Assembly (NCBI GenBank): GCA_964577955.1
Contig: CAZOAZ010000013.1
Span: forward strand, 48,284 to 112,283
Source of the DNA: an uncultured Bifidobacterium sp.
GTDB lineage: Bacteria > Acidobacteriota > Vicinamibacteria > Vicinamibacterales > CAVVIG01
Direction of reading: 5' to 3'
DNA: 64,000 nucleotides
The translations under genes and the position numbers were made by a program. Numbering within the stretch: the stretch's first letter is position 1; every line of letters starts with the position of its first letter. The notes beneath the pieces are model-generated. The model was not told the DNA's origin, made no database searches, and saw nothing but the letters and a program-made list of their open reading frames with translations. This document shows, piece after piece, positions 1 to 64,000 of the stretch.

Positions 1-2481
1 GGGCTGACGCTGGTCGCGACGCGGCTCGAGGGGGATCAGCCGCGCGTCGTCGGGAGCGCGTCCTACACGGTGACCTCCCCCGGCGCGGCCGAGGCCGCCT
101 TCGCCGTCGCCGGCGATCTTCAGGGGCACGGTCTCGGCATGCTGCTGCTGGAACAACTGGCGGCGCAGGCGCGGAATCATGGTATCGAGCGATTTGTCGC
201 CACGACGTTCACCGAGAACGTCCCGATGCTGGAGGTCTTCCGCCACTCGGGATTCCTCGTGCGCACCAACGTTGCGGCGGGTTGTGTCGATGTCGAGCTC
301 GAGCTGGAGGCTGATCGATCCGGTATCGCCGCCGCGGAGGCAAGGCGCCAGCAGGCCACGGTTCACTCTCTCGACCATCTCCTCAAGCCGCGCCGCGTCG
401 CCGTGATCGGCGCGTCGCGCGATCCCAAGAAGATCGGCAGCCATGTCCTCTCGGCGCTGCTCGCCGGCGGGTACACCGGACAGATCGATGTCGTCCATGC
501 CGAAGCAACGGAGATTCAGGGCCTTCGGACCGTCACGTCTGCGCGCGATCTGTCCGCCGGCGTCGATCTCGCGGTGATCGCGGTACCCGCCAATCGCGTG
601 CTCGCGACCGTCGACGACTGCGGACACGCCGGCGTGCGCACGCTGATCATTCTCAGTGCGGGCTTCGCCGAATCCGGGCCGGACGGCCGAACGCTCCAGG
701 ACGCCGTGCTCGCTCGAGCTCGCGGCTACGGCATGCGGCTGCTCGGGCCCAACTGCCTCGGCGTCCTCAATCTGGATCCAGCGGTCCGGCTGAACGCGTC
801 ATTTTCCCCCGCGATCCCGCCGGCGGGCGACATCGCGTTTGTCTCGCAAAGCGGTGCGCTCGGCATCGCGGTCCTCGATCTGGCGGCGGAACGAGGCCTG
901 GGCCTTTCCACATTTGTCAGCATCGGCAACCGCGCCGACGTCTCGAGCAACGACTTGCTCGAGTATTGGCAGGAGGACGCTGCGGCCCGAGTGATTCTGC
1001 TCTACCTTGAGTCGTTCGGGAATCCGCGGCGGTTCGCGCGCATCGCCCGACGGACGTCACGCCAGAAGCCGATCGTCGCGCTCAAGGCGGGCCGGACCAC
1101 TGGTGGCGCCCGCGCCGCAGGGAGTCACACCGCGGCGCTCGCCAGCAATGACGCGATCGTCGAAGCCGTCTTCCAGCAGACCGGTGTCATCCGCGCCGAA
1201 TCCGCCGACGAATTGTTCGATCTTGCCGCCTGCCTCGACAGCCAGCCGCTGCCGGCGGGTCGCCGCGTCGCGATCGTCACCAATGCCGGCGGACCGGGAA
1301 TCCTGGCGGCTGATGCCTGCGACGGCGCCGGGCTGACGCTCGCGGACCTCTCGCCCGACACCGCGGCACGGCTCCAGGCCGCCCTGCCGGCCGCCGCGAG
1401 CCGCACCAATCCGATCGACATGATCGCCGCGGCCACTGCACCCAACTACCGGGCCACGCTCGACGCCGTCCTCCTCGACCCGGGTGTCGATGCCGTCGTC
1501 GTCATTTACACTCCGATTGACGTGAATCGATCGAGCGGCATCCTGGCGGCCATCGGTGATGCGGTCGTGGCGGCGCGCACCGCGGCAATTCAGAAACCGG
1601 TCCTGGTGTGCTTCACTGGGCGCCAGCGGCCCACGACGGTCGCGGCTGGGGCGGAACGCCTGCCGGTCTATCTCTTTCCCGAGAATGCGGTTCGCGCGCT
1701 CGGGAAGATCACGCGCTACGCCGACTGGCGCCGCCAGCCGGAAGGCGTCTACGTGGAACACGACGACATCCGGGTCGAAGACGCGCGGCGGATCTGTGCC
1801 CAGGCACTCGCCCAGCGCGGCCCGGGCTGGCTGACCGCGGACGAAACGACCGAGCTGTTGCGCGCCGGCACTCTTCCGCTCGTCGCGTCCGCGACCGCGG
1901 CGACGGCCGACGAGGCCGTGCGAATCGCCGCGATGAGTGGGTATCCGGTCGCCGCCAAGATGATCGCGCGCGGCGGACAGCACAAGACCGATGTCGGCGG
2001 GGTCTGCACCGCTCTGTCGAGCGCGGCCGCGGTCAGGGAGGCGTTCGACCTTCTTCAGGCGCGCGCGACACGGCTTCCCTCCGGCAGCGTCGATCCGGGT
2101 GTGCTGATCCAGCCGATGATGACCGGCATCGAAACCTTCGTCGGGCTGACGCACGACCCGGTGTTCGGTCCGGTCATCGGCTTTGGCATGGGCGGTGTGA
2201 ACGTCGAGATCTTCCGCGACGTGCACTTTCGGCCGGCGCCGCTGTCCGATCGCGACATCGCCGATCTCATGGCACAATCGGCCATCGGGCGCCTGTTGGA
2301 CGGGTATCGTGGTCATCCGCCCGCCGATCGGCCCGCGCTCGAACAGGTTCTACAGCGCCTCTCGCAACTCGCGGAAGCGCTTCCTGAAATCGTCGAACTG
2401 GACCTCAATCCAGTCATGGTTCAACCGCGTGGAGAAGGCTGCCGCATCGTCGACGCCCGAATCCGCGTCGCCGCCATTTAA
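1..2481 (+). CDS. GNAT N-acetyltransferase / NDP-forming acyl-CoA synthetase fusion (Pat-like protein lysine acetyltransferase), 5'-partial
   Basis: Frame is open from base 1. GNAT acetyl-CoA motif DLQGHGLG, CoA-binding VAVIGAS, LLGPNCLG, SQSGALG, GSHT and a C-terminal ATP-grasp (ELDLNPV). Confidence 0.85.
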   Translation, partial: GLTLVATRLEGDQPRVVGSASYTVTSPGAAEAAFAVAGDLQGHGLGMLLLEQLAAQARNHGIERFVATTFTENVPMLEVFRHSGFLVRTNVAAGCVDVELELEADRSGIAAAEARRQQATVHSLDHLLKPRRVAVIGASRDPKKIGSHVLSALLAGGYTGQIDVVHAEATEIQGLRTVTSARDLSAGVDLAVIAVPANRVLATVDDCGHAGVRTLIILSAGFAESGPDGRTLQDAVLARARGYGMRLLGPNCLGVLNLDPAVRLNASFSPAIPPAGDIAFVSQSGALGIAVLDLAAERGLGLSTFVSIGNRADVSSNDLLEYWQEDAAARVILLYLESFGNPRRFARIARRTSRQKPIVALKAGRTTGGARAAGSHTAALASNDAIVEAVFQQTGVIRAESADELFDLAACLDSQPLPAGRRVAIVTNAGGPGILAADACDGAGLTLADLSPDTAARLQAALPAAASRTNPIDMIAAATAPNYRATLDAVLLDPGVDAVVVIYTPIDVNRSSGILAAIGDAVVAARTAAIQKPVLVCFTGRQRPTTVAAGAERLPVYLFPENAVRALGKITRYADWRRQPEGVYVEHDDIRVEDARRICAQALAQRGPGWLTADETTELLRAGTLPLVASATAATADEAVRIAAMSGYPVAAKMIARGGQHKTDVGGVCTALSSAAAVREAFDLLQARATRLPSGSVDPGVLIQPMMTGIETFVGLTHDPVFGPVIGFGMGGVNVEIFRDVHFRPAPLSDRDIADLMAQSAIGRLLDGYRGHPPADRPALEQVLQRLSQLAEALPEIVELDLNPVMVQPRGEGCRIVDARIRVAAI

Positions 2482-2508
2482 CAACCGCCCGTCGCCTGGA
2501 GTGTCCTC

Positions 2509-2889
2509 ATGTCTACTCATGCTGTCGTCTGGATCGATCACAAAGAAGCCCGGGTCTTTCATGTCGCCAAGAAGACGGCTGACGAGGTGACGATCCTGTC
2601 GCCTCAGCACCACGTGCATCGCCATCCCAAGGGCCAGGGCGAAGCGCGCGAACATCCCGACGATGCCAAGCGCTTCTTTCACGAGATCGCGGGGTCACTG
2701 AAAGGGATCGATGCGATCCTCATCGTCGGACCGTCGTCGGCCAAGCTCGAACTGTTCAAGTACCTTCATGAGCACGACCGGGCGGTTGGCGACAACGTCG
2801 TCGGCGTCGAGTCGGCGGATCACCCGACCGATGGCGAAATCGTCGCGCGGGCGCGAAGCTACTTCAGGGCGAGCGATCGGATGCGATAG
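2509..2889 (+). CDS. eRF1-domain-2-like / host-attachment-like 'translational machinery' protein
   Basis: 126 aa; HAVVWIDHKEARVF, ILIVGPSSAK and DHPTDGEIVA match this family as I recall it. Confidence 0.7.
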   Translation: MSTHAVVWIDHKEARVFHVAKKTADEVTILSPQHHVHRHPKGQGEAREHPDDAKRFFHEIAGSLKGIDAILIVGPSSAKLELFKYLHEHDRAVGDNVVGVESADHPTDGEIVARARSYFRASDRMR

Positions 2890-2977
2890 AGACCGATCAC
2901 AAGACGATCGAGGCCAGCACCCCGTGACGCGCCGCGGTAGACATCGAAGGAGCGGTTCCTTGCAGACGACGAGCACC

Positions 2978-4837
2978 TCATGGCTGACCGACGCCGGCAA
3001 GCCCTCGTGCCGGCCATGCGGTGCTCGCCTGTGATTCGTCATGGTCACGACGAAACTGGATCGCGTGGAGCATCGCGTAGAGACCGCCGCGATCGAGCAG
3101 TTCCTGATGGGTGCCGCGTTCGACGATCGCGCCCGCATCGACGACGAAGATCACGTCGGCGCGGCGAATCGTCGCCAGGCGATGTGCATTGATGATGCAC
3201 GTGCGACCGGCAGTCAGGTTTCCAAGCGCCTCGAGAACCAACTGTTCCGACTTCGCGTCGAGGCCGGTCGTCGGCTCGTCCATGATCAGGATCGGTGCGT
3301 CGCGAATGATCGCCCGCGCGATGGCGATCCGCTGCCGCTGTCCGCCGGAGAGCGTAGCCCCGCGCTCTCCCACCAGCGTGTCGTAGCCATCGGGAAGCGC
3401 CCTGATGAATTCGTCGGCGTGCGCCAGGGTCGCGGCCCGCACGATATCGGCGCGCGTCGCCGTTGGCCGTCCGTAGGCGATGTTCTGCCAGACCGGCGCA
3501 TGAAACAGGATCGACTCCTGCGGGACGAAGCTGATGTTCTGGCGGAGCGAGTCGAGCGTGTAGCGGCGCACATCCCGATCGTCGATGCGGATCTCGCCTG
3601 ACTGGACATCGTAGAACCGCGGAATCAGATTGATGAGGGTCGTCTTGCCGGCGCCGGTCGGACCGACGAAGGCGGCGATCTGTCCGGGCGCAATCGCCAG
3701 GCTGACGTCTTTCACGGCGAGCCGATCTGCGGTGTAGCCGAACGAGACATGATCGAACGCGATCGCCCCGCGAACCGTTCCGGCCGTCAGCACCTCACCG
3801 CGATCGGCAGTCTGCTCGGGCTCGCGCATGACCTCCTGGATGGCCTCGAGGCCGACCGACGCGCGCGACACCGTGTTGGCCATTCTGGCCAGATCCTTCA
3901 CGGGCGAATAGAGTTTGCGCAGGTAGAGCATGACGATCACCAGCGCGCCGGCCGTCATCGCGCCCGACAGGACCAGCCGCGCGCCGTACCACAAGACGAC
4001 GCCGGTGCCGGCGGCGATGATCACGTCGATGAGCGGCGAGAGACGGGCCTTGAGCGCGCGGGCCTCGAGCGTCGCCTCGACCTGCTCGCGGCTGCCCCGC
4101 TCGAACCGGCGTTCCTCGAAGTCCTCCCCCGCGAACGCCTTGACCACCCGAATCGACGAGAACACTTCGGCAATCGTCGACACGACCTCGCTCTCCTTCT
4201 TCCGCGCCCGTCGCGACATCTGCTTGACCCGTCGTTTGTAGCGGAGTGCGATGCCGAAGAGCAGCGGCGTGATCGCGAGGGCGAGCAGGCTGAACCGCCA
4301 ATTGAGATAGAACATCAGGCCGAGCATGCCGGCGAGCGTCAGCAGGTCGATCAACGCGTCCACCAGCACCGCGGTCGCCAGGCTTTGCACGGCGTCAATG
4401 TCTCTGGTCATGCGATTGATCAAGTCGCCGGTTTGTCGCTGGTCATAGAACTGCAGGGACAGGCGCTCGATGTGGTGATACACCCTGCAGCGCAGGTCAT
4501 GGCCGACCCACTCGCCTACGCTCGACAGCAAGTAGCTCTGGGCGTACGAACTGATCGCATCGATGATCGCGATCGCGACGACCGCCGCCACCGCAAACAG
4601 GAGAATCGCGTTGGTGTTGTCGCCGAATACCGTCTGCAGGAACGTCGTGAGCCAGGCCGGCAGCCGCCGCCCGGCGAGGACGTTGTCGAGGACGATCTTC
4701 AACGGCCAGGGCTGCAACAGGTCGGCGGCGCTGATACCGATCACCGCCACCAGTGCGAGAGCGAGCCGCTTCCAGTGCGGCCGGAGCACCGCCGCGAAGT
4801 CGATGACCCTGGCGCTTGGTTCTTGGAGAACAGGCAA
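2978..4837 (-). CDS. ABC exporter, fused permease + ATP-binding (MsbA/MdlB-like)
   Basis: N-terminal TM helices, Walker A GPTGAGKT, signature LSGGQRQR, Walker B ILIMDE. Confidence 0.9.
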   Translation of the reverse strand: MPVLQEPSARVIDFAAVLRPHWKRLALALVAVIGISAADLLQPWPLKIVLDNVLAGRRLPAWLTTFLQTVFGDNTNAILLFAVAAVVAIAIIDAISSYAQSYLLSSVGEWVGHDLRCRVYHHIERLSLQFYDQRQTGDLINRMTRDIDAVQSLATAVLVDALIDLLTLAGMLGLMFYLNWRFSLLALAITPLLFGIALRYKRRVKQMSRRARKKESEVVSTIAEVFSSIRVVKAFAGEDFEERRFERGSREQVEATLEARALKARLSPLIDVIIAAGTGVVLWYGARLVLSGAMTAGALVIVMLYLRKLYSPVKDLARMANTVSRASVGLEAIQEVMREPEQTADRGEVLTAGTVRGAIAFDHVSFGYTADRLAVKDVSLAIAPGQIAAFVGPTGAGKTTLINLIPRFYDVQSGEIRIDDRDVRRYTLDSLRQNISFVPQESILFHAPVWQNIAYGRPTATRADIVRAATLAHADEFIRALPDGYDTLVGERGATLSGGQRQRIAIARAIIRDAPILIMDEPTTGLDAKSEQLVLEALGNLTAGRTCIINAHRLATIRRADVIFVVDAGAIVERGTHQELLDRGGLYAMLHAIQFRRDHDESQASTAWPARGLAGVGQP

Positions 4838-4852
4838 TCAACGGACGCTCGA

Positions 4853-4866
4853 GCAAAGGCCAGACC
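4853..4866 (-). promoter_or_regulatory. sigma54 -24/-12 element (weaker) for the ABC exporter
   Basis: Minus strand tGG-tctggccttt-GC; 15 nt before the TTG start. Confidence 0.45.
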
Positions 4867-4911
4867 ACCTCGGCACCCGTTCAGCGGCGCTCTTTTTTGT
4901 AGTCCGGCAGC

Positions 4912-4943
4912 GGAGTTTTCCGGACGATGGTGAGATTTTCCCA
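4912..4943. promoter_or_regulatory. Tandem putative enhancer (UAS) boxes
   Basis: GGAGTTTTCC (4912) and GAGATTTTCC (4932), between divergent sigma54 sites. Confidence 0.55.
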
Positions 4944-4987
4944 ACCGCCGCAGCCGTCCCGGTCTCCAGCGGCGATCGGCGCGGCGT

Positions 4988-5001
4988 GGCGGATTTATTG
5001 C
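4988..5001 (+). promoter_or_regulatory. sigma54 -24/-12 element
   Basis: tGG-cggatttatt-GCa upstream of the ATG at 5035. Confidence 0.65.
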
Positions 5002-5034
5002 ACTGAGCCAGGACGCCTTCACCTGGAGATTCCC

Positions 5035-5418
5035 ATGATGAGTCCCGCGCCCTTCAGCTCAATCGGCGAGCTGCTCGAACGCAGCCTGAACATTCGTCAC
5101 GTCTATGGCGAGCCGGTGCATCGTGGCGACACGACAGTCGTGCCCGTCGCTCAGGTCGCCTACGTCTTCGGCGGTGGGGGCGGTCAGGCACCCGCTCGCG
5201 GGCACGGCCGCGTCGCGGATGCAGGTGCGGCAGACCAGGACGGACGGCGGGATGCGCAAGGGGCCGGCGGCGGTGGCGCGGTCCGCATGATGCCGGTCGG
5301 CGCCCTCGAAGTCGGACCGGAGGGCACTCGCTTCATTCACTTCCACCCGTTCAAGCCGCTGCTCGGCGCGGTAGCGGCCGGGCTCGTGGCCGGATGGCTG
5401 CTGGCGCGCCGCCGCTGA
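5035..5418 (+). CDS. GerW/YtfJ family protein
   Basis: RBS GGAG at 5025; VYGEPV...VVPVA, FGGGGG, GAGGGG...PVG and a C-terminal TM segment. Confidence 0.75.
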   Translation: MMSPAPFSSIGELLERSLNIRHVYGEPVHRGDTTVVPVAQVAYVFGGGGGQAPARGHGRVADAGAADQDGRRDAQGAGGGGAVRMMPVGALEVGPEGTRFIHFHPFKPLLGAVAAGLVAGWLLARRR

Positions 5419-5443
5419 CCGTCGCGAGCGACGAGCCCGCGGA

Positions 5444-5539
5444 CCGATCATCGCCGCCGAACGGTTCGGCACTCACGGGTGGATGCTCTGGAACCCGCGC
5501 AACGAGTACTCGGCGACTGATCTGGCGCCGCGCCACTGA
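5444..5539 (+). pseudogene. Orphan 3' fragment of a putative glycoside hydrolase (DUF4015-like) gene
   Basis: Translates IIAAERFGTHGWMLWNPRNEYSATDLAPRH*, resembling that family's C-terminal G-W-L-W-N motif; no start codon or upstream gene body. Confidence 0.45.
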
Positions 5540-5588
5540 CGACTTCGAGTGAATGGCCCGCCTGAAGTTCGTCCGGCCGTTCCAGCCG

Positions 5589-5754
5589 CTAGTGGCCTGT
5601 CCACGCTGAAGCAGTACCGATTGCCGGAGCGCGGCGCCCGGATCGCAAGGCGCGAAGAGCGAGCTTATTGGGCATAAGTGAGCGATGAGCAACGCCGCGA
5701 GGCGGGATGCCCCGCCCGGCAGGCGGTACTGCTTCAGCGTGGACAGGCCACTAG
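5589..5754. mobile_element. MITE (non-autonomous IS derivative)
   Basis: Perfect 31-bp terminal inverted repeats CTAGTGGCCTGTCCACGCTGAAGCAGTACCG (5589-5619 and 5724-5754), 104-bp non-coding core, CTAG at both ends. Confidence 0.8.
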
Positions 5755-6500
5755 TGCCGCCCAACCGGGTGGATCGGGACGGCCGGAACGCCGGCGTAGA
5801 TCTGCCCGCCCGCGAGCTCGGCATGCTTCGGGACAAAACTCAGGGCCCCGACTTGCGTATCGGGCCCGATCTCGACGCCGATCTCGATGACGCTGCTGAG
5901 TCCGATCGTGACGTTTCGACCGAGCCTTACCCGCGCGGTCTTCAGAAGACCGCCCTCCACGGTGTGTCCCGACAGATGCACCCCGCCGCCGATCACGACA
6001 TCGTCGCCGAATTCGAGCAGGTTGTAGTCGCTCACCGAGAGACTATTGATGTACACGCGCTTGCCCAGCCGCGCCCCTCCCAGGCGGACGTGAGCCGTCC
6101 AGATCGGTGTCCCGCGAAACAGTGATCCAGCGATGAACCTGACCAGATGGATCGACGCGCCGTACCGGACCCAGCGCAGGAGCGCCCAATCGAAGTCGGC
6201 GAGCCGCAGTTCAACGTTCACGGGCGTCTGCCACCCCACCAGCCGCCACGCAAGCGGCGCGATCAGCATCAGGCACACCGCAAAAAGCACGTAGGATGGG
6301 ACGATGGCAGCACTGCCCAGGACGGCCCCCATCCCCGGCCCCGTGACCGCCGGCATCAACAGCTGCCACAAGAGGACGACCGGCAGGATGGACACGGCGC
6401 ACACGACGACCTGGACGACGATCAACGTCGCGACCGTCCAGACGATGCGCCACGCGATCACGGCCGTTGACGCCCCTCGGGTTTCTCGCGGCTGCGACAT
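5751..6500 (-). CDS. Membrane-anchored hexapeptide-repeat (left-handed beta-helix) acyltransferase
   Basis: N-terminal TMs followed by LGKRVYI, FGDDVVIGGG, LGRNVTIG and IGPDTQVGA repeats. Confidence 0.75.
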   Translation of the reverse strand: MSQPRETRGASTAVIAWRIVWTVATLIVVQVVVCAVSILPVVLLWQLLMPAVTGPGMGAVLGSAAIVPSYVLFAVCLMLIAPLAWRLVGWQTPVNVELRLADFDWALLRWVRYGASIHLVRFIAGSLFRGTPIWTAHVRLGGARLGKRVYINSLSVSDYNLLEFGDDVVIGGGVHLSGHTVEGGLLKTARVRLGRNVTIGLSSVIEIGVEIGPDTQVGALSFVPKHAELAGGQIYAGVPAVPIHPVGRH

Positions 6501-6508
6501 GAGCCCCC

Positions 6509-7264
6509 ATGATGCCTGACTACGATCCACGGTTGAAGGTCGAAGGAACGGGCCCGGCGCTGATCCTGGTGCCCGGCATGAATGGCAGCGGCGAGCTCTT
6601 CTACGGTCAGATCCCGCGACTCGTGAAGCGCTACCGCGTGGCCACCTACTCTCTGAGAGACGATGCCGGCAGCCTGGACGTCCTGGCCAATGATCTTCTG
6701 AACGTGATCGACCGGGCGGCAGCGCCGGGGGCTCGCGCCATCGTCGTCGGCGAATCGTTCGGCGGCGCGGTCGCCCTCACCTTTGCGTTGAAATATCCGG
6801 AACGGGTCGAGGCGCTGATCATCCTGAATTCGTTCCCGTACTTCGGACCGCAACTGCGGCTGACCCTGGCGCTGTCAGGCCTGAGCATTCTGCCGTGGGG
6901 CGCGATGCGTCTGGTCCGCCGTCTGACGGCGTGGCGCCTGCATTCCCGGCACACGCATCGCGCCGAGGTCACGCGCTTCATCGAGCTCACCGCCGATGCG
7001 ACGAAGGACGGCTACGTGAACCGCCTCAGACTGCTGCGCCGCTACGATGTCCGCGACCAACTCGATCGGCTCCAGCCGCCCGTGCTGTTTCTCGCTGCTG
7101 AAGAGGACCACCTGGTTCCCTCGGTCGCCCAGGCGCGGTACATGTCGGAGCGCACGCCACAAGCCACCCTTCGCATTCTCGAAGGGCATGGCCACATCTG
7201 CCTGATCGCGCCGGATCTCGATCTGAGCGCGATCATCACGGAGTGGCGCGCAAGTCGCGGGTGA
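6509..7264 (+). CDS. alpha/beta hydrolase
   Basis: Nucleophile elbow GESFGG, AEEDHLVP (Asp) and GHGH (His). Confidence 0.85.
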   Translation: MMPDYDPRLKVEGTGPALILVPGMNGSGELFYGQIPRLVKRYRVATYSLRDDAGSLDVLANDLLNVIDRAAAPGARAIVVGESFGGAVALTFALKYPERVEALIILNSFPYFGPQLRLTLALSGLSILPWGAMRLVRRLTAWRLHSRHTHRAEVTRFIELTADATKDGYVNRLRLLRRYDVRDQLDRLQPPVLFLAAEEDHLVPSVAQARYMSERTPQATLRILEGHGHICLIAPDLDLSAIITEWRASRG

Positions 7265-7268
7265 ACCA
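7206..7268 (+). repeat. Imperfect 63-bp direct repeat, copy 1
   Basis: 55/63 identical to 8346-8408 (offset 1140 bp), counted by hand. Confidence 0.85.
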
Positions 7269-7313
7269 CGCGACTTGAGCCGTCAGTGTGGCGGGTTCAC
7301 GTGCCGCGACGCT

Positions 7314-8238
7314 CTACCGATGCCACGTCTGAAGGTCTCGGATGTAGTTCGCCCGCTCAAAGAGCGCCGGACTGCCAACCGTCTTCAGGCTGACCCGCCC
7401 TCGCATCTCCCCAATGGACGACATCTTTCGTCGCCTTCACGCCATCTGACCATGTTTCGATGCCGCCGCCGGCAATCAATGACGGTCGGACGCGACCATG
7501 AAGAATCGCCAGCCAGCGCAGTCTCAAGAGCAGCTCCGCACGGCTCGACAGTTCCAGATGAGACACCGCCGAGAGTGCATCGATGTCGATGTCGGGTTGG
7601 TAAAACCGGTTGAACAGTACCAGCCCGTCGACGCCCGCTTGATCGAGTTGGCTCGCCAGGTTCGCGAACGCTGAATAGAACGGTCCGAGCTTCACCGCCA
7701 CCGGAATCTTGATTGAACTCTTCAGCTCGGTGATCGCCAGCAAGAGGGCGCGTTCGATTGATGCAGCGGAGACCTGCGTCTCTGATGCCACTTCATAGAA
7801 GTTCACCTCGATGGCGTCGGCGCCGGCCGCCTCCACCATCGAGGCATATGACAGCCAGGCACCGCCGCCGGTCCCATTGAGCGAGGCGACGATCGGGATC
7901 TTCAAGGCTGCCTTGAGGCGTCTCACATGCTCGAGATAGTCATCGGGCGCGAAGTAGTAACGATCGAGCGGCGGAAATGCCTCGAGCCTCGAGGCGAACG
8001 GCAGCAACTCCACAGGTGTGGCGCCGTGAATGAGTCCGCTCTTGAACTCGGTGATCTGCTCCTGGAACAGTGAGGGAAGGACAATCGCGGCGGCACCGCC
8101 GTCCTCAAGCCGGCGTGCGCCGTCCAGATCAGCGCTGAGCGGCGAGGCACCAGCGACGAAGGGGTGTTCGAGGCGGAGCCCCAGATACGTCGTACTCATA
8201 TCCACGGCCGGTGCCTTCGCGGTCCTGACGAGATCCAT
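7314..8238 (-). pseudogene. Dihydroorotate dehydrogenase-like protein, frameshifted by an internal deletion
   Basis: MSTTYLGLRLEHPF...VAVKLGPF...LFNRFYQPDID...GGGI. After GVKA the frame diverges, while the typical C-terminus (SSIGEMRGRVSL...PALFERANYIRDLQTW*) continues in another frame to the TAG at 7314. Confidence 0.75.
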
Positions 8239-8345
8239 CGTGCACTCCTTGCGTGCTCACAGTCGAAGAATGCCCGGCGGCCGGGACAAGGCGCTGTCTC
8301 CTTTTGCACAGCTGACGAAGAGCGTGGACGCATCCACCTGTCAGG

Positions 8346-8408
8346 TCGCGCCGGACGTCGCTCTGAGCGCCATCATCACGGAGTGGCGCGCACGTGGTGG
8401 ATGAACCA
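8346..8408 (+). repeat. Imperfect 63-bp direct repeat, copy 2
   Basis: Matches 7206-7268 and contains the stop codon of the dienelactone hydrolase gene. Confidence 0.85.
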
Positions 8409-9026
8409 ATCGCCGGCGAGCGCCGCGACCTGTTCGAGCGCACCAGGCTCCTCGAACAGGTGCGTGGCGCCTGGCACGATCTGCAGCTTCACTTCCCCGC
8501 GCATCTGACGCATCGCGTCGCGGTTCATCTGAATCACCAGCGTGTCCAGGCCGCCGACGATGAGCAGGGTGGGTGCCTTCACGTACGGCAGCGCATCGCC
8601 CGCTAGATCCGGCCGTCCTCCCCGCGACACCACCGCGGCAATCTCGCGCGGGCGATCCGCGGCCGCCATCAGCGCCGCCCCGCCACCGGTGCTGGCCCCG
8701 AACAGTCCAATCGGGAGCGATGCCGTTGACGGCTCACGCCGCAGCCAATCCACAATCCGCACGAGCCGGTCGGCAAGGCGCGGCATGTCGAAGCGATACT
8801 GGCGGGTGTGTTCGTCGATGGCGTCCTCGGCAGGCGTGAGCAGGTCGATCAGCAGCGTCGCCAGGTGCCGCGCCTCGAGGGCCCGCGCCACATGCTGGTT
8901 CCGCGAACTGTGGCGGCTGCTGCCGCTGCCGTGGGCGAACAGCACGAGACCGCGCGACGCCGCAGGCACCGTCAAGTCGCCCTGCAGCTGCGCTCCGGTG
9001 ATCGGCACGTAGACCGGAACAGTCAC
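8376..9026 (-). CDS. Dienelactone hydrolase family protein
   Basis: LFAHGSGSSRHS, GASTGG, SRGGRPDLA and GATHLFEEPG. Start codon (GTG 9026) is uncertain. Confidence 0.85.
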   Translation of the reverse strand: MTVPVYVPITGAQLQGDLTVPAASRGLVLFAHGSGSSRHSSRNQHVARALEARHLATLLIDLLTPAEDAIDEHTRQYRFDMPRLADRLVRIVDWLRREPSTASLPIGLFGASTGGGAALMAAADRPREIAAVVSRGGRPDLAGDALPYVKAPTLLIVGGLDTLVIQMNRDAMRQMRGEVKLQIVPGATHLFEEPGALEQVAALAGDWFIHHVRATP

Positions 9027-9034
9027 CCCAAGCC

Positions 9035-11032
9035 TCACAATCCCGACGGAAATGTCTCGGCCGCGTCGCCGGCCTCCCACAACGGCTCGCGTTCGAGCGG
9101 CTCGAGCGCGCGCGTCTGGTCGAAATGCAGCACGTAGTCGAACTGCTCGGCGAGGTTGGCGCGGAAATAGTGGCTCGGTCGTTCGGTCTCAGGCAGATAG
9201 AGGACGCCGATCGCGCGCTCCAGCCTCGGCGTCGCGACCGCCTGTCGCAAGCCGGGATCGCGCCGCAGCGGCAACAGGAACCGCGGCACACCGACCTCGT
9301 GGAACAGCCGTTCGTAGCTCCCCGCCAGCCCCGGGCGCACCCGCTTGCGCTCGGCCGGCCCATCCCACTCGGATGCCGCCGTCACGGTTCCGGTGTAGGT
9401 GGTGAATCCCACGTTCACGGCGCGATCGCCGTAGCGCTCGCGCACGAGCTGTCCGACGTTGAGCTCGCCGCGCGTGCTCATCTCCGTCGCCCGCGCATCG
9501 CCGAGGTGCGAGTTGTGGGCCCAGACCACCACGCGCGCATCGGGCCGCGTCCGCTCGAGAAAGCGCACCAGCTCCTGCAGCGTGTCCACCATGTGACGAT
9601 CCCGCAGGTTCCACGAATCGGCGCGTCCCAGGAACATCGTGCGGTAGTACTGCTCCGCGTTCCTGACGAGACGGGCGTTCTGTTCCGCGTAGAAGAACTC
9701 GTCGGCCGCGACGCGGCCGTCCCGGCTGGCATAGTCGGCACGCTGCCGGTGGAGCTCGAGCAACTGCGTGACGACCTCGCGCTCGCACGACGGGTGCAGC
9801 CCGGACGTGGTCGCATACCCGTATTCCTGCAACGCCTCGCCGAACTGATCGAAGCATCCGTAGCGGCGGCGGGCGCGGCGCGCGCCGTCCGGATCGACTT
9901 TGTCCAGGTACTGCAGCACCGCTTGCATCGAGGCTCTGAGGCTGTACAAGTCCAGCCCGTAGAATCCGGTGCGCTGGTCCGCGGGCCGTGCTTCGTTGTG
10001 CGTGCGCAACCAGCCGACGAAGTCGAGCACATCCGCGTTGCGCCACATCCAGGTCGGAAAGCGGCCGAAATCGCCGAGCGCCTGCACCGCGTCTTCGTCC
10101 GGACCGCTGCCCCGCACGTAGCGATTGATGCGGTACGCGTCCGGCCAATCGGCCTCGACCGCCACCGCTGAGAAGCCCTTCTCAACGATCAGCCGCCTGG
10201 TGATGAACGCGCGCTCGCGATAGAACTCGTGCGTGCCGTGGGTCGCTTCGCCGAGCAGGACGATGCGCGCGTCGCCGATCCCGTCAATCAGGGCGTCGTA
10301 CTGCGCCGGATCCCCCTTCAGCTGAAGCAGGCCGCCGCGCAGAGTTGCCAGCGCGGCGTCGGGCGTCGCGGCTGCCGCGTTCGCACTCGATGAGGCCGCC
10401 GCCAGCAGCTGTTGGACCTCAACGTCCGACGTTTGATCGAACGTCTCGTACCAGAGGCCAACCGCCTGCAGCGGCTCCGGCATCGACACGCACACCACTT
10501 CGTCGGCGATCGTGCCGAGATGGTCGCAGGTTTCGCGAGCCCCGACCGGCACGGCCACGACGATCCGCGCTGGCGACTGCTGACGCAACGCGAGAATCGC
10601 CGCCTGCATCGTCGACCCGGTGGCGAGGCCGTCGTCGACGACAATCACCGTCTTGTCGCGAACCGCCGCGGGAGGGCGAGTGCCTCGGTACAACCTGTCG
10701 CGCCGATCGAGCTCCAGGCGTTCGCGCACGGCCACCTGCTGCACGAGCGGGTACGGAATCCCGAGGTCGCGAATCAGATCGCGATTCAGCACTTCGATCC
10801 CGCCCGTAGCGATCGCGCCCATGGCGAATTCCTGATGCCCCGGCACGCCCAGCTTTCGCACCAGGAAGATGTCGAGCGGCAGGTTGAGCCGCGACGCCAC
10901 TTCGTGCGCGACCGGAATGCCGCCGCGCGGCAGTCCGAGCACGATCACGTCGGCGCGGCCCGTGTACTTGGTGAGTTTGGCGGCCAGCTGCCGCCCGGCG
11001 TCAAGACGATTGCGAAACCGCATGAAGCTCAT
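9035..11032 (-). CDS. Phosphoribosyltransferase / erythromycin esterase fusion (Rv2030c-like)
   Basis: PRT motifs LGLPRGG and VDDGLATG; EreA-like LLGEATHGTHEFY, AVEADWPD and WAHNSHLGD. Confidence 0.9.
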   Translation of the reverse strand: MSFMRFRNRLDAGRQLAAKLTKYTGRADVIVLGLPRGGIPVAHEVASRLNLPLDIFLVRKLGVPGHQEFAMGAIATGGIEVLNRDLIRDLGIPYPLVQQVAVRERLELDRRDRLYRGTRPPAAVRDKTVIVVDDGLATGSTMQAAILALRQQSPARIVVAVPVGARETCDHLGTIADEVVCVSMPEPLQAVGLWYETFDQTSDVEVQQLLAAASSSANAAAATPDAALATLRGGLLQLKGDPAQYDALIDGIGDARIVLLGEATHGTHEFYRERAFITRRLIVEKGFSAVAVEADWPDAYRINRYVRGSGPDEDAVQALGDFGRFPTWMWRNADVLDFVGWLRTHNEARPADQRTGFYGLDLYSLRASMQAVLQYLDKVDPDGARRARRRYGCFDQFGEALQEYGYATTSGLHPSCEREVVTQLLELHRQRADYASRDGRVAADEFFYAEQNARLVRNAEQYYRTMFLGRADSWNLRDRHMVDTLQELVRFLERTRPDARVVVWAHNSHLGDARATEMSTRGELNVGQLVRERYGDRAVNVGFTTYTGTVTAASEWDGPAERKRVRPGLAGSYERLFHEVGVPRFLLPLRRDPGLRQAVATPRLERAIGVLYLPETERPSHYFRANLAEQFDYVLHFDQTRALEPLEREPLWEAGDAAETFPSGL

Positions 11033-11601
11033 TTCTCTGGCGCGTGAGACGCGACCAACTCAAAGTAGTGCACGACCTTCTGCCCGTTTTCATCGGCGTA
11101 GAAGATCTTCACCCCGACCGCCGTCCGATCGACCGGCGCGGCGCCAGCGGCGGCGGCGCGCTCGGTCAGCCGTAACGTTTCGGTGACGCCGTTGGCGAAA
11201 CGGATGACGATCTCTCTGCGCGAACGGCTGATGCGGACGACGGTCCCTTCGCTGATCCGCAGCCCTTCGTCGCTGACTTGATCGATTTCGGCCGCCATCT
11301 CCCGTGTGCCGGACACCGAATAGTGCACGACGATGGTTCGCCCCTCCTGCAACCCCTCCAGGGCGTCGATACCCGGCCGCTTTCCGCCGTGGACGAGCAG
11401 GTTTTCAGTGAACGTGAAGGCGTGTTCGACGCCATCGATCGTCTTCACAATGATGATGTTCGCGGCTCGATACAACTTCTTCATCGTCCCTTCGAGAGCC
11501 AGGGTGCCGAGCACCGGCGGCGGCGATTGCGCGCGAAGTGGCGATCCGCTTGACAGCGTGGCGGCCAGAAGGCCAGCAGCAGCGATGGCTCGTGTGTTCA
11601 T
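11029..11601 (-). CDS. Hypothetical secreted protein (beta-rich, possibly two OB-like repeats)
   Basis: Signal peptide MNTRAIAAAGLLAA...; start and stop overlap the neighbouring genes. Confidence 0.6.
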   Translation of the reverse strand: MNTRAIAAAGLLAATLSSGSPLRAQSPPPVLGTLALEGTMKKLYRAANIIIVKTIDGVEHAFTFTENLLVHGGKRPGIDALEGLQEGRTIVVHYSVSGTREMAAEIDQVSDEGLRISEGTVVRISRSRREIVIRFANGVTETLRLTERAAAAGAAPVDRTAVGVKIFYADENGQKVVHYFELVASHAPEK

Positions 11602-12224
11602 GACGTCCTCGGCCCGACGCGCAGGCGGATGATGGTGAGGTACCGTTCTGGATCCCCGGCAAAGATCATCCCGGGGCCTTTGACGTACTCTTCTTCGTGG
11701 TCGCCGATCACCTCGAGGCCCTGTGCCGTGATGAAGCGGCGCAGACGTTCGATGTCGGGCTGCTCCGTGCTGTACGACCCGACATGAAGGACTTCGGCCA
11801 CGTCGCCGTACTCCCAGGTGGTGATGGCACTGGGCAGAGCACCGGCAGGGGCCGCCGCCAGAGCCGCGGTTTCCGACACCGGCAATGCGTACTGCCCGAC
11901 CCATCGGTCCTTCGGCGTGTCTTCCGGTCTGGGCCAGCGAGCGCGAGGCGCCGGCGGCCGTGACATCCTCGAGACGCCCGGCAGTGCGAAGTAGGTGCTG
12001 AACAGCTGCTTGAACGACGCCGCGCCCACCACGCTCGGATCGCCTGTGGCCTCCACAACCAGCATGCGTTGTGGGGGCAGATGCGTCAGCCGCGGCTCTC
12101 GCAGATCGGCAAACTGCGATGGATCGGGGCCACGGCGCAGCCAGACCGCCAGGAACGCGCCGCCGATGGCGACGAGCGCCGCGACGGCGATACCCCGTGC
12201 GGTGTTTCTTCCTGAGATCTTCAT
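11598..12224 (-). CDS. GyrI-like small-molecule-binding domain protein with N-terminal membrane anchor
   Basis: LVVEATGDPS, LHVGSYSTE and GDHEEEY...P...TIIR pattern. Confidence 0.7.
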   Translation of the reverse strand: MKISGRNTARGIAVAALVAIGGAFLAVWLRRGPDPSQFADLREPRLTHLPPQRMLVVEATGDPSVVGAASFKQLFSTYFALPGVSRMSRPPAPRARWPRPEDTPKDRWVGQYALPVSETAALAAAPAGALPSAITTWEYGDVAEVLHVGSYSTEQPDIERLRRFITAQGLEVIGDHEEEYVKGPGMIFAGDPERYLTIIRLRVGPRTS

Positions 12225-12238
12225 GCGACGACCATTGA

Positions 12239-12252
12239 GCAATGCGCATGCC
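12239..12252 (-). promoter_or_regulatory. sigma54 -24/-12 element
   Basis: Minus strand cGG-catgcgcatt-GCt; 14 nt before the ATG at 12224. Confidence 0.7.
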
Positions 12253-12276
12253 GGACTGAGCTGCGCACGTCCGACC

Positions 12277-12933
12277 TCAGTACCACAACGAAATCATGAG
12301 TCGCGTGAGGAAGAAGTCGACGGCGATCACCGCGACTGAACCGGCGACGACGGCGCGCGTCGTGGACCGCCCGACGCCCTGCGTGCCGCCGGTTGTCTGG
12401 AGCCCGACATGACACGCGATGCTAGCGTCCGCGATGACCGTCAGCACCGGCGCCATCAGTGTTCCGGCCAGGATGCGTGGCAGGACCAGCTTGCGAATCG
12501 GATCCGTCCCGAGGACGCGCAAGGCGCTGATCTGACTGGTGACTTCCATTGAGCCCAGTTCGGCGGCGATCCCCGCGCCCGCGCGCCCGCACCGCATCAA
12601 ACCGGTCAACACCGGTCCCAGGTTCTTGACCATCGTGGCGCTTACCAGCCGGCCCACGACCGGCCGGGCGCCGTACGCATCGAGCGTGATGCCACTCTGC
12701 AACGCGAGCGCCGCGCCGGTGAAGAACGCCGTCAGCATGATCACGGTTAGTGTGCCCACACCAACCACGTCGAGCTGCTCGATCATGTTGCGGACGTACC
12801 AGCGTTTGAACAGGAGGGCCCGACACGCCGCCGACATCATCAAGCAGTAAGTTTGAACTTCGAGCGCGATCGCCTTGAGGGTCTCGTCGATCCGACGCAC
12901 ACGGAGACCTCGCGCTGGAACCGGCAGTGACAT
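12277..12933 (-). pseudogene. mlaE: MlaE-family ABC permease with an internal in-frame deletion
   Basis: GRAGAGIAAELGSM and ALRVLGTDPIRKLVLPRI; LTVIADA joins directly to SIACHVG, so roughly 40-45 aa are missing; no mlaF or mlaD nearby. Confidence 0.65.
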
Positions 12934-13013
12934 CGTCGGTTTACCTGAATCTGATCAGGAGCACGGCGGTTCGCCGCCGCTCGAGGTGGATTTCGCTCAT
13001 TGGCTGGGCATGG

Positions 13014-13027
13014 GCAACAGCGATACC
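13014..13027 (-). promoter_or_regulatory. sigma54 -24/-12 element
   Basis: Minus strand cGG-tatcgctgtt-GCc. Confidence 0.6.
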
Positions 13028-13083
13028 GACCCTCTCCGCTTCGCATGGCCTGTGTCCGCAACCCATCTTGCCGAATGGTCCAG

Positions 13084-13112
13084 GCAAATTTTCGCGGTCC
13101 TGGGGAATTCCC
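13084..13112. promoter_or_regulatory. Tandem putative enhancer (UAS) boxes
   Basis: GCAAATTTTC (13084) and GGGAATTCCC (13103), between divergent sigma54 sites. Confidence 0.55.
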
Positions 13113-13168
13113 CTCGATCATCCGCCGCTCACACTCGAGAACATGGAGATTGGCCGCCAGCCGAAGTG

Positions 13169-13182
13169 GGTACGCGGTTTGC
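13169..13182 (+). promoter_or_regulatory. sigma54 -24/-12 element for the hsp20 operon
   Basis: gGG-tacgcggttt-GCc. Confidence 0.6.
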
Positions 13183-13231
13183 CTTGCAGTTGTCGCGTCA
13201 TTACCCCTAGTCACTTCTGAGAGGAGTGGTC

Positions 13232-13744
13232 ATGTCCGAACAGAAAAAGACAGAACTGGTTCCCACTCGTGTCGCCCGCGATCCGTTTGCGCTCATGCGC
13301 CAGATGACCTCGGAGTTCGATCGGGTTCTCAGCGACTGGCCCGCGTTTCGATTCCCGACCCTCGGCGCCATGAAGGCCGACGGGCTCTGGGCACCCAAGA
13401 CCGACGTCTTCGAACGCGACGGCCGTCTCGTCACCCGCGTCGACCTGCCCGGCATGAAGAAAGAGGACATCCTCATCGAGGCCACGGACGGTCATCTGAC
13501 CCTGTCCGGCGAGCGTAAGTCGGATGTCGAGGAGAAGAAGGACGGCGTGTATCGCCGCGAGCGCGAATACGGCAGCTTCTCCCGCATGGTGCCGCTGCCG
13601 GAGGGCGTGAAGCTCGACGATATCAAGGCAACCTTCGCCGACGGCGTTCTCGAGGTGTCCGTCCCGTTGCCGGCGCAGCCCGCCAAGAACAGCCGGAAGG
13701 TTCAGATCGAGGACGCCAAGGCCAAGTCAAAGAGCGCGGCGTAG
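13232..13744 (+). CDS. Hsp20 / alpha-crystallin small heat-shock protein
   Basis: RBS GAGGAG; DLPGMKKEDI, LSGERK, ERxYGSFSRMVPLP and FADGVLEV. Confidence 0.93.
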   Translation: MSEQKKTELVPTRVARDPFALMRQMTSEFDRVLSDWPAFRFPTLGAMKADGLWAPKTDVFERDGRLVTRVDLPGMKKEDILIEATDGHLTLSGERKSDVEEKKDGVYRREREYGSFSRMVPLPEGVKLDDIKATFADGVLEVSVPLPAQPAKNSRKVQIEDAKAKSKSAA

Positions 13745-13753
13745 GAGGCTGCC

Positions 13754-14215
13754 ATGAAGGTCAAGGACATCATGACGGTCGAGCCGCGGACCTGCGGCCC
13801 GGACACGAATCTGGCGGCCGCCGCGGCGCTCATGCTCGACGCTGACTGCGGGATGCTGCCGGTCGTGATCGGCGGCAAGCTCGCGGGCGTCGTCACCGAT
13901 CGCGACCTCTACATCGCTCTGGCGACGCGGAACCAGCGGCCGTCGGATCTGAGCATCGGCGACGTGATGCAGACGCCGCTCCACACCTGCGGACCGGACG
14001 ACGACGTGGAGATGGCGCTGGCCACGATGAAGCAGCATCGCGTGCGCCGGCTGCCGGTCGAGGGCTTCGGCGGCACGGTGATCGGGGTCCTTTCGCTCAA
14101 CGACATCGCCAGGGCGGCGGGCAGCAAGAGAGGCATCACGAGCGCCGAGTTGATCGGCACGCTGCAGGCCATCTCACACCAGCACCGGCCGGTTCCGCAC
14201 GTCGCCTCCGTCTAG
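13754..14215 (+). CDS. CBS domain pair protein
   Basis: MKVKDIMT, GMLPVV, GVVTDRD and VRRLPV. Confidence 0.9.
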   Translation: MKVKDIMTVEPRTCGPDTNLAAAAALMLDADCGMLPVVIGGKLAGVVTDRDLYIALATRNQRPSDLSIGDVMQTPLHTCGPDDDVEMALATMKQHRVRRLPVEGFGGTVIGVLSLNDIARAAGSKRGITSAELIGTLQAISHQHRPVPHVASV

Positions 14216-14393
14216 GCCACCAGCGCCGCCGCCCGTCGCCGACGCTCGGGCCGATCGGTGGCGGCGTCAACCAGCCCGCGACGCGTTGCTCGATGCCCTG
14301 ACCGCCGCGCAGTTTCTGATGCGGACCGCCCGCGGCGCCTTCGTGCACTACCGCGGCGAGTCGTAGCCAACAACCCGGAACGGCGGGAGCATC

Positions 14394-15002
14394 ATGGATC
14401 GTCAGCAATACACGCTCAGTGCACTCGACGCGATCTTCACGCGCCGATCGGTTCGCGCCTACACCGGTGAACGGATCGACGCCGCGACCGTTCGATCGCT
14501 GCTCGACGCGGCGGTGCAGGCCCCGACCGCCATGCACGGCGAGCCCTGGGCGTTCATCGTGATCCAGAACGCCGAGACGCTGAAACGGATTTCGGATCGG
14601 GCGAAAGGGCATTGGGCGACGGAGGCGGCCCGCTATCGGGATCTTCATCCCGCCGCCGCCGGATCACTGCAGGGCGGATTTGCCGCGCGCTTCGCGGCGC
14701 CAGACTTTTCGATCTTCTACGATGCGGGAACGCTGATCGCGATCTGCGCCAAGACCACCGGCCCGTTCGTCGCCGCCGACTGCTGGCTCGCGGCCGAGAA
14801 CCTGATGCTCGCCGCGGCGGCACTGGGACTGGGCACCTGCTGTATCGGCTCCGCGGTCCCGGCCCTGAACAGCGCCGACACCCGGACGGAGCTATCGCTG
14901 GCGGCCGGCCTCGAGGTCATCGCGCCAATCGTGGTTGGCGTCGCGCGCGAGCCAGGGCAAGCGTCCGGCCGGAACGACCCAGAGATCGTCTGCTGGCAAT
15001 GA
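14394..15002 (+). CDS. Nitroreductase family protein
   Basis: IFTRRSVRAY, APTAMHGEPWAF and ENLMLAAAALGLGTC. Confidence 0.88.
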   Translation: MDRQQYTLSALDAIFTRRSVRAYTGERIDAATVRSLLDAAVQAPTAMHGEPWAFIVIQNAETLKRISDRAKGHWATEAARYRDLHPAAAGSLQGGFAARFAAPDFSIFYDAGTLIAICAKTTGPFVAADCWLAAENLMLAAAALGLGTCCIGSAVPALNSADTRTELSLAAGLEVIAPIVVGVAREPGQASGRNDPEIVCWQ

Positions 15003-15014
15003 ACGGCCACGAGC

Positions 15015-16826
<1,812 letters not shown>

Positions 16827-17044
16827 CCGGTCGGTTCTCCCTTGACCGGGCGAGCGCGGTGCGCCTGGCACGATCATTCGCCGCCAGCGAAGGTGTCGAT
16901 GCGTGGTGTCCCGAGGACGACCGCTGTAGACGGAAATCGATCTTCGCGCGGCATTCCGCGACAGGCTGGGTCGCGACTTCCGGCCATTCTCCCAAGTTCG
17001 CTAGGACTCAGGCCGTGCACCCGAGAGCTCTCCGCGCGCGTCGG

Positions 17045-17194
17045 TCAGACGACGCGGCGGCCGCTCACGAATCCGGCCAGGACCAACACGATCGCGATGA
17101 CCAGCAGCACGTGAATGAACGCACCAATCGTATAACCACTCACGAGCCCTAACAGCCACAGAACCAACAGCAGGACGGCAATCGTATACAGCAT
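17045..17194 (-). CDS. lmo0937-family small membrane protein (49 aa, absent from the ORF track)
   Basis: Hand translation MLYTIAVLLLVLWLLGLVSGYTIGAFIHVLLVIAIVLVLAGFVSGRRVV*; RBS AAGGAG. Confidence 0.85.
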   Translation of the reverse strand: MLYTIAVLLLVLWLLGLVSGYTIGAFIHVLLVIAIVLVLAGFVSGRRVV

Positions 17195-17267
17195 GTTTCA
17201 TTTCTCCTTGAAAACCCCACACTCCACTGAAACCGCAAACCAAGCCATTCGCCAAGAGCGCGCGAGT

Positions 17268-17281
17268 GGCACTCCGGTTGC
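17268..17281 (+). promoter_or_regulatory. sigma54 -24/-12 element for csbD
   Basis: TGGCAC-tccgg-TTGCT, a near-perfect consensus match. Confidence 0.8.
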
Positions 17282-17348
17282 TCTACAGCACGACAAGTGA
17301 CGCCATCAACACCACAGACGTTCCAGTCTGATCTTGGAGGAGAGCACC

Positions 17349-17528
17349 ATGAAGCCAAGCACGAGAGATCGGGTCGAAGGCAAACTGCATGAAGTCACAG
17401 GGAAAGCGAAAGAAAAGTTGGGCCAGGTGACTCACAACCCGAAGCTGGCGGCCAAAGGCACCGCCGAAAAGCTGGCCGGCAAGGTCCAGGCGAAGGTCGG
17501 ACAGGTGAAAAAGGCATTCGGCCGGTGA
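17349..17528 (+). CDS. csbD: CsbD family stress protein
   Basis: DRVEGKLHEVTGKAKEKLG...GKVQAKVGQVK; RBS GGAGGAG. Confidence 0.88.
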   Translation: MKPSTRDRVEGKLHEVTGKAKEKLGQVTHNPKLAAKGTAEKLAGKVQAKVGQVKKAFGR

Positions 17529-17545
17529 AAAATTCCCCGTTTCGA

Positions 17546-17589
17546 CGGGGGCTCGCGTAGTCGAACCGGCAGAACCTCGCGAGCCCCCG
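17546..17589. terminator. Hairpin between the convergent csbD and ppsA genes
   Basis: 12-bp inverted repeat CGGGGGCTCGCG / CGCGAGCCCCCG. Confidence 0.55.
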
Positions 17590-17595
17590 GCGGTG

Positions 17596-20040
17596 TCAGC
17601 GGATCTGTAGACTCGAATTGGCCTCGACGGCAGGCACCGTCGGCTTCACCAGCGGTTCCGCCGCGGCAATGCGCAGCGTCGTGGCCGCCGCGACGTCCGG
17701 GTTGAGCGAAATGGAGTCGATCCCTTCGCCAACCAGCCAGGTGGCAAAGTCGGGGTAGTCCGACGGCGCCTGTCCGCAGATCCCGACCGGCTTACCCATT
17801 CGCCGTCCCACCGCAATCGCTCTCGCGATCAGCCACCGGACCGCGTCGTTGCGTTCGTCGAACAGGTGCGCCACCGTTGCCGAGTCACGGTCGAGGCCGA
17901 GCGTGAGCTGCGTCAGGTCGTTGGAGCCGATCGAAAAGCCGTCGAACACGCGCAGGAAGTCTTCGGCCAGGATGGCGTTCGACGGAATTTCGCACATCGC
18001 GTAGACCTCGAGACCGTGTTCTCCCTGGCGCAAGCCGTTCGCGGCGAGCGCGCCCAGCACGCGTCGGCCTTCGTCGACGGTGCGGCAAAACGGAATCATC
18101 AGCTTGATGTTGGCGAGACCCATCTCGGTGCGCGCCCGGCGCAGTGCCGCGCATTCGAGCGCGAAGCCGTCCGCGTAGCGTTCGTCGTAGTAACGGGAGG
18201 CACCGCGAAAGCCGATCATCGGGTTCTCTTCCGCCGGCTCGAACTCCTGACCACCGAGGAGTTGCGCGTACTCGTTGGTCTTGAAGTCGCTCAGACGGAC
18301 GATTACCGGCTTCGGATAGAACGCCGACGCGAGGCGGGCGATGCCTTCCGCGAATCGATTCACGAAGAAGGCGCGGGCGTCTTCCCCGCCAATCCGTGCG
18401 GCGATGTCCTTGACCGCCGCCGGGTTCTGAAGCTTCGGGTACCGGACCAGCGCCATCGGGTGAATGCCGATGTGGCTGGTAATGATGAACTCGGCGCGCG
18501 CCAGGCCGACGCCCTGGTTCGGAATCCGCGACAGATGGAAGGCCCGGCTCGGATCGCCGACGATCAGCATCACCTTGGTTGCCGTCACCGGCGCCGTTCC
18601 CGCGTCGACGTGGTCGACCACGAACGGCACCCGTCCGGCATACACGTGCCCCTCGACCCCTTCCGCGCAGCACACCGTCACTTCGTCGCCGTCATGCAGC
18701 GTCGCGGTGGCGTTGCCAGTACCGACGATGCAGGGGAGGCCGAATTCGCGCGAGACAATGGCGGCATGCGCGGTCCGGCCGCCGTGGTCCGTGACGATCG
18801 CCGCCACCCGCCGCATCACCGGCTCCCAATCGGGATCCGTCATCGGCGCCACGAGGACGTCGCCCGGCCGGACGGCCTCGAGCGCGGTCGCGTCGCGAAC
18901 GACGCGTACACACCCCGTCGCAATCCGCTCGCCGACTGCCTGCCCGTGGACGAGTGACTGGCGCGGCCCGGGGCTCAGACGGTAGACCTCGGTTGTGGCC
19001 CCCAACGGTTTCCTCGAATGGACGGTCTCGGGCCGCGCCTGCACGATGAACAGATCGCCGGTGTGGCCGTCCTTCGCCCACTCGATGTCCATCGGCGACG
19101 GATGCCCGGCGCGTTCCGAATAGTGTGCTTCGATGACGCACGCCCACCGCGCCAGCGTCAGCACATCGTCGTCAGTCAGACAGAAGCGCGTGCGCTGCTC
19201 GATCGGTGTCGGCTCGCTGCGGGTCGCCTTGCTGCCGTCGGCGTAGACCAGCCGGACTTCCTTCGTCCCGAGACGGCGTCCGATGATCGCCCGATGCCCG
19301 GTCGCGAGCGTTGGTTTGAACACCGTCCACTCATCCGGTGTCACGACGCCTTGAACGACGAACTCGCCCAGACCGTAGGCGCCTGAAATCTGCACGACGT
19401 CGCGGAAGCCCGACTCGGTGTCGAGTGTGAAGATGACGCCCGACGTGGCCTGGTCGGAACGCACCATCGGCATCACACCGACGGACAGCGCCACCTTCAA
19501 CTGGTCGTAGCCAAGCCGGGCCCGGTAGCTGATTGCGCGATCCGTGAACAGCGACGAATAGCAGGCATGCACGGCGCGGAGGAGGCCGTCGCGGCCGCGA
19601 ACATTCAAGAACGTCTCTGCTGCGCCGGCAAACGACGCTTCAGGCAGATCCTCGGCGGTCGCCGACGATCGAACCGCCATCTCCGCTTCGCGCCCGAGCC
19701 TGGCGCAGAGCCGGTCGTAGGCCCGGAGCACCGCGTCGCTCACGTCCTCCGGGAGCGGTGTTTCGAGGACGGCAGCGCGGGCCGCCTGACCGCGGCGTGC
19801 CAGCTCCTCCAGGTCTTCGGGATCGAAGCCATCGAAGAGCGCGCGGAGGCGAGGCTCGAGCTCCTTCATGGTCAACAGCCGCCGATAGGCGTCTGCGGTC
19901 GTCGCGAATCCATCCAGAATGCCGACCCCTTTGGGTTTCAGCACGCCGAACAGTTCACCGAGCGACGCGTTCTTTCCGCCCACGGTCGCGACATCGGCGA
20001 GCGTGATCTCGGAAAAGTCCCGGACATAGACCGGCGTCAT
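17596..20040 (-). CDS. ppsA: Phosphoenolpyruvate synthase (pyruvate, water dikinase)
   Basis: VGGKNASLGE, AVRSSATAED, phospho-His GGRTAHAAI, GSNDLTQ and GICGQ. Start placed at MTPVYV; the longer ORF extension overlaps the DUF3300 gene. Confidence 0.95.
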   Translation of the reverse strand: MTPVYVRDFSEITLADVATVGGKNASLGELFGVLKPKGVGILDGFATTADAYRRLLTMKELEPRLRALFDGFDPEDLEELARRGQAARAAVLETPLPEDVSDAVLRAYDRLCARLGREAEMAVRSSATAEDLPEASFAGAAETFLNVRGRDGLLRAVHACYSSLFTDRAISYRARLGYDQLKVALSVGVMPMVRSDQATSGVIFTLDTESGFRDVVQISGAYGLGEFVVQGVVTPDEWTVFKPTLATGHRAIIGRRLGTKEVRLVYADGSKATRSEPTPIEQRTRFCLTDDDVLTLARWACVIEAHYSERAGHPSPMDIEWAKDGHTGDLFIVQARPETVHSRKPLGATTEVYRLSPGPRQSLVHGQAVGERIATGCVRVVRDATALEAVRPGDVLVAPMTDPDWEPVMRRVAAIVTDHGGRTAHAAIVSREFGLPCIVGTGNATATLHDGDEVTVCCAEGVEGHVYAGRVPFVVDHVDAGTAPVTATKVMLIVGDPSRAFHLSRIPNQGVGLARAEFIITSHIGIHPMALVRYPKLQNPAAVKDIAARIGGEDARAFFVNRFAEGIARLASAFYPKPVIVRLSDFKTNEYAQLLGGQEFEPAEENPMIGFRGASRYYDERYADGFALECAALRRARTEMGLANIKLMIPFCRTVDEGRRVLGALAANGLRQGEHGLEVYAMCEIPSNAILAEDFLRVFDGFSIGSNDLTQLTLGLDRDSATVAHLFDERNDAVRWLIARAIAVGRRMGKPVGICGQAPSDYPDFATWLVGEGIDSISLNPDVAAATTLRIAAAEPLVKPTVPAVEANSSLQIR

Positions 20041-20906
20041 TTCTTCCCACCCGGCTTGACGGCTTTCGGCAGTTCGCGGGCGCGCTCCTTCGGGGTGCGC
20101 GGCTTGGCCTTGTGTGGGTCGAATGGCTTCGACGGGGGCACAAGCTTCGGAACCACCTTCGGCGGCCGCTTCGTCCAGGCACGCTTCCACGGCGTGCTCT
20201 TGATGATGATCGTACGGGTCGGCCAGACCACGCGTGTCGAGCCCCAGCCCCAGGGAACCGCCCACACGCCCAGACCGACGCCGTAGCCGCAGTAGACCGC
20301 ACTCGCTGGCACGAAGTCGCCACCAGGGACCGGCGGCACAAACAGGATCCTCGGATCGTAGTGCGGCACGACGATGAACCAGGGATCGGCAGGCACGATC
20401 TCGACGTAAGGGCCGAGGCGCACGACCACCGGCCTGCACGATCGGAGATAGCCGAAGTCGTTTGCCCGACGGCGGACACGCTGCACCGCGTCCATCACCT
20501 CCTCGGGCTGCGCCAGAAACGCGTCGCCTAACTGCTCGGTCCATGACAGGTCGGATGCCATGCGCTCCAGCACCGACGGGAACGGCAGTAACGCCTGGAC
20601 GCTCTGATCCCACGGCAGATGATCGGCGGTGATCGCGTCGGTCAGACGACGGCCACGCAGATAGTGATGATCATCGGCCCAGCGAAAGGCGTCGGGGATA
20701 TCGTCGGCGAATGTCGCCGCGGCCAACACCTGCGCGAGCAGCGGGTCAGGATAGAGCGCGATCGGCGCCACTATCCGTTCGAGTTCGACGAACGAAAAAG
20801 ATGGCGGCACGTCCTGCGCCGCACCTGATCTCGCCCATCCCCACAGACTCAACACCGCCGCGACGGCCACCAACTGTGGCGCGTAGGCGATCTTCTTCGC
20901 TCTCAT
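20037..20906 (-). CDS. DUF3300 domain protein with Pro/Lys-rich tail
   Basis: LERIVAPIALYPDPLLAQVL and LGDAFLAQPEEVMDAVQR; signal peptide. Confidence 0.85.
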   Translation of the reverse strand: MRAKKIAYAPQLVAVAAVLSLWGWARSGAAQDVPPSFSFVELERIVAPIALYPDPLLAQVLAAATFADDIPDAFRWADDHHYLRGRRLTDAITADHLPWDQSVQALLPFPSVLERMASDLSWTEQLGDAFLAQPEEVMDAVQRVRRRANDFGYLRSCRPVVVRLGPYVEIVPADPWFIVVPHYDPRILFVPPVPGGDFVPASAVYCGYGVGLGVWAVPWGWGSTRVVWPTRTIIIKSTPWKRAWTKRPPKVVPKLVPPSKPFDPHKAKPRTPKERARELPKAVKPGGKK

Positions 20907-21523
20907 TGTTCCTCTCCAGTCGCTGAAGGATTGGGGGCAAGGATCGGAATCTTCCCGCTCAGAAACCTCTGTGCGGCCGCCAGCAGCTCGACCGTTGGTG
21001 GCTGGTCGACGTCACATGCCGTGACGAGTCCGAACACGCGGCCCTCGATCATCGCGGGCGCGCCGATGCAGCCGACGATGTCGGGCAGGCTCCGGTCGCC
21101 GATCGCGGTCGTCGGCGACACCCGGCTGGCGCGCTGCGGCAGCGCGACGACGTGGTCGGTGCTGTCGACGCCGGCGATGGTGAACGACGCGCCAACGGTT
21201 GGTGACTCGAAGGACATCGGCAGCGCCACGCCTTCGTTCGAGTCGTCCACAATTCGGAGCACGCCGGTCCTGACGGACGCGTCGCTGTCCTCGTCGACGA
21301 CACGGCTGCCGACGGGCGCAAAGAGCTGAGACGAGGTCAGGTAATAGAGCGTGAGACCGGTTGCGTGGCGCTGGCGATCGACCAGCACCGCGGTGCCGTG
21401 CGCGTAGGCGCTCTGTTTCGGCAGTTCCAGCTGAATCACGCTGCCGCGCGGCAGCTGGCCACCATCGGGCTGGGCCAGTCCGACGGTCGAGATGACGGCG
21501 GCGAGCACGGTGGACATTCGCAT
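20903..21523 (-). CDS. Hypothetical exported protein, possibly a degenerate trypsin-like fold
   Basis: Signal-like N-terminus; GTAVLV...YLTSSQ and GAPAMIEGRVFGLV echo trypsin-like motifs without the catalytic His and Ser. Confidence 0.5.
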   Translation of the reverse strand: MRMSTVLAAVISTVGLAQPDGGQLPRGSVIQLELPKQSAYAHGTAVLVDRQRHATGLTLYYLTSSQLFAPVGSRVVDEDSDASVRTGVLRIVDDSNEGVALPMSFESPTVGASFTIAGVDSTDHVVALPQRASRVSPTTAIGDRSLPDIVGCIGAPAMIEGRVFGLVTACDVDQPPTVELLAAAQRFLSGKIPILAPNPSATGEEQ

Positions 21524-21537
21524 GTGTTCGACGAGGG

Positions 21538-21551
21538 GCAACACTCGTGCC
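21538..21551 (-). promoter_or_regulatory. sigma54 -24/-12 element for the ppsA operon
   Basis: Minus strand cGGCACG-agtg-TTGCc. Confidence 0.75.
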
Positions 21552-21605
21552 GCTCCTGGCCGGGTGACCGTGGGCGCCACACCGCCCCGGTCAGCGATCA
21601 TCGAC

Positions 21606-21643
21606 TGCGGAGGATTCCACGGGCGCTGCGAATTAGTTCCGCA
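21606..21643. promoter_or_regulatory. Tandem putative enhancer (UAS) boxes
   Basis: TGCGGAGGATTCCA (21606) and TGCGAATTAGTTCCGCA (21627), between divergent sigma54 sites. Confidence 0.6.
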
Positions 21644-21684
21644 TCCGCGGCGATGGCCGGCTCGCGGCGCCCGCGGATCGCGCT

Positions 21685-21698
21685 GGCATCGCGGTTGC
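21685..21698 (+). promoter_or_regulatory. sigma54 -24/-12 element
   Basis: TGGCAT-cgcgg-TTGCc upstream of the BON gene. Confidence 0.75.
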
Positions 21699-21742
21699 CT
21701 TCTCCGGGGTATCAACCAGCCGCGAATCGGGGAGGACGACTC

Positions 21743-22306
21743 ATGACCGACCGAGATCTGATGGAAAGCGTTGAACGCGCGTTGGATTGGGAACCCAGCC
21801 TGGATGCCGGCGACATCGGCGTCTCGGTCGAAGATGGCGTGGCGACGCTGCGCGGGACGGTGCCTTCGTACTCGCAGCGGATGGCCGCCGAGCGCGCCGC
21901 CCTGCATGTCTACGGCGTGAAGGCCGTCGCCAATGACCTGGCGGTTCGGCTGGGCAGCGCCTTCACACTCAACGACACGGAGATCGCCCAGGCGGCGGTC
22001 GGCGCGTTGAAGTGGAACTCGATGGTGCCCGCGGGGCGAATCACGGTGACGGTGGCCGACGGCTGGATCACCTTGGCCGGAGCGGTCGAGTGGCAGTATC
22101 AGCGCGATGCCGCGGCGCGCGCCGTGCGCGACATCACCGGCGTCAAAGGCGTGTCGAACAACGTGGTCGTCCAGCCGCGTCCGGCCGCCGGCGATGTCCG
22201 CGAGAAGATCGAAGCCGCGTTCAAGCGCAGCGCCGAGATCGATGCGCGACGCATCAACGTCAACGGCAGCACATCGGTCAATTCGGCACGCTCTAGGCCA
22301 TCATGA
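21743..22306 (+). pseudogene. BON domain (OsmY-like) protein, third BON domain truncated
   Basis: RBS GGAGG; two complete BON domains, then AEIDARRINV is followed by unrelated residues and a stop overlapping the next gene. Confidence 0.65.
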
Positions 22307-24045
22307 ATCTCAACGTCATCGCGCTGGACTACGACGGCACCATCGCCCGGGGCGACACGCTCGATCCCCAGGTGCGCGACGCCGTGGCGGCGGCGCGGCG
22401 GGCCGGCATTCTCGTCGCGCTCGTCACCGGACGCATCATCAGCGAATTGCAGCGGGTCGCCGGCGACCTCCATTTCGTGGATGTGGTGATCGCCGAGAAC
22501 GGTGCGGTGGTCCATTACCCGCAAGCCGGACACACGACGGTGCTGACGACCGTGATTCCCACCGCGTTCGTCGCCGAACTCGGCCGGCGCGGCATTCCAT
22601 TCCGGCAGGGACAGTGCCTGGTCGACGCCGACGCCAACGATGCTCAGCGCCTGCTGGAGGTCGTTCGCGCCCTCGAGGTTCCGCTCGTTCTGATCTTCAA
22701 CGCCGGGCGGGTGATGGTGCTCCCCCAAGGCGTGAGCAAGGCGACCGGGCTCCGGGTGACGCTCGACACACTGCGCATCTCGCCGCGCAACACCGTCGCG
22801 ATCGGCGACGCCGAAAACGATCACGAGATGCTGCGGCTCGCCGAGGTCGGTGTCGCGGTCGAATGGGGGAGCACGGCGCTCAAGGCCGTGGCCGATGTGG
22901 TGCTCCGTGGCGCCGGGCCGCAGAGCGTCGCGGAGTACATCCGCAGCCTGACCGCCACGCGACGCCTCCCGGTTCCGGAGCGGGCCCGCCGCCGCCTGCG
23001 GCTCGGCCACACGGCCGACGGCCGGGAATTTTCGCTCGCGGTTCGCGGCCGGAACGTCCTCGTCACCGGAGATGCCAAGTCCGGGAAGTCGTGGGCCGCC
23101 GGCCTGCTGTGCGAACAGTTGATTCTGCACGGCTATTGTTGCTGCGTGATCGATCCCGAAGGCGACTACAGTTCGCTCGAAGGCCTGCCCGGCGTCACCG
23201 TGCTCGGACGTGACGATCCGCCGCCGACGCCGCGTGACCTGCTCCGCGCCCTGCGTTACCCGGATCGCAGCGTCGTCATCGATCTGTCGCGCCAGACCTA
23301 CGACGCCAAGATCGCCTACATTCGCGGGTTGCTGCCGGCGCTGAATGTGTTGCGTCAGCGGACTGGACTTCCCCACCGGATCCTCCTCGACGAGGCGCAC
23401 TACTATCTCCACGATGAGGAGGCGTTGCGACTGCTCGACTTCGAACGGAACGGGTACACGATCGTCACCTATCGCGCGTCATGGCTGCCGGAGGCCCTGC
23501 TCGCGGCCACGGAAGTGATGCTCGTGACCTGCGAGTCGAACCCGGCCGAAGTCGAGCGGCTTCGCGCCCGCTGTGCGCGGTGCCAGGGCGACGACAAGAG
23601 CTGGTCGAGCCTCGGGCATCTGAAGATCGGGCAGGCGGTCGCCCTGCCGGTCACCGAGGAAGCCGGTGGCGAGCTGCGTCTGTTCACGCTCGCGCCCCGG
23701 CTCACCCCGCACGTGCGGCATCGCGAGAAGTACGTCGACGTGCCGGTGAGCCAGGAGGTCGCCTTCAGGTTCGATGGCACCGCCCAGACCGAGCAGCGGG
23801 CGCGCACGCTGCGAGAGTTCGTCGCTGAGCTCGAAAAGCGGCCGGCCGGCGCGTTGGCCGACTACGCGGCGCGCGGCGACTTCTCCCGGTGGATCGAAAG
23901 CGTCTTCGGCGACCGCGCGCTGGCCGAGGAGCTCCGCGCTCTCGAGGCGCAGTATCGAACGGCGAGCCGGCCCGAATTGCTGAACCACATGGCCGTCGCG
24001 ATTCGGGCTCGCTACGATCTGGCCGAAGAGACGACGCCGGCGTAG
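22303..24045 (+). CDS. HAD-IIB (Cof-like) phosphatase fused to a P-loop ATPase and a C-terminal DUF5752-like domain
   Basis: IALDYDGT, KATG, GDAEND; Walker A GDAKSGKS, Walker B ILLDEAH; tail GDFSRWIESVFGD. Confidence 0.8.
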   Translation: MNLNVIALDYDGTIARGDTLDPQVRDAVAAARRAGILVALVTGRIISELQRVAGDLHFVDVVIAENGAVVHYPQAGHTTVLTTVIPTAFVAELGRRGIPFRQGQCLVDADANDAQRLLEVVRALEVPLVLIFNAGRVMVLPQGVSKATGLRVTLDTLRISPRNTVAIGDAENDHEMLRLAEVGVAVEWGSTALKAVADVVLRGAGPQSVAEYIRSLTATRRLPVPERARRRLRLGHTADGREFSLAVRGRNVLVTGDAKSGKSWAAGLLCEQLILHGYCCCVIDPEGDYSSLEGLPGVTVLGRDDPPPTPRDLLRALRYPDRSVVIDLSRQTYDAKIAYIRGLLPALNVLRQRTGLPHRILLDEAHYYLHDEEALRLLDFERNGYTIVTYRASWLPEALLAATEVMLVTCESNPAEVERLRARCARCQGDDKSWSSLGHLKIGQAVALPVTEEAGGELRLFTLAPRLTPHVRHREKYVDVPVSQEVAFRFDGTAQTEQRARTLREFVAELEKRPAGALADYAARGDFSRWIESVFGDRALAEELRALEAQYRTASRPELLNHMAVAIRARYDLAEETTPA

Positions 24046-24048
24046 GGG

Positions 24049-25035
24049 CTACGGGACGAGCACCGCGGCGCCCGACAGCCGGCCGCGGCGCAGATCGTCA
24101 AGCGCGGCGTTCGCGTCGGCAAGCGCGTACGTTCGAATTTCCGTTCGGATCGGCATCGTCCCGGCCAACGCCATGAACTCGCGCGCGTCCGCGCGGGTCA
24201 GATTCGCCACCGAGCGCAGCGACCGCTCTTCCCACAACAGCCCATAGCGGAAGGCCGGAATCTGACTCATATGGATGCCGGCGCAGACCACCGTGCCGCC
24301 GGGCGCGGTGCGCGACAGCGCTTCGGGAACGAGCGCGCCGACCGGTGCGAAGATGATGGCGCTGTCGAGCGGGACCGGCGGCGGTCGATTCGAGAAGCCC
24401 GCCCAGGTGGCGCCCACCCTGAGAGCGAAGCGTATCCCTTCGTCATCGCCTGGCGCCACGAAGGCGTAGACCTCGACGCCCTGTTGGACGGCGACCTGCG
24501 CGATGATGTGCGCGGCCGCGCCGAAGCCGTAGATGCCGAGACGCCGTGTGGCACCGGCCATCCGATACGCGCGATAGCCAATCAGCCCCGCACAAAGCAG
24601 CGGCGCCGCGTGCGCATCATCGTAGCCAGGCGGCAGCGCGACGCAGAACGCCGCGTCCGCCAGGACCGCCTCCTGATAGCCACCGTCGATCAGGTAACCG
24701 GTGAACCGGGCGCGCGGGCACAGGTTTTCGCGACCGTCGCGACAATAGGCGCATTGCCCGCAGGCCCACGCCAGCCACGGCACGCCGACGCGATCGCCGA
24801 TGTGCGGTTCTGCGATCCCGGCCCCCAGCCGCATGACGCGCCCGACGATCTCATGACCAGGAACCAGCGGCAGCTTCGGATCCGGCAGTTCGCCATCCAC
24901 TACGTGCAGATCGGTGCGACAGATCCCGCAGGCCAGCACCTCGAGGAGCACCTGGCCCGGTCCAGGCTCCGGAAGATCGACGTCGACGGCTTCGAGCGCT
25001 CCGGCCCCGGCGCGCGTGAGCGCCATTGCACGCAT
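24049..25035 (-). CDS. Zinc-dependent alcohol dehydrogenase (AdhP-like)
   Basis: CGICRTDLH, GHEIVG, structural zinc CGQCAYC...C and GFGAAA. Confidence 0.93.
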   Translation of the reverse strand: MRAMALTRAGAGALEAVDVDLPEPGPGQVLLEVLACGICRTDLHVVDGELPDPKLPLVPGHEIVGRVMRLGAGIAEPHIGDRVGVPWLAWACGQCAYCRDGRENLCPRARFTGYLIDGGYQEAVLADAAFCVALPPGYDDAHAAPLLCAGLIGYRAYRMAGATRRLGIYGFGAAAHIIAQVAVQQGVEVYAFVAPGDDEGIRFALRVGATWAGFSNRPPPVPLDSAIIFAPVGALVPEALSRTAPGGTVVCAGIHMSQIPAFRYGLLWEERSLRSVANLTRADAREFMALAGTMPIRTEIRTYALADANAALDDLRRGRLSGAAVLVP

Positions 25036-25049
25036 CGCGGGCGCGCCGC

Positions 25050-25553
25050 CTACCGCGCCGGAACCTGACTCGCGGCCGCCTTCGCGTCCGCCGCAACGGC
25101 CTCGCGCTCCAGCGAGCGAATCGTCAGCACCGGACACGGCGCGAGGCGGACCACACGCTCAGCCACGCTGCCCATCAGCAAATGAGCGATGGCACCACGC
25201 CCGTGCGTGCCGATGACGATCAGATCGATCTTCTCCGCCCTGGCGTACTCGACGATGACCGATGCCGGCGACAACGACGACAGCACAGTGGCACGGGCGT
25301 GCAGTTCGCGCCGGTCCGCGTCCGTCAGGAGCGCTTCCAGGCGCGTCAGCGCGGCCCGCTCGATATCTTCCTGCATGTCGGGCGTGAGCAGCACCAGGGC
25401 GTCGCCCGCGTAGCGCGCCATCAGGTCATCCTCGACGTACATGAGATGCAGCGCCGCGCCGTACTGCCGGGCCAGGTCACGCCCGTACGCGAGCGCCGCC
25501 GCCGCGGGTTCACCGAAGTCTGTCGCCACAAGAATCTTCTTCAATGCAATCAT
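25050..25553 (-). CDS. Universal stress protein (single domain)
   Basis: KILVATDF; DLIVIGTHGRG...LMGSVAERVVRLAPCPVL. Confidence 0.93.
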   Translation of the reverse strand: MIALKKILVATDFGEPAAAALAYGRDLARQYGAALHLMYVEDDLMARYAGDALVLLTPDMQEDIERAALTRLEALLTDADRRELHARATVLSSLSPASVIVEYARAEKIDLIVIGTHGRGAIAHLLMGSVAERVVRLAPCPVLTIRSLEREAVAADAKAAASQVPAR

Positions 25554-25572
25554 GATGTCCTCGCCTTGCCAC

Positions 25573-26226
25573 TCATTGCGGCCGTGCCGGCGCACCCGGG
25601 CCCGATCGCGGCGCCGGCGACGGCCAATCCCAGCGCCCCGCCTCCGAATTGGCGTCGTCGGTCGACGCGATCCGTACGGGCATTGCCGCGAGACGGTCGT
25701 AGAGTCTGATGTCCGCGCGGATCGGCCACCAGTCGTAGAGGAAGATCTCCATCGGCCGCCACATCGCGACCCAGCCGCCGATCAGGAGGCTCTCGCGCAG
25801 CACTTCGCCCAGCGTGCCCGCCAAGGCCTTGGCCACCACATCGCCGACGATCACCGAGGCGGCGAGCCACGCGAGACCAATCGCCAGGCTGGTGCGGCCA
25901 ACCCGCATCAACTGCCGCAGACTCTGGGTCGCGGTGCCCGAGCGGTAGGTGAAGAACTCGGCGATCGCGGCGCGCAGAATCGCCGCGGCATCACCGGCCC
26001 CGAGCGGCCTGTCGACGTGGACCACCAGCGCCAGCGCGGCCTCGCGGGGCAGGTCGCGCGCCCACTGCACGATGAAGTCTTCGGCCTTGGGATCGAGATC
26101 CTTCTCCCGAAACGGCGACGGATCGATCGAATTGAACAACTGCTTCAACTCGGCGACATGGACCTCGATCGCCTCCGTCTTCTGATCCGGGCGTGCATCA
26201 ACCGCCGCCGGCGGCACCGAGATCAT
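25573..26226 (-). CDS. Conserved hypothetical membrane protein
   Basis: QLFNSIDPSPFREKDLD...; two TMs; ESLLIGGWVAMWRPMEIFLYDWWP. Confidence 0.75.
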   Translation of the reverse strand: MISVPPAAVDARPDQKTEAIEVHVAELKQLFNSIDPSPFREKDLDPKAEDFIVQWARDLPREAALALVVHVDRPLGAGDAAAILRAAIAEFFTYRSGTATQSLRQLMRVGRTSLAIGLAWLAASVIVGDVVAKALAGTLGEVLRESLLIGGWVAMWRPMEIFLYDWWPIRADIRLYDRLAAMPVRIASTDDANSEAGRWDWPSPAPRSGPGAPARPQ

Positions 26227-26243
26227 CGCTGCGCCTTCGCCGT

Positions 26244-27176
26244 TCACGGCCGTGCCGACGCGCGGACGACATAGACCGGACAGTGGGCGTGCCGCGCCAC
26301 CGCCTCGGAGACACTCCCCACGAGCAACCGCTCCACCCCGCTTCGGCCATGCGACCCCAGTGCGATCATGTCCGCGCCCCACTCGCGGGCCTGGTCAGGG
26401 ATGACCTGACGCGCGTCACCCTGTACGACGACGCCCTCGGCGTTGATGCCGGTCGCGCGCAGGTGTCGAGTCACATCGTCGACCAGCAGCTGGCCATCGT
26501 GGCGGCGCCGCGAGTATGCAGCCACGAGCTCAGGCGCGGGCGGGTTGAAGCTCCATTCGTCGACATGGAGCACTCGCGCCGTCATGTGCTCCTGGACGAA
26601 CCCAAGCGTGATGGCGTCGCGCACGGTCGCCGTCCACTCCGAACCGTCGACCGCCACGAGGACCTTCAGGGGGCGGCGCTCAGCGACGCCTCCCGGCAGC
26701 GCCGAAGACGCGGCGACTCCTGTGGCGGGGTCGTGGCGGACGATCAACACCGAGCAGGGCGCGTGCCTCAGGACGTTCTCGGCGACGCTGCCCAGCATCA
26801 GCCGCGTGAGCCCGGTGCGACCGTGCGAGCCGAGCACAATCAGATCGGCGCGCCAATCGCGCGCGGCAGTGACGATCGCCGCACGCGCGTCGCCTTCCAC
26901 CAGCTCCGACGTGACACTGAACCCCGCGGTGCCGAGGCGCCCGACCACGCGGTCGACGACCGCTTGCGCCTGGCGGCGGCGCGCACCGCGATAGTTCAGC
27001 AAATCGTCGACGGCCGTGGGTCCCTCCCCGAACGCGAGCGACATCGGCAACCCCTTCGACCATTCCGTCACGTGCAGCACGCACACCTCGACGTAGCCCG
27101 ACGCACAGTGCCGGAGCAGAAAGTCAATGGCCAGGTCGGCAAACGGTGATTCGTCTACCGCGAGCAGCAGCTTCAT
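26244..27176 (-). CDS. Universal stress protein (tandem domains)
   Basis: MKLLLAVD and KVLVAVDGS; two G-SHGR...GSV motifs. Confidence 0.9.
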   Translation of the reverse strand: MKLLLAVDESPFADLAIDFLLRHCASGYVEVCVLHVTEWSKGLPMSLAFGEGPTAVDDLLNYRGARRRQAQAVVDRVVGRLGTAGFSVTSELVEGDARAAIVTAARDWRADLIVLGSHGRTGLTRLMLGSVAENVLRHAPCSVLIVRHDPATGVAASSALPGGVAERRPLKVLVAVDGSEWTATVRDAITLGFVQEHMTARVLHVDEWSFNPPAPELVAAYSRRRHDGQLLVDDVTRHLRATGINAEGVVVQGDARQVIPDQAREWGADMIALGSHGRSGVERLLVGSVSEAVARHAHCPVYVVRASARP

Positions 27177-27211
27177 CCGGCCGGCGCCGGCCTGCGTGTG
27201 GAGTGACACGG

Positions 27212-27532
27212 CTACATCACCTTCTTGCCCGACGAATCCGCGGGCTTCTGCCGGCGACGTTTCAGAAGTTCGGCGATCCACTCAGACAGCCGCCCCGCAT
27301 GCGCGGTCTGTACCCGAACCGTTGCCGTGACCTCTTTCACGTCGTCGAGAATCGCGTTGACCCGGCTCAGCGCAGGCGACACCTGCTGGTCTTCGAGGCG
27401 GCGCACGGTCAGCAACACGCTGCGACACAAGATCGCGATGGCGCCGAGGGCCGCGATGATGAACAGGCCTTCGACCACGCTGACGGCGGCCATGACGCCA
27501 AGCAGACGGTTGGTCGTCGTCAGATCACCCAC
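27212..27532 (-). CDS. Small membrane protein with coiled coil (DUF948-like)
   Basis: TM VVEGLFIIAALGAIAIL followed by an amphipathic helix; GTG start overlaps the upstream stop. Confidence 0.55.
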   Translation of the reverse strand: MGDLTTTNRLLGVMAAVSVVEGLFIIAALGAIAILCRSVLLTVRRLEDQQVSPALSRVNAILDDVKEVTATVRVQTAHAGRLSEWIAELLKRRRQKPADSSGKKVM

Positions 27533-27896
27533 GGCGCCGTCCTTTCGGCACCCGCGCGCGACGTGCCGGGGAGCCGTCGTCGCGACTGCACGCGTAGCAT
27601 TCCGCCGCGGTGGGTTCGGCGCGCAGTCTCGCCTCGGCGATCGGCCGGTGGCAAGTCTCGCACACACCATAGCGGCCGGTGCGAATCCGATCGAGGGTCT
27701 GCTGGATGGCGGCGAATTCGGCTCGCGTATGGTCATCCAACCGCTCGAGCACCGGCTCGTTCTCGCGCTCGGTCGCCTGCTCAACCGCGTCATCGTCGTG
27801 ACCGGCCCGCAGATCCCGGGTGATCGCGCCAACGCGGCGGGCGAGCTCGGATCGACGCGCCTCCAATTCAGCTTCGAGAGCTTCAAGATGATTCAT
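27525..27896 (-). CDS. TraR/DksA C4 zinc-finger protein
   Basis: Coiled coil with DDAVEQA; YGVCETC...RL.AEP...CYAC. Confidence 0.88.
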   Translation of the reverse strand: MNHLEALEAELEARRSELARRVGAITRDLRAGHDDDAVEQATERENEPVLERLDDHTRAEFAAIQQTLDRIRTGRYGVCETCHRPIAEARLRAEPTAAECYACSRDDGSPARRARVPKGRRRG

Positions 27897-28306
27897 GGCC
27901 GCACTCCGCGAAACGAGATCGGGTTCACTCGGTGCAGATAGCCGTGACACTGCGAGCAACTGGTGACGAGAGCGGCATACGCGGCCGTCGCCTCATCGCG
28001 GCTCTGCATGGTTGCCGCCTTACGGAGACGCTGGACCGCGTTGAGAAAGGCGGTCGCGCGGTCCGAATAGCCGGATTCCGGCCGCACCTGCCAAGAGGAG
28101 ATCTCCGTGAAGGAAATCCGGGCAAGACGATCGGAATAGCGCTCGATCTGGAGAAAATCGCCAGTGACGATCGGTTTCAGCAACCGCTCGGCGTTTTCGA
28201 CCTTCTCGTGCATCACGGTCTTCATCGACGGCGACTGTCCTTGAACTCCCGCCGGCGTCCCGACAGCCACCAGCACCGTCGCCATCATCCATACGCGCAA
28301 CTGCAT
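27893..28306 (-). CDS. Cytochrome c'-like (four-helix bundle) monoheme protein
   Basis: Signal peptide, helical body, C-terminal CSQCH. Confidence 0.75.
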   Translation of the reverse strand: MQLRVWMMATVLVAVGTPAGVQGQSPSMKTVMHEKVENAERLLKPIVTGDFLQIERYSDRLARISFTEISSWQVRPESGYSDRATAFLNAVQRLRKAATMQSRDEATAAYAALVTSCSQCHGYLHRVNPISFRGVRP

Positions 28307-28331
28307 GTTCGTCCTCCGAGCCGGCCTCAGG

Positions 28332-28345
28332 GCAACTGTCGTGCC
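28332..28345 (-). promoter_or_regulatory. sigma54 -24/-12 element
   Basis: Minus strand cGGCACG-acag-TTGCc. Confidence 0.75.
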
Positions 28346-28444
28346 GTCCCGGGGCGGCGCCGGCGGCCCACCCTCGCCCGCCGCAATCAGAGCGTTTCGG
28401 TTTCCAGCGGGCCATTGAGCTTGAATTGGGGACCCGCGCCGCGC

Positions 28445-28478
28445 GGGAAATGCCGCACCGCAGCCGGAGATTTCCGCA
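28445..28478. promoter_or_regulatory. Tandem putative enhancer (UAS) boxes
   Basis: GGGAAATGCCGCA (28445) and GGAGATTTCCGCA (28466); nearly identical to 32683-32716. Confidence 0.7.
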
Positions 28479-28479
28479 A

Positions 28480-29079
28480 TCACGGTCCGTCGGGCGGCTC
28501 GCGCTCGAGGCTCCTTCGCAGCGGCAGCCAGCGCTGGCGATAGCCCTCGGCATCGCCGTAGTCGACGAACCGGCGATAGTGCGAATGCGGGGCGCGTACG
28601 CGCCTGGCATGGCGGATCGGGCACCAGTACTGCTCGGTGCGCGCCGCTACTTCCCGGACGTAGGCGAACACGCCATTCGCATAGCTGCAATAGAGACAGT
28701 TCAGCTTCTCGAGGGCGTTCAAATACGCCAGGTGATGCCGGTCGATGACGATGTAGTCGGCACGGCGTACGCGAGCGATCCCATAAACGCGAAAACAGAC
28801 TGCCTGATAGAGCAGAATCCAGGCGTCGAGCGCGGCAATCGGCACGAGCAGAGAATAGATCAGCGGCGCCGTCAGCAGGTTGCGGACGTCACTCTCGCGG
28901 AGGAATCGCGGAATGCTCTGCTTCAGCCGTCGGTGCGCCTCACCCACCCGTTCCTCGAAGCGGACGCGCCCATCCTCGATCCGATAGCGCCAACGCCTTC
29001 TGGCCTGAATGAACTCGCTCTCGAGCTGCCGCTCGAGCTGCGTAATGTGCTCGAGCAGTTCATCAATCGCGACAGACAT
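28480..29079 (-). CDS. Conserved hypothetical membrane protein with Cys motifs
   Basis: YQAVCFRVYGI, IDRHHLAYLN, KLNCLYCSYANG and TEQYWCPIRH. Confidence 0.75.
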   Translation of the reverse strand: MSVAIDELLEHITQLERQLESEFIQARRRWRYRIEDGRVRFEERVGEAHRRLKQSIPRFLRESDVRNLLTAPLIYSLLVPIAALDAWILLYQAVCFRVYGIARVRRADYIVIDRHHLAYLNALEKLNCLYCSYANGVFAYVREVAARTEQYWCPIRHARRVRAPHSHYRRFVDYGDAEGYRQRWLPLRRSLEREPPDGP

Positions 29080-29190
29080 CGTGCCTCCCATGACCGCCAA
29101 CCCGCGGATTCCAGCCACCCCATCAAATTGGGGGCCACCCGCGCGACGCCTTTCGCCGGGCAGACTCCCGTCCGAACCCCTGCCGGGCCG

Positions 29191-29220
29191 GGGGATTTTC
29201 CGTCCGGTCCAGGGAAAGTC
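29191..29220. promoter_or_regulatory. Tandem putative enhancer (UAS) boxes
   Basis: GGGATTTTCC (29191) and GGGAAAGTCC (29211). Confidence 0.6.
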
Positions 29221-29264
29221 CGCGCGGCCATCATCCGGGTCGCTGCCTGTGCGACCCGGCGATC

Positions 29265-29278
29265 GGCATGGCGGTTGC
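29265..29278 (+). promoter_or_regulatory. sigma54 -24/-12 element
   Basis: cGGCAT-ggcgg-TTGCc; 14 nt before the GTG at 29293. Confidence 0.7.
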
Positions 29279-29292
29279 CCTGGTTTCCGGCT

Positions 29293-30501
29293 GTGACTGA
29301 CTCCCAGCGTGCGGTTGACATCCCGAGAGGGCGCTGGCGCGCTCTGTCGCCCGCGCGGCCGCTCTTCTGGCTGATCGTGCTGGTGGCCTGCGCACTCCCG
29401 CCGATTGTGCGGACGACGGTGCGCACGGGCCATGGCTTGGCGTTGCTCATTCGCGCGGCAGATCGAAACGGTCTCGTCCGCCGCCTGGCCGACCTCGATA
29501 CCACGGCCATTACCGAATCACGACTCAGCATTCCGTCGGCCGGCGGCGCGCTCGTGGCGCGCGTCTATGCCCCCGTGGATGCCCCCCGCTACGCGGTGCT
29601 CCTGATACCGGGGCTGCACCCCGGTGGGATCGACGAATCGCGCTTTGTGCGGCTGTCGCGGACGTTCGCCGAAGCTCGCGTCACCGTCGTGACCCCGGAG
29701 CTGCCCGCGCTTGGGGCATTCGAGATCACGCCACGGCTGACGGATCAAATCGAGGCGGCGGCGACGTGGCTGGCGCTCCGCTCAGGGCTTGCGCGCGATG
29801 GCCGGATCGGGCTGATGGGCGTCAGCTTCAGCGGCGGACTCGCGGTCGTGGCGGCCGGCCGTCCCGGTCTGCGCCACCATCTGCGGTACGTGTTCGCTCT
29901 TGGCGGCCACGACGATCTCGGCCGCGTCCTGAAGTACGTCTGCACGGGGCCCGAGGATCCGCTGGGCAGCTGCCTTCAGCCGCATGATTACGGTCTGGCG
30001 GTCGTCCTCCTGAACGTTGCAGAACAGGCCGTCCCGCCGGCGCAGGTGGCCCCTCTCCGCGCCGCCCTTCGCCATTTCCTCAACGCGTCGTATCTCGATC
30101 GGATTGACGCTGCCGCCGCCGAACGTGAATACGCGTCGGCCCGGGCGTTCGAGTCCATACTCGCCGAGCCGGCGGCGACGCTGCTGCGTCTGGTCAACCG
30201 GCGCGACGTGACGCAGCTCGGACGCCGCCTCGCGCCGCTGATGGCCACGCTCGCGCATGATCCGGCGCTGTCACCCTCGCGCGCCGCGACACCGGTCGCC
30301 CCGGTGTTTCTGCTGCACGGTCGGACTGACAGTGTCATTCCGGCGGATGAGTCCCGCCACCTGGCCGCGAGACTGCGAGAGCAGGCCGAGGTGCACCTGC
30401 TGATCACCGACGTGTTGACTCACGTGGATACCGCCGGCTCAATTGGCGTCGTCGAAGCTGCGACGCTGGCCCGCTTCTGGGGCGAGATGCTGGCGCGCTG
30501 A
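29293..30501 (+). CDS. Membrane-anchored alpha/beta hydrolase
   Basis: GVSFSGG elbow, LLHGRTDSVIP and LTHVD. Start codon uncertain. Confidence 0.75.
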   Translation: MTDSQRAVDIPRGRWRALSPARPLFWLIVLVACALPPIVRTTVRTGHGLALLIRAADRNGLVRRLADLDTTAITESRLSIPSAGGALVARVYAPVDAPRYAVLLIPGLHPGGIDESRFVRLSRTFAEARVTVVTPELPALGAFEITPRLTDQIEAAATWLALRSGLARDGRIGLMGVSFSGGLAVVAAGRPGLRHHLRYVFALGGHDDLGRVLKYVCTGPEDPLGSCLQPHDYGLAVVLLNVAEQAVPPAQVAPLRAALRHFLNASYLDRIDAAAAEREYASARAFESILAEPAATLLRLVNRRDVTQLGRRLAPLMATLAHDPALSPSRAATPVAPVFLLHGRTDSVIPADESRHLAARLREQAEVHLLITDVLTHVDTAGSIGVVEAATLARFWGEMLAR

Positions 30502-30519
30502 TCGAGCCAACGGCCCGAC

Positions 30520-30533
30520 GGCACGATCTCTGC
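30520..30533 (+). promoter_or_regulatory. sigma54 -24/-12 element for degP
   Basis: cGGCACG-atct-CTGCt; 15 nt before the ATG. Confidence 0.6.
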
Positions 30534-30548
30534 TCTTGCAAACCCGCC

Positions 30549-31970
30549 ATGAAGCTCCCCCGGCTGACCCGACGGCTCATTCTCGTCGGTTCGATGTCGT
30601 TCCTGGCGTGGAGCGCCTCGGCCCAAGACCTCCCGACGCCGACGGCCGACGCGCCCGGCGCCGGGTTCCGGGACATCGTCCGTCGCCAGAACCCGACGGT
30701 GGTATCGATCACCGCGCGGACGCACGTGCAGACCTGGCGGCCCGTCGAAGAGCAGGTCTTTCGGCTCTTTGGGGTGCAGCCCCCGGCGGCAAGCGAGCGG
30801 ATCGAAGAGGTCGCCGCCGCGGGCGTCATCATCAGCGCGACCGGCGAGATTCTCACCAACCACCACGTGGTCGAGAACGCAGACTCGATTGACGTGGTGC
30901 TGTTCGGCGACGAACGGACCCACTATCAAGCGACCGTGGTCGGCGGCGACGCGGTGCTGGACATCGCCCTGATTCGGCTCGAACGTCCGCCGCCACACCT
31001 GCCAATCGCCGTCCTGGGCGATTCGACGGCTCTTCTTCCCGGCGACTGGGTCCTGGCGATCGGCAACCCCTATCAACTGGGGCACTCCGTCACCGCGGGT
31101 GTCGTCAGCGCCGCGCCGCGCGGCGTGGCGATCGGCGATGACGCCTGGCGCGATCTGATTCAAACCGACGCGTCCATCACCTTTGGCAGTTCAGGCGGAC
31201 CCTTGATCGACACCCATGGCGCGGTGGTCGGCATCACCGTTGCGATGTTCGACAACGGGATCGAGGCCAAACCGAACATCGGATTCGCGGTGCCGGTGGA
31301 CAGTATCAAAGCGATCCTCCACCAACTGCGGGCGGGCCATGTGACGCGCGGCCGCATCGACGGCCTGTTCCTGCACCCCGATCCGATCCGGAGCGATGAG
31401 GCCGTGGAACTCGGACTCTCACGGCCGGGCGGCGCGATCATCAAGTCGGTCGCACGCGGCTCGGCGGCCGAACGCGCCGGCCTCCGTGCCGGCGATGTCA
31501 TCGTCACGGTCCAAGGACAGCTGGTCGCACAGCCGCGCGACGTCCTCATCCGCACATCGTCGGCGCATCCGGGTACCCTCATCCCGCTCGACATCGTACG
31601 CGGCGGTTCCACGCTCCGCACGAAAGCGCGGATCGAGGCGGTGCCCCTCGAGCCGGTGGCCCCCAAACCCGCTGCGGAATCAGCGCCAACTGACGGCTTC
31701 ACGTTCGACGACCTGACACCGGCGCTGGCCGCCGCGATCGAGTTTCCAGGCGACGCCCAGGGCGCGCGGGTCCTGGAGGTCGTGCCCGACAGTGCGGCCG
31801 ACGCGGCGGGGCTGGCCGCGGGTGACATCGTGCTGCGCGTGAACCGCGCGCGCATCCGCGGCGCGGCCGACCTCAGTGAAGCGCTGTCACGGATCGATCG
31901 CCGTCGGCCGGTCCTTCTGCTCGTCTGGCGCGAAGACACGGAAGTGTTTCTCTCAATACGAAGGGATTGA
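30549..31970 (+). CDS. DegP/HtrA (Do family) serine protease with two PDZ domains
   Basis: LTNHHVV (His), DIALI (Asp), QTDASITFGSSGGPL (Ser); two PDZ repeats. Confidence 0.92.
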   Translation: MKLPRLTRRLILVGSMSFLAWSASAQDLPTPTADAPGAGFRDIVRRQNPTVVSITARTHVQTWRPVEEQVFRLFGVQPPAASERIEEVAAAGVIISATGEILTNHHVVENADSIDVVLFGDERTHYQATVVGGDAVLDIALIRLERPPPHLPIAVLGDSTALLPGDWVLAIGNPYQLGHSVTAGVVSAAPRGVAIGDDAWRDLIQTDASITFGSSGGPLIDTHGAVVGITVAMFDNGIEAKPNIGFAVPVDSIKAILHQLRAGHVTRGRIDGLFLHPDPIRSDEAVELGLSRPGGAIIKSVARGSAAERAGLRAGDVIVTVQGQLVAQPRDVLIRTSSAHPGTLIPLDIVRGGSTLRTKARIEAVPLEPVAPKPAAESAPTDGFTFDDLTPALAAAIEFPGDAQGARVLEVVPDSAADAAGLAAGDIVLRVNRARIRGAADLSEALSRIDRRRPVLLLVWREDTEVFLSIRRD

Positions 31971-31973
31971 CTG

Positions 31974-32621
31974 ATGAGACCGCCATTTTCGCACGACGCT
32001 TTTCTCGATCTGTTCGGCGCCTACAATGCCGCGCTCTGGCCGGCCGTGACGGCACTGTGGCTCGCGACCGCGTGGCTGGGTCTTCTCACCGTGCGCGCCG
32101 CGGCGCCGGCGCCGCGCGCGATGTTCGGGCTTCTGGCAATCCACTGGGCGTGGTCAGGCGTCGCCTATCACTGGCTTTTCTTCCGGCGAATCAATCCCGC
32201 GGCGACGCTCTTCGCTGGTGCCTTCATCGTGGAGGCAATACTCTTCGCGTGGTTGGCGACGGCGCGCGGTCAGTGGGTCGCGCGGCGAGGGTTCCCGCGC
32301 GCGGTTGGCACAGGCTTTCTGATCTACGGACTGCTCTACCCGGTTCTCGGGATCGCCTCCGGCATGGAGTATCCACGGGTGCCGCTCTTCGCAGTCCCGT
32401 GTCCCACCGCGTTGGTCACGGCCGGTCTGCTGCTGATGTACGCGCACATACCGTGGGGGGTGAAGGTCATCCCGATACTCTGGGCCGTTGTCGCGAGTTC
32501 CGCGGCCATCTTTCTCGGTGTCTGGGCCGACCTTGCCCTCGTGGTGGCAGCCGTGGCGCTGATGGCAGACATGATCCGCTGGCCCGAGTTGACCCACCCT
32601 CGCCGACTCTACGTGCGCTGA
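31974..32621 (+). CDS. DUF6064-like membrane protein
   Basis: FLDLFGAYNAALWP, WAWSGVAYHW and PCPTALVTAGLL. Confidence 0.7.
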   Translation: MRPPFSHDAFLDLFGAYNAALWPAVTALWLATAWLGLLTVRAAAPAPRAMFGLLAIHWAWSGVAYHWLFFRRINPAATLFAGAFIVEAILFAWLATARGQWVARRGFPRAVGTGFLIYGLLYPVLGIASGMEYPRVPLFAVPCPTALVTAGLLLMYAHIPWGVKVIPILWAVVASSAAIFLGVWADLALVVAAVALMADMIRWPELTHPRRLYVR

Positions 32622-32682
32622 CGTCGGAGCGGAACCCGGCAACGACGACGCGGTGTCTCAGGACCCGTCGTCATGCCACCGC

Positions 32683-32716
32683 GGGAAATGCCGCATCGCC
32701 GCCGGAGTTTTCCGCA
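32683..32716. promoter_or_regulatory. Tandem putative enhancer (UAS) boxes
   Basis: GGGAAATGCCGCA (32683) and GGAGTTTTCCGCA (32704), 21-bp period. Confidence 0.7.
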
Positions 32717-32777
32717 ATCCGTTCCTCCCGACGCCGTTTCCGGCGCGAAAACAGGCGGTTCCTGGCCAGGCCGGTTG

Positions 32778-32791
32778 GGCATTGCTCTTGC
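32778..32791 (+). promoter_or_regulatory. sigma54 -24/-12 element for the BON-ABC-groEL operon
   Basis: gGGCAT-tgctc-TTGCc. Confidence 0.7.
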
Positions 32792-32843
32792 CCTCCAGCG
32801 AGACGAGGTTCGTGACACGACTTCGTCAATCAAGGAGAAACCG

Positions 32844-33548
32844 ATGAGCACCCTCAACATGACGACCGCCGACATGCAGCTCCGCGACAACGTGCTCTGG
32901 CAACTCGAGTGGGATCAGGCGGTGGACGCGGCCGGCATCGGTGTCGCCGCGGCCGATGCGACGGTCACCCTGACCGGCTACATCAACAGCTACGCCGGCA
33001 AACTGGCCGCGGAGCGTGCCGCCAAGCAGATCCGCGGCGTACGCGCGGTCGCCAACGAGATCCAGGTCCGCCCGATGCTGGAGCGCACGGACTCCGACAT
33101 TGCCGACGACGTGGTCTATGCGCTGCGGTTGAACCACTATGTCCCGGCGGCCGTGCAGGCCAGCGTCCGACATGGGCACGTCGTCCTGACCGGAAAGGTC
33201 GACTTCCGCTTCCAGAAAGACGCGGCCCAAGACGCTGTCCGCCATATCCGCGGCCTGCGCCACGTCGACAACCACATCGAGATCTCGGCCAAAGGCGCGG
33301 CGCGCGACGTCCGCAAGCACATCGTCAAAGCCCTGCACCAGAACGCGGCCGTCGAAGCCGAACACATCGAGGTCAACATTGCCGGCTCGGTCGCGACGCT
33401 GACCGGCACGGTGGGCAGCCTGGTCCAGCGCGAAACCGCGGAACAGGCGGCGGCGCAGACGCCCGGCATCACGGACGTCGAGAACCGTATCGTCGTCGTC
33501 AACCGATTGCTGCCCTTGAGCGACCCTGCCGCCGACCGCGAGTGCTGA
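32844..33548 (+). CDS. BON domain (OsmY-like) protein, three domains
   Basis: RBS AAGGAG; VTLTG...GVRAVANEI, VVLTGKV...VDNHI and ATLTG...VENRI. Confidence 0.9.
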   Translation: MSTLNMTTADMQLRDNVLWQLEWDQAVDAAGIGVAAADATVTLTGYINSYAGKLAAERAAKQIRGVRAVANEIQVRPMLERTDSDIADDVVYALRLNHYVPAAVQASVRHGHVVLTGKVDFRFQKDAAQDAVRHIRGLRHVDNHIEISAKGAARDVRKHIVKALHQNAAVEAEHIEVNIAGSVATLTGTVGSLVQRETAEQAAAQTPGITDVENRIVVVNRLLPLSDPAADREC

Positions 33549-33567
33549 CCGCGAGTCCGGGAACGAT

Positions 33568-34338
33568 ATGACCGCCCCGCTCATCTCGCTCCGGGACGTC
33601 ACCAAGATCTACAGTCTTGGCGCGGAACCCGTCCACGCGCTGCGCGGCGTCAGCGTCGACGTGCGGCGCGGGGAATTCATCGCGGTGACGGGCCCGTCGG
33701 GATCCGGCAAGTCGACCTTCATGCACATCGTCGGCTGCCTCGACCACCCGACGAGCGGCGAGTACTGGCTGAACGGCCGCAATGTCGCCGCTCTCTCGAA
33801 GGATGAACTCGCCGAGATTCGCAACCGCGACATCGGCTTCGTGTTCCAAGGGTTCAACCTGCTCTCGCGGACGACCGCGCTCGACAATGTCGAACTGCCG
33901 CTGCTCTACTCGCCGGGAGTGTCGACGCGGGAACGGCACGATCGCGCCCGAGCGGCGCTCGAGGCAGTTGGGCTCGGTGATCGGCTCTCGCACACCTCCA
34001 GCCAGATGTCCGGAGGTCAGCAGCAGCGCGTGGCGATTGCCCGAGCCCTGGTCAACCATCCGGCGCTGCTGCTGGCCGACGAACCCACCGGCAATCTGGA
34101 TTCGAAGACCAGCGTCGAGATCATCGACATCTTCCAGCGGCTCAACGTCGAGCGGAACCTGACGATCCTGCTGGTGACACACGAACCCGACATCGCGCAC
34201 TACGCGGCGCGCCAGATTCGGTTTGTCGACGGCCGCATTCAGCGCGACGAGCCGGTTGCGCACCCCCACAATGCGGCAGCCGACCTCGCCGCGATTGCGG
34301 ACCCTGAACGCCGCGCCGAACATGGACTCGTTGCCTAA
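33568..34338 (+). CDS. ABC transporter ATP-binding protein (LolD/MacB type), orphan
   Basis: GPSGSGKS, MSGGQQQRVAIAR and LLADEPTGNLD. Confidence 0.92.
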   Translation: MTAPLISLRDVTKIYSLGAEPVHALRGVSVDVRRGEFIAVTGPSGSGKSTFMHIVGCLDHPTSGEYWLNGRNVAALSKDELAEIRNRDIGFVFQGFNLLSRTTALDNVELPLLYSPGVSTRERHDRARAALEAVGLGDRLSHTSSQMSGGQQQRVAIARALVNHPALLLADEPTGNLDSKTSVEIIDIFQRLNVERNLTILLVTHEPDIAHYAARQIRFVDGRIQRDEPVAHPHNAAADLAAIADPERRAEHGLVA

Positions 34339-34359
34339 CCGATACGCGGAGACATTCAC

Positions 34360-35985
34360 GTGCCACACAAACGTCTGTTCTTCCGATCTGAAGCTCGCGA
34401 AAAGATTCTGAAGGGCGCGACGGCGATCGCCGACGCCGTCCGCGTCACCCTCGGCCCGCGGTCGCGCTGTGTCCTGATTGAGAAGAAATGGGGCAAGCCG
34501 GTCGTCTGCAACGACGGCGTGACCATCGCCAAGGAATTCGCCCTCAAGGATCCCGAGGAAAACCTCGGCGCCCAGATGCTGCGCGGCGCCGCCGAGCGGA
34601 CCGGCGATTCAGTCGGCGACGGCACCACCACGTCGACCATCCTGGCGCACGCGATCGTCGCCGAGGGCGTGCGAAACATTGCCGCCGGTGCCAGCGCCAT
34701 CGATCTCAAACGCGGGCTCGATCGCGCGGCGCAGGTCGCCATCACCGCGCTCCGCTCGCAGTCGAAGCCGGTCCAGAGCGAGCGGGAGAAGATGCAAGTC
34801 GCGACCATCTCCGCGCACAACGATCCCGAGATCGGCGCGCTCGTCGCGCGCGCCATCGAGAAGGTCGGCGGCGAAGGCGTGGTCACGGTCGAAGAAGCCA
34901 AGGGCACCGAGACGACCATGGACATTGTCGAAGGGTTGCAGTTCGACCGCGGCTACTTGTCTCCGTACTTCGTGACCGACCCCGAGAAGATGGAAGCGGT
35001 GCTGGAAGATGCGCTGATCCTGATTTACGAGGGCAAGATCACGAACGTCAAGGACTTCGTGCCGCTGCTCGAGCAGATCGCCAAGCGTGGCAGTCCGCTG
35101 CTGGTGATTGCCGAGGACGTCGAGGGCGAAGCCCTCGCCACGCTGGTCGTCAACCGGTTGCGCGGCGTCTTTGCCAACGTCGCCGTCAAGTCCCCGGGGT
35201 TCGGCGATCGGCGCAAGGCGATGCTGCAGGATCTCGCCATCGTCACCGGCGGGCAGCTGATCGCCACCGAGCTCGGCATCCGTCTCGAAAACGTCGCACC
35301 CGAGCAGCTCGGGCGCGCCTCGCGCGTCGTCGTCGATCGCGACCACACCACCATCGTCGGCGGCAAGGGCGACAAGGCGGCGATCGCCGGACGCTGCCAG
35401 GAACTGCGCAAGCAGATCGCCGATACGACCTCCGACTATGACCGCGAGAAACTCGAGGAGCGGCTCGCGAAGCTGTCCGGCGGCGTCGCCGTGATCCGCG
35501 CCGGAGCGCCGTCCGAAGCGGAGATGAAGAGCCGGCACGAAGCGTTCGACGATGCGATTCACGCCACGCGCGCCGCCGTCGCCGAGGGCGTCGTACCGGG
35601 CGCCGGCCTGGCGCTGCTGCGGACCATTGCCGCCGTCGAGGCCGAGGCCATGCGACTGGAGGGCGACGAACGCTCGGGCGCGCACATCCTGCGCCGCGCC
35701 CTCGAAGCGCCGGCGCGCCAGATCGCCGAGAACTCCGGCGTCGACGGCGGCGTCGTGATCGAGAAGATGCGCAACGGCACCGGCAACTACGGCTTCGACG
35801 CCGCCACGGGGAAGTATGTCGACCTGATCGAGGCCGGCATCATCGACCCGACCAAGGTCGTACGCCTCGCGCTGGAGAACGCCGTGTCGGCGGCCAGCGT
35901 GCTGCTGCTGACCGAAGCCACCATGACCGAAGTGCCCGATGCCAAACCGGAACCGCTGTCGGCAGGCGGCGACGCGGGTTTGTGA
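34360..35985 (+). CDS. groL: Chaperonin GroEL paralogue without adjacent groES
   Basis: VTLGPR, NDGVTIAKE, GDGTTT, QFDRGYLSPYF and IIDPTKV. Confidence 0.95.
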   Translation: MPHKRLFFRSEAREKILKGATAIADAVRVTLGPRSRCVLIEKKWGKPVVCNDGVTIAKEFALKDPEENLGAQMLRGAAERTGDSVGDGTTTSTILAHAIVAEGVRNIAAGASAIDLKRGLDRAAQVAITALRSQSKPVQSEREKMQVATISAHNDPEIGALVARAIEKVGGEGVVTVEEAKGTETTMDIVEGLQFDRGYLSPYFVTDPEKMEAVLEDALILIYEGKITNVKDFVPLLEQIAKRGSPLLVIAEDVEGEALATLVVNRLRGVFANVAVKSPGFGDRRKAMLQDLAIVTGGQLIATELGIRLENVAPEQLGRASRVVVDRDHTTIVGGKGDKAAIAGRCQELRKQIADTTSDYDREKLEERLAKLSGGVAVIRAGAPSEAEMKSRHEAFDDAIHATRAAVAEGVVPGAGLALLRTIAAVEAEAMRLEGDERSGAHILRRALEAPARQIAENSGVDGGVVIEKMRNGTGNYGFDAATGKYVDLIEAGIIDPTKVVRLALENAVSAASVLLLTEATMTEVPDAKPEPLSAGGDAGL

Positions 35986-36005
35986 GGGGCTGACAGGCCC
36001 CTTTT
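35985..36005 (+). terminator. Short GC hairpin plus U-run after groL
   Basis: AGGGGC-tgacag-GCCCCT-TTT. Confidence 0.35.
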
Positions 36006-36017
36006 CAGGAGACGACG

Positions 36018-37076
36018 ATGATGTTCCGACCAGGACCGGCCGCTCGGTGCGGCATGCTGATGTTGGCGGCGATGCTCCTTGACGCCCCCGCGGCAAAGGC
36101 TCAGACCACCAGGCAGCCGGAGTTGAAAACGCTCAAGGCCGACTTCGTGCCCGGCGAGAGGACGATCTTCTTCGACGACTTCAGCGACATGGGCGCCGAC
36201 GACGCGCCGCCGCATTTCAAGTCGCGCGGTGCGGCACCGGAGCTCCGCGCCGGCGACGGCATCAAGCAGCTGACCATCGTTCAGGGGAACACGTTAACCC
36301 CAAACCTGACGGCACTCCCTCCCAACTTCACTTTCGAGAGCGACGTGAAGTTCGACACGCCAAAGGGTCTCGGTCGCATCTTCGTCTCCCTGTTCTCCAA
36401 GAACCGCGAGGCCGTCACCTGGATGTTGTCCGTGCGCGCGACCGGCATCGACACGACGCTGGCGCAGAAGCTGCCGAAATATCAAGAGCTGGCCCGCAAG
36501 ACCGGCATCAAGGTTCCCCTCGCCGAACCAGCCGCGTTGGCCTGGTGGATTCAGGATGGACGGTTGCGCCTCTTCATCAACGGGGAGCGCCATGTCGACG
36601 TCAATCAAGTCGAATTGCCGCCGATCGATCGCGTCGAGATCAAGACCGATATCGTCGGCGCGGGAACCACGGTCGGATTTCGGCGCGTCCGGTTTGCCGA
36701 GTCGGCGCCTGATGTCAGCGCGTCGATCAACGCCGCGGGCCGCTATGTCTCGCACGGGATCACGTTCGACACCGACAGCGACCGGTTGAAGCCCGAATCG
36801 GCGGCATCCGTGCAAGCGGTCGCGAAGGCGCTGGAGTTGAATCCCAACCTCCGGCTGCGCATCGAAGGACACACCGACGCCCTCGGCGACGCGACGCACA
36901 ATCTCAACTTGTCGACACGCCGCGCCGAAGCGGTGAAGGCCGTGCTGGTCGGGCAGTTCGGTGTCGATTCATCCCGCTTGACCGCGACGGGCCTGGGCGC
37001 CACCAAGCCGGCCGACTCGAACGACACGCCGGCGGGACGAGCCCAGAATCGGCGGGTCGAATTCGTCCGCCAATAG
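36018..37076 (+). CDS. OmpA-family (C-terminal peptidoglycan-binding) protein
   Basis: DFVPGERTIFFDDF N-terminus; IEGHTD, LSTRRAEAV and NRRVEF. Confidence 0.88.
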   Translation: MMFRPGPAARCGMLMLAAMLLDAPAAKAQTTRQPELKTLKADFVPGERTIFFDDFSDMGADDAPPHFKSRGAAPELRAGDGIKQLTIVQGNTLTPNLTALPPNFTFESDVKFDTPKGLGRIFVSLFSKNREAVTWMLSVRATGIDTTLAQKLPKYQELARKTGIKVPLAEPAALAWWIQDGRLRLFINGERHVDVNQVELPPIDRVEIKTDIVGAGTTVGFRRVRFAESAPDVSASINAAGRYVSHGITFDTDSDRLKPESAASVQAVAKALELNPNLRLRIEGHTDALGDATHNLNLSTRRAEAVKAVLVGQFGVDSSRLTATGLGATKPADSNDTPAGRAQNRRVEFVRQ

Positions 37077-37105
37077 CCGACGATGCCACCTCGCCCACGG
37101 AACGG

Positions 37106-38104
37106 ATGATGCGGGCCCACTCGATTGCACGCTCCACGTTCGCGGTCGTGGCCACGGCGGCCGCGGTCGGCCTGCTGCTGGTGCAGTGTGGCAAGGGGCC
37201 CACCGAACCGAGCGTCACGCCGCCGCCGGCGGCGGCGACCGTGCCTGCTTCGGCTCCGGGGCCGGTGATCGCCCTGCCGAGTCCGCCGGTGCTGTTCTCC
37301 GGCGCCGGCGACATCGCCAATTGCTCGGTGCCTGGCACGAACCACGAGGGCACCGCGCGCATCCTTGAAGGGATCGGCGGCCGCATCTTCACGCTGGGAG
37401 ACAATGCCTACCCGCGTGGCCAGCGCGAGGACTTTCAGAATTGCTATGACGCCAGCTGGGGCCGGCCCTCGCTGCGGCTCCGGACGTACCCCTCGCCGGG
37501 CAATCACGACTACGGTGATACGGTCCGCCACGAGGCGGCGCCGTACTACAACTACTTCGACAATGCCGGACCCGCGGGCCTTGGCTACTACTCATACGAC
37601 TGGGGCGATTGGCACATCATCTCGCTGAACAGCAACTTTTACGGCACGAGGCCCAACGCCGGCGAGCCCGGCGCGGCGCAGATGTCGTGGCTGTTCCAGG
37701 ATCTGCAGGCCAGTCACGCCAAGTGCACACTCGCCTACTGGCATCATCCGGCATTCTCATCCGGACAGAACGGACCGAGCGTCGGCATGCGTCCCGTCTT
37801 CCGGCTCCTGTATGAAGCGGGCGCGGACGTCGTCCTGAACGGTCACGATCATCTGTACGAACGGTTCGACCCACAGAATTCCGAGGGGCAGCCCGACGCC
37901 GCACGTGGCATCCGGCAGTTCATCGTCGGGACCGGAGGCACGCTGCCATTGTCGCCGGTGGTCAACCTCGCGTTGAACAGTCAGGTCCGCCGCACAGGCA
38001 TGTTCGGCATCTTGAAGATGACGCTCAGCGCCGAGTCGTATTCGTGGGAATTCATCACCGTCGACCACGGCGTTCAGGACAGCGGATCGGCAACGTGCCA
38101 CTAA
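37106..38104 (+). CDS. Calcineurin-like metallophosphoesterase, exported
   Basis: AGDIA, LGDNAY, PGNHDY and NGHDH motifs. Confidence 0.88.
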   Translation: MMRAHSIARSTFAVVATAAAVGLLLVQCGKGPTEPSVTPPPAAATVPASAPGPVIALPSPPVLFSGAGDIANCSVPGTNHEGTARILEGIGGRIFTLGDNAYPRGQREDFQNCYDASWGRPSLRLRTYPSPGNHDYGDTVRHEAAPYYNYFDNAGPAGLGYYSYDWGDWHIISLNSNFYGTRPNAGEPGAAQMSWLFQDLQASHAKCTLAYWHHPAFSSGQNGPSVGMRPVFRLLYEAGADVVLNGHDHLYERFDPQNSEGQPDAARGIRQFIVGTGGTLPLSPVVNLALNSQVRRTGMFGILKMTLSAESYSWEFITVDHGVQDSGSATCH

Positions 38105-38123
38105 TGATCGGATCGAGGTAGCC

Positions 38124-38750
38124 ATGGCATATCCAGTCTCCGTGGACGTCGTGCCGCAGGTGGAGCAGCGAAACCGTCTGACGACGGCCTTCCGCCTCAT
38201 CCTGGCGATTCCCCACGTCATCCTCGTCGGGGGGATCGGCATCGGGCTCTCATACCGACGTGAGAACACCAGCATGTTGGGGGGCGAAGCCGGTCTGCTC
38301 GGAGCCGTCGCGACGTTCATGGCGATCGTCAGCTGGTTCACGATCCTGATCGCGGGGCTGCACATCACCGGGATCCGTCAGTTCACCACGTTCTACATGC
38401 GCTGGCGGGTCCGCGCGCTGGCGTATCTGATGCTCCTCGTCGATCCCTATCCGCCGTTTGGCGACATGCCGTATCCGGCATCGATCGATATCGTGGATCC
38501 GATCGGCCCGCGCGACCGCCTGACGGTCGCTGTCCGATTCTTCCTCGCCATCCCGCACTTCATCGTGCTCGCCTTCGTTCTGCTGGCATGGGGCGTCACG
38601 ACCATCGTGGCGTGGTTCGCGATTCTCTTCATGGGTACGTATCCCCAAGGCCTCTATCAGTTCGGTGTCGGCGTCCTCAGGTGGCGGCTTCGCGTCGAGT
38701 CGTATCTGCTGCTCCTCGTCGACGACTACCCACCGTTTTCGCTGTCGTAG
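38124..38750 (+). CDS. DUF4389 domain membrane protein
   Basis: Two repeats R(N/D)RLT.A.R..LAIPH...YPPF. Confidence 0.88.
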   Translation: MAYPVSVDVVPQVEQRNRLTTAFRLILAIPHVILVGGIGIGLSYRRENTSMLGGEAGLLGAVATFMAIVSWFTILIAGLHITGIRQFTTFYMRWRVRALAYLMLLVDPYPPFGDMPYPASIDIVDPIGPRDRLTVAVRFFLAIPHFIVLAFVLLAWGVTTIVAWFAILFMGTYPQGLYQFGVGVLRWRLRVESYLLLLVDDYPPFSLS

Positions 38751-38756
38751 GCCGGT

Positions 38757-39371
38757 TCAGATCGACAGACTGCGGCAGCACTCCGGGATTTCACCGCGGA
38801 GCCACTGCAGCGCGCGCTCCACCTTGTCCACGAACTCGATCGACGATTCAACGACGAATCGGCGCGGGTGGCTGGCCCAGACTTCGGCGATGCGGGCGTC
38901 AATCTGCGCCGCGACTTCGGCTGACTCGGTCCGCAGCGGATTCCGGTGGTTGTAGCCGTTGTGACCGGCCGGCGTGCGGAGATGCAGCACGGCATCGTAA
39001 CGCGCCATTTCAGTCTCGGGCGTTGTCCCGAGGGCGGTGAAGAAGTCGGAGAGGCCCCCAGGCCAGTAGGCCGCCCCATCGACCGTTCCGCGATCGCACA
39101 GGACGATGGCGGCATTGTGCGAGTCGCCCGCCGCCTCGAGCTCGCGCTGGACGTAGTAGATGGCGCGTTGCGCCGCCCGCTGGCACACGAGATCGTCTTC
39201 GCGCGGGAAGCCGCCGCCGAAGACCACGCCGGCCGACTCGGGCAGAATCCTCACGTGCGGACAAAATGCCTGGCGCACCAGTTCGAGCAGCGCCGTCTTT
39301 CCGGCGCCTGGCCCGCCGGTCAGCGCCACGCGGCGTCGTGCGTGAACCCTCGTGCAGCCGCATGTCGTCAT
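38757..39371 (-). CDS. AAA_28 (NadR/Ttd14-like) P-loop NTPase
   Basis: VALTGGPGAGKT, LCDRGTVDG and YDAVLHL. Confidence 0.8.
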   Translation of the reverse strand: MTTCGCTRVHARRRVALTGGPGAGKTALLELVRQAFCPHVRILPESAGVVFGGGFPREDDLVCQRAAQRAIYYVQRELEAAGDSHNAAIVLCDRGTVDGAAYWPGGLSDFFTALGTTPETEMARYDAVLHLRTPAGHNGYNHRNPLRTESAEVAAQIDARIAEVWASHPRRFVVESSIEFVDKVERALQWLRGEIPECCRSLSI

Positions 39372-41053
39372 TGCGGTACCCGTTTCCTCTCCTTGATGGT
39401 GATCGCGCGATCCCGCGTCACGGCACGAAGCGACCGGTTGAGCGCCGCGTCATGACCATAGATGTCCTCGGCGAAATAGATGCGGTCATCTTCAGGATCG
39501 ACAACGGCGGTCGCGTAAAAAATGACGACCTGCGGCGGATCGCTCAGCGCAATCCTGACGGTTTGCGTCCCCGCGATGACCTCGACGATCTTCGCCCGCG
39601 TCCAGCCAGGCATCGACGAGAGTGCCCATTCGGCCAGACTGATCGGATCGTCGACTCGGATACAGCCATGACTGAAATCGCGCCGCGGCTGCTCGAACAA
39701 CTCCGGCGCCGGCGTGCCGTGCATGTGGACGTCCGCGTCGTTCGCCAGAACGAACTTCACCAGGCCGAGCGCGTTGTCCGGGCCCGGACGCTGCCGCAGA
39801 CGGTACTCGCCGCCAGCCAACTGTTCAAGAATCCCGTCGGTCGCGAGTGGCGGCGCACTGACGCGGCCATCGGGCAACACGACTTCGAAGCCTTGGCGCT
39901 CCAGATAGCGAGCGTCCTGCCGGAGTAACGGCAAAATCTCGTCGTGGACGATCGTCGGCGGCACATCCCAGTACGGCCGGAGCACCACGTGACGCATGGC
40001 GGCCGCCAGGACAGGGGTCTCCGCCCGCATCGCCGCTCCGACGATGACGTTCATCATGAGCATGGGCCGCGCATCCGTGAGCGGCGCGTTCCAGGCCCAC
40101 GCCCGGAACATCGGGATGTTGACGGCGACCAGCGGACGGTTGGCCGGGTCCGGAAGCCCGCGCAGTCGTTCCATCGCCAGCTCGATTTGCCGCACTCGTG
40201 CTGCGGGTGCGACCTGCAGCGCCGCCAACGTGCGCGGACCGATGACGCCGTCCACGCTGAGACCGTGCCGCTCCTGAAACCGCCTGACGCCGGCCACGAT
40301 CGGTTCGTCGTATTTCGGCGGAAGCGGCCCCCCCGGGTCGAGGTCGCCAGTCGCCACGAGCCAGGTCGCCAGCAGTCCGAGGTCGCGGTATGAATCGCCT
40401 GGCTTCACGGTTCGCGGGCCATGTGCCGACACGGGCTTCGGCCGTTGCGTCGCGATCTGGCGATACCGTTTCAACGTGTCGCGCAGCGATCGATATTGCG
40501 GAACGGGCGGCGCCATCGACGCCACCAACGGCTCGACGGTGCCGGCGGACGCCGCCTCGCGCAGTCGGACTGACACGTCGGGCCGTCCCGACAGGGGGAC
40601 GCCCGGCAGGCCGAACCGAACGTCAGTCCTTCCGTAGCGGAGATCATTGAGGAAGCGCAAGAGCCCAGCGGTAAGCGCCACGTCAACCTTGGCGCTGGCG
40701 TCGGCGCTCGCGTTCCTGTCGCCCCTGACCGCGAAGGTCTGCGCCTCGAGTGACGCGACGCCGTAGTCCGATGGCTCCAGCCCTTCGTCCTCCGCGCGGA
40801 TCAGAATCGCGAGTGCCTTCCATCCGGCTTCAGTCAGGCGCCAATCGGCAGTCCACATTGGCCGTCCGGCGTTGTCGCTGTAGATGCGTCGCAGGGTCTC
40901 GCGCTCGTCCCGGCTCAATCCGAATGGGACAGCGTCCTCCGTATCGAGGCGGTGACGGATAGCCTCGCTGACTTGGAGGGTCGACGAAGACGCGAAGGTG
41001 AATTGAACGGTCGCGGCCGCAAGCAGTGTGGCGACCGCACGAAGGAGGAACAT
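39368..41053 (-). CDS. L,D-transpeptidase (YcbB/LdtD-like)
   Basis: PG-binding FQERHGLSVDGVIG, VNIP, W.VP..I and HMHGTP...FSHGCIRV (catalytic His/Cys). Confidence 0.92.
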   Translation of the reverse strand: MFLLRAVATLLAAATVQFTFASSSTLQVSEAIRHRLDTEDAVPFGLSRDERETLRRIYSDNAGRPMWTADWRLTEAGWKALAILIRAEDEGLEPSDYGVASLEAQTFAVRGDRNASADASAKVDVALTAGLLRFLNDLRYGRTDVRFGLPGVPLSGRPDVSVRLREAASAGTVEPLVASMAPPVPQYRSLRDTLKRYRQIATQRPKPVSAHGPRTVKPGDSYRDLGLLATWLVATGDLDPGGPLPPKYDEPIVAGVRRFQERHGLSVDGVIGPRTLAALQVAPAARVRQIELAMERLRGLPDPANRPLVAVNIPMFRAWAWNAPLTDARPMLMMNVIVGAAMRAETPVLAAAMRHVVLRPYWDVPPTIVHDEILPLLRQDARYLERQGFEVVLPDGRVSAPPLATDGILEQLAGGEYRLRQRPGPDNALGLVKFVLANDADVHMHGTPAPELFEQPRRDFSHGCIRVDDPISLAEWALSSMPGWTRAKIVEVIAGTQTVRIALSDPPQVVIFYATAVVDPEDDRIYFAEDIYGHDAALNRSLRAVTRDRAITIKERKRVPQ

Positions 41054-41069
41054 GAACGACAGGGATAGT

Positions 41070-41083
41070 GCAAACCGGTCGCC
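41070..41083 (-). promoter_or_regulatory. sigma54 -24/-12 element for the L,D-transpeptidase
   Basis: Minus strand TGG-cgaccggttt-GCA; 16 nt before the ATG. Confidence 0.7.
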
Positions 41084-41096
41084 ACCGGTTGTGGCG

Positions 41097-41498
41097 TCAG
41101 TGACTGTTCGGCGGCGCGCTTCTGGCGAGGTGAGACTGCTGGACGAGGGCTGGCAGGTCGGCCATGTCGATCGGCTTGCTCAGGACGCGAAAGGCCCCCA
41201 GGCGCTCTGCTTCGGCAATCATTTCCGGGGTGCTGAAGGCGGTCATCATGATCACGGCGGTCTGCGGCTGCGTCCGGCGAATGGTCTCGAGCAGCTTGAG
41301 ATCCTTCGAGTCAGGCATCCGGAAGTCCAGAAGCACGACGTCGGGGGCCCCGCCGCGCGACAGCACCTGCATGGTCTGCTTGGCGCTCCCCGCCTCTTCG
41401 ACCTCGTGACCGGCGCCGCTCAGCGTCTCCGCCAGCGACCATCGAATCAGCGGCTCATCGTCGACGATCAGAATACGAAGCACTGCGAGTTTCTCCAC
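41097..41498 (-). CDS. Single-domain response regulator (receiver only)
   Basis: ILIVDDE, VLLDFRMP, MMTAF and LSKP. Confidence 0.88.
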   Translation of the reverse strand: MEKLAVLRILIVDDEPLIRWSLAETLSGAGHEVEEAGSAKQTMQVLSRGGAPDVVLLDFRMPDSKDLKLLETIRRTQPQTAVIMMTAFSTPEMIAEAERLGAFRVLSKPIDMADLPALVQQSHLARSAPPNSH

Positions 41499-41516
41499 CC
41501 CGTCGGGGAAATTTGC
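41487..41516. promoter_or_regulatory. Tandem putative enhancer boxes overlapping the response regulator start
   Basis: GAGTTTCTCC (41487) and GGAAATTTGC (41507). Confidence 0.45.
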
Positions 41517-41631
41517 TCATCCGCTGCCGGACCTCCGCTCGCTGAACGGACGAATGCAAGGTACGCCTTGACACAATCAAGATCGAGGCCAACTTTTCAA
41601 CGCCCGGCGTCGTACCCGAGGCAGGAACACG

Positions 41632-43470
41632 TCAGGACAACGGCAACTCGATGACGACGGCCGTGCCGCCGGATGGCGGGCATTCAATCGCAATCGTTCC
41701 GCCATGGGCCTCGATGACGCGCTTCGCCGTTGACAGCCCCAGACCTGTGCCTCGCGCCTTGGTCGTGAAGAAGGGCGTGAAGATCTGCTGGAGGACCTTC
41801 GCTGGAATGCCGGGACCAGTGTCGGTCACGACGATCCGGCTGTGGCCTCGGGCTTCGGCCAGCGAAATCCGGATCGCCCCATCGCCTTCCATGGCGTGAG
41901 CCGCGTTCACGAGGAGATTGACGAACACGATCTTCAGCAGTTCGGGATCGGCCATGGTGGCATTGGCCGAACCCGATATTTCGACGCGTATGCCGGCCGC
42001 TTCGGGATCCTGGCCGAGAAGATTCGCCGTGGTCGTGACCAGCTGTCCGATGTCGACCGGCACCTTGCGCGGCTGCGGCGGTCGCGCGAACAAAAGCAGA
42101 TCCTTCATCAACGCGTTCAGGCCGTCGATGCGCGCGATGATGTCCTGGGTCACGCTGGCATCCCGGCTGCCCACCGGGAGACGCGAGCCGATCACCTGAA
42201 TCGCACCGCGGATCCCGGCCAGCGGATTCTTCACTTCGTGCGCGATCACGGCGGCCATCTCGCCGAGCCGGACCATCGCGGCCTGCTCGCGGAGCTGCCC
42301 CTCCAGACGGACCCGGCCGGACAGATCGTGGATGATGCCGGTGAACTTGCGCTCGCCGCTCGAGAGCATCTCGCCGACGGACAAATGGACGGGAAAGGTT
42401 GTCCCATCCCGCTTCTGCGCCACGACTTCGCGGCCGATGCCGATGATGCGGGCTTGCCCGGTGGCCAGGTAGCGCGCCATGTAGGAGTCGTGCTCCTCAC
42501 GATACGGCGACGGCATGAGCAGCTTGACGTTGCGGCCGATGACTTCCACCTCCGTGTAGCCGAACAGCCGCTCGGCGGCCGGATTGAAGGCGTCGATGAG
42601 CCCGAAGGCGTCGATCACGATGATCGCGTCGACGGCTGAATCAATGATCGATCGCCACCGCGCTTCGCTGGCGCGCGTCCGCTCCTCGAGCGCCACCCGT
42701 GCGCTCAGGTCGTGAAGGATGCCGATGAACTTGCGTTCATGGCCGACCGCCATTTCACCGACCGAGAGATGAAGCGGAAACGTGGTGCCATCCTTGCGGC
42801 TCCCGACGACCTCGCGCCCGCTCCCGATGATCTTCCGCTCGCCCGTCCTCATATAGGCGGCGAGATACCCGTCGTGTTCTTCGCGGTACGGCGACGGCAT
42901 GATCGCCGTGACGTTCCGGCCGACCAGTTCGCCTTCGCGATAGCCGAACAGACGCTCCGCGGCGGGATTGAACGCTTCGATCACCCCTTTCGCGTCGATA
43001 ACGACGATGCCGTCAACCGCCGCGTCGACGATCGCGCGCCAGCGCTGCTCGCTGGTCTTGAAGGCGAGTTGGGCGCGTTTCTCCGCGGTGATGTTTCTGG
43101 CGATGGTCGCCGCGCCGAGCACCCGGCCGTCGCGGTCGGTGACCGGCGAGACCGTGAGGGACACGTCGACCAGCCGCCCGTCCTTGGTTCGTCTCACGGT
43201 TTCGCGCGACTCAATCCGGCGGCCGGCGCGCACTTCTTCGAAGATCTCGTCGAGTTCGGTCGGCCGGTCGTCAGGAATCAGCAAGGCGATCGAGCGGCCG
43301 CGGACTTCCTTCGCCGTATAGCCATACAGGCGCTCAGCGCCGCGATTCCAGGTGACGATGATCCCCTCGAGCGTCTTGCCGATGATGGCATCGTCCGAGG
43401 ACTCGACGATGGCGGCGAGATAGCGGTCGGGATCGCCGGCCGGATCGAAAAACGAGGGCTTCTCGCTCAT
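41632..43470 (-). CDS. Cytoplasmic FixL-like histidine kinase with three PAS domains (two heme-type)
   Basis: No TM helices. PAS2 and PAS3 each have REEHD.Y...Y..TG...IIG.GR..V...DGTTFP.HLSVGEM; H-box AHEVKNPL; ATPase motifs NAAHA, DTGPG and GTGLGL. Confidence 0.9.
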   Translation of the reverse strand: MSEKPSFFDPAGDPDRYLAAIVESSDDAIIGKTLEGIIVTWNRGAERLYGYTAKEVRGRSIALLIPDDRPTELDEIFEEVRAGRRIESRETVRRTKDGRLVDVSLTVSPVTDRDGRVLGAATIARNITAEKRAQLAFKTSEQRWRAIVDAAVDGIVVIDAKGVIEAFNPAAERLFGYREGELVGRNVTAIMPSPYREEHDGYLAAYMRTGERKIIGSGREVVGSRKDGTTFPLHLSVGEMAVGHERKFIGILHDLSARVALEERTRASEARWRSIIDSAVDAIIVIDAFGLIDAFNPAAERLFGYTEVEVIGRNVKLLMPSPYREEHDSYMARYLATGQARIIGIGREVVAQKRDGTTFPVHLSVGEMLSSGERKFTGIIHDLSGRVRLEGQLREQAAMVRLGEMAAVIAHEVKNPLAGIRGAIQVIGSRLPVGSRDASVTQDIIARIDGLNALMKDLLLFARPPQPRKVPVDIGQLVTTTANLLGQDPEAAGIRVEISGSANATMADPELLKIVFVNLLVNAAHAMEGDGAIRISLAEARGHSRIVVTDTGPGIPAKVLQQIFTPFFTTKARGTGLGLSTAKRVIEAHGGTIAIECPPSGGTAVVIELPLS

Positions 43471-43586
43471 AGATTGACGACCGCCGCACCCATATGCCAG
43501 CCGACGCGTGGACGTTTGGAGAGCCTCATATTACACGACCGACTGGAGGTGACCGCCAGCCGCCGCTCCCGGTATACTCCCGGTCC

Positions 43587-44960
43587 ATGGCATCAGGAAC
43601 GATTCTCGTCGTCGACGACGAGCAACTCATTCGGTGGTCGCTGTCGAGTCGATTGACCGAGGAGGGCTATCGGGTCGTCGAAGCGGCCAACGCCGCTGAC
43701 GCGTTGAAGGCAGCGCGCGAAGGAGTTGATCTCGTCCTCTTGGACTACCACCTCCCGGACGCCGACGGTCTGACGGTGTTGAAACAGATCAAGGAGACGA
43801 TGCCGGAAACGCTCGTCATCATGCTCACGGCCGATTCCACGGTGAGTACGGCCGTCCTCGCGATGCGCGCCGGCGCCTTCCACTACGCCAACAAGCCGTT
43901 CAATCTGGACGAGATCGTGCTGCTCGTCGAGAAGGCGCTCGAAACCACCACCCTGCGTCGCGAAGTGCGCTCCCTTCGCGCCTCGCAGGCGCAACCCTAC
44001 ACCTTGGATCGGATCGTCGGCACCGACGACGCCGTCGTCAAGATGCGGGCGCTGCTGAAGAAGGTCGCGACCGGTCCCGGATCGACCGTGCTCCTGACCG
44101 GCGAAAGCGGCACCGGCAAGGATCTCGCGGCCAAGGTGATCCACTACGCGAGCCCGCGAGCGAGCAAGCCATTCATGAACATCACCTGCTCGGCGCTGCC
44201 GGAAAATCTGCTCGAGAGCGAGCTCTTCGGCCACGAGCGCGGCGCCTTTACGGGCGCCGACCGTCAGAAGAAGGGGCTCCTGGAGTCCGCGGACGGCGGC
44301 ACGGTGTTCCTGGACGAGATCGGCGAAATGGTACCGCTCCTCCAGGCCAAGCTGCTGCGCTTTCTGGAGGAGCGCGCCTTCAAGCGGGTGGGCGGGTCGA
44401 CCGACATCCGGGTCGACGTGCGCGTCATTGCCGCCACCAACCGCAACCTCGAAGAAGAGGTCCGCAAGGGGCACTTCCGGTCTGACCTGTTTTACCGACT
44501 GAACGTCGTGCCGATCGTCCTGCCGCCGCTTCGCCAGCGGCCCAAAGACATCCCGCGCCTGGTGAACTTCTACGTCGATCTCTACAACGGCGAATTCCGC
44601 AAGCGCATTCAGCGCGTCACACCGGCGGCGATGGAGCGCCTGAGCGGCTACGGCTGGCCCGGCAACATCCGCGAACTCCGCAACGCCGTCGAGCGCGCCG
44701 TGCTGCTCGCGGAAGGCGACGAGCTTTCGCCCGACGACTTCGCAGTACGCGGCGGCGGTAGCGGCGCCGCCGTCGATGCGGTAGAACTGCCGGCCACTGG
44801 CGTCGACCTCGAGCAGTGGGAGCGATCGTTCGTGGTGCAGGCACTCGAGCGCAGCGGCTGGAATCAGACCAAAGCGGCCGGTCTTCTCGGGTTGAACCGC
44901 GATCAGATTCGCTACCGGATCGAGAAGTTCAAACTCGAAAAGCCAGCGGCAACGAGTTAG
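43587..44960 (+). CDS. sigma54-dependent enhancer-binding response regulator (NtrC/AtoC family)
   Basis: Receiver domain, GESGTGKD, ESELFGHERGAFTGA, FLDEIGEM, WPGNIREL and a C-terminal Fis-type HTH. Confidence 0.95.
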   Translation: MASGTILVVDDEQLIRWSLSSRLTEEGYRVVEAANAADALKAAREGVDLVLLDYHLPDADGLTVLKQIKETMPETLVIMLTADSTVSTAVLAMRAGAFHYANKPFNLDEIVLLVEKALETTTLRREVRSLRASQAQPYTLDRIVGTDDAVVKMRALLKKVATGPGSTVLLTGESGTGKDLAAKVIHYASPRASKPFMNITCSALPENLLESELFGHERGAFTGADRQKKGLLESADGGTVFLDEIGEMVPLLQAKLLRFLEERAFKRVGGSTDIRVDVRVIAATNRNLEEEVRKGHFRSDLFYRLNVVPIVLPPLRQRPKDIPRLVNFYVDLYNGEFRKRIQRVTPAAMERLSGYGWPGNIRELRNAVERAVLLAEGDELSPDDFAVRGGGSGAAVDAVELPATGVDLEQWERSFVVQALERSGWNQTKAAGLLGLNRDQIRYRIEKFKLEKPAATS

Positions 44961-44998
44961 CCAACCGGCGTATCCGATTCCGCGTTTCATCCACTCGA

Positions 44999-45460
44999 CT
45001 ACGCCTCGATGACCGCCGACGTCTGAAGCGGTTTGCCAACCGCCACTCTGATCGGAATCCCCTGCCGAATGCTTTCCGTCACCGTGCAGAAGTCCTCGAA
45101 CAGCTGTTCGCAACGATTGAAGCGCGATTGATCGACGTCGGGGCCGAGCTCCGGCACCAGCTCGACGTCGATGCCGCTGATCCTGAAGCGTCCTTGCTCG
45201 TTGCGGCTGACATGCGTGGCCACGCGCGCGGTCAACCCTTCAGGCTCGATCCTGACCTTCCGCAGACAGAACACCAGGCTCGCGGCGAGACAGTTGCCGA
45301 CCGCCGCGCCCAGCACCGCCGCGGCACTGGGGGCGCGCCCCTCGCCGAGCGGCACCGGTTCGTCGAAGACCATTTCCGGCAGTCCGTCGACATCGTCGAA
45401 TTGGGCGACGAATTCGTAGTTGTCCGTCAGCTTGACGGTGACGTGATGGATCTTTTCCAT
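44999..45460 (-). CDS. OsmC family protein
   Basis: DEPVPLGEG, AVGNCLAASL...C and FEDFCTVTESI. Confidence 0.85.
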   Translation of the reverse strand: MEKIHHVTVKLTDNYEFVAQFDDVDGLPEMVFDEPVPLGEGRAPSAAAVLGAAVGNCLAASLVFCLRKVRIEPEGLTARVATHVSRNEQGRFRISGIDVELVPELGPDVDQSRFNRCEQLFEDFCTVTESIRQGIPIRVAVGKPLQTSAVIEA

Positions 45461-45477
45461 GGTTGCTCTCCCCTGTT

Positions 45478-48051
45478 TCAGCCGACGATGCCGACCGCGC
45501 CGAAAACCGCCGCCGGTGTCGTTCGCTCGCGCCCCCGAAAGAACCACTGTTTCGTGAGTTCGGCCGCGAGCATGTAGCACCCGGCCAGCAGGACGATCGC
45601 GCCCACCATGCTGGCCGGCAGCGCCTCGAAGCCGAAGAACGTCGCCCAGGGCACGTATGGAATGCCGATCGCGACGCCAATGAGAAGCACGGTCGACGTC
45701 AGCAACAGCGTGCCGGGCCGGCTGCGCCAGAACGGCCGCCGGGTCCGGACCACGAGCGCCACGACCAGTTCCGTCAGCAGCGACTCGACGAACCATCCGG
45801 TCCGAAAGCGCTCTGGCGAGGCGTGGAAGAACCACGCCAGGATCGCGAAGGTCGCCAGATCGAAGACCGAACTGAGCAGACCGAAGACGACCATGAACCG
45901 GCCAATCATCCGCAAGTCCCAGCGCTCCGGCCTTGCCACCAGTTCCGGATCGACGGCATCGTCGGCAATCCCCGCGGCCGGAACGTCGGACAGAAAGTTG
46001 TTCAACAGGATCTGCCCGGGCAACATCGGCAGGAACGGCAACACGGTCGATGCGAACGCCATGCTGATCATGTTGCCCAGGTTGGCGCTCATCGTCGTCA
46101 GCAAGTACTTGATCGTGTTGGCGAACGTGCGACGCCCTTCCTCGATCCCGCGCCGGATGACGTCGAGATCGTGTTCGAGCAGGACGAAGTCGGCGGTGGC
46201 CCGCGCCACATCGACCGCGCCGTCGACGGACAGGCTCGTATCGGCGGCCCGCATCGCCGGCGCATCGTTCACGCCGTCGCCCAGAAAGCCGACCACATGG
46301 CCACCCTTGCGCAGGGCGCCGATAATGCGCTCCTTCTGATTCGGATCGACCTCGACGAAGAGATCCGTGCGATCGACTGCCCGCCACAAGGCATCGTCGC
46401 TCGTGGCGTCAATCTCGTCGCCGCTCAGCATGCGGGCGCCTTGAATACCGACGAGGCTCGCGACGTGGGCCACCACTGACCGGCTGTCGCCGCTGATGAC
46501 CTTCACGCTGACGCCGAGCTTCGCCAGCGCGTGGATCGCCTGTGGGGCGTCGCTTTTCGGCCGGTCGAAAAACGTCAGGAATCCGAGAAACGAGAGATCG
46601 TGCTCGCTCGCGCGGTCGCACGGTTCATCGGGCTGGAGGTCGCGAGTGGCCAACGCGAGCACGCGAATGCCGCGACTGCTCCAGCGCTCGTAGCGGGCGG
46701 TCAGACGGCTCTGAACCGCGCTATCGATCGGCGTGCCGTCGGCGAGGCGGGCGCAGGCTTCGAGCACGCGGTGGAACGCGCCTTTGGTCACCAGCTGCCG
46801 GCGATACCCCGTGCGATAGGCGACGCTCAGCCGCTTGCGAATGAAGTCGAACGGAATCTCGCCGAGTTTTTCGACCGTTCCGAGATCGGGCCGCCCGGCG
46901 TCGAGAATCGCCGCGTCGAGCGGATTATCGAGGCCGGTCTGCAGCGCCGCGTTCAAGGCGGCGGCGCGCAACACGTCCGGCGACTCCGCGCCATCCGCGT
47001 CGAACGCGCCCTCGAGCTTGACGGCGCCTTCGGTGAGGGTGCCCGTCTTGTCGGTGCAGAGAACGTCGATGCTGCCAAGATTCTCGATCGCGTTCAGCCG
47101 TCGCACGAGCACGCCGTGCGCCGCCAGATTCGCCGCGCCACGTGAGAGGTTCACGGCAAGAATCGCGGGCAGCAGTTCGGGGCTGAGACCGACCGCAAGC
47201 GCGACGGCAAAGAGGAGCGTGTCGATCGGCGAGCGCGCACCCAACAGGTGCACGAGGACGATGGCCAGGACCAGGGCGAGCATCGCGCTGGTCAGGAAAT
47301 AGCCGAACCGGCGCAGTCCGCGTTCGAATTCCGTTTCCGGGGCGCGCTCGAGCAAGTGGGCGGCGATGCGCCCGAATTCGGTGCGCGCGCCCGTGTTGAC
47401 GACCACGCAGGTCCCCCGTCCGCTGCGGACGTTGGTGCCCAGAAAGAGCGCGTTGGTTCGCGCGGTGAGCGGCGCATCGGCCGGAACGGTCCCGACGGTC
47501 TTGGCGACTGGAAAGCTTTCGCCGGTCAGGACCGCTTCGTTGATGAACAGCTCGGTCGCATCCAGGAGCAGCGCATCGGCCGGGACCAGGTTCCCGGCGC
47601 TCAGCAAGACGACATCGCCCGGCGCGAGCTCTTCGATCGGGACGTTGGTGAGCTGACCGTCGCGGAGTACGCGCGAGGTCGTGCGAATGCGCGACTGGAG
47701 CGCGGCGGCGGTCATTTCCGCCGCGTATTCGCGCCAGAATCCGATCGCGACGGTGGCGACCACAATGGTCAGGACCACCGAGGCGTCGATCCATTCGCGC
47801 GAGGCGCCCGAGGCGACAGCGGCGAAGATCAGAATCGCGAGCAGCGGATTGCGGAACTGCTTGAGGAAGACCCGCATCCCGGTCAGCTCGCGGTGGGATC
47901 CGATCCGGTTGGGTCCTCCGTCGCGCAACCGGCGCGCCGCCTCCTCGGTACTGAGGCCGAGCACGCTCGCCGTCAGCGCAGTCAGGACGGCGGCGGCCGG
48001 CTCGGCCCAATAGCGAAGCTCGCGCGCCGGGCCGGGATCTGACGCCTTCAC
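45478..48051 (-). CDS. mgtA: Magnesium-translocating P-type ATPase
   Basis: LTGES, LSPELLP, DKTGTLT, GDGVNDAP and MLPGQILLNNFLSD. Confidence 0.9.
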   Translation of the reverse strand: MKASDPGPARELRYWAEPAAAVLTALTASVLGLSTEEAARRLRDGGPNRIGSHRELTGMRVFLKQFRNPLLAILIFAAVASGASREWIDASVVLTIVVATVAIGFWREYAAEMTAAALQSRIRTTSRVLRDGQLTNVPIEELAPGDVVLLSAGNLVPADALLLDATELFINEAVLTGESFPVAKTVGTVPADAPLTARTNALFLGTNVRSGRGTCVVVNTGARTEFGRIAAHLLERAPETEFERGLRRFGYFLTSAMLALVLAIVLVHLLGARSPIDTLLFAVALAVGLSPELLPAILAVNLSRGAANLAAHGVLVRRLNAIENLGSIDVLCTDKTGTLTEGAVKLEGAFDADGAESPDVLRAAALNAALQTGLDNPLDAAILDAGRPDLGTVEKLGEIPFDFIRKRLSVAYRTGYRRQLVTKGAFHRVLEACARLADGTPIDSAVQSRLTARYERWSSRGIRVLALATRDLQPDEPCDRASEHDLSFLGFLTFFDRPKSDAPQAIHALAKLGVSVKVISGDSRSVVAHVASLVGIQGARMLSGDEIDATSDDALWRAVDRTDLFVEVDPNQKERIIGALRKGGHVVGFLGDGVNDAPAMRAADTSLSVDGAVDVARATADFVLLEHDLDVIRRGIEEGRRTFANTIKYLLTTMSANLGNMISMAFASTVLPFLPMLPGQILLNNFLSDVPAAGIADDAVDPELVARPERWDLRMIGRFMVVFGLLSSVFDLATFAILAWFFHASPERFRTGWFVESLLTELVVALVVRTRRPFWRSRPGTLLLTSTVLLIGVAIGIPYVPWATFFGFEALPASMVGAIVLLAGCYMLAAELTKQWFFRGRERTTPAAVFGAVGIVG

Positions 48052-48064
48052 CCGAGTCCTCGAT

Positions 48065-48949
48065 CTATTTCCGGACCGTCAGCACGGGACAGTCCGCACG
48101 GCGGACGAGCTGCTGTGCCGTCGAGCCGAAGAGCGCGAGGTCGGCCACGCTTCGCCCGTGCACACCGAGGACGATCAGGTTCGACTGCTCCTCGGCGGCG
48201 ACCCGGAGAATCTCGTCGGACGGCCGTCCATGGCTGATGCGAGCCGAGCAGCGGCCACGAAATCCTTCGGGCTCGAGGCCTTCGAGGCGCGTCCGTGCGG
48301 CCGCCTCGCGGCGGGCGCGGAACGACTGCAGCGCCTCGGCTTCCGCACGCGGGATCTCGCCAAACGCCGGCGCCGGCGGTTCATGCCAGGGCCACTCGAG
48401 CACATGAAGCAGCGTGATCCGCGTTTCGCCGCCGAGCGAACCGGCGAGGAGAAACTCCAGCGCTGCCAGCGAGCAATCAGAAAAATCGACCGCGCACAGC
48501 ACCCGCGCGGATGCGAGTGAAAAGGCCGGCGCACTGTGCGGCGGCACGGTCAGGACGGGACACGACGCCCTCCGCAGCACCTTCTCCGCGACCGATCCGA
48601 GCATGGCGCGGTCGAAGCCGCTCGCGCCGTGCGTCCCGATGACGATGAGGTCGGCATGCAGGGTGTCCGCCGCGGCGAGGATCTCGGTGGCCGGCCGGCC
48701 TGGCCGCGTCACGAGTTCGATACCGTCAGACCCGGCGTCGACCCCAATACGCGCCAGAATGGATTCAGACAGGCCGCCGTGACACGCGGTCAACTCCTCC
48801 GCTCGGTCGGTCCCGCTTTCAATCACGCGCAGCGCGGTCAGGCGTGCGCCGGTCCACCGGGCACAGGCCACGGCCTGCGCCAGCGCCATCAAAGACGGCT
48901 CGGACAGGTCGAACGGACAGAGGATGCGTTCGATGCGCGCGGCAGCCAT
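48065..48949 (-). CDS. Universal stress protein (tandem domains)
   Basis: RILCPFDLS and RVLCAVDFS; two G-HG...GS motifs. Confidence 0.92.
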   Translation of the reverse strand: MAAARIERILCPFDLSEPSLMALAQAVACARWTGARLTALRVIESGTDRAEELTACHGGLSESILARIGVDAGSDGIELVTRPGRPATEILAAADTLHADLIVIGTHGASGFDRAMLGSVAEKVLRRASCPVLTVPPHSAPAFSLASARVLCAVDFSDCSLAALEFLLAGSLGGETRITLLHVLEWPWHEPPAPAFGEIPRAEAEALQSFRARREAAARTRLEGLEPEGFRGRCSARISHGRPSDEILRVAAEEQSNLIVLGVHGRSVADLALFGSTAQQLVRRADCPVLTVRK

Positions 48950-48952
48950 GCG

Positions 48953-49222
48953 TCAGTTCCGCGTCAAGTCCGCGCGAACGTAGCGGCCGGTGTGGGTACA
49001 GCACAGGAAACCGCAGCTGACCAACTGATCCAGAAGCGCATGCGCATCGGGTGAGCGGAGCTGCCAGAGGCGCTCGACCTGTGGCTGCGTCAAGGAGAGT
49101 CCCGGCATTTCACCGTACTCGGCGCGAACGATTCGGCTCCAGTCGCCGACGCCGCGAGGGGAACCTGGCCCGTTCGACTCGCGTGCGTTCTGATCCACTG
49201 TGACGTTGAGTGTGTTCGCCAT
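48953..49222 (-). CDS. Small hypothetical protein with a winged-helix-like motif
   Basis: VRAEYGEMPGLSLT..Q..RLW...LLDQLV..GFL...GRYVRA. Confidence 0.7.
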   Translation of the reverse strand: MANTLNVTVDQNARESNGPGSPRGVGDWSRIVRAEYGEMPGLSLTQPQVERLWQLRSPDAHALLDQLVSCGFLCCTHTGRYVRADLTRN

Positions 49223-49249
49223 AAGAGTGCTCCTGCCGCCCCTCTGACG

Positions 49250-49263
49250 GCAAGAACAGTACC
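49250..49263 (-). promoter_or_regulatory. sigma54 -24/-12 element for the wHTH-usp-mgtA-osmC operon
   Basis: Minus strand cGG-tactgttctt-GCc. Confidence 0.6.
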
Positions 49264-49317
49264 GCTTCGACTGTCGCCAATCCCCGCTGTTGTCCGACGC
49301 ATGCCACTCGCGGCTGC

Positions 49318-49348
49318 GGAATTGTTCCCGTCGACAGTGGAATCTTCC
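49318..49348. promoter_or_regulatory. Tandem putative enhancer (UAS) boxes
   Basis: GGAATTGTTCC (49318) and GGAATCTTCC (49339), between divergent sigma54 sites. Confidence 0.6.
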
Positions 49349-49405
49349 AGGGGGACAGTGACCGCACACCAGCTCAGATTCCCCGACCGGGGTGCGATGA
49401 CATTC

Positions 49406-49419
49406 GGCACAACCGTTGC
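49406..49419 (+). promoter_or_regulatory. sigma54 -24/-12 element
   Basis: cGGCAC-aaccg-TTGCc. Confidence 0.75.
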
Positions 49420-49474
49420 CTCATGGGCCACCAACGACTTCGTCATCAATCGCCACCATCTTCAGGAGGAACCA

Positions 49475-49768
49475 ATGACCGAGAAAGCCTGCAACTGGGA
49501 ATCGTTCAAGGCCGAGGGCGCCAGCATCATGGACAAGATCAAGGCGCTCGTCCGCGAAGGCAACGTTCGACGTGTCGTCATCGAGCATGACGGGCGGACG
49601 ATCGCCGAATTTCCGCTGACGGTGGGCGTCGTCGGTGCGGTGCTCGCACCGCCGGTCGCGGCCATCGCCGCCGTCGTCGCGCTGTACAAGGAATGCACGA
49701 TCCACGTCGAGCGCACCGAGCCGGCCGCGGCCGATCCGGCGGCTCCGAAGGCCTCCGCGGCGCGCTAG
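49475..49768 (+). CDS. DUF4342 domain protein
   Basis: RBS AGGAGG; KIKALVREGNVRRVVI...EFPLTVGV. Confidence 0.85.
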   Translation: MTEKACNWESFKAEGASIMDKIKALVREGNVRRVVIEHDGRTIAEFPLTVGVVGAVLAPPVAAIAAVVALYKECTIHVERTEPAAADPAAPKASAAR

Positions 49769-49781
49769 GAGGCGTGGCCCT

Positions 49782-50459
49782 GTGCGGAGGACGCTACTCG
49801 TCTGCGGCCTTCTCTCGTCGCTGCTCTACGCCGCGATGTGCGTGTTCGTCGCGAGGCAGTGGGAGGACTACAGCTCAATCTCGCAGACCGTGAGCGAACT
49901 CTCGGCCATCGACGCGCCGACACGTGGCATTTGGGTGCCGCTTGGCTGCGTCTACGCCCTTCTGACCATCGCCTTCGGATGGGGCGTGTTCCGGTCGGCG
50001 GGGCAAAGCCGTGCGCTGCGCGTCGCCGGCGGTCTGCTCGTCGCCTACGGCGTCGTCTGCGCGACATGGCCGCCGATGCATTTGCGCGAGGTGCTGGCAG
50101 CCGGCGGCGCGACGCTGACCGACACAATGCACCTCGTCTACGCCGCCGCGGCGGTGTTGCTGATGCTGCTCGCCATGGGATTCGGCGCCGCCGGGCTCGG
50201 CCGGCGCTTCGGCCTCTACTCCATCGCCACCATGGTGCTGCTCGCCTTGTTCGGCGGCTTGACCAGCCTGGAGGCTCCGGGCGTCGACGCGGGTCTACCC
50301 ACGCCGTGGATCGGGCTCTGGGAACGGATCAACATCGGCGTGTTCTTGCTGTGGGTGGTGGTGCTGGCCACGACGCTCCTGCGTACGCCGACATCTTTAG
50401 ACTCCCGCGCCTCGGCGCGCCGCTCATGGGCACTGTTGTCGCCGCTGAACCAGAAGTGA
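49782..50459 (+). CDS. DUF998 domain membrane protein
   Basis: YSSISQTVSELSA, TDTMHL and GLWERINIG. Confidence 0.8.
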   Translation: MRRTLLVCGLLSSLLYAAMCVFVARQWEDYSSISQTVSELSAIDAPTRGIWVPLGCVYALLTIAFGWGVFRSAGQSRALRVAGGLLVAYGVVCATWPPMHLREVLAAGGATLTDTMHLVYAAAAVLLMLLAMGFGAAGLGRRFGLYSIATMVLLALFGGLTSLEAPGVDAGLPTPWIGLWERINIGVFLLWVVVLATTLLRTPTSLDSRASARRSWALLSPLNQK

Positions 50460-50650
50460 GCCCATTGCGGGCGGGACCTTCGTTGGCGCGTCGGCGACCG
50501 CGGCGTCTCCTCATCGCGGCGCCGCCAGTCTTGCTGACAAGCATGTACGCCGCGTTTCACGTCCTCGTATGGCCGTTCGGCCTGCGTCTCGGCTACTTCA
50601 CCGGCACGTTTTTCCCGATTCTTCGCGGGCCCTCGCAGATAGCGGAATAA
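50456..50650 (+). pseudogene. Short hydrophobic ORF, possibly the 5' remnant of a membrane protein gene
   Basis: GTG overlaps the DUF998 stop (GTGA); 64 aa with hydrophobic LLTSMYAAFHVLVWPFGLRLGYF, ending at the next enhancer boxes. Confidence 0.3.
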
Positions 50651-50676
50651 CTCCCACCCGCACGAAAACTTTCGCA
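50644..50676. promoter_or_regulatory. Tandem putative enhancer boxes (degenerate)
   Basis: GGAATAACTCC (50644) and GAAAACTTTCGCA (50664). Confidence 0.4.
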
Positions 50677-50729
50677 CCTCCATCGATGCCGAACGCCGCG
50701 ATCGCCCAACAGGCGGCCGGCGCTGCGAC

Positions 50730-50743
50730 GGCACGACGTCTGC
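50730..50743 (+). promoter_or_regulatory. sigma54 -24/-12 element
   Basis: cGGCACG-acgt-CTGCt. Confidence 0.6.
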
Positions 50744-50790
50744 TGTGCACCCTCACGCAGTTTTTATCCATCGACCAGGAGGAACCGACC

Positions 50791-52173
50791 ATGTCAGGAA
50801 CTCAGCGCTGGAGCGCCCACTCCTTCCTCGCCGTCGCCGCACTGCTCGCTCTCCCCATTGCCGCGGGCGCGGCTGAACCGGCCAAGCGGGTGACGTTCTC
50901 GAAGGACGTGGCGCCGATCTTTCAAGCCAAGTGTCAGTCGTGTCACGAGCCGGGATCGATTGCGCCGATGTCGCTGGTCACCTTCGAGGAGGCGCGCCCC
51001 TGGGCCAAGTCGATCCGCAATCGCGTCGCGACCCGCCAGATGCCGCCGTGGCACATCGACCGCAGCGTCGGCGTGCAGAAGTTCAAGAACGACATGTCGC
51101 TGACCGACGAGCAGCTGGACACCGTCGTGGCCTGGGTCGATCAGGGCGCGCCGCAGGGCGATCCCGCCGATCTGCCGCCCGTCCGCCCGATTTCCACGTC
51201 GCTGTACTGGCAGGCCGAACGCGACGGCTATGGTCCACCCGACATCGTCGTCAAGTCGGGCGAACAGACGATGCCGGCGCTCCATCAGGATGAATGGTGG
51301 CGGCCGCTCGTGGACATTCCGATCACCGAACCGCGCTGGGTGCGCATGGTCGAAATCCGCCCCTCCAATCTGCAGGGACGCAAAATCCTTCACCACTCGA
51401 TCGCCTATCAGGTGCTGGTCCCGGAGAACGTGGACGCCGTCAACACCGGCGTCGGACGTGGCTTCCCCGCCGGCGGCAGCGCCGACGACCGCGTCAATCG
51501 CCGGCCGCAGCTGATGGAATGGGCGATCGGCAAGGGCTACGACCGCTACATGGACGGCACCGGCAAGCTGATCATGCCGGGCGAAAAGATTTCGTGGGAC
51601 GAGCACATTCACGCGGCCGGCGAGGACATCACGGCCGGATCGGAGCTCGGGCTCTGGCTGTACCCGAAGGGCGAAGAGCCGAAGAAGCGGACGTACTTGA
51701 TCGCCTTCAGCGGGCTCAAGGACGGACCCGGACGGCTCGACATCCCGCCGAACTCGATCGCCCACACCGAAGGATTCACGGTGCTGCGTGAGAACACGAT
51801 CATCACCAACTTCCAGCCGCACTTCCATCTGCGCGGCAAGGCGATGCAGGTCGAAGCGATCCTGCCTGACGGGCGGACGCAGGTGATCAGCTACGTGGAC
51901 AACTTCAACTTCAACTGGATGACGAACTACATCTACGCCGAAGAGGCGTCGCCGGCGTTCCCGAAGGGCACGATCATCCACGTCACCGCCTTCTACGACA
52001 ACACCAAGGCCAACAAGAACAATCCCGATCCGGATCAGTGGGTCGGCTACGGCGATCGCACGGTCGACGAGATGGCGCACGCCTGGATGAACGTGGTCTA
52101 TCTGACCGACGCCGAGTACCAGACCTGGCTGGCCACACACAAGCCGGCCGGCGCGGGCACACAGAACCAGTAG
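50791..52173 (+). CDS. Exported monoheme cytochrome c fused to a copper type II (PHM/DBH-like) monooxygenase-like domain
   Basis: Signal peptide; CQSCH...MPPW; ILHHS, EHIH, PHFHLRG and DEM; RBS AGGAGG. Confidence 0.7.
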   Translation: MSGTQRWSAHSFLAVAALLALPIAAGAAEPAKRVTFSKDVAPIFQAKCQSCHEPGSIAPMSLVTFEEARPWAKSIRNRVATRQMPPWHIDRSVGVQKFKNDMSLTDEQLDTVVAWVDQGAPQGDPADLPPVRPISTSLYWQAERDGYGPPDIVVKSGEQTMPALHQDEWWRPLVDIPITEPRWVRMVEIRPSNLQGRKILHHSIAYQVLVPENVDAVNTGVGRGFPAGGSADDRVNRRPQLMEWAIGKGYDRYMDGTGKLIMPGEKISWDEHIHAAGEDITAGSELGLWLYPKGEEPKKRTYLIAFSGLKDGPGRLDIPPNSIAHTEGFTVLRENTIITNFQPHFHLRGKAMQVEAILPDGRTQVISYVDNFNFNWMTNYIYAEEASPAFPKGTIIHVTAFYDNTKANKNNPDPDQWVGYGDRTVDEMAHAWMNVVYLTDAEYQTWLATHKPAGAGTQNQ

Positions 52174-52192
52174 CGCGCGAGGAGAGACTCAC

Positions 52193-53119
52193 ATGAGACG
52201 ACAGACCTTGCTTCAGTTCTGCGCGCCGCTCGCCCTGGTGGCGGGCGGCGCCATGCTCTCGGCGCAGACGCTCCTGCCCAGCACGCCGCCGAAGGGATTC
52301 GGCGCGAGCGTCACGCCGGCCTTCGAGGGCTGGTTCGACAATCCCGACGGCACGCACAGTTTTCTGATCGGCTACTACAATCGGAACACGAAGGCTGAAC
52401 CCGACGTACCGCTCGGCCCCGAGAATCACTTCGAGCCGGGCAGCGCCGACATGGGGCAGCCGACGCACTTCCTCACCGGCCGCCGCTACGGCATGTTCGT
52501 CTACAAGATGCCGAAGGAATTCGGGAAGAACCAGAAACTGACGTGGGTGCTCACCGTCAACGGCGTCACGAGCAAGGTGCCGTTCTACATGAGCTCCGAC
52601 TACAACATCACGCCGACCAAAGCGTCCGAGCAGGGACCGAATGGCGGATACAACCTGCCGCCCGTCCTCCGCTTCGCGGCCGCTGGTCCGGGTATCGCCG
52701 GTCCGATGGCCCACCCGGCGACCCCCGCGAAATCGATGAACGCGGTGGTCGGCGTACCGCTGCCGCTCAACTTCTGGGCGGACGACGATGCCCAGTACAC
52801 CAGCGGCGCGAACAGCGAGATGCGCAACGCGCCGCCACCGGTGGAGTTGACGCTCTCGAAGTACCGCGGCCCGGGGAACGTCACGTTCGCGAGCGCGCGG
52901 CCGAAGATGGAAGCCATCAAAGGCGGCAAGCCGGAGGAGCCCTACAGCGGTTCAGCGGCCACCACCGCCACGTTCGATCGCGCCGGCGACTATCAACTGC
53001 ATGTCACCGCCAACGACTACTCCGGCAACGGCGGAGGCGGTGCCGGATGCTGCTGGACGACTGCGATCGTGCAGGTGCACGTCAAGGGTGGTGCGCCGAC
53101 GCCGACCGGCCACAACTGA
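52193..53119 (+). CDS. Exported hypothetical protein, probable partner of the upstream gene
   Basis: Signal peptide; VTPAFEGWFDNPDG...GYYNRN; Ig-like C-terminal half; GCCW. Confidence 0.75.
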   Translation: MRRQTLLQFCAPLALVAGGAMLSAQTLLPSTPPKGFGASVTPAFEGWFDNPDGTHSFLIGYYNRNTKAEPDVPLGPENHFEPGSADMGQPTHFLTGRRYGMFVYKMPKEFGKNQKLTWVLTVNGVTSKVPFYMSSDYNITPTKASEQGPNGGYNLPPVLRFAAAGPGIAGPMAHPATPAKSMNAVVGVPLPLNFWADDDAQYTSGANSEMRNAPPPVELTLSKYRGPGNVTFASARPKMEAIKGGKPEEPYSGSAATTATFDRAGDYQLHVTANDYSGNGGGGAGCCWTTAIVQVHVKGGAPTPTGHN

Positions 53120-53154
53120 TGGCTCCGGCATCGACACCACAACAAGGAGTCTCT

Positions 53155-53667
53155 GTGCCGACGAATCAGATTCTGACCCTGCTCGCCGCCGCGGCGCTGA
53201 TGCTTTCAGGATGCGGCGGTGCCAATCAGACGCCGCCGGCGCAGGCGACGGCGGCGTCAGCGACGACTCCGACGATTCCGGTCAGCATCAATGCGGTGAT
53301 GGTGCGGGTCGTCGACCACGGCTCGCACCGTCTCTGGGACATCGAGAAACCGGAGATGATGCCGAAGAACGAGTCCGACTGGGAAACGCTCGAAGAGCAC
53401 GCCACACAGGTTGCCGCGGCCGGAGCCTTGATTCAGCTGGAAGGTACCGGAGTCAACGATCGCGATTGGGTGCAGCAGCCGGAGTGGCGGAAGTGGGCGC
53501 ATGAGGTCTCGAACGCCGGCCTGGCGGCTTTCAACGCCGCCCAGGCCCGGAACGTCCAGGGCGTGATCGAGGCCAACGGCCGCCTGGTCGACGCCTGCCT
53601 CGGCTGCCACGCCCGGTTCAAGCCAACGCTGCCCAGCGAGGGCATCGTCCATTCGCACGTCCACTAG
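53155..53667 (+). CDS. Cytochrome c'-like lipoprotein
   Basis: RBS AAGGAG; lipobox LSGC; C-terminal CLGCH. Confidence 0.75.
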   Translation: MPTNQILTLLAAAALMLSGCGGANQTPPAQATAASATTPTIPVSINAVMVRVVDHGSHRLWDIEKPEMMPKNESDWETLEEHATQVAAAGALIQLEGTGVNDRDWVQQPEWRKWAHEVSNAGLAAFNAAQARNVQGVIEANGRLVDACLGCHARFKPTLPSEGIVHSHVH

Positions 53668-53673
53668 TGGCCC

Positions 53674-54666
53674 TCACGGCGCCAGCGCCTCGGCCGCAAG
53701 GCGCTGCAGCGAATCGGGCTTGCCAAGCACCACCAGCTTGTCGCCGGGACGGATGGAGACGTCGGGTTCCGGGTTGAACTCCATCCTCCCGTCGGCACGC
53801 TGCACCCCGACGACGATCACACCGAACCGATGCCGGAGATTGGCGCTGACGAGCGACTGATTGGCAAAGGACGAGGCGGCGGCGACGGGCACTTCCTCGA
53901 TGACCAATTCGAGATTGTCGGCGTTGGTGGCCAGTTCGAAGAAGTCGACGACCGCCGGCCTGAGGGCGGTCTGCGCGATCTGGGTCGCGCCGATCTGGTA
54001 GGGAGAGACAACGCGGGCCGCACCCGCCCGCTTCAACTTGGCGATGGCGTCTTCGGATTCGGCGCGAGCGACCACCGGTAGGTCAGGGCGAAGCACGTGA
54101 GCACTGAGCACGGTGTAGACGTTCTCCGCGTCCGAGCCCACCGCGGCGATGAGTCCGCGCGCGCGCGCGATGCCGGCTCGTGTCAACGTCTCCTCCGCGC
54201 TCGCGTCCGCTTCGATGACCAGCCGCCCTTCCTCGATCGCCGCCTGCGCCCTCGCGGGATCGCGTTCCACGACGACGAACGGCACTTTCTCCCTGGAGAA
54301 TTGGCGTGCCACGGTCGTTCCGATGCGGCCGTAGCCGCAGATGATGAAGTGATTGGCGAGGCGTTCAAGCATGGCCGCCCGGCGTCGCCACTGAAAGCGC
54401 GCCGGCAGTCCCCTTTCAATGACGAGGGAAATGACGAGTGTGAAGGTGTAGAAGGCAGCGCCCACGCCGCCCAGGAGGAGCGCCACGGTGAAGACCTGCC
54501 CCGGCCGCGACAGCGGATAGACCTCGCGGTACCCAACCGTCGTCACCGTGATGATGGTCATGTAGAACGAATCCCAGACGCCCCACCCTTCGATCAGCGA
54601 GTAGCCGGCCGTGCCGGCCAGAACCACCAACGCGAGCACGAGCATCGCCAGACGCGGCGTCTTCAT
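53674..54666 (-). CDS. Two-TM potassium channel with TrkA-N/TrkA-C (RCK) domains
   Basis: DSFYMTIITVTTVGY pore helix; HFIICGYGRIG Rossmann motif. Confidence 0.88.
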   Translation of the reverse strand: MKTPRLAMLVLALVVLAGTAGYSLIEGWGVWDSFYMTIITVTTVGYREVYPLSRPGQVFTVALLLGGVGAAFYTFTLVISLVIERGLPARFQWRRRAAMLERLANHFIICGYGRIGTTVARQFSREKVPFVVVERDPARAQAAIEEGRLVIEADASAEETLTRAGIARARGLIAAVGSDAENVYTVLSAHVLRPDLPVVARAESEDAIAKLKRAGAARVVSPYQIGATQIAQTALRPAVVDFFELATNADNLELVIEEVPVAAASSFANQSLVSANLRHRFGVIVVGVQRADGRMEFNPEPDVSIRPGDKLVVLGKPDSLQRLAAEALAP

Positions 54667-54809
54667 CGGTATCCAAAGCCCATCGGCGCGCCGCCGATTA
54701 TCACCATCTCAGCTGAAGACCGCAAAGGCGGAGTCCGAGCGCGGCCATCCAGCATCGCTATTGCAGATGCTCGACGGTGACGTGGCAATGGCACTGATTG
54801 TGAGGGTTC

Positions 54810-55664
54810 ATGTCCAAAGCAATCATCGGATTGACGCTGGTCGTGCTCAGCACCATGGCCGTATCGACGGAATTGGCCGCCCAAACGCGAGACGATGAGC
54901 GTGCGATTCCTGCACAAACAGATGCGGTGGCGCCGCCGGCCGAGCCGCGGGAGAACGAGCTCATCCGGCTGCCAGCAGATCAACCGGGCCCGGAGCCGGT
55001 GGCCAGGACCGGATTTCACGCCTACTTCTACAGCGTGGCCCATGACTTCGGCGCGATGCCCACGATGAAAAGCACCTACGCGGTGCTCGGCGGCGTGGGA
55101 GGGCTGGCGCTGACCGTTCAGGGGCAGGATCCGACCATGAACGCTCACTTCCAAGGCAGCAATACCGGCTTCTTCGCCGCGGGGCAGCACATCGGCCAGT
55201 CCTACACCATCGCTGCCGCGGGATTCGCAACCTACGTCGCCGGCCGACTCACGAAGAACGAAAAGGCGACCCACATCGGCATCGACGAGTTGCGGGCGCT
55301 GCTCGAAACCGAGTTGATCGTGCAGGGCATGAAATACGCGATTCGTCGCGAACGCCCAGATGGGACCGGCTACTCGTTTCCGTCCGGCCACGCGGCGGAC
55401 TCGTTCGCGGCCGCAACCGTTCTGCAGCGACACTTCGGCGCCAAGGCGGCGATCCCGACCTACCTCCTCGCGTCATACATCGCCATGTCTCGCCTGCACG
55501 AGAATCGACACTATGTGAGCGACGTCATCTTCGGCGCCGGTGTCGGCTACATGGTCGGACACACCGTCACCCGCCACGGAAAAGGCAATTTCCTGGAGTT
55601 CGCCATGTATCCGATCGTGGTTCCAGGAGGGGGCGGCATCGCGTTCGTCCGGGTCGCACCGTAG
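54810..55664 (+). CDS. PAP2-family phosphatase
   Basis: K.AIRRERP, FPSGH and SRLHENRHY.SDV. Confidence 0.88.
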   Translation: MSKAIIGLTLVVLSTMAVSTELAAQTRDDERAIPAQTDAVAPPAEPRENELIRLPADQPGPEPVARTGFHAYFYSVAHDFGAMPTMKSTYAVLGGVGGLALTVQGQDPTMNAHFQGSNTGFFAAGQHIGQSYTIAAAGFATYVAGRLTKNEKATHIGIDELRALLETELIVQGMKYAIRRERPDGTGYSFPSGHAADSFAAATVLQRHFGAKAAIPTYLLASYIAMSRLHENRHYVSDVIFGAGVGYMVGHTVTRHGKGNFLEFAMYPIVVPGGGGIAFVRVAP

Positions 55665-55688
55665 CGGACGATCGGCCGGCCGCCGCGA

Positions 55689-55922
55689 CTACTTGCAACC
55701 ACACCCGCCGCTCTGCACGCCGAAGCCGCCGGCGGCGGCTTCGCGCGCTTCCTGCCAGTGGGCGGCGTATGCCGACGCCGACCTGTCGGCATCGAAGATC
55801 ATGCAGGGGTCGGCGAGACGACCGCGCTGCCAGGGTTGAACCGTCGCGCAGCCGCCGCTGGCCAGCGCGACCAACAGCGCGGCGAACGCTGCCGCCCGTG
55901 CGGCGCGTCGATCGGTCGTCAT
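55689..55922 (-). CDS. DUF4266 lipoprotein
   Basis: Lipobox GGC; VQPWQRGRLA...EAAAGG.G...GGCGCK. Confidence 0.9.
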   Translation of the reverse strand: MTTDRRAARAAAFAALLVALASGGCATVQPWQRGRLADPCMIFDADRSASAYAAHWQEAREAAAGGFGVQSGGCGCK

Positions 55923-56410
55923 GGTGCCTCCGCAAGAAGCTGACTGATTTCCGCCTGGTAGCGGTCGAGAATCTTGGTCGAGTAGCCGATGTGCGTGAAT
56001 CTGATCACGCCTTTGCGATCGACGACAAACGAACTCGGCATCCCCTTGACGTTGAAGGCGCGAGGAGCCTCGCCCTTCGGATCGAGCGCAACCGGCATCA
56101 CGTGCGGATGCTCCGCCAGGAACGCGTCTGCCTGCCGGCGGTCCTCGTCGACGTTGATCGCCAGCACCTCGAGCCCGCGCGCGCGTTCGGACTGATACAA
56201 CGCGTCAAGGGCGGGAAACGACGCGCGGCACGGAACGCACCAGCTTGCCCAGAAGTCGACGACCAGGACGCTCCCTTTGTAGTCAGTGGCACGCACCAGG
56301 GTGCCATCAATGAGACGCAACGGGGTGTTGGGGAGCGTCGCGGGTGCGACCGCTTCAGTCCCGGCGAACGTGCTGACGACAATCCCGACCACGAGCGCTG
56401 CGCGAATCAT
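55919..56410 (-). CDS. TlpA-family thiol:disulfide oxidoreductase
   Basis: VDFWASWCVPC and GMPSSFVVD. Confidence 0.9.
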   Translation of the reverse strand: MIRAALVVGIVVSTFAGTEAVAPATLPNTPLRLIDGTLVRATDYKGSVLVVDFWASWCVPCRASFPALDALYQSERARGLEVLAINVDEDRRQADAFLAEHPHVMPVALDPKGEAPRAFNVKGMPSSFVVDRKGVIRFTHIGYSTKILDRYQAEISQLLAEAP

Positions 56411-56443
56411 TCTCACAAAAGCTCCAGGCAATGAGGACCGCGA

Positions 56444-57514
56444 CTACCTCACGGGGACGCGAAGTCCGGCTGATGCAATCGCGGCTTCGAACCCGTTGTC
56501 GCTCCGATACCGATCATACTGAAAGGTCAGCGCCGTTCCCGGCGGCAACCCGAAGAGCCCGCGACGCGGCGAGAGCGCAATCTTCCCGGTATACAGATCC
56601 GACGCGAACGGCTCGAGACGAAAATCGGCGGTGAAGAACTGGGGCGTGCCGCTGTACTCCGGTTCGTAGAAATACGCGCCGGTTTGCGCCGACCGACGAT
56701 AAACGGCGCCAGCGAGCAGCGCCGGCGAGAAATGGTGCGACAGCCCCACCGACCACGCGTTGGCGTGAATCTGCCAGTCGTCCGCGTAGCGCCGATAATC
56801 GGCCTCCAGATAGGTTTCAGCCGGAAGCGCCTGGCGCAGGCGGGCGGTCACGGTCTGTCGGGTTCGCACATCCGGCACATGGCCGAGCATGAGCGTGCCG
56901 CCGACATCGGCACGAAGAAACGGATTGTCCTGATAGCCAAGCAGGCGCGCGAATTCATAGCCAGCCTGGACGATCGTCAGCTTCGAAAGGACCTGGGTGA
57001 GCGACACATAGGCGTTATGGCTGAACTGATTCTCCCGCTGGACGGTGGGATGCAGCTTTGGTTGATTCAGCGACACGGTGTAGCCGCCCGCCAGCGTGGT
57101 GTTGTCGGCTCGAAAGTTGCGGGCGAGTGACGTCAAGAGCGTGGTCGAGCGGTAGAAGTTCTCCTGGCTGTAGGAGCCGCCAACCGTGAATTTGACGGCG
57201 TCGAACTTGCGCGTCATCGACCCGCCGGCCTCCTGCCGGCGGCTGTCCGCGCCGTCATGGTGGCAGCGGGCGCACGAATTCGACGCCGCCGAGATCGCAT
57301 CGAGGCCGTAGCTGATCCGAAGGCTCGTCCGATCGGTGACATCTCTCGTGAAATCGACGGTCGGACTGAAGACCGAGACCGTACGCGAGTCCTGAAAGAC
57401 ATGCATCTGGACGTTGACCTCGTTGCCCTGCGCCCGTCCCAGGGTCACCGACGCAACCCACAGCGCGGACACGGCAGCGGCGGCGAGCACGGTGCGGCAG
57501 CGCATCATCGTCAT
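56444..57514 (-). CDS. DUF3570 outer-membrane beta-barrel-like protein
   Basis: Signal peptide; DAISAAS, YRRYADDWQIHA; alternating beta-strand pattern. Confidence 0.8.
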   Translation of the reverse strand: MTMMRCRTVLAAAAVSALWVASVTLGRAQGNEVNVQMHVFQDSRTVSVFSPTVDFTRDVTDRTSLRISYGLDAISAASNSCARCHHDGADSRRQEAGGSMTRKFDAVKFTVGGSYSQENFYRSTTLLTSLARNFRADNTTLAGGYTVSLNQPKLHPTVQRENQFSHNAYVSLTQVLSKLTIVQAGYEFARLLGYQDNPFLRADVGGTLMLGHVPDVRTRQTVTARLRQALPAETYLEADYRRYADDWQIHANAWSVGLSHHFSPALLAGAVYRRSAQTGAYFYEPEYSGTPQFFTADFRLEPFASDLYTGKIALSPRRGLFGLPPGTALTFQYDRYRSDNGFEAAIASAGLRVPVR

Positions 57515-57517
57515 TCT

Positions 57518-57937
57518 TCAGCGGCGCTCCGCTGCGTCGTAGACCACCATCCAGCGAAACACCAGCGCGGCACGGGCCGTGGCGTCGCCGCTGAAGTACC
57601 GATACATGCTGCCGCCAGGGGCGGACGTCACGACCAGCGGGCTTTGCGCGTCTCCGGGTCGCTGTCCGTCGAGCACGTCGGCGTACGACGCGACTGAATA
57701 CCCGCCTTCGCGCTCGCGCGCCCCATGACAGCTGGCGCAATCGGCATCGAGAATGGGTTTGATGTCCTGAACGTAGGCCAGCGGTCGGGGGGCGAGCGAC
57801 GAGGGGCCAAACGGAAAGCCCGGGTCGGACCGATCAGTCGCCCCTTGCTGCCGCACGCATGACGTGGTTGCCGCCAGCAGAACCACGACGCACGCGGCCG
57901 AAACGAACGGTCCGAGATGGTAGGTTGGCATTCGCAA
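57518..57937 (-). CDS. Small c-type cytochrome lipoprotein (planctomycete cytochrome c-like)
   Basis: TSC lipobox; YVQDIKPILDADCASCHG. Confidence 0.7.
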   Translation of the reverse strand: MRMPTYHLGPFVSAACVVVLLAATTSCVRQQGATDRSDPGFPFGPSSLAPRPLAYVQDIKPILDADCASCHGAREREGGYSVASYADVLDGQRPGDAQSPLVVTSAPGGSMYRYFSGDATARAALVFRWMVVYDAAERR

Positions 57938-57977
57938 AGACGCGGTTCGAATTCACACCCGCCTCCCCATCGACAAA

Positions 57978-57991
57978 GCAAACCTGATGCC
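57978..57991 (-). promoter_or_regulatory. sigma54 -24/-12 element for the cytochrome c-DUF3570 operon
   Basis: Minus strand cGGCAT-caggt-TTGCt. Confidence 0.7.
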
Positions 57992-58078
57992 GTCTTGTTG
58001 GCGTCACAGCGCGGAATTCCGGCGGACGCATACGATGAACTTATGCGTCGGCAATCCCGCTGACACTACAATCCCGCC

Positions 58079-58486
58079 ATGAGAACAGGTGTACTGCCTT
58101 TGCTGATGGCCGGACTGGCGGTGACGAGCGCCGTGGCGCAGGATGCGAAGATCGAACGCGGCAAGTACCTCGTCGAAGAAGTATCCCGCTGCCAGGAATG
58201 CCACACGCCGAAGACCGAGAGCGGCGAGTTCGTCAAAGAGCAATGGATGAAGGGCGCCACGCTCAACATCACACCGTCCGGCACGATCGCAGGATGGCAT
58301 CAGCGCTCGCCTGACATCACGTCGAGCAGCCCGTTGTGGCAGCGGTGGGGTCAGGACGGATTCGAGCGGTTCCTCCAGACCGCGAAGAACCCGCGCGGCG
58401 GCAAAGCCGGTCCGCCGATGCCCGCCTACACGATGAAAGCGGAAGACGCGGCCGCGATCGCCGCATATCTCAAGTCGCTGCCCTGA
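58079..58486 (+). CDS. Periplasmic class I monoheme cytochrome c
   Basis: Signal peptide; RGKYLV...CQECHTP; distal Met in PPMP. Confidence 0.88.
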   Translation: MRTGVLPLLMAGLAVTSAVAQDAKIERGKYLVEEVSRCQECHTPKTESGEFVKEQWMKGATLNITPSGTIAGWHQRSPDITSSSPLWQRWGQDGFERFLQTAKNPRGGKAGPPMPAYTMKAEDAAAIAAYLKSLP

Positions 58487-58528
58487 GGCGTCCCCGAGCG
58501 GCGCTGCGGATTGACCGACGCCGATCGA

Positions 58529-60166
58529 TCACTGCGTCTGTCCGTACCGCCGCCGCATCTCATTCAGGATCTGTTCGGCCTGCTCTTCTGCACCACGCCG
58601 AATCCAGACGTGCTCCGGGCGATCCAGGATCGCGTCGATGACCGCGTTGACACGACGCCCGGCCTCGGCCCGGCCGGTACGCGCCGCGTCGGCCGTGATC
58701 GCGCGGGCCTGCGGCAGCAGCTTCATGTAAAACCGTTCCGCGACCTCGAACATGCCATGCCACTGGGTGTAGTCGGGTGCCATCATCGAGGCCCCCATCC
58801 GCGCGCGCCGTCCTTCGTGGTGCCAGAGGTAGTACCACGTCCACTCGATTTCTTCGTCGTACTGCGTCTTGCTGAGCAGCCCGTTCGACGACAGGGCGGC
58901 CATGATCGCCTGCCCCGGCTTCGCGAACTTCTCGTTGTACTGCACGACCACATCGTCGTACTGGCGATAAAACAGGTTGATGTGATCGGGCGTGTGGCAG
59001 TTCGAACAGACGGTCTTCATCCGATTGCGTTTGGCGTCGGCGGTATCCGCCGTTGCCGCCGCCCGCCTGGCCGGATCGGTCTCCACGACCACGTCGTGCG
59101 CCGCCGTGGTATCCATCACCAGACTCACGGGCGGACGATTCGTCCAGGAAATCCGTTCGCCGGGATCGTGAGTCGACGTCATCCCGTTCCTGAGATTGGC
59201 GCCCATGTGGCAGCTCGCACACGTTGGCGCGGCGCTGTAGTCGCGCCCGAGCACCCACGGCCGTGCGTCGAGATTCATCTCGGCGATCAAGTCGCGGAAC
59301 GCGACGCCGTGTTTCGATTCCTCGTAGATCTCCTTCTGCGGGTGGTCCGGACCCAGATGGCACTTGCCGCAGCTCTCGGGTTGGCGGGCGCGGCGTGCCG
59401 AGAAGTCGTGCCGGCTGTGGCAGGCCGCGCACGAGCCGAGCGAACCGTCGAGATTGATCCGGCCGATGCCGGTGTTCGGCCAGCTGCTGCTCGCAAACTG
59501 CGGCCGGCCGCTGTCGTTCTTCGCGATCCGCCCCAGCGCCTCGCTGTTGGCCGGGACACCGCGATCGTCGGGCTGGAGGTCGCGCACGGTGATGGTCCCG
59601 CCGCTCGTCGCCTGGAGCGCCACGACGGATCCATGACACTGCTGGCATCCGGAGTTCGCCGGCGCGAGACCGTTCACCATCGTCACGGCTTTCCCTGGCG
59701 TCGGCGAATGCGGGCTGAACGGCGTTCGCGCGCCCTCAACGGTCTCGGCCAGAAAGTTGTCGAGCGACGCGAGAATGTTGCCGGCCTTCGAATGATGGCT
59801 GGCGGCGAACTCGGTCGCCTGCGTTGGATGGCAGGCCGCGCAATCACGCGGCGTGACGACGGTCGCGATCTGCGCCCCGTAGTGATTGAAGGCATCGGCA
59901 TCCTTCGGCCCGGCCTTGTGGCAGTCGATGCAGCCGACGCCTTTCTCGGCATGGGTCGATCCCCGCCAGTGCTCGACGATGCCGACATCGACCTGCGTGT
60001 GGCAGTCGACGCATTGCCGCGATGACGCCGGTGGCGTGACGGCCGCGCGGCGTCCGCCAGACTCCTGCCGGCGGCGCGCCACCTCGAGCCACTGCACCGC
60101 CACGAGCGACAGCAGGAACAGCACCCCAAGCCCGCCAATCACCCACCGCTTTTGTTCGAGTGTCAT
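58529..60166 (-). CDS. HAO-family octaheme cytochrome c with N-terminal membrane anchor
   Basis: Eight CxxCH motifs (CVDCH, CIDCH, CAACH, CQQCH, CAACH, CGKCH, CASCH, CSNCH); CHLGPDHPQ; WPNTGIGRIN; MAPDYTQWHG. Confidence 0.88.
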   Translation of the reverse strand: MTLEQKRWVIGGLGVLFLLSLVAVQWLEVARRRQESGGRRAAVTPPASSRQCVDCHTQVDVGIVEHWRGSTHAEKGVGCIDCHKAGPKDADAFNHYGAQIATVVTPRDCAACHPTQATEFAASHHSKAGNILASLDNFLAETVEGARTPFSPHSPTPGKAVTMVNGLAPANSGCQQCHGSVVALQATSGGTITVRDLQPDDRGVPANSEALGRIAKNDSGRPQFASSSWPNTGIGRINLDGSLGSCAACHSRHDFSARRARQPESCGKCHLGPDHPQKEIYEESKHGVAFRDLIAEMNLDARPWVLGRDYSAAPTCASCHMGANLRNGMTSTHDPGERISWTNRPPVSLVMDTTAAHDVVVETDPARRAAATADTADAKRNRMKTVCSNCHTPDHINLFYRQYDDVVVQYNEKFAKPGQAIMAALSSNGLLSKTQYDEEIEWTWYYLWHHEGRRARMGASMMAPDYTQWHGMFEVAERFYMKLLPQARAITADAARTGRAEAGRRVNAVIDAILDRPEHVWIRRGAEEQAEQILNEMRRRYGQTQ

Positions 60167-60203
60167 ACCGCTCCTCAGCACCGTAGACCGCGGACGCCGT
60201 CGC

Positions 60204-61253
60204 CTAATGCGCGACGAGCGCCTCCCACATCGTCAAGCCGATGATCGTCAGCGCGCCGACGACGCCGATCCAGACCGAGATCTCCGGATACTTGAACCGC
60301 TTGACCAGCCAGGCATCGATGAACGGCCAGACGAACATCGTGAACAGGATCAACCCCTGCGTCAGCACGGCCATCGTGCCGGAAAAGAGCTTCAGCCAGC
60401 GGAAGGCGACGTAGAAATACCACTCCGGCTTGATCACCTCCGGCGTGACCAGCGGGTTGGCGCGCGGCCCCATCTCCGCGGGGAGCAGCGTGGCGAGCGC
60501 GCTGAGGAGAATCATCAGCGTCAGGCCGATGATCAGCTCAGTGTAGAAGTGATCCGGGAAGAAGTTGAACTGCTTGGCGGGGCGATCGCGATCCGCGTCG
60601 AACTCGTGCTCGGTCACCCCCAGCATGCGCACCATGCCGATGTGCATCATCAGCACCAGGATCAGCGTCACGGGAAGAACCGCGCCGTGCAGGATGAAGA
60701 ATCGCGACAGCGTGCGGTCGTTGTATGACGCGCCGCCAAGCAGCAAGTCCTTCAGCAGCGGTCCGACCAGCGGGATCGTGTCGCTGATGTTGGCCGCAAC
60801 GGTCGCCCCCCAGAAGCTCAGTTGCTCGAAGACCAGGCTGTAGCCGGTGAAGCCAAGCATCAGCGTGCAGACGAGCAGCGTCATGCCGATCATCCAGTTC
60901 AGTTCACGTGGACGGCGGTAGCTCCCGGTGAAGAACACCCGCATCTGATGCAGGACGACCGCGGCAATCATCAAGGTGGCGCCCCAGCGGTGCAGCCCGC
61001 GGAGGTACCAGCCAAACTGCGCCTGCTCGGTGATGTAGCGCACCGATTCGTAGGCGGTCGACGCCGACGGCTGGTAGTAGAAGGCCAGCAGCACGCCGGT
61101 GACAATCTGCACGACGAAGAGATACGCCGGCGTCCCGCCGAGGGCGAACCACCAGCGCTTGAGGTGATACGGCACCGGCTCGTTGGACATCGCCGCAATC
61201 GAATCGAGCGAGATCGGCACTCGCTCGTCGAGCCATTGACGCGCGCGACTCAT
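60204..61253 (-). CDS. Cytochrome b of a Rieske/cytb complex (fused b + subunit IV type)
   Basis: LHRWG...VLHQMRVF, ILHGA...MMHI and the Qo-site motif PEWY. Confidence 0.92.
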   Translation of the reverse strand: MSRARQWLDERVPISLDSIAAMSNEPVPYHLKRWWFALGGTPAYLFVVQIVTGVLLAFYYQPSASTAYESVRYITEQAQFGWYLRGLHRWGATLMIAAVVLHQMRVFFTGSYRRPRELNWMIGMTLLVCTLMLGFTGYSLVFEQLSFWGATVAANISDTIPLVGPLLKDLLLGGASYNDRTLSRFFILHGAVLPVTLILVLMMHIGMVRMLGVTEHEFDADRDRPAKQFNFFPDHFYTELIIGLTLMILLSALATLLPAEMGPRANPLVTPEVIKPEWYFYVAFRWLKLFSGTMAVLTQGLILFTMFVWPFIDAWLVKRFKYPEISVWIGVVGALTIIGLTMWEALVAH

Positions 61254-61816
61254 GCCCGCCGCCCGTCGCGCGCGCACGCCGCGCCGCGGGCCTGGCGCCC
61301 CATCGACAGCTCCTCGGCCGGCACGAGGATGTAGAGCAGGCCGGCGTCGACGGCCAGTTCGTACCGCGGCAGCGACTGGCCGGCCTCGAACGGCGGACCG
61401 CCGGTCGCCTTTCCCGAGGGATCGAAGGTGCCGTTGTGGCACGGACAGAAGTAGCGGTTGTTCTGCCCTTCCCACTTCACCTGGCAGCCGAGATGCGGAC
61501 ACGTGCTCGAGAGCGCCACCACGTCCGACACCGCGTTGTCCTTCGCGCGCCGGGTGATGTTCACGGTGCGGCCGTCCGGCGTCAGGTACATCAGCGTGGA
61601 TCCGAGCTCGAGCGCATCGAGCTGGGTCACGAACAGGCGATGCTTGCGGCCGCGGTCGGCCGGCAGCATGAACCGCGCGCCGATCCAACCGAAGAATCCG
61701 TAGCCGCCCAGCAGGCCGGCCCCCATGAAGACCCGCGCGACCATCGCCAACACGCCACGACGCGGCAGCAACGGCGGCACCGTCTCGGGAGCGGGCGGAA
61801 GAGGAACGTGGGCCAT
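61250..61816 (-). CDS. Rieske [2Fe-2S] protein
   Basis: Tat-like PRRGVL plus TM; CPHLGC and CPCHNG. Confidence 0.92.
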   Translation of the reverse strand: MAHVPLPPAPETVPPLLPRRGVLAMVARVFMGAGLLGGYGFFGWIGARFMLPADRGRKHRLFVTQLDALELGSTLMYLTPDGRTVNITRRAKDNAVSDVVALSSTCPHLGCQVKWEGQNNRYFCPCHNGTFDPSGKATGGPPFEAGQSLPRYELAVDAGLLYILVPAEELSMGRQARGAACARDGRRA

Positions 61817-61819
61817 GAT

Positions 61820-63442
61820 CTAGAAGGGCGCGAAGCCCTGGGACGGAAAGCCGGGCATCGAGTGCAGACGATAGAGCGGCTCGGCATAGGCGAGCAGGAT
61901 CAGCACGACGCCCACGACGGTCCAGAAACCGAACCGGTCCCAGAGCGACGGCCCCGGCGTCACCGGCACCAGCGATTCGGCATACTCGATCGGTGCCGTT
62001 TCGCCTCGCGGCGCGACGAGCATCGTGCCGACGATCACGAGCAGGAAGCATGCTGACGACAGCACGAGGATGACGCCGCCAATCGCCGAGAAGTTGACGT
62101 ACGGCTGCCAGCTTGCCGCGACGGCCGATCCCGAGTACGCGCTGGTATAGATGCGGCGCGGCATGCCGAGCAGGCCGACGATGTGATTGGGAATGCTGAA
62201 ACACATCATGCCGGCGAACCAGAGATACGGCTGCACCGTCGCCAGCGCCGGCAGGATCAACGCGCGCCCGGTCAGCCGCGGCAGCATCCAGTAGCTGACG
62301 CCCATGAACGTCAGCGCCACCGCCGTGCCGACGGTCAAATGAAAGTGTCCCTGGACCCACGCGGTGTTGTGGACCATCGCGTTCATCGCGTAGGCCGCGT
62401 TGATCGCGCCGCCGAAACCACCGAGCGCGAACGTCACCATCGACAGCGCCACGCCGGCAAAGAACGGATCGCGCCACGGCAGCGCGCCAATCCAGCCGAA
62501 GAGTCCTTGCCCACCGCGGGCCCGCCCCGCATTTTCGAGCGATGCGATCACGGTGAAAGCGGTGACCAGGCTCGGAAACATGATCGCGTAGGTCGTGAAG
62601 GTGTGGACCAGCTTCCAGCCGTTCGAGATGCCGGGATCGGTGAACTGGTGGTGGAAACCGACCGGCGTCGAGAACAAAATGAACTGCACGAAGACGACGC
62701 GAGTCACCGCGTCGCTGAACAATTTGCCGCCGGCAACGCGCGGAATGGTCGTGTACCACAGGACGTAGGCCGGGATCAGCCAGAAGTACGTCAAGGGGTG
62801 CCCGAACCACCAGAAGTACGTCCGCGCGGCAATCGGATCGATGGCGCTGACGAAACCAAGTGACCACGGCAGGATCAGCACCAGGACTTCAATCGCCAGC
62901 CCCGTTGTCGCCAGGATCCAGACGATGACCGCCGCCATCATTCCATGCGCGGCCAGCGGAATCCGCGCGTCCCGGTGCTGCTGCCGCCAGGCGCGATAGC
63001 TGAACACGACAATGGCCGACCACACCCAGGACCCGATGATCAGCAGCGTCGCCCCGATGTAGAAGGCCGGATGCGCTTTGAGCGGCGGATAGAACGTGTA
63101 GAGCACCGTACTGCTGCCCGACAGGATGGCCATCGTCGTGAGCGTGGTCCCGACGACCGCGCACCAGAAACCGCCCCACGCCCATCCGTGCGCGACAATC
63201 CGCCCCAGCGTCGACTCGACGACCAGGTAGCCGAGCGCCATGATGAAGAACGTGGTGAAGACGAGCGCCATCAGCACGCCGTGGGCGGTCACCGAGAGGT
63301 AGTAGAGGCTCGCCGATCCGAACGGCAGATCGATCCCGGCGCGAGCAAGCGCCTGCATCACACCGAGCAGCGACGCCACCGCAAAGGCTGTGACGGCCAC
63401 CCAGAAATTCGACAGGACGAGACGCGTGCCGGCGGCGGTCAC
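61820..63442 (-). CDS. cbaA: B-family (ba3-type) heme-copper O2 reductase subunit I
   Basis: TAHGVLMA, WFGHPLTYFW (His-Tyr cross-link pair), GFHHQF and GHFH. Confidence 0.9.
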   Translation of the reverse strand: MTAAGTRLVLSNFWVAVTAFAVASLLGVMQALARAGIDLPFGSASLYYLSVTAHGVLMALVFTTFFIMALGYLVVESTLGRIVAHGWAWGGFWCAVVGTTLTTMAILSGSSTVLYTFYPPLKAHPAFYIGATLLIIGSWVWSAIVVFSYRAWRQQHRDARIPLAAHGMMAAVIVWILATTGLAIEVLVLILPWSLGFVSAIDPIAARTYFWWFGHPLTYFWLIPAYVLWYTTIPRVAGGKLFSDAVTRVVFVQFILFSTPVGFHHQFTDPGISNGWKLVHTFTTYAIMFPSLVTAFTVIASLENAGRARGGQGLFGWIGALPWRDPFFAGVALSMVTFALGGFGGAINAAYAMNAMVHNTAWVQGHFHLTVGTAVALTFMGVSYWMLPRLTGRALILPALATVQPYLWFAGMMCFSIPNHIVGLLGMPRRIYTSAYSGSAVAASWQPYVNFSAIGGVILVLSSACFLLVIVGTMLVAPRGETAPIEYAESLVPVTPGPSLWDRFGFWTVVGVVLILLAYAEPLYRLHSMPGFPSQGFAPF

Positions 63443-63915
63443 GGGCGATCCTCGACGATGACGGCTGCCTGCATCAGGTGATGGGCCAGGCCGCAGTACT
63501 CGTTGCAGACGACCAGATACTCGCCCGGCGTGTGGAACGTCGTGGTCGCTTCGCTGACGTAGCCGGGCGACACCGTGAGGTTCACGTTGGTATTGACGAT
63601 CTGGAAGCCGTGCAGCACGTCGGCGCTGGTGACGCGAAACGTCACTGGCCGGCCGACCGGCACGTGGATCCGAAACGGACGAAATTCGTACATCGCGGCG
63701 CGGATCACCACGGTCACGCCGCCGTCGGCATCAGCCACGACGCCCGGCGTCGAGAACTCTCCGGACACCGTGAGCGCCGACGGATCGACCATCTCCGAGT
63801 GACTCGGCGGATGCGTCGAGCCGACCACCGCGGTGACGACGATCGCGGCGGTGAAACACACCAGCATCGCGGTGGCGGCCCACATCCAGTAGCGCTCGGA
63901 GGGATTGACGTGCAT
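63439..63915 (-). CDS. cbaB: B-family oxidase subunit II (CuA)
   Basis: One TM; DVLHGF...CNEYCGLAHHLM. Confidence 0.92.
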   Translation of the reverse strand: MHVNPSERYWMWAATAMLVCFTAAIVVTAVVGSTHPPSHSEMVDPSALTVSGEFSTPGVVADADGGVTVVIRAAMYEFRPFRIHVPVGRPVTFRVTSADVLHGFQIVNTNVNLTVSPGYVSEATTTFHTPGEYLVVCNEYCGLAHHLMQAAVIVEDRP

Positions 63916-63923
63916 GCCGTCGC

Positions 63924-64000
63924 CTACGGCGCGTTCCTGGGCATGAACAGCCCGAAGAAGAACGCGAGCCAGCCGAGCACCACCAGCGCCCCGAAGACAC
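63924..64000 (-). CDS. Probable oxidase subunit IIa (single TM), 5'-partial
   Basis: ...VFGALVVLGWLAFFFGLFMPRNAP* immediately upstream of subunit II, the position of cbaD. Confidence 0.6.
   Translation of the reverse strand, partial: VFGALVVLGWLAFFFGLFMPRNAP

Follow-up and report, generated by a model that had tools for sequence, protein, structure and literature searches.

The 64-kb stretch of DNA analysed here (the window) raises the question of whether its genes are transcribed as one unit of regulation, and by which regulator. Its source is a soil acidobacterium, probably one of the Vicinamibacterales. A sequence-only reading had listed 17 GG-N10-GC elements as sigma-54 promoters and had taken most of this island for a single regulon driven by the two-component system encoded in it. 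We consider it likely that the island is a clustered stress and dormancy regulon, in which sigma-54 promoters and a tandem-palindrome enhancer would be operated by a FixL-like kinase and an NtrC-type activator.

Sigma-54-type elements in the window

All 17 elements are found with the coordinates and strands proposed. The 3' end is TTGC in 15 of them (CTGC at 30520 and 50730), and the 5' start is GGCA in 11, GGTA in three, GGCG in two and GGTC in one, as the description "fifteen end in TTGC, most start GGCA" had it. The accompanying caveat that GG-N10-GC is common was justified: the bare form is not enriched, occurring 1225 times in the window and 112 times in non-coding DNA against 108 expected. 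The fuller motif GGYA-N6-TTGC, in contrast, occurs 13 times against 2.56 expected, a number reached by none of 100 shuffles; all but one of these matches fall in non-coding DNA, which makes up 8.8% of the window (binomial p 2.7e-12). Similarly, GGCA-N6-YTGCY gives 17 matches in the window against 2.35 expected. The canonical TGGCAC-N5-TTGCW with up to two mismatches is not enriched window-wide (24 versus 22), although 13 of these 24 matches are non-coding (p 1.9e-8).

In a leave-one-out PWM, 14 of the 17 sites are strong (11-21 bits), and the non-coding gaps are bimodal, containing either a strong site or else nothing above 8 bits. The sites of lowest confidence are 4853 (7.7 bits), 41070 (7.6 bits) and 4988 (-2.7 bits), the latter two fitting the canonical T..GG/TTGCA better than the local consensus. 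This consensus, GGCAY-N5-TTGCyCT, differs from the canonical consensus at positions -26 (C/G, not T) and -11 (C/T, not A/T). Every site is aimed at the adjacent gene, as had been claimed, with a plausible start codon 15-114 nt downstream, and in the co-directional gaps all six match the gene strand. Their enrichment, restriction to non-coding DNA, asymmetry and orientation toward genes support, at the level of sequence, the view that the 17 sites act like sigma-54 promoters. There is no rpoN gene within the 64-kb window.

A palindrome pair upstream of the promoters

When motifs were sought de novo by expectation-maximisation (EM), a 12-bp palindrome emerged, cGGrAWWTTyCCg. Two copies of it, 19-21 bp apart, form a putative enhancer at 12 of the 17 promoters, with the proximal centre 50-71 bp upstream of the -24 GG in 11 of these and 104 bp in one. 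Eight pairs serve the 12 promoters, because four of them are placed centrally between divergent promoters and are common to both. In leave-one-region-out cross-validation, with a PWM trained on the window itself, all eight regions score above all 3000 random window segments. Bits for pairs below are leave-one-region-out scores against the null maximum of each region, with coordinates given without strand; enhancer distances are upstream of the site, and start codons are counted from the -12 C where this is stated.

The pair CGGAGTTTTCCG-N8-TGAGATTTTCCC (4911..4942; 26.3 bits, null maximum 15.5) is common to the divergent sites 4853..4866(-) and 4988..5001(+). The former, the weak GGTCTGGCCTTTGC, heads an ABC exporter gene (2978-4837) with a TTG start 16 nt past the -12 C and has enhancer centres at 50 and 70 bp. 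The latter, GGCGGATTTATTGC, heads a YtfJ-like gene (5035-5418) with an SD GGAGA followed by ATG 34 nt downstream; its enhancer copies are at 51 and 71 bp, and it matches the canonical consensus with two mismatches. Site 12239..12252(-), GGCATGCGCATTGC (11.2 bits), occupies a 52-bp gap behind the MlaE-like gene, with an ATG 15 nt past the -12 C and no enhancer within 200 bp; it heads 11598-12224, a hypothetical gene, a PRTase/erythromycin-esterase-like gene (9035-11032) and a hydrolase gene.

Between 13014..13027(-), GGTATCGCTGTTGC (16.8 bits), and 13169..13182(+), GGTACGCGGTTTGC (15.6 bits, SD GAGAGGAG), the pair GGCAAATTTTCG-N7-GGGGAATTCCCC (13083..13113; 19.3 bits, null maximum 15.3) lies at 61 and 80 bp from either site. 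The minus-strand site heads the MlaE-like permease gene (12277-12933), and the plus-strand site heads HSP20 (13226), CBS-pair (13754), nitroreductase (14394) and FtsH (15015-16826) genes. The sole perfect match to TGGCAC-N5-TTGCW, with 0 mismatches, is 17268..17281(+), GGCACTCCGGTTGC (18.7 bits), which heads CsbD (17349-17528) and for which no enhancer pair was detected. The pair CGGAGGATTCCA-N9-CGAATTAGTTCC (21608..21640), weakest among the eight (15.6 bits, null maximum 14.9), is common to 21538..21551(-), GGCACGAGTGTTGC (16.4 bits; enhancer copy at 62 bp; ATG 15 nt past the -12 C), and 21685..21698(+), GGCATCGCGGTTGC (17.1 bits, SD GGGGAGGA). They head, respectively, a secreted hypothetical protein (20903-21523), DUF3300 (20037-20906) and PEP synthase (17596-20040), and BON (21743-22306) and HAD-IIB/P-loop (22303-24045) genes.

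Site 28332..28345(-), GGCACGACAGTTGC (17.4 bits), heads 27893-28306 with an SD GGAGGA and an ATG at 26 nt, and its operon probably runs on to a double USP, a hypothetical gene, a USP and a Zn-ADH (24049-25026). Its pair, CGGGAAATGCCG-N9-CGGAGATTTCCG (28444..28476; 24.6 bits, null maximum 16.0), lies at 104 and 125 bp and is almost identical to CGGGAAATGCCG-N9-CGGAGTTTTCCG (32682..32714; 24.4 bits, null maximum 16.0), which serves 32778..32791(+), GGCATTGCTCTTGC (15.4 bits, SD AAGGAG), from 69 and 90 bp. This latter site heads genes for BON (32844), an ABC ATPase, GroEL (34360-35985), an OmpA-like protein, a metallophosphoesterase and DUF4389 (to 38750). The top PWM score, 21.4 bits, belongs to 29265..29278(+), GGCATGGCGGTTGC, at the head of an esterase-like gene starting at 29293 or 29377 and ending at 30501 (GTG 15 nt past the -12 C); its pair GGGGATTTTCCG-N8-AGGGAAAGTCCG (29191..29222; 19.9 bits, null maximum 15.5), with a copy at 68 bp, possibly also serves a degenerate mirror site at 29123-29136(-). 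In a 47-bp gap, 30520..30533(+), GGCACGATCTCTGC (16.3 bits), heads HtrA/DegP (30549-31970) and DUF6064, with an ATG 16 nt past the -12 C and no enhancer within 200 bp. The locally weak 41070..41083(-), GGCGACCGGTTTGC, lies 13 nt past the stop codon of the receiver gene, matches the canonical consensus with two mismatches, has no enhancer, and heads a YkuD L,D-transpeptidase gene (39368-41053; ATG 17 nt past the -12 C) and AAA_28.

The pair CGGAATTGTTCC-N9-TGGAATCTTCCA (49317..49349; 20.5 bits, null maximum 15.0) is common to 49250..49263(-), GGTACTGTTCTTGC (12.5 bits, SD AGGAG), at 59 and 80 bp, and 49406..49419(+), GGCACAACCGTTGC (13.7 bits, SD AGGAGG), at 62 and 83 bp. Downstream of the former are a small ORF (48953-49222), a double USP (48065-48949), a P-type ATPase (45478-48051) and OsmC (44999-45460), and downstream of the latter DUF4342 (49475-49768) and DUF998 (49842-50459). 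Site 50730..50743(+), GGCACGACGTCTGC (15.2 bits, SD AGGAGG), is served by CGGAATAACTCC-N8-CGAAAACTTTCG (50643..50674; 18.2 bits, null maximum 14.9) at 61 and 81 bp and heads a gene for a cytochrome-c-domain protein (50791-52173) and two hypothetical genes (to 53667). Finally, 57978..57991(-), GGCATCAGGTTTGC (20.5 bits), heads a small cytochrome-like gene (57518-57937), DUF3570 (56444-57514) and a redoxin gene (55919-56410); its upstream layout is atypical, with GGAATTCC just 24 bp upstream and two copies of GCGGGATTG.

The canonical pair is thus missing at 12239, 17268, 30520, 41070 and 57978, and these promoters may use another activator or a distant enhancer, or may be weaker calls. The predicted operons behind the 17 sites span about 40-47 of the 64 window genes, including, besides those for HSP20, the CBS pair, nitroreductase, FtsH, CsbD, BON proteins, GroEL and HtrA, five USP genes and those for OsmC, the P-type ATPase, PEP synthase, Zn-ADH and the PRTase/erythromycin-esterase fusion. 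"Most of the island" is an overstatement to the extent that it means this number of genes: no site precedes the kinase gene, the activator gene, a respiratory cluster (58.5-64 kb) or a number of further genes.

Kinase, activator and receiver

The sensor histidine kinase gene (41632..43470, minus strand) encodes a PAS-PAS-(haem-PAS)-HisKA-HATPase protein by Pfam. Its third PAS domain is FixL-like, matching FixL haem domains in the PDB at E about 1e-41, and its proximal His (EHDSYMARY) and the Arg of IIGIGR align with the haem-ligand residues of FixL. The best NCBIfam model is FixL, at 418 bits against an equivalog cut-off of 850 bits. From the haem-PAS domain we infer falling O2 as the signal, and the kinase fits the hypoxia reading; the domain could instead sense NO, CO or redox state.

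The adjoining gene (43587..44960, plus strand) encodes an NtrC-family enhancer-binding response regulator composed of REC, AAA+ (Walker A GESGTGK and the intact GAFTGA reported before) and a Fis-type HTH_8. It is similar to ZraR, AtoC and NtrC and reaches no NCBIfam equivalog cut-off. A sigma-70-like GTGACC-18-TATACT ends 8 nt before its ATG, and the regulator genes appear to be sigma-70-driven. Downstream of the kinase gene is a single-domain receiver (41097..41483, minus strand; Pfam Response_reg, E 2e-26), speculatively a phosphate sink or a FixT-like feedback element.

Activator orthologues in other genomes

In sequences of relatives, which played no part in PWM training, the 123 kb surrounding orthologous activators contain 6 instances of the composite of palindrome pair and promoter. 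The composite is present in five of six Vicinamibacterales loci with such an activator, preceding USP, BON and PpsA genes, and looser composites precede HSP20, ADH, P-type ATPase and receiver genes. The BON orthologue in L002 is preceded by a pair matching that at 32682-32714. No composite is found in 1.145 Mb around non-orthologous activators (74 other activator loci), control loci that are mostly from other phyla and differ in base composition. Furthermore, the recognition helix NRDQ[IV]RYRIEKF is near-invariant among the orthologues and different in non-orthologous activators. A point against our explanation is that the orthologues in L003-L006 carry GAFTDA, not GAFTGA.

Discussion

Twelve of the 17 promoters have a common enhancer at a constant spacing, and this arrangement is conserved together with the activator orthologues, which is direct evidence at the sequence level for one common regulator. 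Mechanistically, the kinase would sense the fall in O2 through its FixL-type haem-PAS and, as its adjacency suggests, phosphorylate the NtrC-type activator. The activator would then bind the two cGGrAWWTTyCCg palindromes, two helical turns apart and some 60 and 80 bp ahead of the -24 element, oligomerise, and remodel the sigma-54 holoenzyme at GGCAY-N5-TTGCyCT; the four central pairs would fire both divergent promoters. That the palindrome is bound by the local activator is inferred from co-occurrence. The earlier proposal of a single regulon is largely supported, with the correction that the common enhancer is missing at the other five promoters.

It is very improbable that the GG-N10-GC elements are not promoters at all, but chance matches, an intergenic repeat or a GGCA-N7-TGCC palindrome with another function. 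The background frequencies of the bare and relaxed canonical forms would agree with this, as would the TTGCC of nine sites, which is partly palindromic with GGCA; the fuller motif, however, is 5-7 fold above shuffles and nearly all non-coding, all sites face their downstream genes, and TT stands ahead of GC in 15 of the 17 with no mirrored AA behind GG. The flanks, moreover, have no similarity outside the motif, and a sigma-54-type element also precedes orthologous genes in other genomes. With genuine sigma-54 promoters, the palindrome pairs might still be operators of a factor other than an enhancer-binding protein, such as a repressor or a co-activator, and activation would come from elsewhere or from solution. 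We give this little credence, even though the 12-bp GGRA-WW-TYCC is low in information and single copies are also seen inside genes, since pairs are found solely upstream of sigma-54 sites and are symmetric between divergent promoters. Counted back from the predicted start, the dyad centres lie at about 85 and 105 bp, and tandem dyads two helical turns apart are the classic layout of NtrC-family activators, including ZraR and NtrC. The same layout is found in the S1/S2 sites of NmpR (PMC11841059).

A third possibility, which we regard as unlikely, is that the promoters are genuine but do not form one regulon: several enhancer-binding proteins encoded elsewhere in the genome would each run a subset, and the local two-component system few operons or none. 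The five promoters lacking the canonical pair point in this direction, as do the two or three paralogous activators standing side by side in the relatives L001, L004 and L005, and the assignment of palindrome to activator by co-occurrence. Against it, one motif in one geometry recurs at 12 promoters, the composite follows the orthologous activator and is absent around the 74 other activator loci, and conservation of the recognition helix coincides precisely with the presence of the motif.

The shared enhancer recalls E. coli zraP-zraSR, where one set of ZraR sites between two divergent sigma-54 promoters serves both. The window has four such divergent pairs, however, and differs in targets, signal and motif. 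A likeness by type is also seen with NmpRSTU of Myxococcus xanthus. There the NtrC-like NmpR activates, through sigma-54, a set of hypoxia genes among which are CBS, USP and P-type ATPase genes; two dyad enhancer sites (S1/S2) lie ahead of each promoter (PMC11841059). A sigma-54 hypoxia regulon as such is therefore already known, contradicting the earlier assertion that similar hypoxia regulons do not use sigma-54. Both systems combine low oxygen, in the window as the presumed signal, with paired dyad sites ahead of promoters, CBS-domain, USP and P-type ATPase targets, an extra single-domain receiver and a haem-based upstream kinase. They differ in host phylum and in sensor, a protoglobin domain with a two-kinase relay in Nmp and a FixL-type haem-PAS kinase in the window. 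The NmpR site GCGCA-N5-TGCGC is absent from the window promoter regions by motif search. The Nmp regulon is dispersed over the genome, with 23 genes behind 7 promoters; in the window about 45 genes stand together in a single island behind 12-17 promoters.

The haem-PAS of the kinase is about 55% identical to those of FixL in the FixL-FixJ(-FixK) systems of rhizobia, Caulobacter and Burkholderia; proximal His and distal Arg are kept in both, and low O2 is the presumed signal. The window receiver likewise recalls FixT of Caulobacter, a single-domain receiver. The partner of FixL, however, is the LuxR-type FixJ, whereas that in the window is an NtrC-type sigma-54 activator, and the kinase scores under the family's equivalog cut-off. 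No FixK/CRP-family gene is found in the 64-kb window, and the operon heads searched have no FixK/FNR box.

The gene content resembles that of DosR (DevR) of M. tuberculosis and Lxa of B. cenocepacia, with several USPs, HSP20 (hspX-like), a nitroreductase (acg-like), a CBS-pair protein and a P-type ATPase. The PRTase/erythromycin-esterase fusion has the architecture of Rv2030c (PMC4410610), and Lxa, like the window, keeps its genes in one contiguous locus, about 50 of them over about 50 kb (PMC12071387). DosR, however, belongs to the NarL/LuxR type and acts together with sigma-70 and GAF-haem kinases, and the control proposed for Lxa is FixLJ-FixK, whereas sigma-54, an AAA+ activator and another operator are predicted here. 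If this is true, the island would represent a third wiring for a gene set that is under other control in mycobacteria and Burkholderia.

Promoter elements and transcript leaders

All 17 GG-N10-GC elements that the sequence-only reading had proposed as sigma-54 (-24/-12) sites were found in the window on the strands claimed, at 4853(-), 4988(+), 12239(-), 13014(-), 13169(+), 17268(+), 21538(-), 21685(+), 28332(-), 29265(+), 30520(+), 32778(+), 41070(-), 49250(-), 49406(+), 50730(+) and 57978(-). The GG and GC doublets are 10 nt apart in every one of them, 15 of the 17 end in TTGC as had been claimed, and 11 begin with GGCA, which bears out the statement that most do. The elements are asymmetric and all 17 point at the adjacent gene, including the six out of six that lie in gaps between co-directional genes. 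The same reading had cautioned that GG-N10-GC alone is common, and rightly so: the window, with 66% G+C, contains 1225 bare matches without non-coding enrichment (112 observed in non-coding DNA vs 108 expected). These counts rely on a map of 64 genes obtained from codon usage, Pfam and NCBIfam, in which the non-coding share of the window is 8.8%.

The extended forms of the element clearly exceed chance. GGYA-N6-TTGC occurs 13 times vs 2.56 expected, a count reached by none of 100 dinucleotide-preserving shuffles, and 12 of the 13 matches are in non-coding DNA (binomial p 2.7e-12); GGCA-N6-YTGCY occurs 17 times vs 2.35 expected. Eleven of the 17 sites match the canonical 16-mer TGGCAC-N5-TTGCW with at most two mismatches, one of them perfectly. 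As a window-wide test this loose consensus shows no enrichment, with 24 matches vs 22.2 expected at background level, and it becomes informative only after the coding and non-coding matches are split (13 of 24 non-coding, p 1.9e-8). In leave-one-out scoring with a 20-nt position weight matrix (PWM), 14 sites reach 11-21 bits, while 4853, 41070 and 4988 are weak, the latter two being nearer to the canonical T-GG...TTGCA than to the local consensus, cGGCAY-N5-TTGCyCT. Each non-coding gap holds either a strong site or nothing above 8 bits, which makes the list of 17 essentially complete. A reading of the elements as ECF-sigma promoters was rejected on the rigid 10-nt GG/GC spacing, which misfits a -35/-10 geometry, and a reading as repeat elements on the lack of similarity between their flanks.

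Six promoters have a start codon only 15-17 nt after the -12 C, at 4837, 12224, 21523, 29293, 30549 and 41053. Five of these six codons are the first start of the long ORF, and the GTG at 29293, behind promoter 29265(+), is an alternative to the mapped start at 29377. Such a distance would leave a 5'UTR of only ~2-5 nt, so that near-leaderless sigma-54 transcripts are predicted. The other promoters are followed by GGAGG-type Shine-Dalgarno sequences 26-81 nt downstream.

Paired enhancers

An A/T-cored palindrome recurs in the upstream regions, and a de novo expectation-maximisation (EM) search gave its consensus as cGGrAWWTTyCCg. The copies come in pairs, 19-21 bp apart (approximately two helical turns), at eight places: 4911-4942, 13083-13113, 21608-21640, 28444-28476, 29191-29222, 32682-32714, 49317-49349 and 50643-50674. 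The centre of the proximal copy lies 50-71 bp upstream of the -24 GG, or 104 bp in the case of promoter 28332, and overall the palindrome centres of 12 of the 17 promoters range from 50 to 125 bp upstream of the -24 GG, placing them within the ~80-150 bp upstream of the transcription start where a sigma-54 enhancer is looked for. The divergent promoter pairs 4853/4988, 13014/13169, 21538/21685 and 49250/49406 each have one enhancer pair midway between them, at near-equal distances from both. In leave-one-region-out cross-validation all eight regions score 15.6-26.3 bits, each exceeding all 3000 size-matched segments drawn at random from the window (maximum 16.0). Therefore, 12 promoters have one operator and one geometry in common.

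The specificity of the motif comes only from the paired arrangement, the single-site PWM being non-specific with copies inside genes. A consensus search with GCGGAA-N2/3-TTCCGC (up to three mismatches) remained at background level, dominated by the GC-rich flanks, and was replaced by EM motif discovery with a PWM and a pair-spacing test.

Several details of these regions deserve mention. The pairs at 28443-28477 and 32681-32715 are near-identical over 35 bp, reading GCGGGAAATGCCGC-N7-CCGGAG[A/T]TTTCCGC, and serve different operons, USP/ADH and BON-GroEL, respectively. At 29123-29136(-), the GG-N10-GA element GGTGGCCCCCAATTTGATGG mirrors promoter 29265(+), its distance to the enhancer copy at 29191 being 61 bp, and stands upstream of a hypothetical gene (28480-29100) whose ATG follows the Shine-Dalgarno sequence GGGAGG; the element may be an 18th promoter in degenerate form, in which GA replaces GC at -12. 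In the gap 57992-58078, between promoter 57978(-) and the cytochrome c gene at 58079(+), GCGGGATTG occurs twice in the same orientation at a distance of 20 bp, and CCGGAATTCCGC lies only 24 bp from the -24 element of 57978(-). This arrangement may represent a variant enhancer with a shortened spacer.

Regulators encoded in the window

The gene at 43587-44960 encodes the enhancer-binding protein with an intact GAFTGA motif that the earlier reading had reported, and GESGTGK and LLD are also present in its translation. Pfam assigns it Response_reg, Sigma54_activat and HTH_8 domains, i.e. a REC-AAA+-HTH_8 architecture, so that it has the receiver with its phospho-acceptor Asp, the AAA+ domain with Walker A and GAFTGA, and the C-terminal Fis-type HTH of the NtrC family; in the PDB it comes closest to Aquifex NtrC1/NtrC4, NtrC and ZraR. 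It reaches the cut-off of none of the NCBIfam equivalogs compared (AtoC, NtrC, ZraR, NtrX and others), scoring 456 bits against 714 for AtoC, the best match, and 406 against 559 for NtrC, and thus belongs to an unnamed subfamily. No rpoN gene is present in the window; the GAFTGA activator indirectly implies that the genome would encode RpoN.

Divergent from the activator gene, the kinase gene 41632-43470(-) encodes three PAS domains, HisKA and HATPase_c. Its third PAS domain is ~55% identical to FixL haem domains (E 2e-41 vs 8js5/1d06/1dp6), and the proximal His (the H in EHDSY), the R in ARY and the IIGIGR Arg all align with FixL. The kinase thus combines the haem-PAS, proximal His, FG-loop Arg and HisKA/HATPase features of FixL-type sensors, with a score of 418 bits against the cut-off of 850 for the FixL equivalog of NCBIfam. 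A gene for a single-domain receiver, 41097-41483(-), follows the kinase gene, and the window genes that were scanned include no LuxR/GerE or CRP-family protein.

No sigma-54 promoter that would point to autoregulation was found in the window before the kinase, receiver or activator genes. The activator gene has instead a sigma-70-like promoter, from which it appears to be transcribed and whose TATACT ends 8 nt before the ATG at 43587; this gene is likewise leaderless-looking.

Genes behind the sites

By Pfam and NCBIfam annotation, the genes behind the sites form a stress/dormancy set, and 40-47 of the 64 genes follow a site in the same orientation. The set includes HSP20, a CBS pair, a nitroreductase, FtsH, CsbD, two BON proteins and five USP genes; GroEL, an OmpA-like protein, HtrA/DegP, OsmC and a P-type ATPase; and PEP synthase, Zn-ADH, an MlaE-like permease, a YkuD transpeptidase, a redoxin and cytochrome-c proteins, together with a PRTase/erythromycin-esterase fusion at 9035-11032(-). 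No sites were found before the regulators, the respiratory cluster at 58.5-64 kb, the Pat-like GNAT/acyl-CoA synthetase gene and several others.

The respiratory cluster, 58529-63915(-), encodes a multihaem cytochrome c, cytochrome b, a Rieske protein and haem-copper oxidase subunits I and II (CoxA/B); with neither a sigma-54 site nor an enhancer found in it, it adjoins the island but apparently lies outside the regulon. At the opposite end, 1-2481(+), a gene cut by the window edge encodes a GNAT domain fused to an ADP-forming acyl-CoA synthetase, the architecture of Pat-like protein acetyltransferases, with no visible sigma-54 site. Scans with Rfam and for tRNAs matched nothing in the window, and ten small or hypothetical ORFs have no annotation from Pfam or NCBIfam.

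Conservation in related genomes

In a search restricted to one genome per species, the closest relatives of the activator (60-73% identity) come only from metagenome-assembled genomes of Vicinamibacterales and other Acidobacteriota, here loci L001-L006, which points to the probable lineage of the window; an exact-sequence look-up of the activator in public assemblies gave no match. The neighbours of these orthologues include a PAS kinase, a single-domain receiver, USPs, HSP20, PpsA, BON, P-type ATPase and ADH. With both PWMs trained on the window only, the composite (an enhancer pair placed 45-115 bp ahead of a sigma-54 site) has six matches in 123 kb of orthologue loci, spread over five of the six loci. 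The genes behind them are a USP and a BON gene (L002), PpsA (L003) and three hypothetical genes. Around 74 non-orthologous activators, in a total of 1.145 Mb, the composite is absent, most of these control loci being from other phyla. Looser inspection revealed a composite-like architecture in two divergent pairs, ADH/HSP20 in L003 and BON/P-type ATPase in L002, as well as before HSP20 in L003 and L004. Near-invariant among the orthologues, the recognition helix NRDQ[IV]RYRIEKF differs in every other activator examined.

The sigma-54 contact loop is GAFTGA in the window, L001 and L002, and GAFTDA in the more distant orthologues of L003-L006 (60-67% identity; e.g. L003:9812-11293), whose loci still have sigma-54-type promoters with the enhancer. 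Two tandem or adjacent paralogous sigma-54 activators are present at the locus in L001 (12156-13277), L004 (8228-9799) and L005 (5043-6527). The single-domain receiver gene of L006 has a sigma-54-type site, 11427(+), immediately in front of it, a hint of feedback control.

A proposed single regulon and its alternatives

The claim that most of the 64-kb island is one sigma-54 regulon is largely supported, more so for the 12 promoters with the common enhancer than for the remainder. No enhancer was found within 200 bp of 12239, 17268, 30520 and 41070, three of which are directly behind a same-strand upstream gene, and the upstream arrangement of 57978 is atypical. These five sites are where a division of the promoters among several activators could be sought, a possibility that we consider less likely than a single activator, with one operator and geometry common to the other 12. 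Binding of the dyads by a different protein would agree with the single motif copies within genes; the pairs, however, occur only upstream of sigma-54 sites and sit symmetrically between divergent promoters, and this explanation is likewise less likely. That the elements are not promoters at all would agree with the abundance of bare GG-N10-GC; the extended elements are above chance, non-coding and gene-oriented, and we regard this explanation, too, as less likely.

We favor a single switch, in which low O2 would be detected by the FixL-like haem kinase, which would in turn phosphorylate the NtrC-type activator. The activator would then bind the tandem dyads, oligomerise, and open the sigma-54 holoenzyme at the -24/-12 elements, turning the island on. 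The sequences directly show the promoter-like elements with their statistics, the common enhancer with its conservation, and the domains of the regulators; the assignment of this activator to this enhancer, of the kinase as its partner and of O2 as the signal, like the presence of RpoN, is what we infer.

Comparison with known systems

It had been stated that hypoxia regulons of similar gene content do not use sigma-54, which is contradicted by NmpRSTU of M. xanthus, whose low-oxygen regulon depends on an NtrC-like regulator and sigma-54 and has 7 promoters and 23 genes (PMC11841059). A CBS protein, a USP and a P-type ATPase are among the NmpR targets, and two dyad sites accompany every promoter (PMC11841059). 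However, NmpR depends on a protoglobin relay, whereas the window system has a FixL-type haem-PAS kinase, and the two differ in phylum, size and clustering. Domain annotation gave no globin in the window, and the NmpR operator GCGCA-N5-TGCGC (up to one mismatch) occurs 12 times vs 15.7 expected, with none in the promoter-upstream regions.

FixLJ-FixK has the LuxR-type FixJ as its output, whereas the output regulator here is of a different class, NtrC-type. No FNR/FixK boxes were found in promoter regions or operon heads. In the whole window, TTGAT-N4-ATCAA (up to two mismatches) occurs 19 times vs 8 expected, a count reached in 0 of 100 shuffles; because essentially all matches are inside coding sequence, the excess probably reflects codon composition and not FNR/FixK boxes.

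The DosR/DevR regulon comprises the NarL-family regulator DosR, the GAF-haem kinases DosS and DosT, and the DosR box. Neither a DosR-type regulator nor a GAF kinase was found in the window, and only the target gene content overlaps. The two-domain architecture of the PRTase/erythromycin esterase is that of M. tuberculosis Rv2030c, which belongs to the DosR regulon in the hspX operon (PMC4410610). Earlier work has already remarked on how alike the DosR, Anr and Lxa gene sets are (PMC12071387).

Biological significance

The system is a coherent regulon model for an important soil phylum that has received little study, and a further case of the regulatory rewiring of a conserved set of persistence genes, with no new principle. 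The chances seem to us evenly balanced that, in Vicinamibacterales, a FixL-type haem oxygen sensor, a sigma-54 enhancer-binding protein and an undescribed tandem cGGrAWWTTyCCg operator constitute one switch for a contiguous dormancy/stress island of ~45 genes, nearly leaderless mRNAs included, which parallels the DosR regulon and Lxa as a third, independently evolved solution for the same survival gene set. The comparison points to a hypoxic dormancy set (USPs, HSP20, nitroreductase, CBS protein, P-type ATPase and PRTase-esterase) that recurs across phyla and whose regulation has been rebuilt several times, with DosR and sigma-70, with FixLJ-FixK, with NmpR and sigma-54, and with a FixL-like kinase, an enhancer-binding protein and sigma-54.

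Vicinamibacterales are among the commonest soil bacteria and, to our knowledge, almost nothing is known about their gene regulation. The locus provides a complete testable model, with a sensor, an activator, an operator, 12-17 promoters and ~45 target genes, and the regulon can be annotated in metagenome-assembled genomes with the operator and promoter models as they stand. Since sigma-54 promoters are silent without their activator, the arrangement would give very tight on/off control of the persistence programme, which would act in soils with fluctuating oxygen.

Follow-up and report, generated by a model that had tools for sequence, protein, structure and literature searches.

Nine tandem pairs of a palindromic box, found in a 64,000-nucleotide stretch of DNA (the window; positions are counted from its first letter), are most likely docking sites of one sigma-54 activator (bEBP), which would be partnered with a FixL-like haem kinase and would drive an island of approximately 45 stress and dormancy genes in a soil acidobacterium. 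The mechanism as such is standard; the motif, the regulon and the lineage are previously undescribed, and no published description of the box motif was found in a literature search. The regulatory proteins concerned are the following:

43587..44960, plus strand: response-regulator bEBP, the proposed binder (Pfam Response_reg, Sigma54_activat, HTH_8)
41632..43470, minus strand: soluble histidine kinase containing three PAS domains, of which the third is a FixL-type haem-PAS (alignment to FixL haem domains); proposed oxygen sensor
41097..41498, minus strand: single-domain response regulator downstream of the kinase gene (annotated)

Each box is a 16-bp palindrome, TGCGGAAATTTCCGCA, with the core GGrAAwTTyCC. 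This window-derived consensus is identical to the idealised site proposed in a sequence-only reading of the same DNA, and all nine pairs of that reading are present where it had placed them. It had also proposed a period of 20–21 bp, which is seen, but the full range is 19–21 bp. At this spacing both boxes of a pair lie on the same face of the helix; such an arrangement of two or more dyad-symmetric sites, as expected of bEBP enhancers, is found in the window (19–21 bp) and in 80 other genomes (19–22 bp). An EM motif search across ten inter-promoter regions, in which the boxes were not used as a seed, recovered exactly the same boxes as GGGAAATTTCCC / CGGGGAAATTTCCCCG. In a leave-one-out test with a pair spacing of 19–22 bp, the region under test was withheld from the training of the position weight matrices; each tandem pair was outscored by at most one of 63,003 background positions. 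Several pairs contain one weak box (~13100, 21627, 29209 and 41484). The pairs, without strand assignment, are listed below; those at 21606, 28442, 32680, 49315 and 50641 are documented by the motif search and the leave-one-out test.

4909..4943: tandem enhancer boxes (4909–4924 and 4928–4943; spacing 19 bp), midway between divergent promoters; leave-one-out score 25.3, 0 of 63,003 background positions higher
13081..13116: tandem enhancer boxes (13081 and 13101; spacing 20 bp); leave-one-out score 20.1, 0 background positions higher
21606..21643: tandem enhancer boxes (21606–21621 and a 17-bp variant at 21627–21643)
28442..28478: tandem enhancer boxes, sharing 37 of 40 bases with the 32680 copy
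29189..29224: tandem enhancer boxes (29189 strong, 29209 weak), intergenic after gene-call correction
32680..32716: tandem enhancer boxes
41484..41519: tandem boxes; they overlap the start of the single-domain response-regulator gene and its ribosome-binding site
49315..49351: tandem enhancer boxes
50641..50676: tandem enhancer boxes

The 37 shared bases bear out the earlier remark that the 28442 and 32680 copies are nearly identical, and could be taken as a sign of mobile-repeat remnants. Similarly, a chance or compositional artefact might be suspected from the bare 10-bp core GGAANNTTCC (up to one mismatch, whole window), which is not over-represented, with 16 occurrences found against 16.7 expected. 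However, the likeness of the two copies stops at the pair edges, the window contains nine pairs at a spacing of 19–22 bp and none at control spacings of 26–29 and 31–34 bp, and the boxes recur, sharply spaced and phased, in 86 independent loci (see below). Together with the leave-one-out ranks, these observations effectively refute an origin as artefact or mobile remnant, to which we assign a negligible probability. The signal resides in the full 16-bp palindrome, its pairing, its position and its conservation.

Eight of the nine pairs precede, by 57–114 bp, sigma-54 promoters that conform to YGGCAY-N5-TTGCC. These elements have GG and GC 10 bp apart, face a gene and lie near its start, and two promoters carry TTGA(A/T) at −12. 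A search for TGGCAC-N5-TTGCW at a minimum of 9 of 11 positions gave 17 matches, 12 of which are intergenic or 5′ to a gene, correctly oriented and 30–70 bp before start codons. The distance from pair midpoint to the first base of the −24 element falls into discrete classes of about 59, 70, 79 or 114 bp in the window; the midpoint lies at about −84 to −140 from the transcription start, in agreement with the roughly 70–150 bp upstream of a −24/−12 promoter that is expected of a bEBP enhancer. The promoters are given below, with the distance by which the pair midpoint lies upstream in brackets at the end of the line.

4852..4867, minus strand: sigma-54 promoter TGGTCTGGCCTTTGCT of ABC exporter gene 2978–4837, Pfam ABC_membrane and ABC_tran (59 bp)
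4987..5002, plus strand: sigma-54 promoter TGGCGGATTTATTGCA of YtfJ/GerW-like gene 5035–5418 (61 bp)
13013..13028, minus strand: sigma-54 promoter CGGTATCGCTGTTGCC of MlaE gene 12277–12933 and genes further downstream (70.5 bp)
13168..13183, plus strand: sigma-54 promoter GGGTACGCGGTTTGCC of genes for Hsp20, a CBS protein, nitroreductase and FtsH, 13226–16826 (69.5 bp)
21537..21552, minus strand: sigma-54 promoter CGGCACGAGTGTTGCC of unknown gene 20903–21523, then pyruvate phosphate dikinase / PEP synthase (72 bp)
21684..21699, plus strand: sigma-54 promoter TGGCATCGCGGTTGCC of genes for a BON-domain protein and a HAD-family protein (60 bp)
28331..28346, minus strand: sigma-54 promoter CGGCACGACAGTTGCC of a cytochrome c′-like gene, then universal stress proteins (USPs) plus alcohol dehydrogenase, 24049–28288 (114 bp)
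29122..29137, minus strand: variant sigma-54-like promoter TGGCCCCCAATTTGAT, with TTGAT at −12, before conserved unknown gene 28480–29079 (69.5 bp)
29264..29279, plus strand: sigma-54 promoter CGGCATGGCGGTTGCC of an alpha/beta hydrolase gene, then DegP and DUF6064 (57.5 bp)
32777..32792, plus strand: sigma-54 promoter GGGCATTGCTCTTGCC of genes for three BON proteins, ABC ATPase, GroEL, OmpA, phosphoesterase and DUF4389, 32844–38750 (79 bp)
41576..41591, minus strand: variant sigma-54-like element TGGCCTCGATCTTGAT upstream of response-regulator gene 41097–41498, conserved in relatives
49249..49264, minus strand: sigma-54 promoter CGGTACTGTTCTTGCC of small-protein gene 48953–49222, two USPs, P-type ATPase and OsmC (69 bp)
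49405..49420, plus strand: sigma-54 promoter CGGCACAACCGTTGCC of DUF4342 (start corrected to 49475) and DUF998 genes (72 bp)
50729..50744, plus strand: sigma-54 promoter CGGCACGACGTCTGCT of a cytochrome c gene (start corrected to 50791) and downstream genes (70.5 bp)

Four divergent promoter pairs (4867, minus, with 4987, plus; 13028, minus, with 13168, plus; 21552, minus, with 21684, plus; 49264, minus, with 49405, plus) had been described with distances of 122, 142, 134 and 143 bp, which are exact when counted from GG to GG. A fifth divergent unit was found around the 29189 pair (29122–29137, minus, with 29264–29279, plus); the unknown gene 28480–29079 on its minus-strand side has homologues in 8 of 80 related loci. 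All five units lie within 45 kb, their inter-promoter distances are sums of the allowed enhancer–promoter classes, and in this layout a pair at the centre can act on both divergent promoters. Five good sigma-54 promoters possess no tandem pair (17267, plus; 12253, minus; 30519, plus; 57992, minus; 61782, minus), and either an enhancer acts on them from a distance or other activators exist.

The ninth pair (41484/41504) has no promoter downstream of it and is located ~90 bp downstream of the sigma-54-like element at 41576–41591. The same placement, downstream of a promoter at a response-regulator gene, occurs at 37 other loci, and an element of the 41576–41591 type, with the variant −12 TTGA(A/T), is present in 33 of these 37 related loci versus about 0.65 expected by chance. 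A conserved pair that lies downstream of a promoter and extends over a translation start has the look of an operator, and the centre of the boxes is AT-rich against a genomic GC content of 66%, so the boxes could conceivably bind a repressor or a nucleoid protein, or serve solely to aid looping as AT-rich, intrinsically bent DNA. However, the GC-rich arms are conserved as well as the centre, and the strict 19–22 bp pairing and the phasing to −24/−12 elements are typical of bEBP enhancers. Moreover, sigma-54 promoters require an activator site, and the motif search detected no further conserved element between the divergent promoters. We therefore regard a non-activator function of the boxes as very improbable.

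The same palindrome, paired 19–22 bp apart, is found in other genomes next to activators carrying the same recognition helix. The related set comprises 80 loci chosen by HTH alone and 6 orthologous loci (86 in all; Vicinamibacterales/Acidobacteriota), and the control set comprises 26 similarly GC-rich loci around other bEBPs. Pair density reaches 0.19 per kb in the 86 loci versus 0.01 per kb near unrelated activators; the counts are 165 tandem pairs in 854 kb for the 80 HTH-matched loci versus 4 in 397 kb for the 26 controls, two of which belong to Vicinamibacterales and contain 0 pairs. In the six orthologous loci, a pair is found at its expected distance from 9 of 13 strong promoters (p = 1e-5), in contrast to the control loci. 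Of the 74 strong promoters in the 80 HTH-matched loci, 69% lie above the 95th percentile of the background (p = 1e-24). When these 80 genomes were searched de novo and independently, the same palindrome emerged.

Box spacings in these relatives are 19 bp (41 pairs), 20 bp (30), 21 bp (18) and 22 bp (9), with almost no others up to 70 bp. Enhancer–promoter distances form classes of about 59, 70, 79, 91 and 102 bp with empty gaps between them, and their period is about 10.7–11 bp (Rayleigh R = 0.61, n = 61). A recognisable outward-facing promoter 30–200 bp away accompanies only 67 of 187 pairs in related loci; a further 37 pairs have the placement at the response-regulator gene, downstream of a promoter, described above. 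Recurring target genes encode USP, BON, P-type ATPase, Hsp20, pyruvate phosphate dikinase and cytochrome c′. The locus L008 belongs to another phylum (Anaerolineales), and all it shares with the window is a bEBP whose helix, SRDQLRYRLEKY, is similar; directly after this bEBP gene come a near-perfect pair and then a sigma-54 promoter. The gene rpoN is absent from the 64-kb window. In L008, an ORF whose C-terminus appears RpoN-like by eye adjoins the related bEBP.

The 43587–44960 protein, to which the boxes had already been attributed, has the features expected of their binder, an AAA+ GAFTGA activator with a C-terminal HTH encoded nearby: its GAFTGA loop (from residue 219), Walker A and B motifs, receiver domain and Fis-type HTH are all intact. 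Its recognition helix is LNRDQIRYRIEKF, and the motif co-travels with this helix across loci. None of the AtoC, NtrC, ZraR or other named bEBP equivalog models passes for this protein, the best being AtoC with 456 bits versus a cut-off of 714. Another activator might occupy the boxes instead, either an unrelated bEBP or a same-helix paralogue whose gene lies beyond the window. The visible part of the source genome is 64 kb, and some related genomes possess two paralogous same-helix bEBPs, so the binder could be such a paralogue: L004 and L005 each encode two adjacent paralogues with near-identical HTHs, and L001 has a second bEBP downstream. Nevertheless, the only bEBP of the window is encoded centrally in the island; the motif accompanies the HTH over 86 loci and into another phylum, and pairs cluster immediately beside the bEBP gene. 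The sequence evidence thus supports the attribution to the 43587–44960 protein, and we consider binding by another activator unlikely.

The kinase gene lies close to that of the activator. Residues 261–395 of the kinase align with FixL haem domains (PDB 8js5, 1d06, 1dp6; E = 1e-41 to 1e-39), and its third PAS domain conserves the proximal His (EEHDSY) and both Arg residues (ARY, IGIGRE) of haem-PAS domains. In 41 of 80 relatives, too, a haem-PAS domain is encoded no more than 6 kb from the bEBP gene. The protein is not a member of the curated FixL family (NCBIfam FixL model, 418 bits versus a cut-off of 850), and its partners are a bEBP and a single-domain receiver, not FixJ. Since this FixL-type domain retains the haem ligands, low oxygen is the probable signal, as judged from one of the three PAS domains. 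In FixL, oxygen binding turns the kinase off.

Taken together, the paired boxes quite probably represent enhancers (upstream activating sequences) of a sigma-54 regulon, bound by the 43587–44960 bEBP under control of the haem-PAS kinase. We hypothesize that one bEBP dimer docks on each box via its Fis-type HTH, and that phosphorylation by the 41632–43470 kinase would drive AAA+ ring assembly on the pair of neighbouring dimers. A short loop in the DNA, workable only with enhancer and promoter on the correct faces of the helix, would then bring the GAFTGA loops to the closed sigma-54 complex, which they would remodel. On the FixL analogy, the regulon would be switched on by falling oxygen. The predicted output is about 45 genes between 3 and 54 kb, including those for USPs, Hsp20, BON, CBS, nitroreductase, FtsH, GroEL, DegP, pyruvate phosphate dikinase, P-type ATPase, OsmC and cytochromes. 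If this is true, the island may constitute a dormancy or low-oxygen survival programme.

Separate parts of this arrangement are found in several known systems. The rhizobial FixL-FixJ system resembles it in the sensor, as the third PAS domain of the window kinase is about 55% identical to FixL haem domains and is followed by HisKA/HATPase; however, the window kinase has two additional N-terminal PAS domains, and its partner is a sigma-54 activator whereas FixJ is of the LuxR/NarL type. In the E. coli zraP-zraSR and hycA-hypA regions, activator sites lie between divergent promoters. These promoters, controlled by ZraR and FhlA, respectively, are sigma-54-dependent and about 130–155 bp apart (coordinates from PMC4591121), and the orp and T3SS operons of Desulfovibrio (PMC4641369) have this layout too. 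Compared with the window, the units of both organisms use another motif and activator.

The gene content resembles other low-oxygen systems. The Mycobacterium DosS/DosT-DosR dormancy regulon is induced by low oxygen and has a similar set of genes. A low-oxygen-induced stress gene set resembling that of the window is also encoded by the lxa locus of Burkholderia cenocepacia (PMC3721108). Shared by all three are multiple USPs, Hsp20/alpha-crystallin, nitroreductase, a CBS protein and an FtsH-type protease, as well as P-type ATPase, alcohol dehydrogenase and acetyl-CoA synthetase-like genes. However, DosR and lxa operate with sigma-70-type promoters, DosR being a NarL-type regulator and lxa having an FNR/Anr-like box, TGA-N6-TCA. 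Among 19 matches to a TTGAT-N4-ATCAA-type box in the window, 18 are coding and one straddles the 5′ end of the TrkA gene, none having its centre in a promoter region. The intergenic regions lack FNR-like boxes, which does not fit FNR/Anr control of the lxa type.

The closest characterised system is NmpR of Myxococcus, which belongs to a different phylum and binds a different motif. In M. xanthus NmpRSTU, oxygen limitation sensed by haem is relayed to the NtrC-like NmpR, which occupies two palindromic sites located upstream of its sigma-54 promoters; under hypoxia it switches on CBS-domain, universal stress protein and P-type ATPase/oxidase genes, NmpR is autoregulated, and the regulon comprises 7 promoters and 23 genes (PMC11841059). 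The NmpR site, GCGCA-N5-TGCGC, differs from the window boxes in motif and, with sites 14–15 bp apart, in spacing; its 12 matches in the window (up to one mismatch) compare with 15.7 expected and are all within coding sequence. The Myxococcus sensor is a globin-coupled kinase acting via a hybrid-kinase relay, whereas here a FixL-type haem-PAS kinase is encoded, and neither a globin nor a hybrid kinase is among the annotated genes of the window. Both systems have in common a haem-based sensor, a bEBP, paired palindromes, sigma-54 promoters and CBS, USP and P-type ATPase genes.

Nine pairs of GGAA/TTCC-type boxes, proposed in the sequence-only reading as sites of a sigma-54 activator (bEBP), are all present where it had placed them, each pair consisting of two 16-bp palindromic boxes in tandem (first boxes starting at 4909, 13081, 21606, 28442, 29189, 32680, 41484, 49315 and 50641). 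An unseeded EM search of ten intergenic stretches picked the same boxes as its top sites, with the consensus GGGAAATTTCCC / CGGGGAAATTTCCCCG at widths 12, 14 and 16, palindrome constraint on or off. Its input was purely intergenic; with coding sequence included, the search caught codon periodicity. The site idealised in that reading matches exactly the consensus of 14 window boxes, TGCGGAAATTTCCGCA, and the near-identity it reported for the 28442 and 32680 copies extends to 37 of 40 bases, with no likeness beyond the pair.

To guard against circularity, the matrix was retrained without each tested region, both near-identical copies being dropped together, and pairs were scored at 19–22 bp. For each tandem pair, no more than one of the 63,003 other positions scored as high or higher in this leave-one-out test. 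Nine pairs occur in the window at spacings of 19–22 bp, against none at 26–29 or 31–34 bp. The 10-bp core GGAANNTTCC, allowing at most one mismatch, was found 16 times in the whole window against 16.7 expected, and exact patterns (GGANNTTTCC and TTTCCGCA among them) occur too seldom for a count to be informative. The signal lies in the full palindrome with its pairing and placement; the core by itself is at chance level. A high-scoring single box at 17524 was rejected: it overlaps the csbD terminator hairpin and lacks a partner box.

The pairs lie in a stress island spanning 3–54 kb (window G+C 66%), annotated with Pfam and NCBIfam from genes called by a codon-usage model trained on the window, with several starts corrected by hand:

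Chaperones and proteases: Hsp20, GroEL, FtsH, DegP
Stress proteins: five universal stress protein (USP) genes, two BON-domain proteins, CsbD, OsmC
Metabolism: CBS protein, nitroreductase, pyruvate phosphate dikinase / PEP synthase, HAD-family protein, alcohol dehydrogenase, ADP-forming acetyl-CoA synthetase/acetyltransferase
Membrane and envelope: P-type ATPase, ABC and Mla transport components, OmpA, L,D-transpeptidase, several cytochromes
41632-43470 (-), mid-island: three-PAS soluble histidine kinase
41097-41498 (-), mid-island: single-domain response regulator
43587-44960 (+), mid-island: response-regulator bEBP

Neither Pfam nor NCBIfam gave a match for five conserved genes of the regulon: 28480-29079 (-), 48953-49222 (-), 20903-21523 (-), 25573-26247 (-) and 52208-53119 (+); three of them (28480, 48953 and 25573) have homologues that turn up again in related loci. 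A 637-bp gap (20266-20902) that the gene caller left between gene 20903 and the pyruvate phosphate dikinase gene is covered by long minus-strand ORFs (17596-20613 and 20037-20906), and gene boundaries there are uncertain. No known RNA element (Rfam family or tRNA) was found in the window. A 58-nt inverted repeat between convergent genes (5589-5646 / 5697-5754; arms 81% complementary, 50 nt apart, CTAG at both ends), likewise without an Rfam match, could be a miniature mobile element or a structured RNA.

Consensus scanning and inspection of the window revealed a -24/-12 promoter family of the form YGGCAY-N5-TTGCC/T. The scan gave 17 hits at 9 or more of 11 positions, 12 of them falling in the roughly 10% of the window that consists of intergenic or 5′ regions; these 12 are correctly oriented and lie 30–70 bp ahead of start codons with Shine-Dalgarno sequences. 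The GG-to-GG distances given earlier for four divergent promoter pairs (122, 142, 134 and 143 bp) were reproduced. From the pair midpoint to the first base of the -24 element we measured 59/61, 70.5/69.5, 72/60, 69/72, 57.5, 70.5, 79 and 114 bp. The 29189 pair belongs to a fifth divergent unit: at a distance of 69.5 bp it also has TGGCCCCCAATTTGAT (29137), a minus-strand element that precedes the conserved uncharacterised gene 28480-29079. Adding two of the allowed enhancer–promoter distance classes gives the divergent inter-promoter distances. Five good sigma-54 promoters have no tandem pair nearby:

12238-12253 (-): sigma-54 promoter
17267-17282 (+): csbD promoter, perfect consensus TGGCACTCCGGTTGCT
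30519-30534 (+): sigma-54 promoter
57977-57992 (-): promoter with one single box only, GCGGAATTCCGG, about 25 bp upstream
61767-61782 (-): moderate sigma-54 hit, ahead of the Rieske gene

The last of these falls within a respiratory cluster past the island (58100-63915), encoding cytochrome c, a multihaem cytochrome, cytochrome b, the Rieske protein and haem-copper oxidase subunits I and II.

The same arrangement recurs in other genomes. Six orthologous loci keep the kinase-bEBP-USP-BON-ATPase-PPDK-Hsp20 neighbourhood and carry 17 tandem pairs in 123 kb, with a pair at the expected distance in 9 of 13 strong sigma-54 promoters (p = 1e-5); 26 GC-matched loci around other bEBPs showed no enrichment of pairs at sigma-54 promoters. 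Another 80 loci (854 kb, nearly all Vicinamibacterales/Acidobacteriota) were fetched by the HTH region of the activator only. Among their 74 strong promoters, 69% have a pair score above the 95th background percentile (p = 1e-24), and a fresh de novo search upstream of these promoters again yielded CGGGGAAATTTCCCCG. These loci hold 0.19 pairs per kb, against 0.010 per kb around other bEBPs, and two Vicinamibacterales loci with a different bEBP (L020, L022) have zero pairs. Box-to-box spacing in the 80 loci is 19 bp (41 cases), 20 (30), 21 (18) or 22 (9), with almost no other spacing up to 70 bp. Enhancer–promoter distances fall into classes of about 59, 70, 79, 91 and 102 bp, the gaps between them being empty (Rayleigh R = 0.61, period 10.75–11 bp, n = 61), and the window's own distances fit these classes. 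The proposed geometry would be quantised, with boxes 19–22 bp apart, enhancer–promoter steps of about 10.7 bp and one enhancer serving two divergent promoters.

The window encodes one bEBP only, possessing a receiver domain, Walker A and B motifs, GAFTGA and a Fis-type HTH. It falls under no named bEBP family at that family's cut-off; its closest relatives are from Acidobacteriota/Vicinamibacterales metagenome-assembled genomes (61–74% identity). Its recognition helix, LNRDQIRYRIEKF, is common to six orthologues, and some genomes carry two adjacent bEBP paralogues with the same helix. Pairs crowd right beside the bEBP gene: the first 500 bp on its downstream side hold 0.33 per locus, and the stretch immediately upstream of the receiver gene preceding it holds 0.49. 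The bEBP of an Anaerolineales contig (L008) is 48% identical overall, with the helix SRDQLRYRLEKY, and is followed directly by a near-perfect pair (TGTGCAAATTTCCCCACGCTGCGGGAAATTCCCCA), a TGGCACGAGTCTTGCT promoter and a large membrane histidine kinase gene:

L008, 171-6238: ORF with RpoN-like C-terminus (judged by eye), related bEBP, pair, sigma-54 promoter, kinase

With bEBP, pair and promoter together on this contig, the module exists outside Acidobacteriota. Comparative evidence strongly supports the window bEBP as the predicted binder of the boxes.

In other genomes, the genes targeted most often encode USPs or, directly 3′ of the bEBP gene, a 74-residue NifU/Nfu-like protein. The gene for the latter, whose family was assigned by a motif read from the sequence (...GxCxxCPSAxMTL...), lies about 150–400 bp after the bEBP gene (L084, L085, L093, L095, L113, L120, L128 and other related loci) and is the first downstream target, with a box pair and sigma-54 promoter ahead of it. 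In the window a convergent OsmC gene takes its place.

One pair is placed differently: that at 41484-41519 overlaps the start of the single-domain regulator gene (ribosome-binding site and first codons), and a sigma-54-like element, TGGCCTCGATCTTGAT, with TTGA(A/T) at -12, lies about 90 bp upstream of the pair. This variant promoter and the matching pair placement were located as follows:

41576-41591 (-): variant promoter TGGCnnGnnnnTTGAA, TTGA(A/T) for TTGC at -12
29122-29137 (-): variant promoter of the same form
L001, 9960 (comparison locus): pair at the regulator gene start
L002, 11483 (comparison locus): pair at the regulator gene start

The same pair placement is found in 37 related loci (among L082-L157), and in 33 of these 37 the variant promoter lies upstream of the regulator gene, against about 0.65 expected by chance. 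Spacing in these pairs is almost always 19 bp, and they lie 70–118 bp downstream of the promoter; phasing was considered here and rejected, the distances (110–118 bp) being too scattered. We speculate that placing the pair 3′ of a variant -12 (TTGAA) promoter, where the regulator operon begins, could be a second conserved mode serving autoregulation, which may operate by activation from downstream or by repression.

Residues 261–395 of the kinase align with FixL haem-PAS domains (E = 1e-41 to 1e-39) and keep the proximal histidine and two arginines of the haem pocket; FixL is also its best NCBIfam hit, below the family cut-off. Of 80 relatives, 41 encode a haem-PAS domain no more than 6 kb from the bEBP gene. 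Because oxygen binding inhibits the FixL kinase, the regulon is likely induced under low oxygen. The gene content of the island, which resembles that of the DosR regulon and of the Burkholderia lxa locus, fits such induction. The lxa locus was rejected as an explanation: its genes are alike, but its regulation is of FNR type, and the window's intergenic regions lack FNR boxes.

In soil, Vicinamibacteria (Acidobacteria subdivision 6) rank among the most abundant bacteria, and to our knowledge nothing is known about their gene regulation. We regard as an evenly balanced proposition that Vicinamibacterales, an acidobacterial order abundant in soil, share an order-wide low-oxygen dormancy programme, in which a FixL-type haem kinase would signal to a sigma-54 activator rather than FixJ, acting through quantised enhancers and a downstream autoregulatory pair, as a sigma-54 counterpart of the DosR and lxa systems. 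The result is a concrete, testable regulon (sensor, activator, motif with position weight matrix, and a single island of about 45 genes and about 14 promoters) that recurs in at least 86 genomes and suggests how these bacteria survive soil oxygen fluctuations. Its sharp spacing and phasing rules provide unusually clean natural data on face-of-helix needs of short-range sigma-54 enhancers.

None of the papers in the collection searched describes the box motif or an acidobacterial sigma-54 stress regulon, and searching for the motif as a sequence string returned primers and NF-kappaB sites only. No new mechanism is revealed; systems of this kind are already well understood. For divergent sigma-54 promoters that share an activator region, as in the window, there are precedents in E. 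coli (hycA-hypA and zraP-zraS; coordinates in PMC4591121) and in Desulfovibrio (PMC4641369). The nearest characterised system is Myxococcus NmpRSTU, in which NmpR, an NtrC-like activator under the control of a haem sensor, binds a pair of palindromes ahead of the sigma-54 promoters of CBS, USP and P-type ATPase/cbb3 genes (PMC11841059). The NmpR motif, GCGCA-N5-TGCGC, is not present in the window. The sensors differ as well: that of NmpRSTU is a globin, whereas the window kinase carries a FixL-type haem-PAS domain.

Follow-up and report, generated by a model that had tools for sequence, protein, structure and literature searches.

The window analysed here, a stretch of 64,000 nucleotides (64 kb), contains a gene for a FixL-like histidine kinase next to a gene for an NtrC-type regulator. 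The arrangement raises the question of what this kinase would sense, to which partner it would pass the signal and which genes would respond. An initial annotation had proposed that two tandem heme-PAS domains are wired to a sigma-54 activator rather than to FixJ.

Domain architecture of the sensor kinase

The kinase gene (41632–43470, minus strand) encodes a soluble protein of 612 aa, identified from its open reading frame, from Pfam and from PDB matches to FixL heme domains and to ZraS. Pfam recognizes three PAS domains, HisKA and HATPase_c, in the order PAS1, heme-PAS2, heme-PAS3, HisKA and HATPase_c, all encoded on the minus strand. PAS1 (aa ~14–138; 43057–43431) is a generic PAS domain (Pfam PAS/PAS_3/PAS_9) without heme ligands, which has Leu at the position of H200 of Bradyrhizobium japonicum FixL (BjFixL), the column residues LERI--SRLV, and a score of only 38 bits against a heme-PAS profile. 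It is followed by heme-PAS2 (aa 139–266; 42673–43056) and heme-PAS3 (aa 267–394; 42289–42672), the latter adjoining the kinase core. The HisKA/DHp domain (42079–42267) contains the H-box AHEVKNPL with the phospho-accepting His411 (42238–42240), and the N, G1 and G2 boxes are present in the HATPase_c catalytic domain (41638–41949). As the initial annotation had stated, no transmembrane segment was found in the kinase; the top hydropathy window (1.84) lies in a strand region of PAS3 with four Asp, and the protein begins straight with PAS1. This is not a distinctive feature, since FixL of B. japonicum is soluble too and likewise has a non-heme PAS at its N-terminus.

The best solved match of the kinase core is ZraS, with an E value of 1e-40; the FixL core of YF1 reaches 2e-20. 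The NCBIfam models AtoS and ZraS both give high scores, while the score with the FixL model is 418, compared with a cut-off of 850. In the AF2 model (mean pLDDT 80) the domains are linked by long helices (residues 128–150, 256–278 and 384–429), and Foldseek matched this model to YF1, the BjFixL tandem PAS and ZraS. As judged from its primary structure, the kinase is a cytoplasmic protein in which a FixL-type heme-PAS module, present twice in tandem, is joined to a core of the ZraS/AtoS/NtrB type.

The tandem heme-PAS domains

The alignment of PAS2 with PAS3 is ungapped and offset by exactly 128 aa (384 nt), with 67% identity in both protein and DNA and a BLOSUM62 score of 462, compared with 111–123 for PAS1 against either, so that the tandem duplication recognized earlier from its 384-bp/128-aa period is confirmed. 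The likeness previously noted at the DNA level is also real, but third codon positions have an identity of 0.49, the background being 0.36 +/- 0.04, and this indicates that the likeness derives mostly from protein conservation and that the duplication is old. Tandem Repeats Finder did not report the PAS2/PAS3 repeat.

Using phmmer, the heme domains of BjFixL and RmFixL were matched with E values of 1e-39 to 1e-41 and approximately 50% identity. A profile combining PAS2 and PAS3 with the heme domains of BjFixL and RmFixL gives PAS2 a score of 222 bits, a value due in part to the inclusion of PAS2 itself. The proximal His and distal Arg that had been reported for both domains are indeed found: the equivalents of BjFixL H200 are H199 (42874–42876) and H327 (42490–42492), each in the motif REEHD, and those of R220 are R219 (42814–42816) and R347 (42430–42432), each in G.GR. 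The Ile/Leu/Val pocket (I215, I216, L236 and V238 in BjFixL) is kept in both copies, including Ile214/215 in PAS2 and Ile342/343 in PAS3. Distal Arg and hydrophobic pocket are the features which make O2 the regulatory ligand of FixL. The position of FixL Arg206, which the first reading had missed, is occupied by Ala205 in PAS2 and by Arg333 in PAS3. The corresponding R200A variant of SmFixL still binds heme, O2 and CO and is more easily autoxidized (PMC10765370). These comparisons support the assignment of both PAS2 and PAS3 as FixL-type heme-PAS domains.

In a survey of domain architectures, which the initial annotation had suggested, the 120 best homologue clusters included 77 with two FixL-type heme-PAS domains and 37 with one-heme paralogues (~485 aa), while further proteins carry from 3 to 10 such domains; the tandem arrangement is consequently not rare. 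Across the 77 two-heme clusters, the H200 equivalent is present in 76 (PAS2) and 77 (PAS3), the R220 equivalent in 77 for each domain, and I215/I216/G217/G219/L236/V238 are nearly invariant; the proximal His of PAS2 has been lost in the orthologue P0022. The nearest neighbour of a d1 copy is another d1 in 73/77 cases and that of a d2 copy another d2 in 68/77, so PAS2 and PAS3 constitute separate orthologous lineages and both have been maintained since an old duplication. Mean identity between orthologues is 75% for PAS2 and 76% for PAS3.

Candidate partners of the kinase

Divergent from the kinase gene, as had been claimed, is the gene of an NtrC/AtoC-type sigma-54 activator (Pfam REC, Sigma54_activat, HTH_8). 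Its open reading frame as listed spans 43494–44960 on the plus strand; alignments with homologues place the likely start at 43587, giving a protein of 457 aa (43587–44960) and a gap to the kinase gene of 116 nt rather than 23 nt. The sequence includes the receiver Asp in VLLDYHLPD, the Walker A motif GESGTGK and the GAFTGA motif (44241–44258) of the AAA+ domain, and an HTH_8 DNA-binding domain. AtoC and NtrC are the best NCBIfam matches, under the equivalog cut-offs, and orthologues beside related kinases share 61–73% identity. On the other side, 133 nt downstream of the kinase gene, a single-domain response regulator of 133 aa is encoded (41097–41498, minus strand; Pfam), with the canonical DD / D / T / K residues, no Cys, and 42% identity to the receiver of the activator. 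The helix-1 motif DDE.LIRWSL is common to both receivers of the window and, as DDE.LIRW(S/A), recurs in stand-alone and activator receivers while being absent from unrelated receivers of the same loci. These are the only two receiver domains in the 64-kb window, and no FixJ was found there.

An activator orthologue lies within 7–8 kb of the kinase in 8/13 two-heme loci, in divergent, upstream-tandem or downstream-tandem order. This conserved neighbourhood of varied order, the ZraS/AtoS-like core and the DHp helix AHEVKNPLAGIRGAIQVIG, which is near-identical in short kinases divergent to activator orthologues, argue for a coupling of kinase and activator. The proposed wiring to a sigma-54 activator instead of FixJ thus stands in part only: the stand-alone receiver is about as conserved a neighbour (adjacent in 9/13 two-heme loci), and the activator is missing within 7–8 kb in 5/13 (L001, L003, L081, L082 and L088), with a Crp/FNR-type gene in its place in L081 and L082, so that the wiring appears both branched and variable. 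The frequency of the receiver, together with the helix-1 motif that it has in common with the activator, suggests that the kinase probably signals through both proteins.

Sigma-54-like sites and candidate target genes

Several matches to the sigma-54 -24/-12 consensus precede genes of the window. The element CGGCACAACCGTTGCC (49405–49420, plus strand) is located 55 nt upstream of a DUF4342 gene (49475–49768). Divergent from it is the weaker CGGTACTGTTCTTGCC (49249–49264, minus strand), which has 3 mismatches, keeps GG and GC, and exhibits a CGGTAC variant that also precedes a universal stress protein (USP) gene in locus L084. It lies 27 nt upstream of a candidate target operon (44999–49222, minus strand; Pfam) consisting of an 89-aa ORF (48953–49222), a tandem USP (48065–48949), a P-type cation ATPase (45478–48051) and an OsmC-like protein (44999–45451); USP and P-type ATPase genes recur beside related kinase/activator pairs. 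Between these two elements are two GGAA-N-TTCC palindromes, GGAATTGTTCC and GGAATCTTCC (49318–49348, no strand assigned), which are tentatively considered candidate activator binding sites; such palindromes are weakly enriched upstream of sigma-54-like sites (5 observed vs 1.7 expected, p=0.03), for a pattern defined post hoc. The element CGGCACGACAGTTGCC (28331–28346, minus strand) precedes a cytochrome c'-like gene (27893–28306) by 25 nt, and this gene is followed on that strand by DksA-like, USP, ORF, USP and ADH genes down to 24049. On the plus strand, CGGCACGATCTCTGCT (30519–30534) is 15 nt upstream of HtrA (30549), after which DUF6064, BON, ABC ATPase, GroEL, OmpA, phosphoesterase and DUF4389 genes extend to 38750; the BON orthologue in L002 has a sigma-54-like promoter as well. 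The remaining two are on the minus strand, TGGCGACCGGTTTGCA (41069–41084) between the stand-alone receiver gene and an L,D-transpeptidase gene (39368–41053), and CGGCATCAGGTTTGCT (57977–57992), which precedes a cytochrome c-like / DUF3570 / redoxin operon (55919–57937) by 40 nt.

Over the whole window, matches to the consensus are no more numerous than expected by chance (24 vs 22). In its 20–64 kb portion, 5/18 matches are correctly oriented and lie no more than 60 nt upstream of a gene start (Poisson p=1.2e-4). In eight activator-linked loci, 27/41 are located upstream of genes, in zones that make up 12% of strand space (p about 1e-15); when three further linked loci are included together with the window, these upstream zones contain 32 sense and 12 antisense matches. 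Several upstream matches precede USP genes, for which the enrichment is weak (6/17 vs 26/178, p=0.04). Because six sigma-54-like promoters stand at operon starts in the window (ahead of USP, P-type ATPase, OsmC, cytochrome c'-like, HtrA, BON and GroEL genes), control of this island by the activator is plausible.

Comparison with known systems

With FixL of B. japonicum and Sinorhizobium meliloti the kinase has in common heme-PAS domains approximately 50% identical in sequence, in which proximal His, distal Arg and hydrophobic pocket are all retained, and a DxT motif with a coiled-coil linker to HisKA/HATPase in the same heptad register. It differs from the FixL-FixJ system in having two heme-PAS domains instead of one, a core nearer to ZraS/AtoS, an NtrC-type activator plus a stand-alone receiver in place of the LuxR-type FixJ, and as host a probable acidobacterium of soil or sand filters rather than an alphaproteobacterium. 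ZraS-ZraR and AtoS-AtoC resemble the present pair in the H-box HE(V/I)(K/R)NPL and in a partner composed of REC, AAA+ (GAFTGA) and HTH_8, but they have a periplasmic metal sensor or an acetoacetate sensor whereas the heme-PAS domains described here are cytoplasmic, the scores fall under the equivalog cut-offs, and there is the additional receiver. In Mycobacterium tuberculosis, heme-based hypoxia sensing by DosS/DosT, with the heme in a GAF domain, drives a USP-rich, dormancy-type regulon through DosR, a NarL/LuxR-type regulator independent of sigma-54. In locus L085 and on the P0005 contig one regulator is flanked by two heme kinases, as in that system.

FxkR is an OmpR-type regulator, not a sigma-54 activator, and its partner hFixL, a hybrid kinase, has only one heme-PAS. 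The hFixL-FxkR system of Rhizobium leguminosarum and R. etli (PMC7888657) nevertheless provides a precedent for a FixL-type heme sensor acting on a regulator other than FixJ, so this aspect is not new. In NmpRSTU of Myxococcus xanthus (PMC11841059), a soluble heme O2 sensor kinase controls the NtrC-like sigma-54 activator NmpR, whose regulon includes USP and respiratory genes, among them a cbb3 oxidase, and a receiver-only protein is a proposed phosphate sink; unlike the PAS-based kinase, that sensor is globin-coupled (protoglobin) and active with O2, its signal being inverted via a second hybrid kinase in a four-component relay. The dual and tri-PAS-heme Aer2 proteins of Vibrio cholerae and V. 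vulnificus (PMC10107281) also contain PAS domains in tandem, every one of which binds heme b and O2, as predicted here, and in the tri-PAS-heme protein the transmitting proximal PAS is modulated by the distal PAS, a division of labour which may apply to the kinase as well. Aer2 belongs to another PAS-heme subfamily (heme bound via Eη-His, O2 stabilized by Iβ-Trp), and it signals through a chemoreceptor domain instead of a histidine kinase. FixT of Caulobacter crescentus (PMC7078487) is likewise a single-domain receiver tied to a FixL-type kinase as a feedback element. FixT binds an Fe-S cluster (PMC7078487), whereas the receiver of the window is devoid of Cys and keeps all phospho-acceptor residues, and is therefore more likely a true phospho-acceptor or sink. 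Multi-heme PAS sensors, FixL with a non-FixJ partner, and heme sensors acting on NtrC-like regulators are thus each already known.

Proposed mechanism

We slightly favour a reading in which the dual-heme kinase, at low O2, acts on the NtrC-type activator and the stand-alone receiver to induce sigma-54-dependent hypoxia or dormancy operons. PAS2 and PAS3 would each bind one heme b through the proximal His, and the distal Arg would hold O2 at the ferrous heme, by analogy with FixL. In the structural model, the signal could pass from PAS2 to PAS3 and to the DHp domain along continuous helices, a geometry supported by the invariant spacings of 128 residues between the repeats and of 29 residues (113/114 homologues) between the DLS (DxT) motif of PAS3 and His411. 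The latter spacing is 36 residues in BjFixL, i.e., exactly one heptad more, and the same polarity is therefore predicted, with the O2-bound kinase off and the deoxy form on. Adjacent to the kinase core, PAS3 would serve as the transmitter and PAS2 as a modulator, in the manner of Aer2. At low O2, autophosphorylation on His411 would be followed by phosphotransfer to the receiver of the activator and to the single-domain receiver, the latter functioning as a phosphate sink or feedback element; we infer this step from the gene neighbourhood and the shared specificity motifs. The phosphorylated activator would then assemble and open the sigma-54 promoters of neighbouring operons. Promoter-like sites and recurrent gene content suggest as targets the USP, P-type ATPase, OsmC, cytochrome c'-like, ADH, HtrA/BON/GroEL and cytochrome genes, which have the look of a hypoxia or dormancy programme.

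Alternative explanations

It is very improbable that the PAS domains bind no heme and owe their resemblance to FixL to shared descent, their cofactor or ligand having changed; PAS families do lose cofactors, but the identity of about 50% to solved heme domains and the conservation of all examined heme-contact residues except Arg206 in PAS2 argue against such a loss. We consider it doubtful that PAS3 is the sole real sensor and PAS2 a structural or dimerization spacer, or constitutively oxidized, with no integration or cooperativity of two hemes. Only the proximal PAS is sufficient for signalling in VvAer2, one-heme paralogues are common, and the Ala at the Arg206 position of PAS2 and the loss of its His in P0022 point in the same direction; yet PAS2 retains the full heme/O2 ligand set in 76/77 clusters and is as conserved as PAS3, and such retention would not be expected of a mere spacer.

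Quite unlikely, in our estimation, is that the hemes respond to NO, CO or redox state (ferric vs ferrous), which would make the signal nitrosative or redox stress rather than hypoxia. FixL-type hemes bind CO and NO too, one candidate target operon is headed by a cytochrome c'-like gene, from a family that binds NO, and the missing Arg206 could render PAS2 prone to autoxidation, like the matching SmFixL variants. The distal Arg and Ile/Leu/Val pocket are, however, invariant in both copies, and the genes nearby (USPs, ADH, heme-copper oxidase, P-type ATPase) are similar to those of hypoxia regulons, for instance the NmpR regulon. It also appears unlikely that the stand-alone receiver is the main partner of the kinase, via protein-protein interaction or a relay, with the activator driven mainly by a short PAS kinase encoded elsewhere. 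The receiver gene is directly 3' of the kinase gene in the window, L001, L081, L082, L087, L089 and the five-heme locus L083, five two-heme loci lack a nearby activator, and most activator orthologues on contigs long enough to judge adjoin a short kinase with a non-FixL PAS instead of a heme-PAS kinase. Against this, the DHp helices of the two kinases are almost the same and the two receivers have a common helix-1 motif, so both kinases should recognize both receivers; moreover, the activator is adjacent in several gene orders, and no short PAS kinase was found within the 64-kb window.

The low-O2 reading with a branched output is thus the one we retain. The dual heme-PAS kinase is a real architecture, common among uncultured bacteria and apparently not yet studied, and, judging from the genes and promoter-like sites around it, the system probably switches on the adjoining stress and respiration genes when O2 falls.

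The tandem heme-PAS histidine kinase

The open reading frame at 41632–43470 (minus strand) encodes a histidine kinase of 612 aa, in which three PAS domains, HisKA and HATPase_c are recognized by Pfam. It is transcribed divergently from the gene for an NtrC-type regulator (ORF 43494–44960, plus strand), as stated in the initial annotation. The self-comparison of the kinase by offset scan gives a sharp peak at 128 aa/384 nt, and PAS2 (residues 139–266; 42673–43056, minus strand) aligns without gaps to PAS3 (residues 267–394; 42289–42672, minus strand) with 67% identity in both protein and DNA. The BLOSUM62 score of this pair is 462, against 111–123 for PAS1 with either copy. The tandem 384-bp duplication, said to be similar even at the DNA level, is thereby confirmed as an observation, although the DNA similarity follows mostly from conservation of the protein, since identity at third codon positions is 49% versus a background of 36 ± 4%. 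Tandem Repeats Finder reported nothing on 41000–45200, because the copies fall under its limit of about 70%, and the repeat was established by offset scans and direct alignment. The claim that the kinase has no transmembrane segment also holds: the 19-mer of highest hydropathy falls in a strand region of PAS3 which includes four Asp residues.

The textbook example of a heme-PAS oxygen sensor is FixL. Its heme domains of known structure, from B. japonicum and S. meliloti, are matched by PAS3 with E values of 1e-39 to 1e-41, and PAS2 has the same score as PAS3 against a FixL-based profile. The proximal heme ligand in B. japonicum FixL (BjFixL, whose numbering is used for equivalent positions) is H200 of the F-helix, and the establishment of O2 as the regulatory ligand depends on R220 together with the pocket formed by Ile215, Ile216, Leu236 and Val(Ile)238. 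Alignment to BjFixL and RmFixL places H199 of PAS2 and H327 of PAS3 at the proximal position, and R219 and R347, respectively, at that of the distal Arg, so that the attribution of both residues to both copies is correct. The pocket Ile residues are I214/215 in PAS2 and I342/343 in PAS3, and the equivalents of G217/G219, L236, and V238 are present in the two domains alike. All of the heme residues are absent from PAS1. R220 and the Ile/Leu/Val pocket residues are invariant, or nearly so, across the family of kinases with two such domains (two-heme kinases). Based on this conservation, PAS2 and PAS3 would each bind heme b and, by analogy with FixL, O2 would be the regulatory ligand of the kinase.

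In FixL, Arg206 of the FG loop makes contact with a heme propionate. This position is occupied by Arg333 in PAS3 and by Ala205 in PAS2, the latter having been overlooked previously; among the two-heme clusters described below it is Arg in 65/77 for the first copy and 67/77 for the second. The R200A variants of SmFixL still bind heme, O2 and CO, and autoxidize more readily (PMC10765370). In one two-heme orthologue, P0022 (locus L085, 7421–7795), the proximal His of the first heme-PAS is replaced with Leu, and for this reason that domain has probably lost heme binding. A one-heme kinase is encoded at this locus as well.

The H-box of the kinase, AHEVKNPL, is of the HE(I/V)(K/R)NPL class. The best solved relative of the kinase core is ZraS (9jfj; E value 1e-40), as against 2e-20 for the FixL core in YF1; the core is closer to ZraS than to that of FixL, which it does not resemble in detail. 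The NCBIfam scores are 418 bits for FixL, 321 bits for AtoS and 186 bits for ZraS, the first being below the 850-bit cut-off of the FixL equivalog NF041777. An AlphaFold2 model (mean pLDDT 80) includes long inter-domain helices between PAS1 and PAS2 (residues 128–150), PAS2 and PAS3 (256–278), and PAS3 and DHp (384–429), and its Foldseek matches are YF1, the BjFixL PAS-A/PAS-B dimer, and ZraS. The DLS motif of PAS3 and the phospho-His are 29 residues apart in 113/114 homologues and 36 apart in BjFixL, exactly one heptad more, and the distance from one PAS C-terminal motif to the next is 128 residues in 103 homologues. Because the linker is in the same heptad register as that of BjFixL, the deoxy form would be the active kinase. 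Within the tandem, PAS3 would act as the transmitter and PAS2 as a modulator, by analogy with Aer2 (PMC10107281).

Distribution and copy number of the heme-PAS domains

The interpretation in the initial annotation overstates the uniqueness of the system. The two-heme architecture is present in 77 of the 120 best clusters (90% identity) retrieved with the kinase. Another 37 clusters have one FixL-type heme-PAS (about 485 aa), one has three, and five have five (893–1038 aa; one of these is labelled Humisphaera). The equivalent of H200 is retained in 76/77 two-heme clusters for the first copy and in 77/77 for the second, and that of R220 in 77/77 for each. In a nearest-neighbour test, the first domain is closest to another first domain in 73/77 cases and the second to another second domain in 68/77. 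Since the ligands are kept in both copies and the copies form separate orthologous lineages, the duplication is old, and both copies are under selection for the heme pocket. A recent duplication or gene conversion of PAS2 and PAS3 was considered and ruled out, both by these separate lineages and by the third-position identity (0.49 against a background of 0.36).

A search with PAS3 of 1.84 billion representatives (50% identity) returned 8,459 proteins at E ≤ 1e-30. Among the best 150 of these, 115 have at least two domains holding the H200/G217/R220 triad and one holds ten, figures which describe diversity and not frequency, because ranking by PAS3 puts giant multi-PAS proteins first. Long arrays comprise ten (P0137), eight (P0225), seven (P0165 and P0173) or five (P0002, P0009, P0015, P0042, and P0061) copies, and every copy in them retains the triad. 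In the five-copy kinases, the copies are 79–89% identical to one another, and Asn occupies the Arg206 position. The two-heme kinases are a widespread, uncharacterised family and not a one-off.

The closest genomic relatives are MAGs of the Acidobacteriota/Vicinamibacterales. Near-identical DNA was found in metagenomes from sand, bioreactors, and drinking water, and one metatranscriptome run has 7% of sampled words in common, its source being a related organism only.

Partner proteins

The activator includes the REC, Sigma54_activat and HTH_8 domains of Pfam, and its Walker A, GAFTGA, and acceptor Asp motifs were all found. Its likely start is 43587, since homologue alignments begin at residue 26–32. 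The kinase gene is followed after 133 nt, in the same orientation, by the gene of a stand-alone receiver of 133 aa (41097–41498, minus strand), which has the complete set of phospho-acceptor residues and is devoid of Cys. This protein and the activator have the only two receiver domains found in the 64-kb window, and no FixJ (REC plus LuxR-type HTH) is among them.

Of the 13 two-heme kinase loci with sufficient flanking sequence, eight have an activator orthologue within 7–8 kb (the window, L002, L084, L085, the P0005 contig, L087, L089, and L090), with 61–73% identity where measured and in divergent, upstream-tandem or downstream-tandem order. The stand-alone receiver adjoins the kinase in 9/13. 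No activator was found nearby in the other five (L001, L003, L081, L082, and L088). In two of these, the gene pair for the two-heme kinase and the stand-alone receiver is preceded by a Crp/FNR-type gene (L081, 5295–6047; L082, 5649–6404), an arrangement reminiscent of the FixK tier in rhizobia and suggestive of an alternative output. The DHp helix following the phospho-His (AHEVKNPLAGIRGAIQVIG) is nearly invariant with or without an adjacent activator.

The reverse search, from activator orthologues on metagenome contigs to nearby heme kinases, was limited because most contigs are 1.4–4.5 kb long. Most orthologues are divergent to a short kinase (about 330 aa) with a non-FixL PAS, and a heme-PAS kinase was found only in L094 and L096. 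Representatives of this usual neighbour, of about 330–355 aa, are encoded at L006 8001–8966, L007 8001–8978, L095 4477–5460, L099 3517–4494, L084 4344–5411, and L008 10137–11120; the window has none. The single PAS of the short kinase has the motif NDKFC.IS.Y..EEL.GQDHR, and its DHp helix, AHEV(K/R)NPLAGI(K/R)G.(I/V)QV, is almost the same as that of the heme kinase. In L085 and the P0005 contig, one activator is flanked by two kinases, one with two heme domains and the other with a single one. It seems from these arrangements that several kinases converge on one activator in some genomes.

The receivers of the activator and of the stand-alone protein have in common a helix-1 motif, DDE.LIRW(S/A), which is missing from unrelated receivers in the same loci. 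Taken together, the conserved neighbourhood, the DHp helix, and this motif support a branched pathway in which the kinase family would phosphorylate both receivers. Phosphate would thus reach both, and the stand-alone receiver would serve as a sink or feedback element. A FixT-like Fe-S identity for this receiver was ruled out, as its sequence lacks Cys.

The wiring to a sigma-54 activator rather than to FixJ, as originally proposed, is therefore upheld as regards FixJ, given that the window has only two receivers. The pairing with the activator is favoured by the eight linked loci and by the DHp and helix-1 motifs, but is weakened by the five two-heme loci without an activator and by the more usual association of activator orthologues with the short non-heme PAS kinase. 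Moreover, the stand-alone receiver, which was omitted from the original proposal, is a co-equal partner. On the whole the interpretation was largely reasonable, its faults being this omission and the overstated uniqueness.

Candidate targets and sigma-54-like sites

The window encodes numerous stress and respiration functions, including three universal stress protein (USP) genes, ADH, cytochrome c'-like, DksA-like, HtrA, DUF6064 and BON proteins, a GroEL paralogue, OmpA, an L,D-transpeptidase, a P-type ATPase, and OsmC, along with cytochromes c and a COX2-COX1-Rieske set. The stress and respiration families recur beside related kinase/activator pairs. The GroEL paralogue (34360–35985, plus strand) has no adjacent GroES; it belongs to a series of genes on one strand that also encodes HtrA, DUF6064, BON, an ABC ATPase and OmpA and follows a sigma-54-like site at 30519. 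A protein of 580 aa (22303–24045, plus strand) with Hydrolase_3 and HerA-like (DUF87) matches recurs with 52–72% identity in L090, L001, and L005, where its neighbours include USP genes and related kinases.

Over the whole window, matches to the sigma-54 consensus are at chance (24 versus 22.15 expected). The informative feature is solely how the sites are placed and oriented with respect to gene starts. Between 20 and 64 kb, 5/18 matches are correctly oriented and at most 60 nt ahead of a gene start (p=1.2e-4), and a sixth, weaker site precedes the operon comprising a small ORF, USP, ATPase, and OsmC. These are six intergenic sigma-54-like candidates at operon starts. In eight activator-linked loci, 27/41 matches are in the zones upstream of genes, which make up 12% of strand space (p about 1e-15); with the window and three further linked loci included, these zones contain 32 sense and 12 antisense matches. 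Several of the upstream matches precede USP genes, with weak USP-specific enrichment (p=0.04). The activator would switch on the nearby sigma-54 operons.

A GGAA-N-TTCC palindrome occurs twice at 49318–49348, between two divergent sigma-54-like promoters, and is similarly placed in four other loci. Palindromes of the form GGAA-N(1-4)-TTCC or GGGAAATTTCCC are located 50–115 nt upstream of sigma-54-like promoters in the window (49318–49348), L002 (16992), L003 (15081), L004 (10803), L005 (6448), and L084 (5526). They may be binding sites of the activator, an assignment treated as tentative because the motif from Gibbs and palindrome searches reaches only 13.8 bits and its enrichment, defined post hoc, is weak (5 versus 1.7 expected; p=0.03).

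The small ORF heading the USP/P-type ATPase/OsmC operon encodes 89 aa (48953–49222, minus strand) behind a good ribosome-binding site, and has no Pfam or NCBIfam match. Homologues (46% identity) lie beside related kinases at L005 9206–9367, L081 6752–6907, and L004 6054–6209, that of L081 immediately preceding the two-heme kinase gene, and some are behind sigma-54-like sites. Many sigma-54-like -12 elements end just 10–16 nt ahead of the predicted start codon (window 30519–30549, 41053–41084, and 12224–12253; L002 1696; L003 15014 and 1602; L004 6821), which implies leaderless or very-short-leader transcripts in this lineage. The sole perfect consensus match in the window, TGGCACTCCGGTTGCT at 17267–17282 (plus strand), lies in the 16826–17596 gap with no obvious plus-strand gene downstream; a small gene or RNA may be present there.

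Relation to characterised systems

To our knowledge, every characterised FixL has one heme domain. The sensor module in the window is of the FixL type, but the protein departs from FixL on three counts: it scores below the equivalog cut-off, is not accompanied by FixJ, and has two heme domains instead of one. Its transmitter and the regulator are of the NtrB/NtrC class. Like the multi-PAS-heme O2 sensors of the Aer2 type, the kinase has tandem PAS domains each with heme ligands (PAS2 and PAS3), and relatives have 3, 5, and up to 10 copies. However, the heme pocket of Aer2 has an Eη-His and Iβ-Trp and its output is a chemoreceptor (PMC10107281), whereas the window has the F-helix His and distal Arg that align to FixL and a histidine kinase output.

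The characterised precedent for the logic of the window is NmpRSTU of Myxococcus, in which a heme O2 sensor acts on an NtrC-like activator, with a receiver-only protein and a regulon including USP and respiratory genes (PMC11841059); a globin sensor and an inverter kinase are features of its own. Wiring of FixL to a regulator other than FixJ is known from hFixL-FxkR (PMC7888657). FixT is likewise a receiver-only modulator of FixL, but it binds Fe-S (PMC7078487), unlike the Cys-free receiver of the window. For tandem FixL-type heme-PAS kinases, or coupling of FixL-type sensors to sigma-54 activators, the literature searched, with incomplete coverage, yielded no paper other than those on these analogues.

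The tandem might be a tuning device, in which hemes in series on one signalling helix give cooperative or two-threshold integration of O2, producing an ultrasensitive hypoxia switch in uncultured Acidobacteriota which drives a sigma-54-dependent, USP-rich dormancy and respiration programme and is buffered by the stand-alone receiver; as a whole, we consider this reading unlikely. If it is true, the mycobacterial DosS/DosT-DosR would be a functional analogue, the window system being built from FixL and NtrC parts. If PAS2 is a mere spacer, this would be an ordinary domain-shuffled two-component system. The interest centres on whether series hemes confer cooperativity or two thresholds.

In environmental bacteria, kinases bearing two FixL-type heme domains are common, and some proteins have as many as ten. 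In this lineage, the two-heme kinases recur together with a sigma-54 activator, a stand-alone receiver, and genes for USPs, P-type ATPases and respiration. Should the two hemes indeed integrate the signal, the kinase would be a simple soluble system for the effect of tandem sensor domains on dose-response, and would also offer a first testable model of the detection of falling O2, and the response to it, in the abundant, poorly cultured Acidobacteriota of soils, sand filters, and sediments.
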